Positions 1 to 64,000 of a stretch of DNA of 64,000 nt are shown one piece after another. Position numbers and translations under genes: made by a program. Below the pieces are notes generated by a model that was not told where the DNA came from, did no database searches, and was given only the letters and a program-made list of their open reading frames with translations. This DNA is from Oopsacas minuta (Eukaryota; Animalia; Porifera): positions 62,001 to 126,000 of the forward strand of contig JAKMXF010000188.1 in assembly GCA_024704765.1 (NCBI GenBank). The letters run 5' to 3'. Within the stretch, counting starts at the first letter, position 1. Each line of letters begins with the position of its first letter.

Positions 1-185
1 AGAACTGGGCACTATACTATAGTATAGTAGGCCCAGTAAAAATGTCCAGCCGACAGACTGGGAGTGTAGCCCAGGATTATTGCTTTGTGTTCTTTTCAAG
101 GGGGAGGCTACGCCCCCCCCTGAACCCCGTGTATACGTATATACCGCACTGCACCAGCCCCAGATTTGGGGCTCCTTGCTCTGAG

Positions 186-589
186 CAGTGGCGTAGCCAG
201 AGTTTTTGTGATTCACGATCCTGCATCCATGGCCCAAGATCTAAGGGATCTAAGTGTTTGTTGGGCTAAAGTTTTTGAGAGAAATGAATACTCTGTGACC
301 GTTTCTCAATCTAGTATGGCAGTTTGTACTAAGTTTATGTTTGCACAGTTTGAATAATTATGGAATTACAGTACCATAGTTGACAAAATTAGTGATTATA
401 TTTAATAAGTCGAAATGTCAAATGCCCCACATATGGGCAAAATTATTATCAATTCCCCTATATATCACAATCTATAGCACAGACTGGGGGACCTGGGGGT
501 AACCATTGATAGGTACAAACATTTCGTAGGCTGAGCAAGGATAGCGCAAGGCTGACGCCCTTGTAAGCCCAGGTCTGGCTACGCCACTG
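186..589. mobile_element. hAT-type MITE
   Basis: TIRs CAGTGGCGTAGCCAG / CTGGCTACGCCACTG; exact 8-bp TSD GCTCTGAG at 178-185 and 590-597. Confidence 0.9.
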
Positions 590-912
590 GCTCTGAGAAA
601 TAAATTATGTTAAAAACACTTGTTCCTAAAATTTAACAACAAATGCCTTAACACCCCTAACTTTCAAGAAAATGGAACCAGACTAAATCATTAATGAATG
701 AAAAAGGTATCTACTTACCCAAAGTATATCAAAAATGTTCAAAATATAGAAATTGCAATTATAAAAAATTATTACTACTATACCAGTTGAGTTTATGGGC
801 TATAAAGCATATACAATTTTATTGTAGGGCTATCAAAATATGAGACTACTGAAGAGTATATGAATAATATTGGAATTGTAAACAAACATATCAGGTTATT
901 TAAGCTGGTATA

Positions 913-1715
913 CAGTGGCGGCCATATGGGGTGTGCAGGGTGTGCGGTGCACAGGGGCCCCCCAAAGAGATCATTTGGAAGGAGAGGAGATTAACCGAGA
1001 TTTTGGGGGAATGATTGGACCCACAAAATCCCAGGTCAACCTTTATTCTAGGTTGAGTATAGTTAATTGTTTAGTTGATCTATGTGTTCATGAAATTAGA
1101 AATTAAATTAGTCAATAAGCATAGGATATGACTACTACAAGAATTTAAATTTCCCTGAATTGGTTTTAATTTAGACATTTTTCCTGTTATATCTGGAATT
1201 TATTAGTTATTCATCTCTTGTGTGCATAGATTATATAGAAATATTATTTCACAGACATTAAATCGTATTTACGTGTATTATTAAGATATCTGTCACGAAA
1301 GTTCTAATTTGTTATACTAACTTATGCAGAGGCGGATCCAAGGAGGGGTCCTGGGGGTCCTAGGACCCCTCCTCAGTGTTCCTAGCGAGAATCAAAATGG
1401 AACCAAAATTCAGTTTTGAATTTTTGTCTAAAAATTAATGAATAATAGATAAATTAATTTAAATTTATTTCTCTATATGTGGTAGAAATGTCTTTAGATC
1501 GCTATTTCAGTGTCTAAATATTAAAAAATATACTGGGGGCACCCCTTAGGATAGCTCGCTGCGCTCGCGCTTGGACCCCCCTAGGTAAATCCTGGATCCG
1601 CTCCCTGTTATGCATGTGTCATGTGCATAATTTTGCATCGTTTTTTTTATAATTGAGAAGAGGGCCCCAAGAAAAACATTACACAAGGGGCCCCAATATC
1701 CTATGGCCGCCACTG
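913..1715. mobile_element. hAT-type non-autonomous element
   Basis: TIRs CAGTGGCGGCCATA / TATGGCCGCCACTG; no matching 8-bp TSD; contains a nested MITE. Confidence 0.65.
1327..1607. mobile_element. MITE nested in the 913-1715 element
   Basis: TIRs CAGAGGCGGATCCA / TGGATCCGCTCCCTG; TTATG on both flanks. Confidence 0.65.
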
Positions 1716-2600
1716 AAGTCGAGGTTTTTCGTAAACCGTGCATTAGCTCAAAAGCAGAGAAGGGTGTAATTGTTCTTCGCCAGATATTGATTGCAAAGGT
1801 TATTTCTTCAAAGAAATTTGGCCAGTTTTCATGTTTTTCATCCAAAGAGTTAACCATTCTGTCCCGTTGTCGTTAATGATTTGAACAGGTGCCCCTTGTC
1901 GACAATACATGGAGTAAATACCTTTGGAGACCTCTTTAGCTTCTTTAGAATGAAATGACGAGTTTCAATCCACTTGGTAAAATGGTCGATTATTGACAAA
2001 ATATACTTGTAGCCATTTGATTCAATAAGTGGCCCCGTGAAATCCATCCCGACACGATACCAGACCTTGGTGATGATAGATAGAGGATTCAATGGATTTG
2101 TGGGCGCTTTCAAACTTGGTTGGTTCTTCTGACAGCATATACAAGCGTAAACATATCTTTCGATATATTTGTACATGCTTGGCCAATAGTAACGGTCTTT
2201 TGAAATATTATAGGAATATCTAGAACATTGGTGACGAGAGTTATCGTAGGTTTCCTAGGATGCCTTCTAACTCGTTGTCTCGGATAATTATTAAGGTAAT
2301 AATCAAATAAAAACCTGAAACATATCTGAAAAATGACAAAAATGATTTGCAGATTGCATAGAAAAGTAGGGGGACCATTTTCCTCAAATACCATGAATAT
2401 TTGACACTTGGCAAAATAGTCCCCAGGGCCATTTTTGTAGGGGGATCATTTAGAATTAGTTTAAAAAAACAGGGATTCTGCAATAATTGTAGGCCCAAAA
2501 TCGTGAGAGTGGAGAGCCCTGCCATTACTTGTATCTGCGAAATCAAATTTGGTAGGTACTTGAAATCATCTCCAGAGCTATTTTCACTCGAATCTCTCCG
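1716..2600 (-). mobile_element. Degenerate Ty3/Gypsy pol fragment (RNase H-like region and integrase)
   Basis: Frameshifted translation gives RYYWPSMYKYIERYVYACICCQK (integrase Zn-binding region) and WYRVGMDFTGPLIESNGYKYILSIIDHFTKW (integrase core); a weak RNase H-like ALGTIL segment lies upstream; many stops and frameshifts. Confidence 0.85.
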
Positions 2601-2639
2601 TGGGGGGGCCGATATTCAATTCAACTCCTCCAATAATAA

Positions 2640-3170
2640 GTAGTAAACATATAATTACTGTTACAAGACATGGAATACCCAAATAACATTCAGATCTTTT
2701 AATACCCAGCTATAGCCGTTAAGAGCAAGTCTCCACATATATTTTAAGATTTCAAATATTTGTTTACTTTATACTCATGAAAACAACAATAACTTTATAT
2801 ATGAGGAACTTGAAAATGAGAAATTCAGATTCCGCGTACTCGATTACTCCTATATGCTTGTTCAGAGCCAGTCTCTCAGTATATTTCGAGATTTCAACTA
2901 TTTGTGTAGGTACTTTATATTCATAAAAACAACAAATATGTTTACATATGATTAATTCAAAAGTGTGAAAATTGGAATCAGCATACTCGATTACCCCAAT
3001 GTAATTGTTTACTTTTCCTATATCGTCAATAGAAGGATATGTAATTCCCTATAAAATATATGCACATCATCTTCCCCTATCATTATAATACAAAGTGGAC
3101 AAACAAACAAACAAACAAACAAACAAACATACACAAACACACAATAATTGAGTTTTAATAATATAGATAG
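2640..3170 (-). mobile_element. Helitron-like non-autonomous repeat with (CAAA)n microsatellite
   Basis: Reverse complement starts CTATCTATATTATTAAAACTC followed by (GTTT)n, as at 52780; the body carries the ACTCGATTAC / GTAAACA modules shared with about 10 other loci. Confidence 0.55.
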
Positions 3171-3299
3171 ACATGCAATGTGTATTATGCTAGTAATCCT
3201 ACTGAAGTTTGAACACAAAATATGTTCTGGAAAGGTTTGTCGGATCAGGATTGAATATATTTCATTTTCTTAGCCGTTTAGAATATTCATCAACAGTCA

Positions 3300-4477
3300 T
3301 TTTCGCTTTTAAGAAGGAGGACCCTTACTAAGAGAAATTTTAGTATTCTGTATAATAATTTCTTGATCTGATGGCATAACACGAGGAGTTACTATGTCCG
3401 TTGTTGTATGTATAGAAATCCTGATAATTGCAATAATTCTATTCTCACATTTTCAGTATTTTCCACGGTTAGAGAAACTATTCTTGAAGTCATTAATAAG
3501 AAGTGTATCTTTCTAGTTTAGCCTGTGATAATGTGAAACGTTAGGTTCAGGTACCCGTCGATTGGTAGTTATTAGCTCATTTACTAAATTGCTCTTTTGC
3601 CTAACTAACCATATATTGGATATGATATAATCAGTATTTTGTTATGTTCTTATGTAGATATAAACTAAAATATGCCGACATGGTAATATTCCCCAGCAAG
3701 TGGGGAAAAGGCATGTACATGATGAGAGTGAAGTGTGTCTAAGAGTTTCAGAACTACTAGTTATCTCAGAGGGTAAAGAGAGATCACAAGTATTAATGTG
3801 ATCACCTGAAACAAGCGGCTATATGTGAACTAATAAATGCTCAATAGCTACATGAATTGACTCGGATCGTTGTGTGAAATGCACCCCTAATGTCAAATAT
3901 TTTCATGTCCACCTTGAAACCCAATGTGTTTTTCGTTTATACAAACTCTGTAACCATTTCATTGCAGATTCTAATATTTTTGTCAGTACTGTACTCAATA
4001 GACTCGAGTATTGCGAATAGATCATAACACTCTTCATCAAAACTAATACATGATTCAGCATCTTGCTTTGTATAAATCTTCCACCAGCATTTGCAAAACT
4101 TGTTCCACATCACTTTAGCATTTCCAGTTTTATGATTAAATAATAGTTTAATATGAGTATATAGATTTTAGAAAGATAGTAAGTACATAGTAGATGAGAA
4201 GTATATGGTAACGCATTGCGGAGAGCAACTGGCATTACTGGATCTCCATCAGTAAACAGAACCTTTGGGGATGTATAAAAGTTCTTACAAACTCTTTAAA
4301 TGCCAATTCAAAAGATGATACAGTTTCGTTTCTCAATAAAGAACTGGCAAGAATAACTGTTCTCCCGTGCATGTCAAGTCCCTTATAGTCACTTCGGAGG
4401 CTGTTATACACAAGTTCGAATGTATATATTTTGAATAAATATATTCTGACAAGATTGCAGAAATAATACTGGCGCAT
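3300..4477 (-). pseudogene. MULE/Mutator (FAR1-like) transposase remnant with SWIM finger
   Basis: Minus-strand translation: LDMHGRTVILASSLLRNETVSSFELAFKEF, then (frameshift) TDGDPVMPVALRNALPYTSHLLCTYY, TLGVHFTQRSESIH and SWIM-type CTCLFPTCWGILPCRHILVY (about 3660-3720); stops and frameshifts present. Confidence 0.8.
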
Positions 4478-4685
4478 TATCGCTTGCTCGCACTACGCGG
4501 TTGCGAACACATCGTGTCCACACTCGGACCTAAGGACCTCGAGTACATAAAATCATAATCTTAACAGTAGCAAACATGATACTGCCATAATCTTTAAAAC
4601 TGCATACTTAATGTCCCTAAAAGTGAACAAATATTTTTTGAAATTTGTTTACAATATCATATTTGGACTCAGAATATTCGATTAC

Positions 4686-5220
4686 CAGAGCGTCGATCTT
4701 GGGGGGCGAGAGTGTCTTTTCGCCCCCCCCCTCCAATATTATTTATCATTATTAACTTTTTCATCATTTATATTATTGATTAATTCTACAATTCTCTACA
4801 AGTTTTATTATATTGGAGTTATACAATTATTGCCAACAATTTGGCTTTGTATGTATTTGAATTTCAAAGGCATACAACAAATTGTCCAGCTTTCTTCACT
4901 TTATGTAGAGCACCAATTTTGTATTATTAATTCAATTTGTTCGCTAGAGAGTTTTAGTATTAAATATTAGAGTGATTATTTTGTATTGGTTCACTCTAAA
5001 GTGCTCTCGTTTGGTTTCTTAGCACAATTGGCATTACAGCCTTCACTCTACAATACCTATATTTCGTAATATAAATTACTACAGAATTATCTGTACAGAA
5101 GCATGATAATGCAAAATGGTATTGTCTATTATTGAAATTATTTAATAGTTCTTAGCAATAATTTCGTATTAATTGACAATATTTTGCCCCCCCCAATAAA
5201 TTATGCTATCGACGCTTCTG
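4686..5220. mobile_element. hAT-type MITE inserted in the Helitron-like repeat
   Basis: TIRs CAGAGCGTCGAT / ATCGACGCTTCTG; exact 8-bp TSD TCGATTAC at 4678-4685 and 5221-5228. Confidence 0.88.
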
Positions 5221-5349
5221 TCGATTACTTCGTATAGTCGTTTACTTTGAGTACCTAAAAGTTAAAAATATTCACAATATATTGTTTACAATACCATATT
5301 GGGAGTCAGCACACTCGATTACCCCAGTAGTACAATGTTGTTTTGTTGG

Positions 5350-5428
5350 AAACTGGTGGAGACTGCTAGAAATTGCTGGAAACTGCAGGAAACTGCCTGA
5401 AACTGCTAGAAACTGCCGAAACTGGTTG
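5350..5428. repeat. About 10-bp tandem repeat (GAAACTGCNN)
   Basis: Seven to eight degenerate GAAACTG(C) units in direct tandem, with no unique spacers. Confidence 0.8.
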
Positions 5429-6493
5429 CAGAGTGTTGGGACCTATCGCATTTTCAATTTTCTCATATGTAAATGTATTCTTGTTTTTCTGAATATATCG
5501 TGATAAATTTCCATATTGTGGTAGAAACATACTTTCAACTGCTATACTGGGGTAATCGAATATGCTTTGTCAAAATATGATATTATAAACATCATTTCAT
5601 AAATATAGGTAAAGTAAACTATTTCATTTGGGTAATGAGTATGCTGATTCCGATTTTCACGCTTTCCAATTAATCATATGTAAATTTAGTTGTTGTTTTT
5701 ATGAAAATATAGTAAACAAATTCGCCAACTCTCAAAATATACGTATATACTTGCTCTAAACTACTACCCAGTAGTAACTAAGTACGCTGAATCTGAATTT
5801 CGCACTTTCAAGTTTTTCATATGTAAATTTATTGTTGTTTTTATGAATATAAAGTAAACAAATTTCAAAATTGAAGTAGAATCATACTTTCAACGACTAT
5901 AGTGGGGTAATCGAGTATGTTGAGTCCGAATATGGTATTGTAAACAACATATTGTGAATATTTGTTTACTTTGAGGTACATAAAGTAAACTAATTTCAAA
6001 ATTGAGGTAGAATCATACTTTCAACGACTATACTGGTATACTCGAGTATGCTGAGTCTGAATATTGTAAACAACATCAATATTAATAAATCTCAATTGTT
6101 GTCTGTCTGCTTGTTTGTCCGTTGAATACCTCGAGGCGCAATGTTCATCGCGAAGCGACGAGCCAAAGGCTCGTAGATATAGAAAATTGAAATCCCTTGT
6201 TATTCTCCTATATTATCATACTAACTACTTTACATCAAGGTTGTAACTGAATAGTTCAATATTACGGTAACCGAATATCAGTATTCGTATTCTATATGAG
6301 TAAGCAAATATTATCAGTATTCGTATTCGGTAAGACAGATATTCATGAATACTGATATTCGGTTCGCTCGGTTTCAACCTGCTTTATATTCATAAAAAGA
6401 TACATGTATACTATTTGTATGTTCAGTCAATAAGTCCAATTACAAGTTGAAGATTCAAACAAAAATATTTCACAAAAGAAACTAGTTATGTTG

Positions 6494-6606
6494 CTAATCA
6501 TGTTATAATATGTATTGTATATAATACTGAACATCGGTATAAGTCAGACAGAATGACTTCTACCGATGTTCAGTAATATTTCCAATACATATTATAACAT
6601 GATTGG
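6494..6606. repeat. 113-nt near-perfect hairpin
   Basis: 24-bp outer stem (23/24 matches), 7x7 internal loop, perfect 15-bp stem TACTGAACATCGGTA/TACCGATGTTCAGTA, then an AAGTC/GACTT stem. Confidence 0.85.
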
Positions 6607-6685
6607 TAGTACGTATATATTACAAATGAACGGCAAGATGATACACTTCTAGCGATGATCGGTGATCTGTATAAGTAAACTCTAA

Positions 6686-7320
6686 TCTATATATGTGTGT
6701 GTGTGTGTATAAGTTTGTATGTCCAGAATTGATTGCAGAATCTGGAAGACCCCAAGGCTGATTTTTGACTTACAGGGGTATTTTGGGCCTGGCTCGGACA
6801 AGTTCGAGTCTTGGACGAAATTCACATCTATGACTAAATTATGACGTCATTGTCACCTTTTTGATGTTTGAAAAATCACGTTATTAACAACTGCTCAGCC
6901 AATATACATGATAGAAGTTTGAAATTTGAATCACAGGTACCCCTCAATGTGACAAATGCCCTGACCTTATGATTCTGACCAAACCTAACTCATCATGGGA
7001 TTATTACTTCATCATGACTGTACAAATTTCGAATAATTTCAGACTTTCTTAATACCCAAGGCACATAGTGTCGAGATTACTAACCAAAAGCGACATAGCA
7101 TCTCCAGTGTCACCACAGAAGGCCATTGTAGGTTATTAGGATGGACCATGGATAATAAAATCTTAAATTTTCACTATTCTGTCAGTTCGAGGCATGTAGT
7201 GCAGTGTATATTCTGTCGCGTAGCGACCAATAACACTATAAAATTTAGTTGTTCAATTCTTAAGCTAACTTGAACCACTAAGCTGTCGCGCAGCTACCTA
7301 GAAAGCGAAGCGGGCTTGTG
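6686..7320 (+). mobile_element. Helitron-like non-autonomous element with (TG)n
   Basis: TCTATATAT(GT)n start and CTAGAAAGCGAAGCGGGCT end; an inverted partial copy lies at about 46630-46950. Confidence 0.5.
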
Positions 7321-8031
7321 AAATTTAAATAGAAAGGTGAAAAATTATTGATCCCAATAGTATTCACTAGAAATTTCATAATCTCCACCCAATATGTATA
7401 ATTGTACCAATTTTCGTAATAACTGGATTGCAAGATTTCCTACGGCCGTGTTCGCGTCATGGACATCGCACATTGTCCATGCCATTGCTGGGGTGTATCC
7501 TTCACGCCAATTTGTGCTGTAATTTATCTCCACTATTTGATGCGAGAATTTGAACTCTTGTGATCAGCGTGGTTGCCTCGTTGACGGATATTTTTGGCAC
7601 CCCTTCGTTGCTTACAAGTGTATTTGAAGTGTTTCTGACAGAGGACATTGCTTTGCTATCGAATTACCTAATGAACCTGGCGTCACCTTGCCAGTATCTC
7701 TTTTCGTTCTTTAAAAATATTTTTGATGAATTCACTCTAATTTCTAAAAGAATTTATGCCGGACCAATTTTGTCCTTACATAACTATTTACGCAGACACG
7801 GGGATCCGGCGACTTCCCCGATTCTTCCTCGTACTTTTAAGTCCGTTGCCTCCTATTGTTGAAATGATTTATTCCTTCTGGTAAAGTGATTTCTAAATTC
7901 TAGAGCTCTACCTCTACATTATACATTACTGAATTTTAGATATTTGGTCAAATTGTCATCCCATGGCTATGGTCATACACCAACACTCTTATTCTTATCA
8001 ATAATTATAATCATTATATTAGCTGAGTAAT

Positions 8032-11000
8032 ATGAACATGCTCTCTTTATACCCTTCTCGGGAGACTAGACCTCTCAAGAAGTGTAAGTTAGGACCACCC
8101 GACGTATATGGACAGGATGGAAAACAGAGAGAGGATGAATTATCTGAAGCTAACCTGAAAAATGGATTCAGATACACAATCCCTTCTCTAGACGTGAGAG
8201 ATGACAAGACTTCAGCTCTGACAGATGTTACTTCAATTAATCCAGGAGAGCTACAGTCTAGCATACAGACTATGATGATAACTAAGACTAGACAAGAAAT
8301 ATTTTCCAGTGAATCTCTACTCAAGAAACGGCCTGCTCCCTCTAAGGAACACTTCCAAAACATAAAGCCTAACGTGAATGAGAATAAAGTTGCTTCTTTC
8401 TTCCAGGATCTGAGTGGGGCTGCTAGTCTCAGCTCTATTATTCAAAAGAAAGTGAGATGCTCTTTATCTATAATTAGATTTATGTTCCTTCTAATTCCGC
8501 TACACTAATACAGTTACCTGCGCTTAATTGGAACACTTTTAATTTTTAGACTTACCTTATTTCGATGAGTACGCGCCCGGAAATTTACGACACATTTGAC
8601 CATAATCTAAATTAGGAAATTAGTTTCCCAAAATCTTTTGTATTTTCGAAAATTGACGAAATATTTGGACGAAAAAATGCACACAAAAAGAATAAGCGTT
8701 TGGCCGCTTATCCATGGAAATACTGTAACACTTAGGATAACAATTTTAGTGCCTTCCCCAGGATTTTTTGGATGAAAGCGATTTATCGAGCTGTACCAAT
8801 TTGCTATGTAAGGACATAATTGTTACAAAATTAATCTACCAGAAGTATAAATTATAGAAAAATACTCGAATACAGTGTAACACAGACTCATAAACAGAGC
8901 AAGAAACAAGATTTTCGGGGAATTAAGGCGGAATATTAGCTAAACTAGACATCTAGAAAAACAATTCTACAAAAACACATGTACGTAATAACTAAGCACA
9001 TCTCGAAACCAAACAAAACAAAGTCAAAACAAGTTCGATCACAAATTTCAAATTTTATCCCCTTCTCAAAAAATTACGGAGGGGCTCGACAGGGAGTTCG
9101 AGACCCTCCATATTAGTCCTGGCGCCGCTACTGACCCTGAGTCAAATCCTATAAGAATTACAATATCTATAGGTTCTGGTAACAATGCGTAAAGAAGACG
9201 TGTTCGAGAACCTATGGCAACACATGGTACCTCTGGATAGAGCTTCTTGGTTTATAAAGATGAATAATGCTCATCATTTCACTGCAGAGAAGAGAGGACG
9301 TAAAACTACTGACCCCTCAACTGAGTGGACGAGTACATTATTAGAATTCGTGAGTATGAAGTTCAAAGGTCAGCAACCACAACTCAGTGGAGACAACAAA
9401 GGATCTCCCCAGCTACCCCAGGCTTCTAACGGTACTTATATAGTTCTTTTTACTTGAAATAAGCGCAGGGTGCCGAAGGTTGGCTACGCTTGTACTATGA
9501 CGTGGTTATTATTGTCTATATGATAACATTATTTACCATATTAACTCAAATTAAAGCTCTGACCTGGCTATTATGATTTTAGCTGTCACAAAAATTAAAT
9601 ACGAATTACAAATATCAAATCTATGTACCGAAATCCATTGATCTGATGAATTTGGAATTGTAAATACACTAAATACTCGATTTAATTATGTGATATATGT
9701 ATCTCTAATAGCTCCTATCAACACACCTAACAATGGAGAACAGCTGCAGTACCTGGTACAGCTATGCTTCAAGCTATATCAAGACGGTCTCCTAGATAGA
9801 CACGTATTCCTTAGGACTCTGATAGAGTCTCTGGAGCAGAAGAAATCTAACGAAGCTATCCTAGCCTTCCTACCCCTGCTAATGCTGTTTGTAGAGGAAC
9901 TGCTATGCTCTCAATTCCTGAGCAGAAGTCTAGCTGAGTTCTGTATCCGCAGACTCAGACACCTGCATGATAATGACTCTCTGTATTGTGGGGAAGATGT
10001 CCGACTGAGAAGTTTAGAGGGAGAGAAGAGAGATATCAACCTGCTCTCCTATTCTCTCACTCTTAAACTGTCTGCTATACTACACTGTGTTGTATTAGAG
10101 TGTCCTCTAGCTCTCATATGGCTGCCAACTGAGACAAAAAGCAGTTTCCCTCTCGACAAACTCCCTTTAGACATAACCTCACTTCCTATCCTCCCACAAC
10201 CCGACTCTAATATCTCTCCTACTCAGATCTGCAGTCTCCTATCTCATAGAGTACAGGAACTGAGGGAGAGGAGACACGCAGCAGAGATGAAGTGGTCCTC
10301 TGTAGGTATACAGGCCTCTTCTAGAGGAGCTGCTGTAAGGGAGCTAGTGGATATATTAGACAATCTGAATGCATTCAAGTTCACTGACGTCACTTCTAAA
10401 ACAAGATTACTAGAATTGTATAGAAAGGTATTTCATTCCCCGGACACTCTACAATCGCTCTCTCTCAGAGATGATACCATCATCTTGCTCCTGTGTCAGT
10501 GGGCTGTAGCTCCTGATCAGGTGGGAAGACATCGCCCCCTACTGGTATCAGGGCTTATCTGGGCTAGACAGAAGGAGAGAGCTGGACTGAGTGTGGATAA
10601 TTTACTCAATGAGTTCGGAGAGTTTGAGGACGATAATATCGAGACTGGTTCGGTTAGTGGATCTGACAGAGATAAATTCCCATTCCAACGAGCCTTGATA
10701 CGCTTTCTGGACAGGTTTGTTTCTTATCTGAATACAATAAGCATGTTAACTCTAATAAGTCATAATTTTTACACTTAATTCTATCGTATGATTCTTAACA
10801 TACTTTATGTGTACTATAGGGGTCCGAATAAACGGGGTTTGGAATCTCCAAAGTACAGAATTAATTAGAATACTTACTAAGATAACAATATCTAAAATAG
10901 ATCTAAGGATATTCCATATAATCCATATAAGGCATGAAAACAACCAGAAAAATTATGTGATTGATTAAACATTTCTAGTCAATATTCGAAATTTAATAAA

Positions 11001-14000
11001 CGGTGGGGATGGAATAAGCGCGGAGGGTGGAAGAAAATCTATAATTTTATAAGCGGGGGGACTTGTTTATTCGGACCCCAGAGTAGTGGAAATAATTTCA
11101 AAATCGATGTCCTCCAAGTTTCTCATGTGTAAATTTGTTTGTTGGTTTATGGATATAAAGTAAACAAATAGTTGAAATCTCAAAATATACGTAGAGACTT
11201 GCTCTTAACAGCTGCAATTTGGTAACAAAGTACGCTGAATTCGAATTTTCGCATATTCGAACTACGTATAGTGAATATTTGTTTTTTTGGGTGTATAAAG
11301 TAAACAATTTCTAATTAATCCTAGAAACTTGCGTTCAACCATCAGACTGGGGTAATCGGGTACGCTGATTACAAATATGAATTTGTCACCAACCTATTGT
11401 GAATATACTGCTATTTATATAATTTGATCAATTCGAGGCACGAAGTGCCGAGCTCCATGCGAACACAAAGTGTTCGCAAGCCACGCAGTACGAGCAAACG
11501 AAGCGCGCTACTTTGTTGTTTTGAGGCGTAAATTTCATTAAAAAATCTTCTTTGAGAGGTGATAAATTGTCACTCACAAATTTGGAGCATTTTTCTAGCC
11601 CCTGGGCTTATTTAAGGATATAGAAAAAAAATCTAAGTGCTAAATTCGGATGATTGTTATATTTGTTTTGATAGGAATGAATCTATTCCAGCAGCCAAAC
11701 CAAACTCTCCTAAGAAGGGAGCATTCCTCTTACTCTGTATCTTATTCTCAGAACTAATACAGAGAGATCTGTTCTCATTCGAGCAGTATCTGAAGTTCTT
11801 AGTAGCCAGGGGAGACTTTGGAGATAACTACTCTAAACCTCCTACATTTATCAACAAACTCCCTAAATACGATATCAAGCCCCCAGACTCCTGTCCACAG
11901 CCCCCTCCCCGTCAGTTCTTAGAAGACATCAGTGACGTCATTCAAGTAAAAGAGGAGTTCTCTCAATCTTCTCAATCCTCTTCACAAGCAGAAACAGGAG
12001 ATATTATCCCTCCCCCTCACATTAAAGATCACCTGATACATATCACAAGGAGTAACTCTCCCAAGCCTAAGCCTCAGAAGGGAGGTGTCCTAGCTGAGGA
12101 CGAGCAACAGAAAATTCCAATTACCTACCACTATGTGGTTCATTTCCCTGCTCCTGATTGTTGTGACAGAGTCGAGGCTCAAAGAGCTTCTCTCTTGTAT
12201 GGGATAGGATCTATGCGGGAGTTCTGTCTCAGAGTGCTAACTGCTACTAAGGAAGAAGTGATAAATTTTGCAGGAGCAAGGTTCGAACAGTCTCGCACAA
12301 AACACATACTTAGAGAATTCTGTCTCCTACCAATATGTCTACAACAAGAAGTAGCTTCCTCTTGTGCTCTGAATTATAAAAGAAATAAAATACTCTCTCT
12401 TCCTAAGCTGATATTCATAATAGAACTCCTAGACCTGTCAGGTAGTGTGAATAAACTAATAGAATTCCTATTCGATGTTATCGTTCACATGCAAGGAGAA
12501 GAGAGTATGAAAGACTGTCATCCTACCATAGACTCTCCTCCTATACGTACTAAAGAGTTACAGCTGTCATTCAGGATGCCTGTTGTGTCCATGCTACAAG
12601 CCTATTTACCCTCTCTGCTCGCTTCTTCATATCACACCTCTCATATATTCGAGAGGTTAACTTATGTGTTTGAAAAGGTCAAGAGTTCAGACCACGGTCT
12701 TCGTTCTGACCAGATGCGAGTGTTCCTCTTTCTCAACCAACTCTATCAGTCATGTTTCTATCTGATGGATGCACATAAAGACACATTTGGACCCTTCCAA
12801 AAGAGTTTAGAACACACAACTCACTCTAACTACCAATTAAACCCAACTGATATGAATTGGAATAGAATATTCCAGAAGAATCTAGAGCTAGAACAACACT
12901 CCTCAACTGACATATCATCAACAGTAAGCACAATACTTAACCTGATACACAAGAGAGTTGTAGATTATCCACCATTCTCTCTCATGTGTGAACTATTCGC
13001 ACAAGCTTGTAATGCTAACAGCGTTGATAATATCCGCGATTTAGCACACATCCTGGCTGACGTGTGTTCAGAGTGTCCCTCCCTTAACAACATGTTCATG
13101 GAAGCTGTTCGTGCCATATGTGCACCCTGTACTAAGCACGGATTTAAAGATCTCCAGCAATACATTCTACCAGATAAGCAATTACAACATAACAAGCTGG
13201 TTATATTCATAGTGTTTGTTGTATTTCATAATCCATTGCTACTACCAAATCTTGTTGACAGCGTTATGACAGCCGCTTGTCAATACCATCGTAGTCCTGA
13301 ATCTTCTGAGCATCAGAGCAATGCATTAGACATAACCTGTCTCCTGATCCTGTCTATCCTCACAGAGGAGGGCAGACCGGACTCTACACGGTCTACTCCT
13401 ACTGGGTCTGACGACTGGCACCCTTTCAGGGTGCTCCCTCTCTACGTGAAGCGGTTCCTCTACGTACAGAACCAGCACTTGCCTTTATCTTCAGTATCTG
13501 AGCTACTCAAACAGATGATCCAGCTGTTGGATTCGTTTGGGAATACAAAAACTGGCTCTATCACCAATCATAAGAAATTCTCCAAATGTCTTGAGGCTGT
13601 GGTTAGTCAGTCGTGGGTACGAGAGAAGTGTCAGTGTGAAGTTGAACAGCTGGCTCTAGCTCTGACCGAAAAGGAGAAAGACTTACATGTATCTGGTACA
13701 ATTCCTGGAATGGGGAATGATCCTAAGTTGAAGTCTTCACTCGTTAAGTTGCTCACCACTTATATCTGTTATCAGGGTAAACATTTCTGGGCGAAAGATG
13801 ACAAATCTCAAGTTATCAAGATCCTAGAGAGTCTAGATCTGTGGAACCTGCGCTTCTCCCTTATCCAGCTGTTCGTACTCCTGCAGCTCACTCCCCAGCA
13901 GCAGGTAATGAGAATAACAGACACTATTTCTCAATCTGCCTTCGACGTATTTTCTCAGAAGCAGGAGCAGCATTCAAGAGAGGACACAGGAGAAATTGAC

Positions 14001-15917
14001 ATATATCGTATAGCTCCTGCTTGGTTAGTTGCCCCTCTTGTGTCTAGACTACCGGGTAGTGTACACGGACGTATACTGAAGTTAGCAGGTGATCATAGTA
14101 AAGGGGAGTGGTGGACCATGTCTCCTGTCACACAAACGTCTGAATACAAGAACGGAGGTGGAGCATCTGGGAAACAACAACCTTTTCTAGAACTGGTACT
14201 GGCTTGTCTCCACTCCGGCTCTCAGGAGGAGTTACTAGACCCACTCAGTAAACAGGTAACGTCATTCCTTAAAGCCCCAGCAGAGGAGAAACAGCCATCA
14301 GATCCTAAGGCTAGATCTCATTTGAACGCTTCTCTCAAGGTTAGACTAGGGTTAGTCGGCTCCCTCCTCAACATAGCGCGTCAGAATGCTTGTCAGGAGT
14401 GGTGTAGCTTACTGACACAGCTGATCTGCTCTGGAGCAGTTGATCCTGATCACACAGGTACTCAGGAGCTACACACTACAACATTAGACATGCTATGCAT
14501 TCTCTACAGATCTCTTGTTAATGAGAATAGTAGTAACTTCGCTGCTAGAGAGCCTCGTAAGTATTTCATGGATCAGCTTAAACACGAATTAAACCAATCA
14601 ACCATGACAAGTTCAAAGTGCATTCGAGAGCTATCTCAGCTGATCGGTGCATCTAAGCCAGCTCTTCAAATGAAACTATTCAGTCGATATAACAACCAGG
14701 GATTCGATCCAGATGAATTGGTTGAATACACACTACCTGCTTGGGATGTGCTAGAGGGATTTCCTCACAATAACATGCTGTCTCTCTCTCATTACCTTAA
14801 GTTCATACGGCATGAACCCGGTCCTCTTAAATACGAAGAGCAGTATAGAATGTGTCTCCTACATACACACGCTAATAAGAACTATTTTCCCTACTGTGTG
14901 ATGCTACCTGAAGCCCATGACACACCCATTACTCCCATACAAAGTGCTATCCCTATTCAAGATATCGATCAGATAGTTATAACTCCTACAGAGAGTCCTA
15001 CAGCTAAGAAACAGAAGAGAATATCAACTTCTAGTAACAAAGATTTCAAACGACAGGAACAGCTGACTCCACTGGATATCAAGCCACAGTTAATGATGGG
15101 TGCTAACCAGTTAGAATCAGGGATGACATTGATGCGGCCATCTCATCCACCACCTCAGGGTGTGTATGGTCCTGGTAGGAATATAGCTTCCTTACAATCA
15201 TTTCCTAATTACCAACCACAACAACAACAACAACAACACCTTCATCAACAACAACAACAACAACCACAACAACAACAACCACAACAACAACAACCACATC
15301 ACTCGCAACACCAACAGCTCCCACAACAACAGGATAAGTTCTCTATGAGAGGTTATAACCCAGAAGATATGCTAGGTACAGTAGATCAACTGAATACATA
15401 TAACCATGTCAACCCTGCAGGACAACAACAATACTCTATGAATAATCCCAGGATGATGCCACGTGGTCACATTAATATGGCCACCTCTGACCCCTCAAGT
15501 ATTATGAGCCAGAAATACATGATGGACTATGGAATGCAGTCTACAACTGTTAACCCTTCAATTAACTATGTCCAGCAACCAGGTATGCCGCGTTACAATC
15601 CTCAGGCCGCCAATACTCGACAGAGACAATTAGTGGTACAGCGCCATAGACAATTAGCTAGACCAATTAGTACACAGAGATATTCTGTGTCAAATATGAT
15701 ATCAGGTGCTGGTGGAAATGTTCATGGAGGAGGAGTGAGTCATTACAATATGTATTTTGACCAGAGTACTCCTTATCAGAACCAAACATCCGGGCAGTAC
15801 CCTCCATTGTCAGGTGTCAGACAACAAGGAATGGTAGCTAGACCGCAATCACAGATTATTACTCAGCCAAACAACCAAGGTCTCATGCATAATCAAATGA
15901 AATACATCAATGATTAA
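8032..15917 (+). CDS. MED12: Mediator subunit 12; exons 8032-8451, 9173-9431, 9712-10714, 11675-15917 (about 1974 aa)
   Basis: N-terminal RPLKKCKLGPPDVYGQDGKQREDEL, VPLDRASWFIKM, LCQWAV (LCEWAV domain) and a Q-rich C-terminus; GT-AG junctions join in phases 0, 1, 2 with no frame break. Confidence 0.95.
11098..11510 (+). mobile_element. Helitron-like repeat in MED12 intron 3
   Basis: Shared modules plus terminal hairpins GGCAC-GAA-GTGCC and GCGAACAC-AAA-GTGTTCGC, also seen at 52718-52780. Confidence 0.6.
15213..15330 (+). repeat. (CAA)n polyglutamine tract in MED12
   Basis: CAA runs encode QPQQQQQQHLHQQQQQQPQQQQPQQQQP. Confidence 0.9.
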
Positions 15918-17084
15918 ATCCTTGGTATTCTAATACTAATTTCAAATCGTTTCTCTTGCATTATTTAATCAATGCATGTCCTTTAATTAATTAAGCAATC
16001 TGCTCTACTCTTATCTTACTCTCTAATCTATGTTGTATATTTAAATTTACACAATTACAATGAAATTAAAGAGTTGTTGATTTGTTGTCTAAATAACTCA
16101 GAGTGGATATTTCGTTCCAGACATATGCATATATGTTGAATCAGGTCAATTTGAAACACTCTCTGAGTTGTACAGAGGGAGTGTTTCACTCCCACATATA
16201 GTTTGAGAAGCACCGTAATAGACTATCATTTGTATCGTATAGTTTACTAATACTGATTTGTCGACTCAATGTAACGTGCTTGCGCATAGCAACAACGCCT
16301 TCATGCTTCAGGACCATATTTAGTGGTCCAGAAACTCTCGAACTATACTCGTCATAGAATCGTTAATGAGATAGCTGTTCCAAACCTCAAATTTGTAGTT
16401 CAATACACTAAATTGGTTTTCTATCTGGATATTGGAATTGGTTCATAATGATTGTATGTAGTTTATACATTTTACTATCTAATTCGATATCCGTCGTTTA
16501 TATATTATGAATAAAGTGATTACAGTCAGGGCTGCTTATTATGAACCAAGACAGTGACATCAATATTATCATTCCCATACGATTTGTTTTAAGCTAAGTG
16601 AACTTAATTTAATAAATAGAGCTCTCTAGTTAATCCGTGGTATGTGGAATAAGTGACCCTGACTAATATTTAATATGACGTTATTAACTAATGGAAATAC
16701 AATGCTACCTAGTACTTGCTGCCGCATTATCAGAGGAATTCTTGTTGAGTTAGCTATTATTTGTGGCATAATATCATACAAATTCTGATACATTTATGCC
16801 ACAAGATTTGAAGTATACATAAACTAATAGTTTCTTAAGTCTATCTATATTTGGATACCTTATAAACTAATAGATTAATTAACACATGCTAGATTAGTGT
16901 GACTTTCAGCCGTGCTGTTAACCAAATCATATTCATATCATTATTAAATTAATTAACGAACAATAAATATATTAGTTAAATCGCATTCTTGATATCTAGA
17001 TAACTTTGCATATGTTTTATCGAAACTATCTCAGCTGAACTTTGCAACCTACATTCAATTTGACTACATTTTAGTGTAGCTCCT

Positions 17085-17300
17085 CCTATATAGAGATGCG
17101 GCATGGATGATGTGCGACGTCAGTCCGTCCGCGCGGCCGTGCGAAATCTAGCAGTCGAATGAACCTGAAAATTGGCTTACATTTTGGGTCGGAGATTGCC
17201 TCGGGTGTGAATTATTTCTAAAGTGAATATTTCACACCTTTTTGCACATATTTCAAATTGATGTTAGAGATTTTGTTTCGAAAGTTAGACAGGGGGTAAT
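17085..17300 (+). mobile_element. Helentron/DINE-1-like repeat copy
   Basis: Clear similarity to 40783-41000 (with GTCC repeats) and, inverted, to about 7420-7560; 17461-17516 matches window positions 38-75 in reverse. Confidence 0.5.
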
Positions 17301-17953
17301 TGTAGGATAATTATGTAGAATTTTATACATAGGATTTGAGGATAAAACAGTTAAGTAAGGGACTAATAATATTGAATATCCTGAAATATTTATCAGATCC
17401 AGGAGCCCAAAATCAGCCGGGTCCGGTGCATTGCGGTAATTACCCTGAAAAGAACAAAACTCCATAACCTGAGCTACACTACCAGTCTGTCGCCTGGACA
17501 TTTTTAACGATGTCATGATTGTTAATTTGTTATTGATTCACTATTCTTTCATTGTAATTCAGTAATCTCTACTACTACTACTTATTGTGACGTTTGTGTT
17601 TAATTAACGTGAAGAGCCAGCCAAATAGCTGAAATCAGTTTTGTCAAATTGATTCCATCCGAAGTAGAAGTAGTACAGTAGAACTCGGTTAGTACTCGGC
17701 TTTAGACGTATTTTTCTTCAAAACTGATTATCAATTCTTGTACTAATTGATAGCAAAACTATTCAGATAAATAAGACGTACTTCGGTTAGTACTTAGTAC
17801 AAACTAATTTTTGTTTCTTGGGGGTAGGACTTACCAGAGTTATACTGTATTATGAAATTACGAGTAAAACACTGTTTGCACAAGAGTTCATGGCACAAGC
17901 TACAATTCCTATTTCTACTTATTATCTCATTCTCCCAATAGATCGTTATTACT

Positions 17954-19459
17954 ATGACAGATAGCATAGCTAATCTCTACCCATTTGAAACCAACAAACA
18001 AGGCATTAGAATCACAAACAAATCAAATACTAACATAGAACACCAACCATGGTTCCATTACAAGATACAACGTAAGATAGCAGATCTACTTGTCAATAAG
18101 AATGGAGACTTCCTTGTTAGAGAGAGCATATCACAACTAGGATCATACACGTTAGTAGTACACTGGGCTGATGAGACTATCAATTTTCTAATATCCTGTA
18201 CTATCGGAGGGGACGGTAGACCTCAGTATAGATTCACATCAGACTCGTTCTCTACGATAGCAGAGGTTATATGGTATCATGTGAATACTGGTTGTCCTGT
18301 ATCTGAGGCATCCCCCGCTGTGTTACTATATCCAGTAGACAGAGACTCTACATCACGATCTGATAACACATCCGTACTTAGTTCTACTTCATCTGGTGAT
18401 ACCAGTATAGCGTCAAGCTCTCTAGATAGTACATTCTCTCCTGTAGCAACTAGCAAGCCTGATATTGCAATGAGTAGATGTCATAAGGGCAAGAATATCA
18501 CATCTAGTCTCTCACCTTCCTACTTCTCTCCCTCTCACTCACTAGACAGCTATGTATCAGATACCCAATCTACTTACTATCTACAGATAATGGCTGTAGT
18601 TAAGAGTATTCTATTCTCATCCAAAGCAGTCTATATACCACAAAATCTACAGCAATACACTCCATTGACTCTAGCTATACACCTGACTCGTACTGATTTG
18701 CTAGTCACTCAGTTATCAGCTGACATGAGTACACCATCTGACCGGCTAAGAGCAACAGGTCTGCAGAGACTATTGATGCCTTATAACGAGTCTATACAGA
18801 GAGAAGCATGGTTCAGACACTCACAGACTAAATATTTGGTTATTCTAGCTGTATTCGGAGCTGCTAACTTAGAGTCTCGTACTACTCTGATCTCTCAACT
18901 GATATCTGTAGCAAGAGAGCTATCTACTGTTTCTCTTGGGAATGCTTTTAGTTTTATGTCTGTGATGGAAGCACTCATGTCTCCTCAGGTTGCTAACCTA
19001 AGCTCTACTTGGTGTACATTAAGAGAGAAGTACTCAGTAATTATGACTGTGTTTGACTTACAATTGAAGCCACTAGCTCTATCCTACCATTCAGGTAGCT
19101 ACCAGTATCCTCCTGTAATCCCATACATACAACCTGTCCTGTATAATCTATTGATGACTGTACAGGATGTACAGACAGAGGATAGCTCTCAGAGGGAGGA
19201 CCTGGAATCAGGGTTGGACGCTTTTTTGAATCATTTTGAAGCAGCAAAGAACTACTCTACTCCGAATGAGGCCCTATCCAAACTGCAGCATACTGTTAAT
19301 ACGGCCAAAGAAGATTCTACGTTAATACATTTCTTACAACAGAATCATATTAAAACCCTACTCAATAAGATTGATAAGAGGTTTCAGAGTGATTGGGAGC
19401 TGTACGATTGTGCTGAGAAATTAACAACTATTCTCTCTAGCTTAATGACAGACTACTGA
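17954..19459 (+). CDS. BCAR3: BCAR3/SH2D3 (NSP)-family SH2 plus RasGEF-like adaptor, single exon, 501 aa
   Basis: SH2 segment PWFHYKIQRKIADLLVNKNGDFLVRES, Ser-rich linker, and Cdc25-homology segment LGNAFSFMSVMEALMSPQVANLSSTWCTLR typical of the NSP family; exact paralogue unresolved. Confidence 0.8.
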   Translation: MTDSIANLYPFETNKQGIRITNKSNTNIEHQPWFHYKIQRKIADLLVNKNGDFLVRESISQLGSYTLVVHWADETINFLISCTIGGDGRPQYRFTSDSFSTIAEVIWYHVNTGCPVSEASPAVLLYPVDRDSTSRSDNTSVLSSTSSGDTSIASSSLDSTFSPVATSKPDIAMSRCHKGKNITSSLSPSYFSPSHSLDSYVSDTQSTYYLQIMAVVKSILFSSKAVYIPQNLQQYTPLTLAIHLTRTDLLVTQLSADMSTPSDRLRATGLQRLLMPYNESIQREAWFRHSQTKYLVILAVFGAANLESRTTLISQLISVARELSTVSLGNAFSFMSVMEALMSPQVANLSSTWCTLREKYSVIMTVFDLQLKPLALSYHSGSYQYPPVIPYIQPVLYNLLMTVQDVQTEDSSQREDLESGLDAFLNHFEAAKNYSTPNEALSKLQHTVNTAKEDSTLIHFLQQNHIKTLLNKIDKRFQSDWELYDCAEKLTTILSSLMTDY

Positions 19460-20004
19460 CTGGCATATATTGCATAAGAGACAACACCTGATGTGAGTAT
19501 TAATTTTTTTTTGTATAAAGTACGTATCTACGATGTTTACATATATATATTACGCGAGATATAGTCACAATTCTAAGAATACAAATTTGACATTAACTAA
19601 TATCTATATTAACTTTTTCATAACAGCTTATATGGTGAATAAGTAGAAATCTCGTTCATGTATTTCATATATAATATAAACTGATATGAACTTTCCTTAT
19701 TATGTCTTACGTCAGCAGTTTGTTCATATGTCTCTCAACTCGCAGGATTATATATGGCACAATCTATTTGTTGATATATTTTCCTTGGATAGTATGTATA
19801 TTATTTAAGTCTTATTTATAGGGAATTCCCTTGCTATTATGCGAATTTGTTATTGGAGATACTCTTACTTATTTCAACACATAAACAAATTCTGAATTCA
19901 CCAATAATAATGTTTTGCAGGTTACCTCCTCCTCCCTAACTCCCCCATGGAGAGAGTTGCGTAACATTTGAACTGAATGGTTTGACAAAAATGGTTCGCC
20001 CAAT

Positions 20005-20465
20005 ATGCGTGTCCGTACTCGGGCCTACGGCCCTCGAATACATAAACTAATAATCTTAACCGTAGCAAACATGAAACTGCCATAATCTTTAATTCTGCTT
20101 ACTTTATTTCCCCAAAAGTGAACAAATATTTATGAAATGTTGTTTACAATATCATATTTGGACTCAGCATACTCGATTACCTCAGTATAACCATTGAAAG
20201 TATGTTTCTACCACAAATTTGAAATTTGTTTACTTTATATTCATAAAAATAACATTAAATTCACATATGGTTAATCCAAAAGTGTGAAAATCGGATTCAG
20301 CATATTTGATATGTTTAGTGAAGTTTTATTGAATTCTATTTACTTCCTTGATAAACACGATAAATACATAGTTATGCGATAATTTCAAAATTGCATACCG
20401 TAAATCCTTTCCTTGACAACGGACAAACAAACACAAACAAACAACAATAGAGATTTAATAATATA
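20005..20465 (-). mobile_element. Helitron-like repeat copy
   Basis: Hairpin end CTCGGGCCTACGGCCCTCG as at about 4520; the other end TATATTAAATCTC...(GTTT)n GTCCGTTGTCAAGGAAAGGATTT (reverse) as at 52780-52860. Confidence 0.6.
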
Positions 20466-20867
20466 GTTCAGGGTAATTGTTAAAATAATTCTGAACGCGT
20501 CAGAATGTATCACCTGAATCCGCCAAGTGTGTCACATACCTTGAGGAGTGAATAATATTTACATAAAGTTACGACTTACGAGGGTGTGTATAATCGCATC
20601 TACATTTAGAGTAATCTAGGTGTACTGTATCACTTAGAAGTGGTGCTCGTCACTTTACGCTTCAAAGATCATAACTATATATGTTGTATATCTGGGTACT
20701 GGGTTCCTTGTTACTCTTATTTACTATATTCATATGAAAACAATAAATTTACTTATGAGACTCCTGAAATGCGAAATTCGGATTCATTATTCTTCTAAAT
20801 TGATTGATTGAACTCTATTTAAATATACTCCGAACTGTACTCCCAGTTTGACAGCTTTAATACATCA

Positions 20868-20962
20868 ATATTATTTAATCTCAATCGTTGTTTGTTCGTT
20901 GAATATCTCGAGGCGCAATGCGCTGAGTTCATCGCGAAGCGACGACCCAAAGGCTCGTATAT
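20868..20962 (+). mobile_element. Short Helitron-like element
   Basis: Near copy of about 6070-6175 and of 61100-61160 (inverted): CTCGAGGCGCAATG...GCGAAGCGACGA(G/C)CCAAAGGCTCGTA. Confidence 0.6.
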
Positions 20963-21423
20963 ATAAATATTCTCAAGAATTCCAAAACCACCATTGTATT
21001 ACCAGTGTACTTACTGCATAGCCTAAAGTTGCTTTTGGAGGAACCTGGATTGCCCGCGAAAAGTGCTAATATACCCCTTTTCTATTTCACCCTTGATTCA
21101 AACTTTAGTAAGGCATTGATTTGTATATTTATGTAATGTGTTTAGAAAGTTCCAACATTAAATCTTGTGTTTGTGTAGACCTTTTGAATTTACCTTATGT
21201 ATTTTTCAATGATTCTATATTGGTCACGACTCACGTGAAGTCAAACCTTAGATATCTGATCTAAATATATATCTAATAAAGGAAAATGTTAAATTATACG
21301 GTAATATAGATTTTATCATAATTAGGGACATGTTTATGTATTTATTAATAAATTTATTTAATCTAGATTGTTGTTCAGAATATTATTAGATTTGAGTACA
21401 TAAATATTGATTAATATTAACAA

Positions 21424-22947
21424 ATGAATAATGTGCCCCAGGACAAATGCTCCGAAAAGGAATCAAGTCCTCTTTCCATCTCCACACAAGAAATGCCAAC
21501 CATTAGCATTCACAGTTCAAACAAACCTAAAGACTATCTTAATCTTGTGTATTTTGCATTTCTCTACCAAGGCATGGCTTTATTGTTCCCGTATAATGCA
21601 TTCATATTCTTAATAGATTTCTATCAAGAAAGATTCTGTGATCTACATCTGTTCTACTGGTCAATGATAACAATAACTATATTGTCTAATGCATTATTCT
21701 GTTTACTAACAAACATAATCTCAGACTACATATCTGTAGCTAAGCGGATTCTAACCGGACATATTTGCTACCTGATTTCTCTAGTATTCTTCCTGATATT
21801 CAGCATACTTGTAGTAGAGGGTGTGTTTGACTCTCTGCCTAATAGCATCGGGTATACCCCTCTGTTAGCTGGATTAATAACAGGTGTCGGTATAGGCATA
21901 TCCCAACCATCCTACTATGCTATATCAAGTTATCTACCCAGTAGATACACACAAGCACTAGTTGTAGGTGAAACAATCTCTGGCGTAACGTCTGCTTGTT
22001 TCCGTGTGGCTACTAAGCTAATGAAACCAGCTGAATCATGTCAGTACTACGATACACTAATATACATCTCTTTAACGCTAGCTGTCATGATGTTTAGTGT
22101 TGCAGTATGGGTATTCATATACTATCATAAATACACTAATTATTACCTAGAGGAAGGTAACAGCGATATGTTTACTATTGAATACAAGGTACTAGACCAG
22201 GAGAAAGAGGAGGAGATAGATGATACAGGTATACATCAGGTAGCTTCTGGTGAGAATGCACTACTACTCACAAATAATAACCTTAAATGGAAAGATAAGC
22301 TTGTATGTATTTTTGTAGCATTTAAGAAGTATTCAGGTAGGAGAATTGCAATATTCAAGAAGACATGTTCTCTACAGCTTACTCTATTCTTTAACTTTGC
22401 AATTACTTTATTCTTATTCCCTACATTCATCACAGCAGCCTACAAATGCCACGCAAGGCTATGTGACTGGGTGCCTATAATCACACTCACTGTATTCATG
22501 TCTTCAGACTTTATTATTCGTTGGTTTTCACTGGTACGAGTTAGATGTAGTAGTCTTGTACTGCTCCTCATTTCTCTATCTCGTGTACTATTCATCCCAC
22601 TCATATGCTTATTCATATTCCCACTAGAGCAACCAATTATCAATGTAGAGTACGGTCTCCCTATATTCCTTATCGTTGTGTGTGTATTTGGATTAACTAA
22701 CGGATATTTTGGGAGTGTACCTCTTGTTATAATCCCTACCAAGTTGAATGGAAGAGATAGACAGTTGGGAAGCTCTATGGGAATATTTATGCTTGTTTTT
22801 GCTCTAGTCGCTGGTACATTCATTGCTTTCCCTTTTAATCAAACTGTATTATACAAATCTTCTAACGTTACTACAAATATTTGCTGCTTAAGGAACTACA
22901 CATCCATTCTTCAAAATGCTACTGCAGATGGAGTTTGTATGTGTTGA
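21424..22947 (+). CDS. SLC29A: Equilibrative nucleoside transporter (SLC29/ENT family), single exon, 507 aa
   Basis: About 11 hydrophobic segments; ENT motifs LYQGMALLFPYNAFI, YTQALVVGETISG, FAITLFLFP, FGLTNGYFGS. Confidence 0.9.
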   Translation: MNNVPQDKCSEKESSPLSISTQEMPTISIHSSNKPKDYLNLVYFAFLYQGMALLFPYNAFIFLIDFYQERFCDLHLFYWSMITITILSNALFCLLTNIISDYISVAKRILTGHICYLISLVFFLIFSILVVEGVFDSLPNSIGYTPLLAGLITGVGIGISQPSYYAISSYLPSRYTQALVVGETISGVTSACFRVATKLMKPAESCQYYDTLIYISLTLAVMMFSVAVWVFIYYHKYTNYYLEEGNSDMFTIEYKVLDQEKEEEIDDTGIHQVASGENALLLTNNNLKWKDKLVCIFVAFKKYSGRRIAIFKKTCSLQLTLFFNFAITLFLFPTFITAAYKCHARLCDWVPIITLTVFMSSDFIIRWFSLVRVRCSSLVLLLISLSRVLFIPLICLFIFPLEQPIINVEYGLPIFLIVVCVFGLTNGYFGSVPLVIIPTKLNGRDRQLGSSMGIFMLVFALVAGTFIAFPFNQTVLYKSSNVTTNICCLRNYTSILQNATADGVCMC

Positions 22948-23929
22948 TTGTGTGTTAGTTATTTTTAACTGATTATTGATTTATGTGTTGTATATTTTAA
23001 TATATTGCCGTGGATCGTGCGTGGTATTCAAGATACACATGAAATATTATCGGAATCTGGTAGGGAAATATGTTTATAAATTCATTTACATTGTATGTAT
23101 CTGATGACTAGACACCAAACATTTCCTTTTTCAATTGTTCATTCTAATCCAATATTATGAGCAAGCATAAGTTACTAGCGATCAATATTTATGTCTGAAC
23201 CGCAAGAGAAAATTCTAAGTGAATTATCCAATTTGTATGGAATACAAACTTTCTGTCCATGTATATGATTGGCAAAGCTTGGCAGGTATGGTTGAAACGA
23301 GCATAATGACTCACATGGACATATTATATTTATATTTGACATAATAGATCCTTTACTTAAGAATATATCAGGTTCAAAAATGGGGGCACCGGTCCCCTAC
23401 GTACCCCTCTGCTCGCTATCTGCCTCCTCAAAGTTATGTCACTGCTGGTACTGCAATTGAGATACGTAAGTAGAGAATATAAATGCTTTCTCATAGTTTT
23501 AGAATCAAATTATTTGATGTGTAAAATAGTGATAATTATGTATTTGTCTGCATTAGAGATGATTTTTTTAAAATTCGGAACACTCTACAAAGGTTGTATA
23601 ACCTTTAGACCCTACCCTGTTCTGATTAAGGAGGTTCTGATTTGCATGGGTCTACTGTATTGTCCTTTTATGATTCTTCATAGAATTCATTTACCTTACA
23701 TTAATAGTAATTATCGTTTCTATTTTGATATTCACAAACAAATCTTCCATTATGTATTTGATTTTCAATCTATTCACAGTTATAATACTGACTCTTGCGT
23801 ATCCTACATAGATGTACATGGGAATATCTAATACGAGACTTCGGCTCGGTCCCTTGCCAACAGATAAGAGACGTATTTTGGTAGGGGAGTCACTCGGTGA
23901 AGGTGCTAACTCATAGGGTACTTCATTGA

Positions 23930-24220
<291 letters not shown>

Positions 24221-24536
24221 TAGCATAAGTTCATATAATCCCAAGACTCAAACTTGTCCGTGCCAGGCCCAAAATACCCCTGTATGCCAAAATCAGCCCC
24301 GCAATTCCAAACATACAAATATTGGTAACATGGATTAGAGCGAGCGTGGCGAGTGAGTGAAAATTGTGGACTTCAAGCTTTTTAGATTGTTTAATTAATA
24401 CAAGCAAGTTTAACTTCCTTACGCTGCCAGGCTACTAAATTATACAATTATAAGTGCTGCATATATTTAATCTTATGTACATCGTTATTAAACATTTTAT
24501 TTTATTTCATAATAATTTACTAGTATTATTTTAATG

Positions 24537-24586
24537 CAGCGGTTCCCAACCTGGGGTCCACGGGTGAACACGTTTTAGAACCGCTG
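24537..24586. mobile_element. 50-bp minimal hAT-type MITE
   Basis: TIRs CAGCGGTTC / GAACCGCTG; flanks TTTTAATG / TTTAAATG (7/8 TSD). Confidence 0.55.
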
Positions 24587-24739
24587 TTTAAATGCAACAC
24601 TTATCCGAACAATTACTTGTCTATTTTACAGGGCTGTCGGATTAGCGAGGGTATACTGTAATTGATTTGTCAAATGTTATACAGTGTTGCTGTATTACCA
24701 ATTATACGAAATCATTATGTAACATGTACACACATTGAT

Positions 24740-25343
24740 TAGGATTGCCAGATTTTCAAAAGTCCAAACCCGGACAAATTGTCATTCCGAAATCAGTGTC
24801 TTTTGAGCGGCAGAGGCAACGGACACCTATTTCTCCTTGGGGCAAAACCTACGTCATACTTTTACTAGTTAGTGAATTACTCATAATGTCTATACTTCTA
24901 AGGGATTCCGTGAGACAGCAATTTCATAATTGCAGGGACATATGAAGAAAGAATTCTTGGTTGGCGAGGTAAAGTCAGACCTCAGACCCCACCATCCGTA
25001 TAATAGAAATTGGTACTTCTTCGTGGGGCTACACAGCACCTGACATACCAACACCTGCGGCCCTGTAGTGTATTATATATAGTTTGATGAGATAGAGAAA
25101 TTGATTACTTTTGATCAAATTGTGAGGCGGAAAATTTTGATATTTTATACAATATGTGTGGAGCGGATAGATAAGTGATAATCGTAGGAATCTAACTTTT
25201 GAATGAGCGAGCGTAGCGAGCGGGATAAATTTTCTGGTGCCCATTGAAAATTGTGCTCCGTCCAGGAAACTATGTGACAAAGGTTGGCAAGTGTGTACTT
25301 CACAAGAATGATATCCTTCAAACCCGGACGTCTGGCAACCCTA
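24740..25343. mobile_element. hAT-type MITE (TAGGGTTGCCA family)
   Basis: TIRs TAGGATTGCCAGA / TCTGGCAACCCTA with subterminal AAACCCGGAC repeats; TSD not recognisable. Confidence 0.65.
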
Positions 25344-25490
25344 TGTGTAATCCATGTTACTAAATATATCTCTACAAACTGTACACACGATAATACAAAG
25401 GTAATCAGTTATTACTTATTGTAATTATTATTGTTCAACTAAACACCAGTTCTTTCCAGCTGTTCACACTATTATGTAATCATTCATTAT

Positions 25491-26411
25491 ATACTCTAAG
25501 TGGACAAAAGTATTTCAACACACAAATATATTGTCATAAATTGTATACTCTTTCCCGTTCCTATATATTGTGTAGTCTATATTCGTAGCTGCTATGTAGT
25601 AATTTGTATAGAATAACATATGTTTTTCAAGAATTTCAAAAGATATTTTCGATTTACACTTTTGGAAGGTGTTAATTATTAATAATTATTAGATAATTAT
25701 TGATAATCAAAATACATGGTAATTCAAAGCCTATTAAGAATCTATAATTTCTGACTTGATATTTGAATTCTACGCAGGTGAGTTACCCCAGATTGAAATT
25801 TCCAATCGGATTGAACAATTTTTACTAAAGTTATAGAAGAATTTCAATTTGTCCTACTTGTGCCACTTTTTTCAAAAAGTGGCACAGGTGGCAGGAAAAG
25901 CGCCACTACAAGGAAGGCAACTAGGGCTAGGAGGAATAAGTCGAAGTAATATTTTCGAATGATATGACTATGCTAACCCTTGAATTCCATAATAACCTCT
26001 TGGTAGCGGCCACTTGTGCCACCTTGGGCAAAAGGTGGCACAAATGGCACAAATTGAAATTCATCTATAACTCTGGTAAAAATTGTTCAATCCGATTGGA
26101 AATTTCAATCTGGGGTAACTCGCCTACGTAGAATTCAAATATCAAGTCAGAAATTATAGATTCTTAATAGGCTTTGAAATACCACATATTTTGATTATCA
26201 ATAATTATCTAATAATTATTAATAATTAACACCTTCAAAAAGTGTAAATCGAAAGTATTTTTTTGAAATTCTTGAAAAACATATGTTATTCTATACAAAT
26301 TACTACATAGCAGCTACGAATATAGACTACACAATATATAGGAACGGGAAAGAGTATACAATTTATGACAATATATTTGTGTTTTGAAATACTTTTGTCA
26401 ACTTAGAGTAT
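25491..26411. mobile_element. Long foldback / large-TIR element (arms about 400 bp, spacer about 110 bp)
   Basis: 25491-~25895 is the reverse complement of ~26006-26411 with few mismatches; TA-flanked termini CTCTAAG...CTTAGAG. Confidence 0.9.
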
Positions 26412-26842
26412 TATCATATAATTAGCTCATTGATTGACTACATGCATGTTACCACATACTACGTATTGTTACTTATTCATTTTAAATTATATAATTATAT
26501 CTTATATATTGCATTAGATTAATTATCCTTTGAGATAGCATATAAATAGCTGTGTAGTAATCTCTCTACTGATTCGTATTATACGAATAATATATTGTCC
26601 AATAGTTTACATTGAAATTTTCTTAATTAATTTATAGACTTTTTGCATGTTAATTCAACTATCATTGCATGATAATGTTACGTTTATTATTCTTATATTA
26701 TATATTTGCAACTAAAATACCAATTTAGTTGATAAATATCTAAATGATTACTAAAATTCTATAATTAGCCTCTACTTATTTCTATATATAACTATATAAG
26801 GAACTACATACTCAAAATAACTAGCAATTAACCGTAGTACGA

Positions 26843-28165
26843 ATGAAAAGACACCGTGAAGAATATAGTAAGTCCTCCCAAGCACACTTCCTTCCAATAA
26901 CATTAGCGGATAAAGACAACTACGAGATCAGTTTATTCCCAGATGTCAAAGATACGTATAGATTGAATTTACATTGGAATTGCAGTAACACTGATGTACC
27001 ATCTATCTCAATAAATCCACAGTCAGGTGGTAATGTAAAGAAAAATATTACACTCAAAACTTACAAGCATTCAGACAGTAACATCTTAACAACACGCAAG
27101 TTACTTGATGACCTACAACCATGTCATTCTATACCTCACACTATCACTTCTAACTCTACCACTGAGGAACACATTCTAGCAAAGGAAGAAATTTCTTCTG
27201 AGAGTCTAGACGAGAATCCAGAAATATCAAACGAATATCAAGAGCAATTGGATTCTCCTTTACATCACGACAGAATCCATGAGATTGACTCTCCTATAGT
27301 ACATAGTGATCCTCTCTTGCTAGAGAGAGACCTGAGTTCACTGAAGAATAGAATAACTAACATAGAGATGAGAATGCTGAGTATGCACTCAATGGTTAGT
27401 GATGTCTATGAGTGGGTGCAGTCACAGAAAACACCAATCGTGATAGAATCGATTCATAACGCTACAGAAAATTCTACTACAGAAACTCCTGTGTTAAACG
27501 GAGAAAGTTCACTCTTACGAATACCAAATACATATACCCCCACTACACAAGTTATTAACTCATCATCATCATCATCATCATCTCTACCAGCTTCATACTC
27601 ATTCTTTAATCAACAAACTCCCTTCTCAGACCCTCATCTATCTTACAAGCCTCTCCTCAATCAGTTACCTACCGAGTATGAAGTCCTGGAGCTCAAGCGT
27701 AGGTCTAACACCAGAAGGAACTTTGCAGCAAAGCTAGCTCTAAGGATTTTCAGTGAAGAGGGACTAATGTCGAATAATTCTAGTGGGAAATGTCCTGAAG
27801 GGACTATTGGAAAGCTAGACTCTACAAAAATGATGTTAATAAAGAGCTTAGTGTTTCAACACTGGCCCTTACAAGAGACGGATGGTATCAGTCAGGAAGA
27901 TTTCTGGAAACAAGAGTGCATGAGAGCAATTGACGAGAAAGGACGCTATCTTCGCTTCCAGAAGAAGAGTGTTTACAAACGTATGCTCTGGAAGAAACGC
28001 TCTGGAGCTGCCACAAACATAGAACATTCTAACCTAAGCAACTTACGCATTATGCCAGCTGGCTTATTCTCAGGCAGCAGTGATCTGCTAGACGTAATTC
28101 ATACTCCGAATACATCTGGTTCCGTAAACACATACAGTGTTACCCTTGATAACCACGTATCGTAA
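26843..28165 (+). CDS. BEN-domain protein with a predicted coiled coil, single exon, 440 aa
   Basis: C-terminal RRNFAAKLALRIFSEEGLMSNNSSGK...LDSTKMMLIKSLVFQHWP...FWKQECMRAIDEKGRYL fits the BEN-domain pattern; heptad segment LERDLSSLKNRITNIEMRML. Confidence 0.75.
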   Translation: MKRHREEYSKSSQAHFLPITLADKDNYEISLFPDVKDTYRLNLHWNCSNTDVPSISINPQSGGNVKKNITLKTYKHSDSNILTTRKLLDDLQPCHSIPHTITSNSTTEEHILAKEEISSESLDENPEISNEYQEQLDSPLHHDRIHEIDSPIVHSDPLLLERDLSSLKNRITNIEMRMLSMHSMVSDVYEWVQSQKTPIVIESIHNATENSTTETPVLNGESSLLRIPNTYTPTTQVINSSSSSSSSLPASYSFFNQQTPFSDPHLSYKPLLNQLPTEYEVLELKRRSNTRRNFAAKLALRIFSEEGLMSNNSSGKCPEGTIGKLDSTKMMLIKSLVFQHWPLQETDGISQEDFWKQECMRAIDEKGRYLRFQKKSVYKRMLWKKRSGAATNIEHSNLSNLRIMPAGLFSGSSDLLDVIHTPNTSGSVNTYSVTLDNHVS

Positions 28166-28324
28166 TTATACGTTGATATTTGTTATCATATTTTGTTCAT
28201 TGATAATTCTTCCGCTCTCCTACATCAACTTAATACAGCCTTTATTTAATGTTATGTAATATCCTTATTGTAATATATTCGTGTTTTATTTTAATTAAAT
28301 TCTTATTCAATATTAGCGATTACA

Positions 28325-29314
28325 ATGAGTAAAGTTATCATCTGGTGTTTGTTAATAGTATCGTATACATATGTATTGGTGGATTGCTCAGAAGAGACTT
28401 GGCCTGTATATCCTATCTACTACTCCAACAGGTCTAAGGTAGCTGTTCCTGACAGCTACTGCGAGGGATTGTTCCCCTTCTGTCCGGCTGGTATCAGTCA
28501 CATACCAACATTCGGAAGCGGTGACACTATAGAAGTATTCGCTATGAAGAAACCTGTATGGCAGTTCATAACAGGGAATTTTATGGGTAAGCTGGGTATC
28601 TGGCACGATGCTATAGGTCTCAGGAGTAAGAAAACAGGACTTAACTTTACTGTAGAATGGTATGAGCTGTATGAATTGCTTAACTGTACATTCCCGCATA
28701 TCGTGGATAATAGAACTAGTCCGCTATGGTGTAATCAAGGAGCTGCTTGCTTCTACAGAGGTATTATAGACAAGCTATGGCTGTCTAACGGGAGTATTAC
28801 AAAGGTAACTGAGATGACAAGCAAACAGTTCTTTGAATGGGGCAAGTGGTTGAAACTTGACAATGACACAGGTCCTTACTACGAAACATGGCGTGTTAAA
28901 GAGGGGACTAAGCGAGAAGATCAGGAGTGGTTTGTTCCTTTTGATTGTGCTAGCTTTATTCTGAGATCTTTCAAAGCAATGAAGAAGGTAGGAGCTGAAT
29001 TCAATCAAAATGTAAAACTAAACTATTCATTCATAACCCTATGCTCTGATGAACCAATCTTCCTAGCTAATGAGGCTGATATATTTGGACCTAACAAACA
29101 TAATGATACTCTAGCTAAAACTCTAATGGATTGGTATGATAACTTCCAGTCTCATCACAAGAATATTGTAAAATGGTTTGAGAGTATACTGAAAATATTT
29201 GATTATTTTGAGATTGAACATGAATTCTATCTCTACTACAACAAAGCTTACTGGTTTCTCCCACTAAAGCATCCGATTATTGATATAACCTATGAGTACG
29301 TCCCTCTACCCTAG
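28325..29314 (+). CDS. CLN5: CLN5 lysosomal protein, single exon, 329 aa
   Basis: Signal peptide; WPVYP, YCEGLFPFCP, IWHDAIGLRS, NFTVEWYELYELLNCTFPH, WCNQGAACF and FDCASFILRSF match CLN5. Confidence 0.93.
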   Translation: MSKVIIWCLLIVSYTYVLVDCSEETWPVYPIYYSNRSKVAVPDSYCEGLFPFCPAGISHIPTFGSGDTIEVFAMKKPVWQFITGNFMGKLGIWHDAIGLRSKKTGLNFTVEWYELYELLNCTFPHIVDNRTSPLWCNQGAACFYRGIIDKLWLSNGSITKVTEMTSKQFFEWGKWLKLDNDTGPYYETWRVKEGTKREDQEWFVPFDCASFILRSFKAMKKVGAEFNQNVKLNYSFITLCSDEPIFLANEADIFGPNKHNDTLAKTLMDWYDNFQSHHKNIVKWFESILKIFDYFEIEHEFYLYYNKAYWFLPLKHPIIDITYEYVPLP

Positions 29315-32300
29315 ACATTGGTTGTTGTTGATTTGTCAGAGATTGATTGTATCTTTGTACTATTTTCTGTATTTATTCTTTGTAATATTAATTGTTCATA
29401 ATTATGTCAATAGACAGCTGGTTACTAAAGGGGGTTTTAAACGTAACGCAATAAAAATCGTCAAAATAGACTCCCTCCATATGTCATGCTTTTTATAAGA
29501 AATGGTTTGAAGCTTCGTGTCGAACTGGTAGAAATTTTTACTGTAAGTTGACTAACTTATAGAGTTCGTACGTAGTCGACTTTCTGTCAGTAGTTAGCAT
29601 TGTTTAACAAGTAAAAACTTAGTAGTATACATTGAAGGGTTAAGCGCCCGCGGCCTGTTGTTTCATGCGAATTAGTCCCCTTTGAATTTAAAATAACACG
29701 TGTAATACTTTGCTTACTCCCCTCTCATGATAGTTACATAACACCTGAACAGCTTCAAAACTATGGATATACGTATTGTATTATTTATCTAAGTTCTAAG
29801 AATTTCAAATAATAACGCCAAGTCATTTCCTCAGCTAGCTGCTCTACAACAGAAATACATAAGTAGCAGTACACTCCATTATTCGAACAATTTTGTCGTC
29901 TGAATTTCTAGTTTGGTGTACAAATGATTGAAATAATATTGTATTAAATTCACTACCTGAGTGTGTACTAAAGTGAATTTTGTAATTTGTAATATTTGAC
30001 TATATTTATACAAATTGGTACCAAAGTAGTCTGAAGCTCCAATCTCATATGACTAAATATGCATGCTTCTTGCTGTTAGGATAACCGAGTGTCGGATATG
30101 TGAGGTCATGGGATTGGGATAATCGAGCTCGAGGGACTCCTGTTTACACAATAGAAGTATATGACTTCTTCAAAGATTTTCAATATCCATTTATGAATAA
30201 ATCGGAAAAACATTATCCCAAAATACTACAAATTACAAAATTGAAAAATATCGATTTTTCAATGAGTGAATTTAATTTATGATGTCATATTGTAAATTGA
30301 GCCTAAACTAAATGAAGGATGGCCGTTTGAACATTTTAAGTAGCCTTAGTTGATTTCTTTGATTTTTACGCAAAAAAGTTTCAATTCGCAAACATTGGAG
30401 GCTTAATCTCTATTATTTGAGGATTATAAAACTGTACTCTTATTTTTCTAAGATTCGGCAGCATGTATATCAATTTGGCCCGAAAACGCGCTTGAAGATT
30501 AATATAAAATTTTTATTATTTCTCTGGTATGTATTAATCTATTTTTGAAATGATCTAATTGGGCATGTCATTCAATAGTAAAAAGGTGTTGATGGGAATT
30601 GATAATATGTAAATACGAGTATTATCCAGAGTTTTGTACTTAAACGAAAATCTACTATATTTGAGTTATTCGATGACATATGTTCTATAGGAATTGTTTA
30701 ATTTGTAATAACGAGAAATTATAACCATAAATAGCAATCCTATATATTATATTATTAATCTCAATACGATATGTAATCATAATAATTACCTGAGAGATTT
30801 TAAATTTACTGTCAACAGCTATGTTATTTCAAATACGCAATATACATATCCTCCTTCAAACTCGATTTACTCACCAACATTGTTTCATTACTTGTTTATT
30901 CACATTAAAATATATATTTACAATTAATAATCCAGATTATGAATTAATAACATAGGTGAGATTAATTCATTTCGTTAATCATTCTTAATTAATTAATTAA
31001 CCTAAAAGGATTATAATGCTAAGGAGAAGAACCATTAGCATTGATGTAAGTATAGTTATATACTCCGCTTATGTGATTAGGTCAGGACTATAGTTGTTAC
31101 ATAGTCACGCTATTTGTAATATTCGATGGATTAAATTGTCCTAATAATTTTTCTGCGTGTCTTGCAAACACTTCATGGCTACGTAAGGCTATTCGTGTGC
31201 CTCTCGTATTCTTATTTTACACCTGAACCTTACTTATCCCGACCTCTGAGATACGAGTACCTCCATCTACCGGACACCATTTTTCCAAAAAAGGGAATAA
31301 ATTTTACCATTTCAGTAAATTTTCCATGTAATAGAGCCGTCTTTACTTGTAATTCATATCTAACATCTTATTTTGTAACTAAAAACCGATGAAACAACAT
31401 CTAGATTCGTCAATTCAAATTCAATTACGTATCTCGATATTTATCCTCTATAGTCTATCCTATAATTGGATCTCCCATAGAGTTAATGTTATTTCTGAGA
31501 TACGGGCAAATTCTGACTTTTGGGCATTCTCTGGTCCGGAAATGCCCGAATAAGAGAGGTTCGAGTGTATTTCAATTGGGATATATAGTCGGCCGCCGTT
31601 AATTCGAACAAAATATCTTTTGTGTTTGGTATGTGTATTCCATCTACATGTTTCAGTTATCAGTCTTTTTAAGGATACCTACATATGCTGATAGTCCCTG
31701 GAAATAGAAAATATATCACAATATTTATCAAAACAAGGTATTTGAAGCAATTCATCTACATTTCTCATGAAGATCTCGTATAATAAATTTTGTCTTCAAC
31801 TTTGGCTCTACTTATTTTAATGCAACTTTCAATAATTCGAATATTCCTTAATTCGAAAATTTTCCCATGTATAGATTTGAAATAGTAAACATTTCGTCGA
31901 ATGAACTTTTCATCAGGTGTACAAACTTGCCGAGACTCTGATAGGGAATATAAAGCGATATCTCCCTCTTGATATGGCATTTTATCGAATTAGTGAATTT
32001 CAATGCATTTATACGAGGATTTGTGTATCTTGGTCACTATTCCGATATTAAATCTGAATTACAATATTATTGAGTTAGGTGGGAAGAATACTATGTAGCA
32101 TTCTTCTCGGGTGGAAATTACTACACAGTTGTTTGCCCTCGAGAAAACTATTTTTTTACTTTATGAAACCGGCAATAATATCTAATTCCGACGAAATCCT
32201 GTGGGACCAAATGTCCGTCGACGAAGCGTCCGCCATTCCTTTGAAATATGCAATAAAGAATCTATATCCCGATCCCCCTGACTAGCCTTTGAAAGGAAAT

Positions 32301-33023
32301 CTCTACAAAGGTTTTAAAACATAAGCCCAAATGTGTGAAAACTTAATCATATGATAAATCATGTGCTATCTATAAAATTGATAATTTCATTAGATTCTCC
32401 CAATCCGTTTTTGCCTGTCAAAACGTTAATACGTTGAAACGAAGTTTTTATCTCATTTAGAAAAATATCTTTCATAGGTGTCAAAATATGATAAATCATC
32501 TAGATATAGATTTGAAAGTATAGTATTTTCCGCTTAATAGGGTCACATCGGGACCAGGCTATTTTGATTCGATTAAGCGTAGTAATTTAACAATATTTGT
32601 ATGGTTTTGTTTCTGGCCAGTTGGCCCGATTAACCAGTAGCTCTATTCAGCGGAGTCTACTGTATTTACATTAGATTCTACATATTCGATACCCCTAACT
32701 GACTGACTGACTGTTGAAAAGATTTCTATACGTTATTTTAAGTTATTAAAGTACATGAGGTCATTTCCTCCTCGTTTCCCCCTTTGCTTAATCTCCCTAT
32801 TTTAATCGCTATTTATAATATAATTAGGCAAATATTCATCCATTCCTCCTCGCTCTGAGATAGCTAGTTATGCTTTGTCTGATTAATGTATAGAAAATAT
32901 AATTTGCCAAAATAAGGCCCGAAGCGTTTAAAAATATCGAAATTAGATTATATACATATTTTGATCATATGTATTGTTAATGGAACTGATTTGTATAATA
33001 TTCTTATTTCTAGCCTAGCAGCA

Positions 33024-33109
33024 ATGGCAATGAATGGTAGTGCTACGATAAGACAAGCTTACAATTCTCTTCAAGAACTGATGAAGATGGGAATTTCAAA
33101 ACAACGTTC
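33024..33109 (+). CDS. UBASH3: UBASH3 exon 1 (UBA start)
   Basis: [28 protein letters not shown]; LMKMGI is a UBA MGF-like motif; GTAAGT donor. Confidence 0.8.
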
Positions 33110-36100
33110 GTAAGTCTAATAAGAGTGTGTAAGAATGTTTTGAGGGGATCTCTCATTATATATACTCTTGGATGTATATCATACGATGTTTGTTTGTTGA
33201 TTTCATTGATAGGTAGAGCTGGTAGATCGCATCACTGTAAATGTAGGAACAAGGAGTAGTCCGGGTCCTTTATCGGGCGAGAGGATTTGCAAGTTCTCTT
33301 TATTTAGGGATTGTTTCAAGCTGGCTAGGAGTTTGGAATATCTGTTATATGTGGGTTGTTTTTGTTTTGTGGGTTTGAAGGATGTGAGAGGTGGTTGATT
33401 TTCCTTTAGGTTGAGAATTTCCTGAAATGATGTTAAGAAAGGGTTGCCTTGATCCTCTTGGGGTTGCTGGAATGTTAGGCCATGTTTCAACAGTTCCTGT
33501 AGGGTTAGACCGGTCTTTATGTTTGCTGTTTGGTGTAGGAAGACTGGCGGAGCTTTGTGTTCCCAGGTGGATGGAAAGAGTTTTGGTTCTGTGACTAGGA
33601 TAGGTGTCATGTAGGTCCGATTGGCCTGGGCTAGTTTATGATAGTTTGTAGTTAGGTCTGAGCAAAGGTTACAATTGTGATTGGTGTAGATGTCATGTAG
33701 TAGGTAAGGAGAGATGGCGCTTAGCACTCCTTCCTGAAACAAAAGGGGTGCACGAGCTTGGGAGGAGTGATAGGTTTGTTTGGATAGTAAATTCGTCATT
33801 CCTCCATATAGATTTAGTGACGTGGTCAAGGTGGCTGTAAGATCCGTTCTGGTATTGTGCAGTTTTTTCTTTTGGGTATGTCTTGTTAGCTGTAGAGCAT
33901 CCGTTATGTTTGTATTGATTTTAGGTGTTCGGTCTCTTCCAAATTTCCCGCAGATTTGATTGCCTTACATGGGTCTATCAGCTGTGGGTATAGCTTCGAT
34001 TGCCCGTGTTGTTTTGTTTTGTTAGGTGCCACTTTGTATAATGCGGATCTCTTTTCTGGGTGGTGTGCCAGGGGACAGCGTTTAATCTCCGGCTGAGATT
34101 GAGGCGTTTAGCTGTGATATATCTGGTAGCTCGTCAAAGTATTTAGAGTTCCGGGGTGGGCGGGCAATTGGTGTCCCTGTTGAGGAGTTAGGTAACTCAT
34201 TGTTGGGTGTGGAGGCGTTAGCTGGCCTCGTGTTCTTGCTGGTGGTCCCCTTGGTTAGTGGTGATGAACTATTAAGGCGGACCTACTAGCGGTCGGTGTA
34301 GCAGACTTCACCTTACACCCGGCCGGAGGTGAGTGCGGGAATTTTTTGCTTGGTATAGCAGTCATTCTTAGTTGCACTATTAAGAATTAGGATTTTTCAA
34401 ATAAAATAATAACGAATTTTACAGAGAAGAATAAATACAGAAATGCAAATTACTAAAACTTTTTCGCCTATTAAAAGGCTTTACAGTTGTGTCTTGGTTG
34501 TAGATTTTAATTGTGATTTGGCGCCTAATTGTGCCATAATTATCTCTTTGCTGTGTCGTGTGGTTCAAACACCTGGGCTTCTAACTATTTTACCCGAAAC
34601 GAAATGGTTAGCTTAAACCTGTTTCAAATGTAGGGTAATTGTATATCAGCTATCAGTTCATAGGCCATTGACTGAAATGATTTCTATATCAGTATACCCT
34701 CGATTATCCGAACACCTTCGTCATACACTTTCAATTTTAGTGTTCTGATAAGTGAAATAGTGTATTTTCATATAAGAAATTTACAGCTTAGGATCTGAAA
34801 ATGAGCATTCGTATATTGGAATATTTGACTGCATATTTCTAATAATATTGGCTAAAATGATCACATCATTTCGAAAACCCTAGTACTAAAGTGCATCAAA
34901 TTTTAAATTTGAATAAATTAAATGTTTTTCCTGCAGTGCCGATAACCGATGTGCCGGATAATCGAGGGTCTACTGTACCTTAAAGTTGAAATATACTATG
35001 GACAGGGGACTGTAGTGCAGGGGAGCGGCGCTACGCCACTAATTTCAAAGAGATACGTACCGCGTTTAATCGTTAATTCTACTTTATGAGGTTAGTCACT
35101 CAATGCTTCACCTGTAATATATATTTCTCCGTTTGCTATTGTTAAATAAAATCACTCAAATTTACATATGAGAAACTTAAATGCGAAATTCGGATTCCTG
35201 ATAATTGATTAACACATTAAGACAGTTGAAACCAAGTTTCTGGGACTATTTAGAAATTTGTTCACTTTGTACACCTAAACAACAACAAATACTCACTATT
35301 TGTTGTTAACAAAATCATAATTGAAATCGGGTTAACCGATTACCCCATTACAATCATTGAAAACAAGTTTCTGAACCAATTAAGAATTTATTTACTATAT
35401 TCATAAAAACAACAATAAATTTACATATGAGAAACTTGAAATGCGAAATTCGAAATCAGCGAATTTGTTACCCCATCCATTATAGCCGTTGAGAGCAAGT
35501 CTCTAAGTTATTTTAAGATTTCAACTTGTTTACTTTATATTCATAAACACAACAAATAAATTTAGATAAATTTATGTAAACTTATTGGGGATAAGCCGTA
35601 CACTCGGTTAGTACGTTCTAAATTTGGTTCCCTAGGGAATACGTGTACGTCTTATCCGAGTTCTATTGTATTAACACACTATTCTTTATAGTGAGAAGGC
35701 TATTGCTGCTACAGGAGATGTGGGAGTGGAAGATGCTGCTACATGGTAGGTTATTATATTGAATTATAAAATGTACTAGTTAAGAATATAGTCAGAGACC
35801 TTATTGTGAAACCACACGGGACCAAAATTCCTGTACAATATAATAGAGACTTCATTATAAGGGAACTTAATTTTAAGAGAGTGATATTGAGCGACATTGA
35901 TTGTATTTGTACTAATCTGTAGAATCCTCTGATACACTATAGCACCCAGGGCGGTCTGAAGTGGGGGGGACGATCTGGTTATAAAATACTATACAGTGGA
36001 GTCTCCCAAAATGGACATTCCGAGAAGCGAACAACCTCGTGGCACGAATTGAATTTGCCAAGCATATAATTACTACTTAAGCGTCTCCGACTAGCGGATA

Positions 36101-39100
36101 ATTCTCTACAACGGACAGATAACATGTCCCCAACGTGTCCGTTATTCGGAGACTCCACTGTATAACATGTGTAATTACCATCTTAGGATTTTAAATCATT
36201 TGAATGATCAAGACCTAGAGAAGGTTAAGCACAGAGAATATGTAGTGTACTTAGTACCTACAGGACCTCTTCTGAGTGAACTAAACTCATTCATGGCATC
36301 TAGCATAGAACAGTGCGGCAGGAACGGAGCACACAAAACCTTCCCACACACAACTCTGTGTAAATTCTTCACTGTAAGTTTACATTAGATGTTTATTCAT
36401 AAGAATTATTTTTGATTACATTCCACTTTATATATTTTGTGAACATCTTGAAATTTCTAATATGAAAATTTGTACATATTTACCACAGTCAGGCCCACAG
36501 GATCTTGTTTATAATAAGATTCATATAGGAGAATTTCATTTATCCGCATATTATGGGAGTTATTGCTTTCAATAGCTACTTGGTTCATAATAGAATGTTC
36601 ATTATAAGCGGGTTCATAATAAGTGATCCTGACTGTATATGTACATTTTAGGGATAGATTTGAGACCGGGGTCGAGTATAACTTTAAAATAACTCTTCAT
36701 ATTGACGGTTGATCATATTTCACTTACTCAATCTAAGTTTGCTATATCCTAGAGATTATATTCCAATAGCATAATAACTGAGTAAAGAATAACTCCGAGC
36801 TTCATCCTTCACTCCCGATCTGAGAGACATACATTTTATGATATAATAAGTAATTACGTACAAAAATAATAATATTCTAATTACATCAATATACACTACA
36901 TATAAAGTGATAAGTTATTACCATCACCAGTCTAGTGATATTATAGCTCTATAGCGTGTGAGAGATCCATAAACATATCAGATATATCCAGGAAGCTAAA
37001 CAGCTCGTATAGCTCTGTATTAAGATAGGAGCTGTGAAATAGAATAGTTGGTATAGGAGGATAACACCTAGGCATACAATCCTTCTTAAACCCTAGATGT
37101 AGTCTGATACATGTCCAGAAGAATAAGAACCGTTTAACTATATACTGTAGAGTATCATCAGTACACAGCTGTTTGTATGATAGAGGTAGGTTAGGTAGAC
37201 TAGACAGTGTACTGAAAGCTATGTCTTCTACTTGTGTTATTAGTTCTAAGGCTGTATGAGCTAGCTTAGTACTGATTGACTGTATGCTACAGATTAGACA
37301 GAGACCTGAGAGAGGAGAGGAGAGGAAGAGGGTCAGGAGACCGCCTCCCCGTGTCATGGTATTCTCTATAGTAGTGGGGTAATGAGGAGGGGACATTATA
37401 CAAATGAAGGGTTGGTGGAACCTGTCAGGGAATGAGAGCTCAGTCTGTGAGAGGAATCCTGGGCAGTCTATCAGAAGAAATAAAGGTCGACGTAGAAAAG
37501 GATAGATATCTTCCATGAACAGCTGATCATGTTGTTGTAGAGGTATGCTACTACTATTCTTATGTACTGGCAGGAGAATAGAGTTTGTAGTGTAACTGGG
37601 GTGAAGCTCACCTGTTTGTTGGATAGAGCTATATGATGAAGAGTAAGCAGTAGATTCTCCTGATATGTATAGCAATAAAGCTTGATGAGGTGATAGTGTA
37701 TTAGATATACCAGACAATACTTCTATGAGAGAGATAGTACTGATCTTATGGATATGTGTTATCATAGTCTCTATCCCGTCTTCTCTTGTTACTCTATGTA
37801 GTAGACTATTCATCCTGTAATGGTCTATTGTGTAGTCTATCAGTTTGCTCTGTTTAGTGTTACCTCCCACCAATACTGCCTGGCCTAGAGAGAATGTGAT
37901 AGTGTCAGAGCGAGCAGGAGTGTGAGCAGGTAAGGTTTGGAAGGGAGATATTTCTAATAATGTGTCATCTTCAATTGGTAGGCAGACGTATGACAAGAAT
38001 GAACTGAATTCTGACAGTACATGTGCATACTCTTCAGGTACACTCTCTCCCTTACCACTTGATGTCTTTTGGATAATATCAGATAGTCGGGTAAGGTAAT
38101 CCTGTACTGAGCTGAAGTTTTCAAGAAAGAAAGATACCTGTATAGCTCTTGAGAAAGATCTCAGTTTCTTATGCATCAAATTACCTACATCAACTTCTGT
38201 CTGTACTTCCCAATCAAAATAATCTCTCTTTAGAATAGCGTTATAGAATGAGAATGATTCTCTTAGGAACTTAATCTGTGACGTATGTATATAGTAACTC
38301 ATATAAAGATGGGCTATACGGGATCCTATCTCACCGATTTGATAACGTCTCAGGTCTAAAGCCTGTCGCTGTTGCTGTTGGTATTGCCAGAGAATATCGA
38401 ATTGTGAGAATGCTTGAAAGAATAGAGATTTCCATCTAGTGCTGTCTGCTGTGTATGCAGGAAGTTGTAGTATTCTAGAGAATAGATCGTTACTGATACG
38501 ACATAGCTCGTCATATTTCATCACTACTTCTTTCGAATAGGTATTTTCTGGCTGTATAACCTTTGTAATATCTGGTGTATGTTCTATTTCTATTTCTTCT
38601 GTATCTTCTCCCAAATCGTCCTCTGATAAAGACTGTGCTTCCATATCTGTGTTAGGCAATTAATTGTTAGCTAGATCACCTGCTTGACTTGGAAGGCACC
38701 TGCAAAAACAACTGACGGTGACAGTTGTTTGTTGCCTGGCCTTAGGATAGATTAACCTATGCTATTCAGGCATAATACCTGTTTGACAAGCCATGCTTAC
38801 AGTTTTGTGAACATTATTAGTTTATTACCTCGTTAAGAGAGACACCTAGTTGTAAGTCTGAATCTATGTAACTGTTACAAATTGTAGAGCAGAAATGGCC
38901 GACATGTGCGACAATTGCAAGTTGAAATTAACAAAACGATGAGGGAAAATTCGAAGAATAAAATGTTTTCCTTTCGTTTAAGACCTAAAGTCAGGGTTGC
39001 CGTTGGAACGGAATACACAAATATCGTCATTATTGTTATTAATTCATCATTACTCAATGCATAAATTCAGCTACACCGTAAGTATATAATCTAGCTAATA

Positions 39101-42100
39101 AGACAAACATAAATGAATTTGCTTCGTCTAGCATTTGCATACCAAATTTGGCTTAAGTTTTTATTAATCCACCAATTTTTCCGCTGATGCGTCAGAAAAT
39201 AATGAAACTATGATGATACAAAGAACCGCCCGCCCGCATGCATGCTCAGGTGGATCTTATATTGAGCTGAAACAATATTACCATTAAGAGTGTCCTTAAT
39301 TAAAAGCCTAGTGACCGCATGGCCAAGTCTATAATATTACAATGAAGAAGTGTTGACCGAATTTCCTCCGCTGAATCGGGTTAATCAGCACGGTATACCT
39401 GGAGATAACCCTAATTGTTTCGTAAAAATATGGAAGAGTTTGATTTCCCATAGACATATAAATATATTATAAGTCTGGCTCAGATTATTTTAAGATTGGC
39501 CAGATTCAATAATTCAAGAATCATATAATTTTCAATATTTCACAAAATCAATTTCAGTTTAACAACAACAGTACAACAAAGCATGAGAATATAAAATGTA
39601 CAAAGTTCGATAATTTATTCTAAATAATGTAAATAGTTAGAAAAAAAAACAGAATGCTCTGAGCAAGAACGAACTTTCTGGATTGTGTAATACAAGCAAA
39701 ACTTGTTTAGAATTCAAACAAGCAGCAAATACAGTACAAAAACAATTAATCTAGCCGTACTAGTTGGTTTGCCTCCTCTTCAATGGTTTTAACAATGCCT
39801 GAGTAATCCATCCATGATTTGAACTCTTATATATCCATTTATGCTGCATTTTCCCATCATCAGAATATACGTAATTCGTATAAAGGTTTGGGACCTCTTC
39901 ATCAGATGCTAGACTACCTTCATTAATCCTTTTAACATTACTAATAATTAAGTTATGTTCTTCATCAACCAGCAATAGACTGAAACCAATATCTAGACTG
40001 AGAGGTACAATAGCTCTGACAACATCTCCTCTCCAGTTAAATATCTGTACTGCATATAGACTGTTCTTATACAAAACACAGAAATAGGTTAATTCATATG
40101 ACGTTCCTACTATCTTAACATCCAGTACCGAAGGGAAATCTTTGATATCTGGAGAGTGTAACATTATATCTCCTTCTCTTATATCTTTTATTTTAGTCAA
40201 TGTATCAAGGGTACAGCATTTAGTCCATAATTTATGATTATTTTGGAACCACAAATGGTTAGATTATTGGTATCAATCTTCTTCAAGTCAAAGATAAACG
40301 GTGAATTCCAATCCTGTTTGGTGTAGAATTCCTTATTGGGCTTATTTACATTCGTGAGTACTTTGGAGATAGTTTGACTATCAATCGGATTCATCTTTGA
40401 GATGCACAGCTGTACATTCCTGTAATCTAAAGTAGACACAGTATAATTCATAAATTCTTGCTGATTCGGAGATGTCAGACAATTGGAGAGCAGATTTCAA
40501 ACATTTACAGGAAAAAGCCTAACAATAGTCTGTAACACCTTTCTATTGAAATCAAATACGTTTTACTTTGTACATTCGTAAAACGGAGTACAGGGGGGAC
40601 TTAAATGTTAACAGTCACGACGAAATTCAGAATTATTTTAGAACTTTCGTTTCAACAGCTAGTTATGGGGTAATTGCATGATTATTATTGGGAATCATTA
40701 ACATAAATTTGAGGAGACAGGGGGCATAGCCCCTCTGAAAAGAACACAACAAACAACCCCGAGCTGAACTACTGTCGATTGACATTTTAGTGCAGCTCCT
40801 ATAGGAAGATGCCCTAATAGCATGTACAATGTACGACGTCCGTAAGTCCGTCCGTCCGTCCGCGTGGCCGTTCGAAATCTAGCAGTACGATTAATGTGAA
40901 AATTGGTATACATTTGGTTCCGAGATTAACACCTCAGGTACGATTTTCTAAAGTGAATATTTCACACCTTTCTATTTAAACTCCTAGCATGCTAGAGATT
41001 AGGTTTCAATCTGTCGTGATAATTGGGTGCGTAGAGTCCAAATTTTGAGATTTTCAGAGCCTGAAAGTAACAATTTCACAGATTTATCATATGATTAATC
41101 ATATTTCACACTGTATTCCAACATGATGCTAGAGATTTCGTGCTTGTCAGGGTTATTGAGTATGTAGATTCCAATTTTGATATTTTCGAATAACCATCAA
41201 CATGATGGTTATTTAAAATATCAAAATTGGTACTTATATTTTGATCATAAACTTTGTATTGATCATATTTTTATCACTTCACGACATATAATTTGCATTG
41301 GGTATAAATATATATGACCCAGATGACTGAGCTGGACTCCCAGTCCGAAAACTGGTACGGCGTGGCTGGACCACATTCGAATACTTCTGGCTAGAGTGGA
41401 GGGATGTTAATTCATATAATCGGGACAGTTAAGTGTAACCACGCATAATTAAATAAAGAGTTATATACCTATAATGGGGAGATGGCATCCTATGAAGGTG
41501 ATAATAAGAATCAATCCAAATTCATCAAGGGGAATTTGGTAGAGATGGTTTTCATCAATGTTGAACATCTGAATCCGTCTGTTACCAGCGTCTGCAACAT
41601 ACATACGATCTGTTCTAGGATCTATAGTTAATCCTACTGGTCTGTTCACCTGTGTTCTCTCTGATCCGGGACGTATTTTCTCCCATAACAATTCATGCTT
41701 AGCCTTGTATGAGTCTAATATATCTTTACCTTCAGACTATGCATGCATTCTCTATAGCATTCTCACACTCACTAGTGTTCGATTTCAGATACTTTTTCGA
41801 ATAAACCTGTTTTTCTATTCTAATTATCTGGTTTTGTATGTTGTCATATGCTGCAGCGAGTGTAGAAGCTAACTGGCGATCTTTCATGCTTTCTATTAGG
41901 TTTACTCTAGTCCTGTGTAGGTTGTCTAGGTGATCAGCATGAGGATGTCTATGAGAGTTCCTTTTATTGTCCAGACTTTGTATAATGCTCTCTTATTTAT
42001 CATCCAACTTTTTATGAAGGAATTTTAATTTATCTCTCACAGTTCTCTTCTGAGTTACGATATGTGAACTAGTGAAGTGATGAGATGTCTCCTGTATAGA

Positions 42101-45100
42101 GCAGGGGCTGTCACTAGATTCGGAGGGTCTGAGCAAGCCCGTGAATGATTTCGTAAGTCTTGGATACACCTTATCGGATTTAAAGTCCTGCTGGCCATCC
42201 CAAAGTTCATCATCACTTAAGTAAAATCGGCTATAGTAATATTTTGTCATATTATTGTGATACCTGCTGTTCACTAGTTAAATTCTACTAGAGAGCAAAT
42301 CTACATTTTAAGAATTTCAACAAATACTGAATTATTGAGCGCATCCGTCCCTGATAATTGCTACCACATTAATTACCTTTCTACTCTCACGTAGGTTTGA
42401 ATATTGAAACAATTTCTCATAACTGCGAAATACACATTTAGTTTGGAATAATTTCCGATTGACTTTGTGCCTTGCGTATTAGATTAGATATATATACATT
42501 TGATCAGGGAAATAATGGAAAAATAATACTTAAGTTCGTAGGTCAATACTTACAAGATGTATCAGTACACCCTCGATTATCCGAACACCTTCGTCATAAA
42601 CTTTCCATTTTGGTGTTCGGATAACTTAAATAGTGTATTTTCCTATATGAAATTCACAACACACAGGCATATGTGAAATTGTGAATTTGTAATTTCGTAT
42701 ATTGAATGCATATTTATTACAATTTGGGCCTAATATGGTCACACGATCCGAAAACCAAAAGTAGAATAAAACATTCTTTTGAAATGAAATTCGAACAATC
42801 TTCAGAAAACAAATGTTCTCCCTGCTGTTGTTCGGATAATCGGGGGTCTACCTGTTATTTAGGGTAAGATGCGAGCAAAGCGAGCAGAAATTTTACAGTT
42901 TGCAATTTGAATCAAGGAGGCATGCCCCGGTGTAAAATCATTACGAAAAAATTATAAACGCGGAATAATGAATGAATTGTGCAATACAATGTCTTGTGCG
43001 TATGAAATGGCGATTTACTAACCTCTCTGAGGTCAGAAAAATTTTCCTCAATTTCTAATTTTACATATTTTTATCAAAATTACTTTGGTCAACATGTTAA
43101 TTAGGCTCGAAGTGTTGCTTGTGAATATTTGTATATTCGCTAATCTGTGTTTGCGTCAATTTCTCAAAACATTATGAACATCTAATACCATATCTGAGAT
43201 ACGTCCTCTTATACATTAATACCGGAAGTTTATTGAACACCCCCCTCAATTTTCAACATTTCTTTTATGATCAGATCTGGTAATTCAAATATTTTATACG
43301 CCATTTCGAAAACCGCGCTATTTATGGATCTTATATTATCCGGTCTATATTATCAGACTTTAATATTCGAGTTAGGACGTCAAACACAATCTAAATGTCC
43401 TTTAACCACAGATTTTGAGTGATTATGTATACCACTTACTCTAACTACAGAGTAACTGATTCTGAAAACTCAGATCTAAGTGATTCAGATTCTTTATTCA
43501 TTACTAAAATATGTTCTGTACAATAAGTAAACAGACATTACCACTCCATAATTGATTATGCTCAACTTGTATCTTATAAATAAAATACAGCAAATATTCT
43601 ATGATCCATGTTCAACAACACCACCAATCATGGAAAGGTGTTTGACGTCATAACTCGAATACTAAAGTCTGACAATATAGACCGGATAATATTAGATCCA
43701 TAAATAGCTCGCATTTCGGCAATGGTGTAGAAAAATATTTAAAGTAACAGATCCGGTCATATAAGAAATGCTGAAAATTGAGGGGGGGGGTGTTCAATAA
43801 ACGTCCGTATTCATATATAAGAGGACGTATCTCAGATATGGTATTAGATGTTCATAATGTTTTGAGAAATTGACGCAAACACAGATTAGCGAATATACAA
43901 ATATTCACAAGCAACACTTCGAGCCTAATTAACATTTTAGAGCTGGGGGGCATTGTCTCCTATGCCTCCACCGTGGCGACGTCCTTGGCAGAATATTTCA
44001 TATTTATGAAACGGGATATACCATGGATTAGTGGCAAAATTGGTGTAAGGAATTGTGATTGCACCTTGTAAGTTTTCTATAATGTATTCGCGCTTTCACA
44101 GTACAGTGAAACCTGCATAAACCGACACCTGTATAATCCGAAGATCTGTTGTATAATATTTTGAGGCATGTTTAGATTCAAAACAACAAAAGTAAATGAC
44201 TATATATCCTCGCGACTAATTTTTCCCGTGAATACATCCATTCGATCACTAAAAATTTGGACTAATACCGATTTTGATATTTGGACTAACGCAAACATAT
44301 GAAATTTGGTCTAATGTATACATACGAATTTGGACTAATGCATGCGCCCCATACGTATTATATTACCATGGATATTCAGCATCTATAATATTTTGAGGGA
44401 ATGCTTCAAATTACCAGCAAGGGCCGTGCCGAATTTACGTGACGTGACGGTCCCGAAAAGTGTAGATGTACGGGACATAGAAATTAAGTCCTCAATAGGA
44501 TTCAAGACTTGGGACAGCGCTTCGAGCGTTTAATAATTAAAGAAGTCGGGGAATGTCGTATTTTGTTTGTTCTATATTCGATTACATTTCATTGAATTTA
44601 AGTACTTGGGTATAATTGAACACGTAACAAGATGACAATGTGTTGGTAATTTGCAGCATTCCCCTCATAATATTATCAACAGATCTCTATAATTCGACTG
44701 TATTTCGCATCTGAAAGAGCTTCTTAAAATACAAATTTACCTGCATAAATCCGACCAAATTTTCATGTCGCAACGAGTGTCGGTTTATGCAGGTTTCACT
44801 GGTATCGTACCTCCTTCTTTTCATCGAATTATGCCAGATCTAGCACATATATTTATAATGCCAGTATGGCAACAGTGCCTATGTATAGTTGTTTAGTTGT
44901 TTAGAGCAAGTCTCTGTGAGTATGTTGAGATTGCAATTATTAGTTTACTTTATATTCAAAAAACAACGAATAAATTTTCATATGGTTCAGTCAAAAGTGC
45001 AAAAATCAGATTCAGCATACTCAAGTTTTTTAAATTCAAACTTTTTTGAATTTTGTTTTACTTTCTTGGTAAACTTGATATTTATATTGCATTGTTTTGC

Positions 45101-48100
45101 AACATCTCAGAATTGAAGGGTTCAATTTCAAAAGGCATACCATAAATCCTTTCCCTGACAACCGACGAACAGTAGGTGAGACTGAGAGGGTACAATCACT
45201 ACATACCCTCTATATAACCAAAAACACAATATTTTGCTATTCATTTAATCCTAATTATTACTAATAACTATACTCCTGACTCCAACAAGAATAACATTAT
45301 TCTATAATCTAATTCAAATACAGATCTAACGTAATCTTCTAGCTTCCCTCTCAGACTCTAAGAGACATAGCACATCTCCTACTCTCACAGGTCCCCTGAC
45401 ATTCCTGATTATAGATCTTGTCGTGTCAGTCACAAACTCCACACGTACCTGTGTACACTGTCCCTGACTACCAGTTCTCCCGATCACTTTTATAACCTTA
45501 GCTAGTTTAGTTGTTGTGGCGGGTGCTGAAGCTTGCTGCATGTTTTCACTTATCAAATATTGCTAATAAATTGAATTAAAGATTAAATATAATTGAATTT
45601 AGAGCCTGGTGAATATTTGAAATTTTAAAAAGGGGATTGAACGTTCTAATTCTGTCCCAAAATGGCTGAAATTATACACCTCGCAAAACATTCGCTCAAA
45701 TATTGCATTTTTCGTCGTTTCAGCTAGTAATATTAGCACATTTTAGAAAATTTTCAAAAAAATTTCGACTCCACTCCTAACTTTGGTTATTATATCACAA
45801 AATCTCTGTAGCTCCAAAACTGATAGTCACGTTTAAAGCTCGAACAAACTCAAAATTCCAACAAAATATTTTTTGACGTGAATAACTCATTTTGGAGCTA
45901 CAGGCCTGGCGATAGCTCCATTCGACAGCTCAGACGATTCTCTTTCGCCCTGACAGGTTAAAAGGCCAACTGAGGGTTTTTGTGAGATAGTTATATAATC
46001 ACCAGTGTTAGGAGTGAGGTTGAAATGATTTTGAAAATTTTAGAATAAAATATGCTAATATTACTGGCTAAAAACGGAAAAAATGCAATGTTTGAGCGAA
46101 AATTTGTGAGGTGTATAATTTGAGCCAGTTCTATAGGGATCATATACAATTATACGTATATGTAATTTTCTAATTTATGATTCATCAGTTGAGAGCATCT
46201 AGGCACCTTACCTAACAAAACCTATGTTAATATCAATTTCAATGAGATTAGATATTGTAATGATTATCTTAGGATTAAACCGTAATATCGAGAAATATTA
46301 ACTCCTTCATCTTACTTGCATTTAAAAATTAAGGGGCAATTAATACTGTATCTACTGCGTATGAATTAATGATCAGAGATATGTTATCGTAACAAAATAA
46401 TCATTTTAGTGCAAAGATTCTCTAATGGCAACATGTGTCCATTTGCTGCAACAGAAGTTTGACAAATTCCTCGCTTCAGCACCTAAGAAATTCGACCTAC
46501 AACCTTACAAATCGGATAAGTATTTTGGGCTTCTGTTAGATGACAAAACTGCTGACTGGTTCAAGAATATGCTCTGTGACTTTGCTAGCGAAGTATCCAA
46601 ATTAGGTAACATACAATGTAATACTTGATGTATTGAGATGAATTATTCAATAATTAGCCCGCTTGACTTTCTAGATCGTTTCCCGACGTAATGCGCCTCG
46701 ACAATAGCTGCTTTGGAGAATTGATATTAGTATCTTAATAATATAAATGTCTAATAGTGTGTATTATCCATGATGTATATTGGCTGAGCAATGCCAATAA
46801 TGAAATTTCAATAATCACAAAAGGTGACGTCATAATTTTGTCATAGGTGTGAATTTTCGTTCAAGGCTCAAACTTGCCCGAGCCATGCCCAAATTATCCC
46901 TCAATGCAAAAATAGTAATGTAATTGTTTCGAACTGTATCTCTGTATAATATGTTTAATTGTGATATTAGCTAATATCTTGTCTACAGATATTGAGGTAG
47001 AACCTCATAAGAAACAGTTACACTTAACGCTAGCATTTAAGTTCTTACAAGAACACAGACAAATACTGGATCAGCTGAGTAAGAAGATTAATTACCAGGC
47101 TCCAGCTAACTGGGAGATGAGGTTATATTCTAGAGATCCAAGACTAGCCAACTCCGAGGTTATTTATAATTATTAAAATACCAAATAAGGCCTGTAGTAT
47201 AGATATATTATCTATTTTAATTTTACTGTGGTTTTGCAGAGATGGATAAACCCCTGGGTCAGTAACCCGACCGGTTAATATTGATAATTATTAAACAATA
47301 CTAAATTTATTTATACAAGTAAACAAACACTGTGTGTCTGTGTCAATATGTATACTTGCCAACCTGAGTAACAAATAGCGAAAGTCACTCATAAATCTGG
47401 ACAATTGGCAAGTATGAATCTCAAACTGCTGGGCAACTTGTGCCCATCAACCCCAAATAGCAACAAGGATAGTGAAATGCTGTTAACATCACAACCAACT
47501 ATTACCAGTTTAACCTTTCTGTTATTTGGGCTTTGATATATCTTTTCTCTTTGTTAACTGACTAACTCGAATGTGCTAACAATCAGTTTCGGCCGATCTG
47601 AAATATCAATAACTATTTATAATAGCTTGTACAGGAGGGAATATCTTGTATCTTTGTGTTAATTAATACTTCTGTTATAACACACATAGATATATACCAA
47701 TACCAACAAATACTACTCCTACATAAGAATATAGTCTGTTTATTCGTGTACCAATACACTCCTCTGTTAGTAGAGTTACTACTAAAGTACCAGCATTAGC
47801 TAATGGAACAGCTGATGAGATGGATACTCTCCCCAGGGTCCAGTAGAAGAGGAGAGATCCCAGCTGATTAATTCCAAACACTAACCAGTAGCTAATATTA
47901 GTCAGTAGATACCATAGATCTGATCCTACCTGACCAGTGATAGATGTACTCTTGTTATTGTTTAATCCACTGCTTGCTGATCTAAGTAGTGGGTTAGTAA
48001 CTCCCCATAATAGTGCTACTAGTGATAGCAGTCCTATACTCAATAGCTCCATTTAATAATATCTGTAATAAATTTGAATAATACATATATACTATTTCTG

Positions 48101-51100
48101 GTGCGTGTAAAAATGCGCATTGGGGATCAGCGATGGGATTTAGTATATTATACAGGAAATAGTTTTTTAGGTAGGACACTTATAAGAAATAATCATTTTA
48201 TTTAATGTAAATGCAATGCAGAATAATACCTAATAAGAATGCGTAAAAATTATGTAAAGTATATAGTTGGCTGACCAACTGGACAGTACTTGAGAGTATG
48301 TGCATCATCCCCAGTAGCTCCACACTGAGTACACACAGTTTCTCTCAGATAAGGACATTCCACTCTACCAATAGAGTCTCTAAGACGATGTGACTTCTGA
48401 ATAGGTACACATCTCTTACTCTTCTGGCAGAAGACACAGAATCGAACCTTAGCGTACTCATCCTTCTTGAGCGCAGCTCTCTGTCTCTGTAGACACAGAG
48501 AGTATTGAATAGAGCTAAGGATAGGAGAGTCATCAGAGTCTGTATCTGTATCAGTTAATACAAGTTCCGTTGGTACAAACGGAGCAGCCAGTGGGTTTAA
48601 GGTTGATTGAATTGTAGAGACAGTCACTGTAGTTATGACGTCAGCTAATCCAAAGTAGTTGTTGAAGGGAGAATAGTTGTTTGTTTGTCGAGACATGAAA
48701 AGTTTTGTATTGTTGATTGTGATTGTTTTGATTTGATATTATTGGTAACTTTCTCTCCATTTTATACAAATGATTTATTGAAATTGACATTAATTGACAA
48801 TATTATCTGATAGATGTCAAATCTGTTTCATAAGCTAGTTAATTTGGTTGCCAATGCATGTCATATTGATCATAATTATTTTGACATGAATTAATGTAAT
48901 TTACAAATTATCAACAGAGAAACAATTTCTCACGATGTAGAGCTGTGTTGAGAGATTTTTTCTATTAGATTGAGTCATCGAATCCAATTTATCTTCTTTT
49001 GTTATCACAATGTAATATAATAAATGCTAATTTTACAAAATTTTAAAATAAGTAATATATAAACTATGTAGATAATCTTGATAAGAGAATGATAATAATA
49101 TTAATAGTAAATTGAATAATATTTGTATAAAACTTATAACAAACTGACTAATGTATTAAGCTATGCTAGTCTTAAAAATTATATGTAAAATAAAGAAATT
49201 GTTAGCGAAAAATAAATTAGTTATTTTAAGAAATTTTGTATAAAACCTTTAACATCCGAAATATTAATATAAATTTATTAATAGACTACTATATCATACA
49301 GATAGGAGAGTAGCCGGGCAACGAATAAAAAAGAGGCCATTTATATAAAAAATCTCATAAAAGTTAAAAATGTAAGGAATCAGTTAAGACTACCTAAAAA
49401 GTTCAAACGGCCATCTTTCATCTCGTTTAGGCGCCATTTATGCGATGACGTTAGCATTTATATAATTTGACTATTTTCTCAAATATTTTTGTAAAAAATG
49501 TATTTTATTTAACTTTATGCTAATGTTGTTTGAATTCGTACATGTTCTTCACACAAAGTTAAATTCATGTTTAAAGATAGTTTATTGAAGAAAAATTTCT
49601 GAATTATACCATAGAAATGAAAATAATATATTTATCAAAATATGATTTGAAGATGTGATCCGAATTCTATTCTAAAGAAAACGTGCTAATTCTTTATACC
49701 ATATGAATAAATAGAGGACATTAATTCATTGAAATACAAGAATTACAAAAAGTAAAAAAATTCTATTTTCGATGAGGATTTGTGTGAATTTTGATGTCGT
49801 GATTTGAATGCGCCTAAACGAGATGAAGGATTACCGTTTGAACTTTTTAGGTAGTCTTAACTGATTCCTTACATTTTCTAACCCTAAAAAGTTCAATTCA
49901 CAAATTTGAAGGGTTAATTTAACTTTTATGAGATTATACAAATGACTTCTCTTTTTTATTCGTTGCTCGGCTACTTTCCTATCTGTGTTATGTAGTAGTC
50001 TATGATTTATCTTATAAAGAATTAACAGTATCTAAGGCCATGAAAATATTATTTGTTTGTCATATCCGCTCGGACAATAATTCATGTATTTTATCGTTAC
50101 AAAGTGAATATTTAACATCTACATACAATCTAATACAAATAGAAATAAATATATAATATACTGTAGCCCCGATTTCCTAGAAAATCATAATGATAATCAA
50201 GTGCTTTACTTTAAATGGCCTAAAATACTAAATTTATGAATATTTAAGACAGTAACATTACTGTTCTTATTACAACGACCGCCACAATAAGTTTCCACAA
50301 TTTTGATATGCTCCAGATCTCGAGGGGACTTCAAATAAGGATTTTCTGATAAAATGACAAAATCTGCGAATTTCCCAACCCTAAGACTGCCTATCTTTTC
50401 TTCCATGAACAATTGCCAAGCAGGACCTATTGTATATGCTTTAATAGCCTCATGAACTGATATACACTGATCCTGTCCAAATACATGTTCTTTCCCCTTC
50501 TCACATCTAGTCACAGCTGTCTGCATGTTGATGAGAGGTAATGGAGGTCCTGATATAGCAGGGCTATCCTGATGTATAGATATATATCTATTGTATTTTA
50601 TAGCAGATGCTAGAGGTGCCCATCTATTAGTTCTCTCCCTGCCTAATATGTATTCGCTAAGAGTTCTACCATAATAATACAAATGATAAACAAATAAAGA
50701 TAGAGCTACTCCAATCTTCCCACAACGGGTAAGCTGCTGCTCTGTAGCTAGACCCAGGTGTTCTAGCCTGTGTCTACTATCAATACTATTCCCTGAAGTT
50801 AATGTCTCGTATATCCTCAATACTTGCTCAATAGCTCTCTCTCCCTGTGTGTGTACAGCTATCTGTACACCTAGTCTATGGTAATGCTCTATCTTATCTC
50901 GTAAGAGACTGGTTTCATACTTCAAGACACCGTAATTAGGGGGAGGAGGGAAGGATAGGGGTTCAGCTAGTGATGTATGCAACAGAGGTTCTCGTGTTGC
51001 CACTGTTCCTGTATGTGGTGACCCGTCTGCCCATAATTTAACTCCAGCTATCCAGAGCTTGTCAGGATTTGGGGAATCTAACTTATGAATTTCTTCATCT

Positions 51101-52796
51101 CTCTCCTCCCCCATTATTCCTTGATACAATGCTATTCGTATCGGACAATCCTCTCTCATAGCAATCTGTTTAATCAGTCTGTCCGTATTTTCATTAGGTA
51201 TGTATGCTAACTCCGTTACAGTTGTGAAGCCTCGAAAAGAGTAATCTAACCAAGTGCTCCATAGAGCATCCCTCTGTTCATCTTCTGACAGAGATAATAC
51301 ATTGAAGATTAACTTAATATTACCGTCTATAATCTGTCCAGTAAAGTGATCCCCTGTCTTACCCGAGTATTTGTCTCCCTTTACCTTACAGATCTCTGGG
51401 TCAATCAATTCAAACACTCTATGGTTAACCCAAGAACAGTGGAAACTCTGTGTTGATATGATAATAGGTATTAATGCAGAGAAATTGGAATTGATATAGT
51501 CGGCACTTAACTTAGGAAGATTAGGAAATAATTCAGCATCCCATCCATAGAAAATACAGCATACAGGTACCAGACTATTCTCAGTAATTGTTATAGCCTT
51601 ATTAACCTCGCTACTAATTCTATGTATTATGTCATCAGCTGATTTGAAGTGGTATGCACCAATGTCTATACATTTACTAGATAGTACAGCTCTTAATATA
51701 GCGTGCTGATGTGCCTCAATGAATCCGGGGAAGAGAGATTTATTGTTCAGGAAAATAACTTCAGTTGACTCTCCTACATACTGCATTACGTCAGATAGTT
51801 TTCCCAAAGCTGATATCTTACTACCAGTTACAGCCACAGCCTCTACACTGGGATAAGACTCTTCGAGAGTGAATATGTTTCCTCCAAATAAAATTTTATC
51901 CGCTCTAACCAATTCACCAGCCATCATATAGGGCTAGCAGATGCAGATATTGCTATAGCATATTGTAGATATCGGTATAGTGCTATTTAAGTTACTTCAG
52001 TAAAGTCCCCGTCAATTAACAATAATATTTTATTGGGTATACCGTAGTGATAATGGCAGCCGTAATATTACAATTATTTTGCTTTATTTTATCAAAAATG
52101 CGTTTAAAAAACTTAGATAGTATGTGTCCCAGTAACCAGGGGCATCACTAAGGGTGTAACCCGGACACGTGTCCTAATCCTTAAGCATCGCATCGTAGGG
52201 GCCACTTGTAAATGACGTAATACATTCCATCCGACATCTTTTTCTCAAGAATTGAATGTTTACGCAGGATGGAATATCATATTTTAGTTTTTAGTATTTT
52301 GAATAAAAACACTGCTTCAGTTAGTATAAATAACATTAAGTATTATTGAGTACACATTTCGACTGTCCCTTGTCTTTCGTATTAATTCGAGTGAGATCTT
52401 TGTCAATTGAATTTGTTTTCGTTTCTTTGAAAAAAACATCTAAACGACTAATTACTCTGCAAAGAATACCCGTCTCTACATTTGTAGGCAAACAATTTAG
52501 TCAGACCTGTACAATCGTACGATAGATATTTGGAGTTTATGAGTCCTTTTATTCTCTAATACAGCTATATTGGGGTAACAAAGTACGCTGAATCTGAATT
52601 TCACATTTTCAAGTTTATCATATGGAAAAGTTGTTGTTTTTATGAACATAAAGTAAACAAATAGTTGAAATATATATATATATATTAATTCATTTTGCAA
52701 TTTTATACTTTGCCAGATTCGGGCACGAAGTGCCAAGTTCCATGCGAACACAAAGTGTTCGCAAGCGAAGCGGCTCAGTCTATATTATTAAAACTC

Positions 52797-52837
<41 letters not shown>

Positions 52838-55800
52838 TCCGTTGTCAAGGAAAGGATTTAACAATTTTCAAAGCGATGTGATAGTGACTGGATATAACTG
52901 GAGTTGACTGTATGCCAATTATTTAATTATGATACATTTACACTTAAAATTATTTCATAATAACAGATTACAAGTGTTAAAACAATAAATATTATATCAT
53001 CACCAGTATAAGTAATTTGAATTGAAGTCCACACGATTAGTCCACCAGCAATAATATCGTGATGATACATACAATTAGTAAATTATTAATGAATATAAAG
53101 TGTTAAAATAACGTGATATGAAGGTCTGCTTTAAGATTGCAATTTAAGACACATTTTAATCATAAATCAACGTAAAATATGTTGTTCATAGGCTACTACA
53201 TAATGTAGGAGCAAGTTGTGTTGGAGAACTGTTTCTGTATGTTATCCTGTGTGAATTTGAGAAATGCGACATATTGTTCGTTTAGCTTCTCAGACAGAGC
53301 CTGGCCATACTGCTCCCTCAATTTCTCCTCGTTCTCATGTAGCAGTCGACTACAGATGGTCTCTACCTGTTTCAGAGTGAATAGTGGCTGGTCACGAGAT
53401 GAGGTTGCTGGAGGTGTGTGGCAATTAATGCTGGTGAGAGGGGGATTAGTTACGGATAGTGAGTGATGGGGGGTAGGGGCAACTAGAGGGGTACATGTGG
53501 GTAATTGATGCGATGTAGAAGGACCAAATGATAGTTGGTTTCTGTGTTTTAATCGTTTTACTTCGTCTTGTAAGTTGATACGTATAAATTCCTCGCTATC
53601 AATAGATTCAGTCTCTGGAAAGAGTTGCATATAGTCCGTGGTTTTTCTTGGACTCTCGCAAGTATCCAGCTCGTTCTGTCGGAAACGGAGGATCCTTCTT
53701 CTTCTCTTCTCAGCAGCACTTCTCCAGGGAGACAGTCCAGCTAAAGAGGAGCATCTTGAGCGTTTGTGGGAGGGAGAGCTGGAGTCTGTATCTCCGTAAA
53801 AAGACAAATCAATAGATCGTTTTATCGTAGCGCAGGCCATAATAGTAAAATCTAATCCTAACTAAAATGAAGAGAATTATCAAATCCGATAAAAAGCTAT
53901 ATTTATACTCGAGCAGATAGTAATTTGAGACAAATTACTTTAAGAGTTGTATGTTATCATGATGGAGAAGAGTTGAGCAATTGGAATAACTATACATTAA
54001 TGAAAGAGAAATTCAATAGACTTGAGCAATTATGACTATTTAATAATGGTAGAGGTTTCCTGTGAAAGCAAGTTGGGGGTAATAATATTCAGACGTATCT
54101 TGCATCATTGAAAGTACATGAAATTTAGTATACATACAAGTTATCTCTAAATATACAAGTATATACGTATTGCTAGATCATATTATAGACTATCAATACA
54201 CCTAACAGTAACTAATTCATGAATATTTATTTAATTAGCATAAGATTTTAGCGAATCCTGAAATCTAATGAGAAGATTGAAATTATTTGGGATCTACCAG
54301 TGGTTGGTGTATGGTGCTTTGCCAAAAAACGAAGTGGAGGGCGCTCCCTATTGAATTTAAACCATTTTAGACAAACTCGATGAAATCAGCCCCCCATAAA
54401 ACCACTGGGATCTAACGATTCTTTGCAGAGATACATACAATTTTATTTGAGGTACGTACTTGAGTAAATATATTGATTCTTTGGTTAATAGATAGTTGAG
54501 GTCGCAACATGCCGAGTTTGGGCCCGGACCGACGCATACCTACAACATGGTTTAGAATATTTTCTAAAATTGAATAAAGAATTGATAAACCAGTTCGTAG
54601 TACGGTCAGAAAATGTGATCGAATACAAATTTCAATGATGATTTAGCATTGAAATTTGTATTCGATCACATTAGATAGTGATTAATTAAATGACTCATCT
54701 ATTCAAATAACTACTTGTAATATTTCTGAATAATCTAGAAGTGTGGGGGATGCTTATGATTAACTTATCAGGTCTTATTTGCTCAGTCATTTTATGAGCG
54801 CATTATTTCACAATTTATTGATAAATTCATCTCAGTTCCACAAGACTCTGGCAGGACGTACTTGTGCAGCGTATTTTGTCATTACTTATATACATACAGT
54901 GGAACCGCGCTTATACGAACACCAACGGACGGTCAAAATTTGTTCGCGTTCGTATTTACCGGAGTAATATCAATTGGAAAACCATAGTAGGAACCTGACT
55001 TTGTGTAAATATTCGTTCATCTTATCCGGAAATTCGTATTAACGAGTTTCCACAGTAGTTGATTTATAATTATTCAATTTGCAGGAGACTCAATGTTTAA
55101 TTGTATAACGTGGTAGACGAAGCACTAGTTGCAAATTTAGTTTCACTGTTTCAGTAGCTACATGATTGAAAAAAATTACATTAGAATATTTAATACTACG
55201 TATTCCAATAATTATGATAGTCTTCCAACGGCGAAACTTGATTCGGGTAGTAGAGCTGGATAAAGCGATTTCCCAACCAAAAGTGATATAATATTATCGA
55301 ATTATCCTACACATTGTCTTAAGAAATGATAAAGAACGTTATCAATAGCATTAATGGTGAATATTACGAGAATATTCTACCACTGAATTTATAGACTTAT
55401 TGATACATACAGTAGACTCTCGGTATTACGCTACTGTACGCTTGGTGGAAACGATTCGGTTAATTAGTTTGTATTTATTTTAACTATAGTACTTACTATT
55501 CATTTATTGATGATAATAGCATTGTTAGGGATTGATATACAATGTTTATCGCTTATAAGAACATATCAAGTATAAGAACCACCCTCGGGAACACGGTTTA
55601 CATATCCTCTTGTATAATTGATACCTGTTATAGAACATATTTTGTTACTCCCAAGGGTGTTCTTAATTCTTACGAGCGATAAGCACTGTAATGTATATAG
55701 TACAAGTATTAGACATTAATATCATCAGAAACGGTGCTATACTACAGGGGCATTGTGCTGTCATGTAAGACGGGTATTAGACCCCTGCCTGTTGATTTGT

Positions 55801-57607
55801 CGTTCAGGTACCGTCAACAAGATCGGAACATTGCACATTGTTATTCCGTATTACATCAGCCGAACTATAATTGAGTTTATTAATAATAGGGCATATACTT
55901 CAATTTTGACTACTAACTGCATACGTATTAATATCCAGAATTAATTACATTATGTTTAGATATATCGGGTAATATACGAGTATTCCCGACAGAAGGAGGA
56001 GGATCTGGAGTTGTTGAAGGAAGATTATGTGTTTATGACAGAACTAGATTTGCAAAGAGGCACGAGTAAAGGCTGGTTCTATGGTACTTCATGGCAGAGA
56101 GGACTCACTGGATTATTTCCAGGGAATTATGTAGAAGTAGCACCTGAATCTGACTGCTGGGTGTTACACAGGTACAATACATAAATAGAATTACACAAAC
56201 TATAACTGTAATTAGAATAATTCCTAAGTGCAAGTATATACCACATTGATTAGCTTAGTTAAATTCTATATTATTCCAACTCAGAAAATTTGACACTATG
56301 AACCAGGTTGGATAAGATTTCATAACATCATATATTCTGCGAACACTTGCTGTGTTACAACTTCGAATTGGTGCTCCCATGAGTATACGAGGTAGGCGAT
56401 TAATATTAGTAATTACTACTGGAGGATACTAAATAATTGTATTCTACAATTTAAATGTCATAAATCATCGCCTACTGAAATATAGCTTATACTGTATTCC
56501 TAGTTAGCTATTCCACACACTAGTAAGTGAGGGAAGAGATTATTCTACTGATAAGAAATACGATAACATTATTATCGTAATAATACTTGTATAACCTCCA
56601 GGACTTGTTACTTATACAACAAGAATGAAGTAGTCCCTCAGTTCAGAAAGACCCTGAAGAAGAAACAAGCTCACGAGTATGAGGAAGCTCAGACCGCCTA
56701 TCAGTCAGATGACCTGCTAGCCAAGTCTCATGTCTACTCTAAAGTGAAGAGGGTAGATAAACCACACGTTAAGACTCAGCAATCTGTTCCCTCACCTGTC
56801 CCGAAGCCACAGGGACCAAACAGGATATTTATCTTCAGGCATGCGGAAAGAGTTGATGCTACCTTCGGACAGAATTGGATACGGTGTTCGTTTGACAAAG
56901 AAGGTAACTATGAAAGGAAGAACTTAAATATGCCTATTAGCTTGCCGAAGAGAGAAGGAGGCCCTGAGAAGTACAATAAAGATTCTCCAATTACCATGAT
57001 GGGACAGTTTCAATCTAGGATAACCGGGGAGGGAATGAGGGACGAAGGAGTTAGGATAACACATGCATTCTCCTCTCCATCTCTTAGATGTGTACAGACA
57101 GCACAACATATCCTGGAGGGAATAGGAGCAGAGAGAAGTGTAGGGATTAATGTGGAACCAGGACTGTTTGAGTGGATGGCATGGGCTAGAGGGAAGATAC
57201 CAGACTGGATGAAGCCAGAGGACTTGTTAATCAGCGGTCTGAATGTAGATAGAAGCTACAAGTATATTGAGCACCCGAATAACTTGTCACTGGAGGAGAG
57301 AGCAGATGACTATTATAGGAGGAGTTATGACGTCATCAGGAAGATAATACATTATATCCCTAGTAATACAGCTAGTGATGTTCTAATACTAGCTCATGCG
57401 GGGTCTCTTGACGCACTGAGTAGGATGCTAATCGGACAGCTACCTAGGAGTGCGCAGGAACTGACACAATACACACAGCAGGTACCGTATGCAGGATGCT
57501 GTATGCTGGAGGAGGCGGAGGGAGGATGGAAACTAACTCCGCCACCTTTCAACACACTGATACACGGACCTAATAAGAAGTTCGACTGGAGAGACATGAT
57601 GCTATGA
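33024..57607 (+). CDS. UBASH3: UBASH3/Sts-family protein (UBA, 2H phosphoesterase, SH3, histidine phosphatase); 7 exons, 636 aa
   Basis: Exons 33024-33109, 35692-35745, 36187-36373, 46410-46605, 46989-47158, 55960-56171 and 56602-57607. All introns are GT-AG, phases are 2,2,0,1,0,2 and total CDS is 1911 nt. The translation follows the UBASH3B domain order colinearly. Confidence 0.93.
33200..34400 (-). mobile_element. Decayed retroelement-like ORF, possibly Penelope-like, in UBASH3 intron 1
   Basis: C/A-rich interrupted reading frame; [24 protein letters not shown] resembles the (A)DKG motif that precedes Penelope-type RT; RT core not seen. Confidence 0.35.
34690..34975. mobile_element. Tigger/pogo-like MITE
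   Basis: TIRs CAGTATACCCTCGATTATCCG / CGGATAATCGAGGGTCTACTG followed by TA; second copy at 42563-42854. Confidence 0.75.
35100..35560. mobile_element. Helitron-like modular repeat copy
   Basis: Tandem modules AAATTTACATATGAGAAACTTGAAATGCGAAATTCG shared with about 2700-3000, 5780-5900 and 61300-61400. Confidence 0.55.
35692..35745 (+). CDS. UBASH3: UBASH3 exon 2 (54 nt, UBA end)
   Basis: (S)[17 protein letters not shown](W); TTTATAG acceptor and GTAGGT donor. Confidence 0.85.
35994..36160. mobile_element. Tigger/pogo-like MITE in UBASH3 intron 2
   Basis: TIRs CAGTGGAGTCTCC / GGAGACTCCACTG with TA on both sides. Confidence 0.8.
36187..36373 (+). CDS. UBASH3: UBASH3 exon 3 (2H phosphoesterase, first HxT)
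   Basis: [13 protein letters not shown]...[20 protein letters not shown]; GTAAGT donor. Confidence 0.92.
36941..38644 (-). CDS. SCAI: SCAI (suppressor of cancer cell invasion) homologue, single exon, nested in UBASH3 intron 3
   Basis: [55 protein letters not shown] and [12 protein letters not shown] match SCAI; ATG at 38644 has an in-frame TAA 18 nt upstream. Confidence 0.88.
   Translation of the reverse strand: MEAQSLSEDDLGEDTEEIEIEHTPDITKVIQPENTYSKEVVMKYDELCRISNDLFSRILQLPAYTADSTRWKSLFFQAFSQFDILWQYQQQQRQALDLRRYQIGEIGSRIAHLYMSYYIHTSQIKFLRESFSFYNAILKRDYFDWEVQTEVDVGNLMHKKLRSFSRAIQVSFFLENFSSVQDYLTRLSDIIQKTSSGKGESVPEEYAHVLSEFSSFLSYVCLPIEDDTLLEISPFQTLPAHTPARSDTITFSLGQAVLVGGNTKQSKLIDYTIDHYRMNSLLHRVTREDGIETMITHIHKISTISLIEVLSGISNTLSPHQALLLYISGESTAYSSSYSSIQQTGELHPSYTTNSILLPVHKNSSSIPLQQHDQLFMEDIYPFLRRPLFLLIDCPGFLSQTELSFPDRFHQPFICIMSPPHYPTTIENTMTRGGGLLTLFLSSPLSGLCLICSIQSISTKLAHTALELITQVEDIAFSTLSSLPNLPLSYKQLCTDDTLQYIVKRFLFFWTCIRLHLGFKKDCMPRCYPPIPTILFHSSYLNTELYELFSFLDISDMFMDLSHAIEL
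39760..40451 (-). pseudogene. Frameshifted beta-propeller-like (NHL-type) coding remnant
   Basis: Two overlapping ORFs in different frames; [16 protein letters not shown] and [13 protein letters not shown] resemble NHL blades. Confidence 0.4.
40783..41250 (+). mobile_element. Helentron/DINE-1-like repeat with (GTCC)n
   Basis: TTTTAGTGCAGCTCC...GTCCGTCCGTCCGTCC...GAAATCTAGCAGT matches 17085-17300. Confidence 0.55.
41461..42274 (-). pseudogene. Coiled-coil plus NHL-repeat (TRIM2/3-like C-terminus) pseudogene
   Basis: In-frame TAA at 41993-41995 inside the helical region, a frameshift near 41710, then the NHL blade [38 protein letters not shown]. Confidence 0.65.
42563..42854. mobile_element. 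Tigger/pogo-like MITE, second copy
   Basis: Same termini and internal sequence as 34690-34975. Confidence 0.7.
43094..43935. mobile_element. Long-TIR element (arms about 170 bp)
   Basis: 43094-~43265 is the near-exact reverse complement of ~43765-43935. Confidence 0.85.
44104..44801. mobile_element. TIR element (Tc1/pogo-like MITE)
   Basis: Perfect 25-bp TIR CAGTGAAACCTGCATAAACCGACAC; internal TTTGGACTAA repeats. Confidence 0.8.
45326..45541 (-). CDS. RPS28: 40S ribosomal protein S28 (eS28), single exon, nested in UBASH3 intron 3
   Basis: [25 protein letters not shown]...[30 protein letters not shown]; ATG at 45541. Confidence 0.97.
45657..46130. repeat. Diverged inverted repeat (arms about 150 bp)
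   Basis: ~45660-45805 pairs with ~45972-46130 in reverse complement, with many mismatches. Confidence 0.7.
46410..46605 (+). CDS. UBASH3: UBASH3 exon 4
   Basis: CKDSLMAT...[28 protein letters not shown]; phase-0 acceptor TTTTAG continues exon 3 (FFT|CKDS, compare vertebrate FFM|CEDS). Confidence 0.88.
46989..47158 (+). CDS. UBASH3: UBASH3 exon 5 (second HxT)
   Basis: [16 protein letters not shown]...[16 protein letters not shown]. Confidence 0.92.
47675..48052 (-). CDS. TMEM234: Transmembrane protein 234, single exon, nested in UBASH3 intron 5
   Basis: [28 protein letters not shown] and SAVPLAN; four hydrophobic helices; 125 aa. Confidence 0.88.
   Translation of the reverse strand: MELLSIGLLSLVALLWGVTNPLLRSASSGLNNNKSTSITGQVGSDLWYLLTNISYWLVFGINQLGSLLFYWTLGRVSISSAVPLANAGTLVVTLLTEECIGTRINRLYSYVGVVFVGIGIYLCVL
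48250..48696 (-). CDS. NANOS: Nanos, single exon, nested in UBASH3 intron 5
   Basis: Tandem CCHC finger FCVFCQKSK...[38 protein letters not shown]; N-terminal [12 protein letters not shown] resembles the NOT1-interacting motif. Confidence 0.95.
   Translation of the reverse strand: MSRQTNNYSPFNNYFGLADVITTVTVSTIQSTLNPLAAPFVPTELVLTDTDTDSDDSPILSSIQYSLCLQRQRAALKKDEYAKVRFCVFCQKSKRCVPIQKSHRLRDSIGRVECPYLRETVCTQCGATGDDAHTLKYCPVGQPTIYFT
49281..50003. mobile_element. Long-TIR element (arms about 170-210 bp)
   Basis: 49281-~49450 pairs with ~49795-50003; TA-flanked; a related fragment lies at about 30305-30360. Confidence 0.8.
50206..51927 (-). CDS. Amidohydrolase family 3 (YtcJ-like) metallohydrolase, single exon, 573 aa, nested in UBASH3 intron 5
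   Basis: PGFIEAHQH (HxH), [41 protein letters not shown] and [18 protein letters not shown] fit the YtcJ-like pattern. Confidence 0.88.
   Translation of the reverse strand: MMAGELVRADKILFGGNIFTLEESYPSVEAVAVTGSKISALGKLSDVMQYVGESTEVIFLNNKSLFPGFIEAHQHAILRAVLSSKCIDIGAYHFKSADDIIHRISSEVNKAITITENSLVPVCCIFYGWDAELFPNLPKLSADYINSNFSALIPIIISTQSFHCSWVNHRVFELIDPEICKVKGDKYSGKTGDHFTGQIIDGNIKLIFNVLSLSEDEQRDALWSTWLDYSFRGFTTVTELAYIPNENTDRLIKQIAMREDCPIRIALYQGIMGEERDEEIHKLDSPNPDKLWIAGVKLWADGSPHTGTVATREPLLHTSLAEPLSFPPPPNYGVLKYETSLLRDKIEHYHRLGVQIAVHTQGERAIEQVLRIYETLTSGNSIDSRHRLEHLGLATEQQLTRCGKIGVALSLFVYHLYYYGRTLSEYILGRERTNRWAPLASAIKYNRYISIHQDSPAISGPPLPLINMQTAVTRCEKGKEHVFGQDQCISVHEAIKAYTIGPAWQLFMEEKIGSLRVGKFADFVILSENPYLKSPRDLEHIKIVETYCGGRCNKNSNVTVLNIHKFSILGHLK
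52560..52865 (+). mobile_element. Two Helitron-like elements joined head-to-tail, with (GT)n
   Basis: Hairpin-rich 3' end ...GCGAAGCGGCTCAGT runs directly into CTATATTATTAAAACTCGATT(GT)n. Confidence 0.6.
53196..53840 (-). CDS. AKIRIN: Akirin, single exon, nested in UBASH3 intron 5
   Basis: [17 protein letters not shown] and [28 protein letters not shown]...[14 protein letters not shown]. Confidence 0.95.
   Translation of the reverse strand: MACATIKRSIDLSFYGDTDSSSPSHKRSRCSSLAGLSPWRSAAEKRRRRILRFRQNELDTCESPRKTTDYMQLFPETESIDSEEFIRINLQDEVKRLKHRNQLSFGPSTSHQLPTCTPLVAPTPHHSLSVTNPPLTSINCHTPPATSSRDQPLFTLKQVETICSRLLHENEEKLREQYGQALSEKLNEQYVAFLKFTQDNIQKQFSNTTCSYIM
54298..54407. mobile_element. Small hAT-type MITE
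   Basis: TIRs CAGTGGTT / AACCACTG; flanks GGATCTAC / GGATCTAA (7/8 TSD). Confidence 0.6.
54897..55055. mobile_element. Tigger/pogo-like MITE
   Basis: TA-CAGTGGAACCGCGCTTATACG ... TAACGAGTTTCCACAG-TA. Confidence 0.6.
55960..56171 (+). CDS. UBASH3: UBASH3 exon 6 (SH3); absent from the ORF track
   Basis: [26 protein letters not shown]...[33 protein letters not shown]. Confidence 0.93.
56602..57607 (+). CDS. UBASH3: UBASH3 exon 7 (histidine phosphatase domain)
   Basis: [30 protein letters not shown] and [10 protein letters not shown]; the frame is open from the phase-2 acceptor at 56601. Confidence 0.95.
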
Positions 57608-57804
57608 GTCTGTGTTTTATTCCTTTATATATGTAAATAAACTGAATTGGATTCTTTGTAAATTTAGAATGCATTGAGTGTTATGTGTGTTATCGTTTGT
57701 TTTATTTTGAATTAAATCATTGAAATTTTTACTCATCGCATTCGAGATATTTTGTGTATAATAATTACCTGCAAAATTGACCTAAATAGTTAGATTTTCA
57801 TATT

Positions 57805-60786
57805 TCATTTCTTCTTCTCTTCCAATTCTTTCTGATACACAGCCATGAGTTGTTCCTGTATCATTATCGGGAGAAAGTCATATCTTAAGAACTCCATACT
57901 GTACTCTCCTTTCCCTTGTGTCATACTCCGTAGAGTAGTAGAGTATCCAAACATTTCCTTGAGTGGTACCTCACATTCTAATATGAAGTATCCTTCTGTA
58001 GAGTCAGTGCCTGTTATCGTCCCTCTCTTCTTAGTTATAGTATTTTGTATCTCTCCTTGGAACTCTACGGGAGCTGATATCTCTACTGTCATGATAGGTT
58101 CAAGTATTCTTGGTACTGCTATCTCTCTCATTGAATTCTGCACAGCTGTTCTAGACGCTATACGGAAAGCTAACTCGCTAGAGTCCACTAAGTGAGCCTT
58201 CCCATCATCTAGCATCATTTTAATACCGGATATCTTCTGTCCGATGTACACACCCTGTTTTACCGCATCCATGAATCCCTTCTCGATAGCAGGAATGAAC
58301 TCCCGAGGTATGTTGTTACCAATTGTCCTGTCATCAAATATTACCTTTTGGTTGTCTTCTCCTAGGAGGGGTATCAGTCTCCCCTTTACAGAGGCGTACT
58401 GTCCAGCACCACCTGTCTGCTTCTTGTGTATATGACTGAATTCTATAGAGTCACTGATAGTCTCACGATATGCTACTTGTGGATTCTGCTTGTTAACGTG
58501 ACAATCAAACTCATTACGTAATCTCTGCACATATATATCTAGATGTAGCTCCCCCATGCCGGATATTATTGTTTCTCTACTCTCCTCGTTGTATTCCACT
58601 CGGAAGGTGGGGTCCTCCAGCTGGAACCTCCACAGACCTCTCGATAGCTTCTTGCTCTCACTTTCAAACTTTAACTTCAATGCCTAGTTTGATACAGTCT
58701 AACTATACAGAGACTCCGTTTAATAGGGTCAGAATTTAATACTGAGCCATTATACAAATCTATAGTCGCATACTTGCCAATTCTTTCGGACATATGTTGA
58801 CCGGCCCAAACTTGCAAAAACTTTAAGGTGGCTGAACACGAAACCAGGATTATGATATCAGTCCAGACTGGTCCATCGGTTTGGGTCGGTCCGGTCCATG
58901 AAATTGCTTGACCGCTGCACCATTGGGTGGGAACAAATGGGCTATAAGAACATAATTCTAGAAACAATTGGCATATTCCCCTATATAATTCATGCTGGTT
59001 ATAAGAATATCTGTGTATGCTGCCCTCAATTGATGTTCTTGTAAGCATAATAAAGGGTTCTCAACCTGCAGATAACTTCAAAATAAATCGTGAGATTTGT
59101 GAAATTTCACAATTAGGATTTAGTATCAATTTCAATGAAAAGACCAAGGATTTAGTAGGCAGTGTGAACCTGAAATCTTGAGAGTTGAGAGCGTTGATAA
59201 TAGAATCATAATATGTTCCTAAAACCGTATATATCTCCAATATATATTTGATAATTGCTACTAAGCAGAGTATACATACCTGTGATATAACTGGCTCAGG
59301 AACATGTATAGACTCCATACTGTAGGGAGGAGACTCTTCAGAAACAAAGGTATCACCAGATCTACACTCTACTCCAAACATAGCGCATATAGCCCCTGAC
59401 TCAGCTGTTTGTATGTCTTGCATCTTGTCAGCATGCATCAGCACACTACGTGGCACGCGTATACGTTTCTTGCTACGCGTATTGAGTAACCACATTCCTT
59501 TCTTCAATGTACCCTGATACACGCGAAGATAAGTTAGCTGTCCGTAACGTCCCATCTCTATTTTAAATGCTAGACCTACAAAACTCTTACTGGGGTCTGT
59601 TTCCATTTTATACTTCTGTACCTTCCCATTGTCATCCTCTAGTCGTGCCCAGTTATCCACCTCTCTAGGGTTAGGCATATAGTCCAGTACACAGTCTAAT
59701 AGAGGTTGTATGCCTTTGTTCTTCAGAGCAGAGCCCAAGACTACTGGCACGAACTTACGGCTAATAGTAGCCCGACGTATTGAGCTCTTTAGCAGTTCCT
59801 GACTAGGATACTTCTCCTCCAAGAACAGTTCTCCAATCTACAATTACAAGTTAGAGAGACACAATACACCCCGTTAATAGTAAATATTCAATCCCATTTA
59901 TTTATTTCCATATGAGAAGCACTAGGTATTCGTATAACTAGTCTGTACACTACTTAGTTAAAAGTACTAATATACTCAAAACTATAACATTCAATGAATA
60001 TAAATATACGTAGTATATTTTTGTTTACGCAATTAATAGAGACAAGTACGTTGATTGTAATTGCTATTGGATAGATACATAGAGTCATAGTTGCGTATTG
60101 AGAACCTAGCAGCACTAACTGCCACAAAGATATTTGTAGCAGCAACGAAGCTTGCTGTTACAAATAGATGCTACAACAACACATTACGATATGAAGAGGT
60201 GACGACCGATCGTGCTTCAATAATTAAGCACTGAGATGTCGAAGCGTAGCTCTAAATTCTTTGGAGTATACTATAGACAGCACAGAAAAATCACTTGTAA
60301 AAATATAATCAGCTAAATAACCTGTTCATCCACATTAGCTAGAGCCTCAAGCAGCTCTAAGTATCTAGCCTCACATATATCCTGTAGGTCATAAGGTATA
60401 GACTCTTCTCGTACTACTTCTCCATAGGCTCCATCAAAGTAGTAAGCTTTCATACTGATGACGTCAGCTATTCCTGTGAAATTCTGCTCAAGACCTATAG
60501 GTACATGCAGAGCAGCAGCATTATGTCCTAACTTAGCCTTCATCTGCTTGATAACTCTGTCAGGATCTGCTCCTGTTCTATCTAGCTTGTTGATAAAGGC
60601 TAAGTGTGGTATCTGGTATCTTCTCATCTGTCTGTCTACAGTGTGAGTCTGACTCTGTACGCCTCCCACTCCACATAAGACGAGCACTGCACTGTCTAGC
60701 ACACGTAGTGCTCGCTCTACTTCTATTGTGAAGTCTACGTGACCAGGAGTGTCTATCAGATTCAGACAATGGTCTTTCCATTCAAC
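57805..60786 (-). CDS. GFM1: Mitochondrial elongation factor G1, 3' part; exons 60786-60322, 59837-59280, 58683-57805; 5' exon(s) outside the window
   Basis: [70 protein letters not shown] and GKGEYSMEF; phase-0 GT-AG joins; the G1 box is not found before 64000. Confidence 0.95.
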
Positions 60787-61099
60787 CTATTTAAAATACA
60801 TATTATATAATCTTAATAATTGAGAACACATTGAATACATACAGTGGTTATCTTGTATAAGAACAGCCTTGAGATTGAGAACAATATTGGATTAGATTAG
60901 AGAGATTGCTTACATTATATCTATTTAAAGAGTAAAGAAGTAATGTTTGGAAAGCCAATCTTTCACTTTACGCCTTGTCTTAGCCAATTGTAATATTTAT
61001 GTACTAGCTGTCGCCTATTTGTGGTATACTAATTATGATCTGGGAGGGACATTTGATTTCATGAGAAGAAATATGATAAATTCGTTTCCATACACTATA

Positions 61100-61630
61100 A
61101 TATATACGAGCCTTTGGCTCGTCGCATTGCGCCTCGAGGTATTCAAAGGACAAACAAACAGGGCTTACTTTATGTACCTAAAAGTAAACAAATATTTCAC
61201 AATATGTTGTTTACAATACCGTATTCGGACTCAACATACTCGAATGCCCCAGGATAGTCGTTGAAAGTATGATTCTACCTCAATTTTGAAATTTGTTTAC
61301 TTTATATTCATAAAACAACAATAAATGTGCAAGTGAGAAACTTGAAACGCGAAATTCGGATTCGTCGAACTGTGTCATCCCTGTATAGCCGTTTAGAGCA
61401 CGCCTGTATGTGTATTTTGAGATTTGGACAGTTTTCACCGTGTCCACCATGTTTCACCATGTTCTATTAATCATATGTAAATTTATTGTTTACTTTAGGT
61501 ACATAACGTAAACAAATTTCAAAATTGAGTTAGAATCTTGTTTTCAACGACTATCCTTGGGTATTCGAGTATGCTGAGTCCAAATATGTTATTGTAAACA
61601 ACATATTCTGAATATTCGTTTACTTTTAGG
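61100..61630 (-). mobile_element. Helitron-like modular repeat in a GFM1 intron
   Basis: Inverted copy of the ~5850-6175 modules, including the CGAGCC-TTT-GGCTCG hairpin. Confidence 0.6.
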
Positions 61631-62967
61631 TAAATATGTAACTATGTTTATTTTTGTTTATTAATTGACCAATAAATTTAACCATTTTATTAACATAAAT
61701 AAAGTATAAATACATCAAAACTAAATCTTTCAATTAATTATTCCACGAATATTAATGAAATGTTCCTGGAATACACATGTAAGTATGTTGAATATATGTC
61801 AACTAGTAAAACCGTCAAAATGGCGAAATATAGCCAAAGGCAAACGTGAAAAACAGGTAAATATAGACAACTTTCACAAAAACACTTCCACAAAGTAGAC
61901 TGGATGATTAATGTGGTCTATAGAACCTCTACTTTGAGTAGTTTTAATGGTTTATATGTACTGGATATACTCTATATTTATACTGTTTATATTAGGGGCT
62001 GTTCCAACGTTACGTTACGCTACAAGAGGCGTCCCCTTCTTGGTGGTATGTGAAGTGTGACAGCCCCATTCTTTTTGTATTATGAAACGGTCCAAAGCGG
62101 TACACAGGGAGGGGTGTCAATATTTATGGAATTTGAGTTACGTAACGTTTGAACGGCCTCATATATTAATTAGAATACAAGAGTACCCGCAGACACGAAG
62201 TGTTCGCGAGCCGCAGAGCGCAAGAAAGTGAAGCTTACTTGTACTAATAATCTGGCGACGAAAATTCCGCAATTCAGAGTTGGCAAGTATGCGTTGCCTA
62301 TGATGGTTTATAAATACAACAAACTTGCTTTATAACTAAGAGCTCGGTACCCCGGTTTCATGTCATTTTAAGCGGTACTTCTTTGTGAGCGGAGTAAAAT
62401 CAATTACTTTCAAGCTATTGAGGGCAAAGAATTGCTTTGGTGTAACGGGAGTTTCGTTATATCCGGCTTGGTTATAATAAGAGCTTACTGTAGGAACCTT
62501 ATAATAATTGATTAGATTACACAGCCCTGCGGATAGATTAATATAAGAGATTGTATATGTTAATCTATGCAGGACTGGGGTTGGTTAACTGAAATAAGGC
62601 TGTGGTTAAACCTTTTCGGTTATAGCGGTTAACTGGTTAACCGCTGCAAGTATTCTTTAATATATCTAATGAAGTTTTGTACATAAAATTGAAAATATCA
62701 ATACATAACTATTATATATGCAATGGTGATGCGATTGTATAAAAAGATGTTCAGCCGCAGACTGGTAGTAATGCTTAGGCTTATGTATGTTTGTTCTTTT
62801 CAGAGAGGTACGCCCCCTGACCCTCCGTGTAGATGCTGCAATGCACCAGACCCCGATTGAGGCTCCTGGATCTGATAAATATTTCAGAATATTCAATATT
62901 ATTAGTTCCCTACTGAACTTCTTCATGTTCTATCCTAAAATCCTATCTATAACATTCTAATTAACTA

Positions 62968-64000
62968 CGAGGGGCACTCGAAAAGTTTTGTCGTTTATAT
63001 ACTTATATAATAGGTACTACATATTATATGGTCACATTTTTTCAAAATACTCGCCCTGCCCTGACACTCTATACACCTTTTGATGCGTTTAAACCAGGTA
63101 TTAAAGCACATTTTCCATTCTTCTTTGGGTATCTCCTCAATTGCTAAGAAAAGTGCCCCGGTCAACTCTTCATTGCTGAAAAATCTCCTCCCACGAAGTT
63201 GATCTTTCAGCTTTGGGAATAACCAAAAATCGCAAGGGGCTAGATCTGGACTGTAGGGTGGGTGGGGTAGCGTTCCGATCCTATAATTCTCTAAAAACTT
63301 ACGAGTTCTTAGTGCTGTATGTGATGAAGCATTATCGTGGTGAAGCAGGATTCCTCGGACACCTGACTTCTCACGTTGTTTTTCTATAGCACTGAATACT
63401 TTCGGAAGACATATTATGGTATACCAATCAGCGGTGACTGTTTTCCTATCCTCAAGTGCAATTCCTTCAACAAATCCATTACGTCTAAAGAAAATCGCCC
63501 ACATCTGCTTTCCGACTGATCTAATTCTCCGGACCTTTGTTGGAGGTAAACCACCTTCTTCGACCCACTCCTTAGATTGTCTCTTCGTTTCTGGATCATG
63601 TGGTATATTCATGTCTCATCGCCTGTGAGTATTTCAGAAACAACTCTAGAAGTTCCATTAACAAATCTTTTAAGCATAATTTTGCAAAAGTCCACTAGGC
63701 ACTTTTTCTGATCGGACGACAAAGAATGCGGGATCCAACGTGCACATAACTGTCTAAGACCAAGCTCTTTATGTAAGATGACGTTTATACTCCCCGATGA
63801 CAATTTGGTTTCATGTTCTAACTGAGCGTAAGTAACATGAGGGTCTTTTGTTACTTCGTCCAACACCAGCTCTACATTTTCGACCGTGTGTGTAATACTG
63901 GGCCTACCAGGACGGGGACCATCTTCAAGAATAAAATTTCCATGAATAAACTCTGAGTACCATCGCTCTACTGTTCTCAAATAAGGAGCTATATTTGGGA
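62968..64000 (-). mobile_element. Mariner (DD34D) transposon, inactivated, truncated by the window end
   Basis: TA-CGAGGGGCACTCGAAAAG TIR; HTH region, ARWIPH, TGDET, LHHDNASSH, PHPPYSPDLAPCDFWLF; TGG>TGA plus a frameshift at about 63610 and a 5-bp AGGGC duplication near the C-terminus. Confidence 0.93.

Follow-up and report, generated by a model that had tools for sequence, protein, structure and literature searches.

When the coding fragments of a single conserved protein are scattered over some 24.6 kb of DNA, with complete genes on the opposite strand lying between them, the question arises whether the fragments are exons of one gene that hosts the others in its introns, or pieces of separate loci that happen to lie in a row. 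The stretch of glass-sponge DNA analysed here (64,000 nucleotides, AT-rich; hereafter the window) poses this question at positions 33024-57607. A preliminary description of the window had assigned this interval to a UBASH3 gene with six intact antisense guests in two giant introns, and had called the arrangement an extreme gene-within-gene architecture. Very likely, as we will argue, the locus is one cis-spliced UBASH3 orthologue, two of whose ancestral introns have become gene-dense with six independent, single-exon genes of the minus strand. In what follows we reconstruct the host, describe its guests, compare the locus with its counterparts in related assemblies and in other animals, and weigh the RNA evidence on which the choice between one gene and several depends.

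The Host Gene

Exon boundaries were located by tblastn with a 644-aa Sycon-type UBASH3 homologue (P0003) and were then read base by base. The search gave seven collinear plus-strand matches between 33003 and 57598, which cover residues 1-642 of the query in order. Exon 1 (33024-33109) carries the start codon and the first part of the UBA domain and is followed by a donor GT at 33110, and the remainder of the UBA is supplied by exon 2 (35692-35745), which at 54 nt falls below the size limit of the ORF list. The first H-x-T motif of the 2H phosphoesterase lies in exon 3 (36187-36373) and the second in exon 5 (46989-47158), with exon 4 (46410-46605) between them. Exon 6 (55960-56171) encodes the SH3 domain, and exon 7 (56602-57607) the linker, the entire histidine-phosphatase domain and the stop codon. 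All seven lie on the plus strand; together they comprise 1911 nt that translate into 636 aa and a stop, with no internal stop codons, and the six introns are GT-AG with consistent phases. Two of these introns are giant: intron 3 (36374-46409) measures 10,036 nt and intron 5 (47159-55959) 8,801 nt, both running from GT to AG in phase 0. The others measure 2582 nt (intron 1), 441 nt (intron 2), 383 nt (intron 4, 46606-46988) and 430 nt (intron 6). The protein length, the outer limits and the sizes of the giant introns that had been reported for this gene are reproduced exactly by the rebuilt exons.

The protein so assembled aligns from end to end with its homologues. Residues 6-634 (of 636) match residues 13-642 of the 644-aa calcareous-sponge UBASH3 at 44.8% identity, and, in the comparison with UBASH3B that had been suggested, residues 4-636 align with the zebrafish protein at 38.9% identity. 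In a multiple alignment, PHTTL (exon 3) and LHLTL (exon 5) match the 2H H-x-T motifs of homologues with PF02834 or PF13563, and the phosphatase motifs RHAER and AHAGSLD (the latter with the second catalytic histidine) are present and aligned with those of homologues. Exon 7 gave a Pfam match to His_Phos_1 (50.1 bits, cut-off 21.7), and the top matches in a search of 1.84 billion proteins with this exon are UBASH3-type proteins. The exon 6 piece, being only partial, scored 26.7 bits against SH3_9 and so stayed below the curated cut-off (30); the isolated 2H exon pieces and the UBA piece gave no Pfam match of their own. The domain order UBA-2H-SH3-PGM was found by collinear alignment to the 644-aa homologue, which carries PF00627, PF22562 and PF14604. 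In domain order, catalytic motifs and end-to-end alignment, the host is therefore like UBASH3A and UBASH3B (Sts-2 and Sts-1, TULA) and the insect ecdysteroid-phosphate phosphatase. Set against UBASH3A/B, the protein has nothing unusual about it, and the difference lies in gene structure only.

That structure has consequences for annotation. Among the best 120 matches to the 644-aa Sycon-type query there is no full-length glass-sponge UBASH3 model. The preliminary description had predicted that ORF-style gene callers would split the host, and in the relatives the last exon has indeed been called alone, as a protein of 344-351 aa. The best match of the representative search, P0001 (345 aa, 59% identity), was considered as a possible transcript of another glass sponge and rejected: its 1,146-nt contig has upstream stops and is without SH3 coding, and it is therefore unspliced or genomic and uninformative on splicing.

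The ORFs of the window lie on the plus strand up to 30 kb and on the minus strand from 57.8 kb onward; the host therefore marks a change of strand and is interwoven with a run of minus-strand genes. Its stop codon (57607) is separated by 198 nt from the stop (57805) of a convergent minus-strand gene for a mitochondrial-type EF-G. The host has poly(A)-type hexamers at 57636 and 57711, EF-G has them at 57706 and 57621, and since the two sets interleave, the 3' UTRs of the two genes probably overlap. One further minus-strand ORF of 208 aa with a TTG start lies in intron 1 (33203-33829), where the GC skew is strong (0.18). As it gave no Pfam match and no blastn match in the relatives, it is probably not a gene and is left out of the guest count; in one of these (contig L007, below) host exons 1 and 2 are only ~200 nt apart.

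The Guests in Introns 3 and 5

Each of the six guests is one uninterrupted ORF, antisense to the host, and all six fall inside the two intervals that are spliced out of it as introns 3 and 5. Intron 3 contains SCAI and ribosomal protein S28e (RPS28). The former occupies 36941-38644 on the minus strand and encodes 567 aa from its first ATG, although the listed ORF extends to 38659, a TTG five codons earlier (PF12070, 265.6 bits); the latter, at 45326-45541 on the minus strand, encodes 71 aa from the first ATG of an ORF listed to 45556 (PF01200, 103.9 bits). The remaining four, likewise on the minus strand, lie in intron 5. These are TMEM234 (47675-48052, 125 aa; PF10639, 106.8 bits), nanos (48250-48696, 148 aa with a CCHC zinc-finger pair; PF05741, zf-nanos, 65.5 bits), a YtcJ-like Amidohydro_3 amidohydrolase (50206-51924, listed ORF to 51927, 572 aa; PF07969, 194.1 bits) and akirin (53196-53840, 214 aa). 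For the first five, the Pfam matches are full-length and all over the gathering score. Akirin gave no Pfam match and was tentatively assigned by language-model features: its atlas feature score is 0.97 to the Akirin-2, Akirin and Akirin-1 clusters, with 230 of 256 features shared and 51 of 100 hits in the Akirin set. Akirins are marked by a conserved nuclear-localisation region at the N-terminus and a helix at the C-terminus, and both ends of the guest protein seem to resemble those of human AKIRIN2. ORFs, Pfam (for five of them), RNA contigs (over four) and synteny agree in supporting the earlier claim of six intact antisense guests whose coding sequences are without introns.

Six coding genes in 18.8 kb of intron amount to approximately one per 3 kb, near the overall gene density of the genome. 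Poly(A)-type hexamers are found downstream of each guest on the guest's own strand, though such hexamers are common in AT-rich DNA. Those of SCAI lie 24 nt from host exon 3 and those of TMEM234 ~60-150 nt from host exon 5, so close that the 3' ends of these two guests may abut or overlap the host exons.

As a count of intact guests, the number six holds; as a complete inventory it does not, because two decayed antisense ORFs in intron 3 had been overlooked. The first (39670-40451, minus strand) is a homologue of a 248-aa gene in a relative and survives as overlapping ORFs of 84 and 164 aa, the alignment crossing a stop. The second (41488-42097, minus strand) is a homologue of a relative's 274-aa gene with a weak NHL repeat, and it has a frameshift near 41734 and several stops. 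A search for tRNA and Rfam families between 30 and 60 kb found none, and thus no RNA-gene guests.

Repeats are also present in the introns. Intron 5 contains a MITE-like foldback of ~750 bp (49268-50016) whose arms (49268-49434 and 49810-50016) are ~70% identical. Its depth in the DNA-like sequencing runs described below (X1-X3) is 5-15 times the baseline, which marks it as a high-copy repeat; in the RNA-like run (X4) its depth is ~200. Two other stretches, 45097-45293 in the 3' flank of RPS28 and 46673-46869 in host intron 4, reach DNA-run depths of up to ~9,700 as against ~200. They have partial copies at 20381-20429 and 6775-6915 and look like small dispersed repeats. Finally, positions 54887-55043 hold a dispersed repeat of ~150 bp that is common to the species, with 76-81% identity to several places in the relatives' loci.

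Conservation of the Nest in Related Assemblies

The relatives compared here are contigs encoding amidohydrolase or SCAI homologues from four other public assemblies: ERZ25072740 (L003), ERZ25069837 (L004/L005 and L006/L007), ERZ25071281 (L008) and the more distant ERZ20067936 (L009). The top matches to the amidohydrolase and SCAI of the window in related assemblies are 54-68% identical. At least three or four of the related assemblies have the nest, with guest content that varies. The fullest arrangement is that of ERZ25069837, which reads EF-G; host exons 7 and 6; akirin, amidohydrolase, nanos and TMEM234; exons 5 and 4; RPS28, NHL-like genes, integrase fragments and SCAI; and exons 3 to 1, with gene order and strands the same as those of the window. 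This order is drawn from two parallel contigs that have the amidohydrolase-to-NHL stretch in common, the EF-G-to-akirin end being on ctg27550 only and the SCAI-to-exon 1 end on ctg27989 only. At the protein level, the host exons of this assembly are 80-98% and the guests 67-93% identical to those of the window. Its intron 3 measures ~21 kb by record coordinates and holds more ORFs than that of the window, and the host there consequently carries about ten guests. The additional contents of that intron (L005/L006 15500-18000 and L007 1600-8800) include retroelement integrase fragments (Integrase_H2C2), two near-identical NHL-like genes of 423 aa and an incomplete copy of the 248-aa gene, all of them signs of transposon-associated duplication within the intron.

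The other three assemblies each preserve part of the arrangement. ERZ25071281 has an NHL-like gene and SCAI followed by exons 3-1, and ERZ25072740 has EF-G, exons 7-6, akirin and amidohydrolase, followed by another, identical copy of akirin and by TMEM234. The two akirin copies of the latter assembly (L003 8447-9052 and 13802-14407) have identical scores and flank the amidohydrolase, the result either of a recent local duplication or of a duplication in the assembly. In ERZ20067936 the order is amidohydrolase, TMEM234, exons 5-4, RPS28 and SCAI; nanos is absent between amidohydrolase and TMEM234 on this contig, and the 10 kb past SCAI gave no matches to exons 1-3.

Considered singly, both the host exons and the guests are well conserved in place. 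Exon 1 is 96% identical at the amino acid level in L007 and L008, in both of which exon 2 is conserved as well, and exons 5 and 6 show 91-98% and 84-94% amino acid identity in relatives. SCAI has 68% amino acid identity in the same position in L007 and L008, RPS28 has 86-93% in relatives, the amidohydrolase 58-68% in the same place in L003, L004, L006 and L009, and akirin 67% in the same place in L003 and L004. TMEM234 is conserved in L003, L004, L006 and L009, and nanos is present in L004 and L006 and was not found in the fetched part of L003. In blastn comparisons of the window with the relatives, alignments are confined to host exons and guest coding sequences, the intron DNA being otherwise unalignable save for short dispersed repeats, which argues for purifying selection on all parts of the nest. 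With respect to its wider distribution, the best amidohydrolase homologue in Oopsacas minuta is a protein of 53% identity whose gene neighbourhood is unrelated and contains no further nest members within 10 kb. The nest may not be common to all hexactinellids, or this homologue may be a paralogue.

History of the Introns

The six host introns align at the same residues as the first six introns of the UBASH3B-like gene of the starfish Asterias rubens, which has thirteen exons and twelve introns, and introns 3 and 5 clearly have phase 0 like their starfish counterparts. Since these positions are common to the starfish orthologue, the host introns are ancestral, and it follows that the guests came to lie in introns that already existed. 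The six starfish introns situated 3' of these, where the linker and the phosphatase are encoded, are all missing from the glass sponge, which has retained the 5' six. In the calcareous sponge Sycon ciliatum, the orthologue (OZ025895.1, L010 3001-4917) has 1917 nt for 638 aa and is therefore a single-exon gene without introns, so that intron numbers in UBASH3 run from 0 in Sycon through 6 in the glass sponge to 12 in the starfish. The variable NHL-like content among relatives, together with the decayed copies in the window, indicates that intron 3 is still turning over.

This history bears on whether the nest as such is functional, the antisense guests either regulating the host by transcriptional interference or locking introns 3 and 5 against loss in a lineage from which most introns have disappeared. 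A role of this kind would accord with the antisense orientation of all guests and of both decayed ORFs, and with the persistence of introns 3 and 5 with their guests across relatives when six 3' Asterias introns are gone and the Sycon gene is intronless. However, the four small guest-free introns (1, 2, 4 and 6) have been kept equally, which makes locking unnecessary; the guest content differs among relatives, which argues against a fixed regulatory circuit; and published surveys have mostly reported weak or no correlation between host and guest expression (PMC3240667). A functional nest is on this evidence unlikely. The same doubt attaches to the broader proposal that guests lock ancestral introns, that intron 3 acts as a nursery of insertion, duplication and decay (the NHL-like ORFs and the integrase fragments of relatives being its products), and that nests, far from being passive by-products, drive which introns survive compaction; that the four empty introns have been retained equally well speaks against this proposal, and we give it a small chance. 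Guests that entered old introns of an otherwise ordinary gene, and are independent of it, are the reading with which we continue.

RNA Over the Guests

Expression was assessed in four runs (X1-X4) of one sample, available as unstranded unitig contigs from short reads, and coverage was read over 44900-50800. Runs X1-X3 are DNA-like, with exons and introns evenly covered. Run X4 is RNA-like: its word depth reaches ~74,000 on RPS28 and lies at 550-900 on host exons 4 and 5 and at 140-290 on TMEM234, nanos and the amidohydrolase, as against 3-8 in guest-free intron DNA. RPS28 shows no joints in X4, TMEM234 lies in a continuous X4 contig (47129-47978), nanos in another without joints (48042-49028), and the amidohydrolase in a contig from 50204 with a depth of 291. 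RNA is therefore seen over four of the six guests at a level far over that of the surrounding intron, in contigs that are unstranded. A transcript end was considered at 50204, where an X4 contig begins two bases past the amidohydrolase stop, and was rejected, as the 13 letters of Illumina adapter before it mark a library artefact. Unbroken RNA-like contigs cover 47129-49028, one leading from exon 5 into the TMEM234 coding sequence and the other crossing nanos from the start region of TMEM234. In these unstranded unitigs, guest transcripts seem to abut one another and host exon 5, and they may overlap.

These data are pertinent to the suspicion that some or all of the guests are dead retrocopies that only seem intact, with functional copies elsewhere. 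All six are intronless, the two further ORFs of intron 3 are visibly decayed, and the RNA coverage extends to only four guests, SCAI and akirin lying outside the stretch covered. Intronlessness, however, carries no signal here, because 63% of the transcripts counted in the main text of the Aphrocallistes vastus genome report are single-exon (12,409 of 19,578; PMC10282587). Dead copies would be hard to reconcile with the full-length Pfam matches, with intact orthologous ORFs that stand in place in the relatives at 58-93% amino acid identity amid unalignable intron DNA, or with the RNA over RPS28 (very deep), TMEM234, nanos and the amidohydrolase. We consider it quite improbable that the guests are dead retrocopies.

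Splicing of the Host

The joints of the host itself are found in the same RNA-like run. At intron 4, 383 nt bounded by GT and AG are skipped at a depth of 981 in X4, and this joint is absent from X1-X3. In X4, the 30 letters ahead of a contig start at 46410 are those of 36344-36373, the end of exon 3, and a second contig, which ends at 47158, continues into the 27 letters of 55960-55986, the start of exon 6; both additions are unique in the window. Each long junction is represented by one contig whose end was read, with no molecule across exons 1-7. Because these contig ends match distant exons, both giant-intron junctions are used, and the joints 36373^46410 and 47158^55960 foreseen in the preliminary description are thereby found in RNA.

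A joined product could also be made by trans-splicing, with exon groups 1-3, 4-5 and 6-7 as separate units. The contigs show the joined product and no precursor; spliced-leader trans-splicing occurs at a low level in A. vastus according to the main text of the genome report (PMC10282587); and a strongly expressed antisense RPS28 in intron 3 might hinder read-through. Against this, the exons are collinear and ordered on one strand, with canonical GT and AG at both giant introns, and introns 3 and 5 match the positions and phases of ordinary starfish cis-introns. Moreover, the RNA depth of 3-8 in guest-free intron DNA fits a pre-mRNA, and the arrangement is kept in several assemblies. Trans-splicing must accordingly be judged highly improbable. 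As to an assembly artefact, in which unrelated pieces were mis-joined between the exon groups, its probability is close to nil, given that the breaks of the short-read DNA unitigs at repeats (~46830-46850 and 49400-49970) coincide with high-copy repeats, as expected, that RNA joins host exons over both introns, and that the same order and orientation recur in independently assembled contigs of four other samples.

A Model of the Locus

With one cis-spliced gene and six independent guests as the best explanation, the workings of the locus can be sketched. The host would be transcribed as a single plus-strand pre-mRNA of ~24.6 kb and conventionally spliced, introns 3 and 5 being removed at their GT-AG sites. 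The guests would form separate minus-strand transcription units expressed on their own account, each presumably with a promoter and a poly(A) site to itself. Their antisense orientation may persist because guests on the same strand would add poly(A) and splice signals to the host pre-mRNA. The uniformity of this orientation fits a known bias, in that ~63% of human nested genes are antisense (PMC3192792). The nest itself probably arose in the hexactinellid lineage when genes were inserted or duplicated into introns already present, and the decayed guests here, along with the integrase fragments and additional NHL-like genes of a relative, would be marks of continued turnover.

The locus is of interest as a clean, RNA-verified and conserved multi-guest nest in an early-branching animal. 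Nanos, akirin and SCAI are guests that matter to the study of development, and a fourth, the very highly expressed RPS28, is transcribed head-on to the host. The locus is useful as a natural system for studies of transcriptional interference, as a test case for gene callers, given that the ORF-style calls in public collections split the host, and as a data point in intron history: ancestral positions are retained in the 5' half of the gene and missing from its 3' half, and Sycon has kept none of them.

Comparison With Known Nested Genes

The nearest point of comparison is the genome of the glass sponge A. vastus (Francis et al. 2023, PMC10282587), whose report gives in its main text a size of 80 Mb, 19,578 genes and 12,409 single-exon transcripts, and counts 2,432 nested genes, or 12.4% of all genes. 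According to the same text, many of these nests are conserved with Oopsacas minuta, and automatic annotation mishandles nests. Compactness, a dominance of single-exon genes and abundant nesting are thus features of that genome (PMC10282587). The main text gives counts and a glassin example, and does not describe the UBASH3 locus or the number of guests per host (PMC10282587). Published work already characterises glass-sponge genomes by their abundant nesting, and the locus therefore represents no novel form of genome organisation.

For mammals, 3-4 guests per host mark the 95th percentile, and the extremes are 77 in human and 186 in mouse (PMC11694760). Mammalian guests, like those of the UBASH3 nest, prefer long introns (PMC11694760, PMC3192792). 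Unlike the UBASH3 gene, however, mammalian hosts usually measure hundreds of kb, and many of their guests are non-coding.

The description of the UBASH3 nest as an extreme gene-within-gene architecture does not survive these comparisons, since nesting involves 12.4% of A. vastus genes, mammalian hosts reach 77 and 186 guests, Drosophila has clusters of nested genes and a relative of the window has a fuller nest. Six unrelated coding guests in one host are above average and not extreme, and intronless guests are the rule in this lineage. Closest in form are the Drosophila cases, namely the TipE/Teh cluster in the last intron of CG18675 and the cluster of GMC oxidoreductases in an intron of flotillin-2 (Flo-2), in which guest expression is uncoupled from that of the host (PMC3240667). 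Like the UBASH3 nest, these have several coding guests per intron and are long conserved. The Drosophila guests, however, are paralogous clusters produced by tandem duplication, whereas the six UBASH3 guests are mutually unrelated, and the one apparent duplicating family at this locus consists of the NHL-like ORFs of intron 3 and of the relatives.
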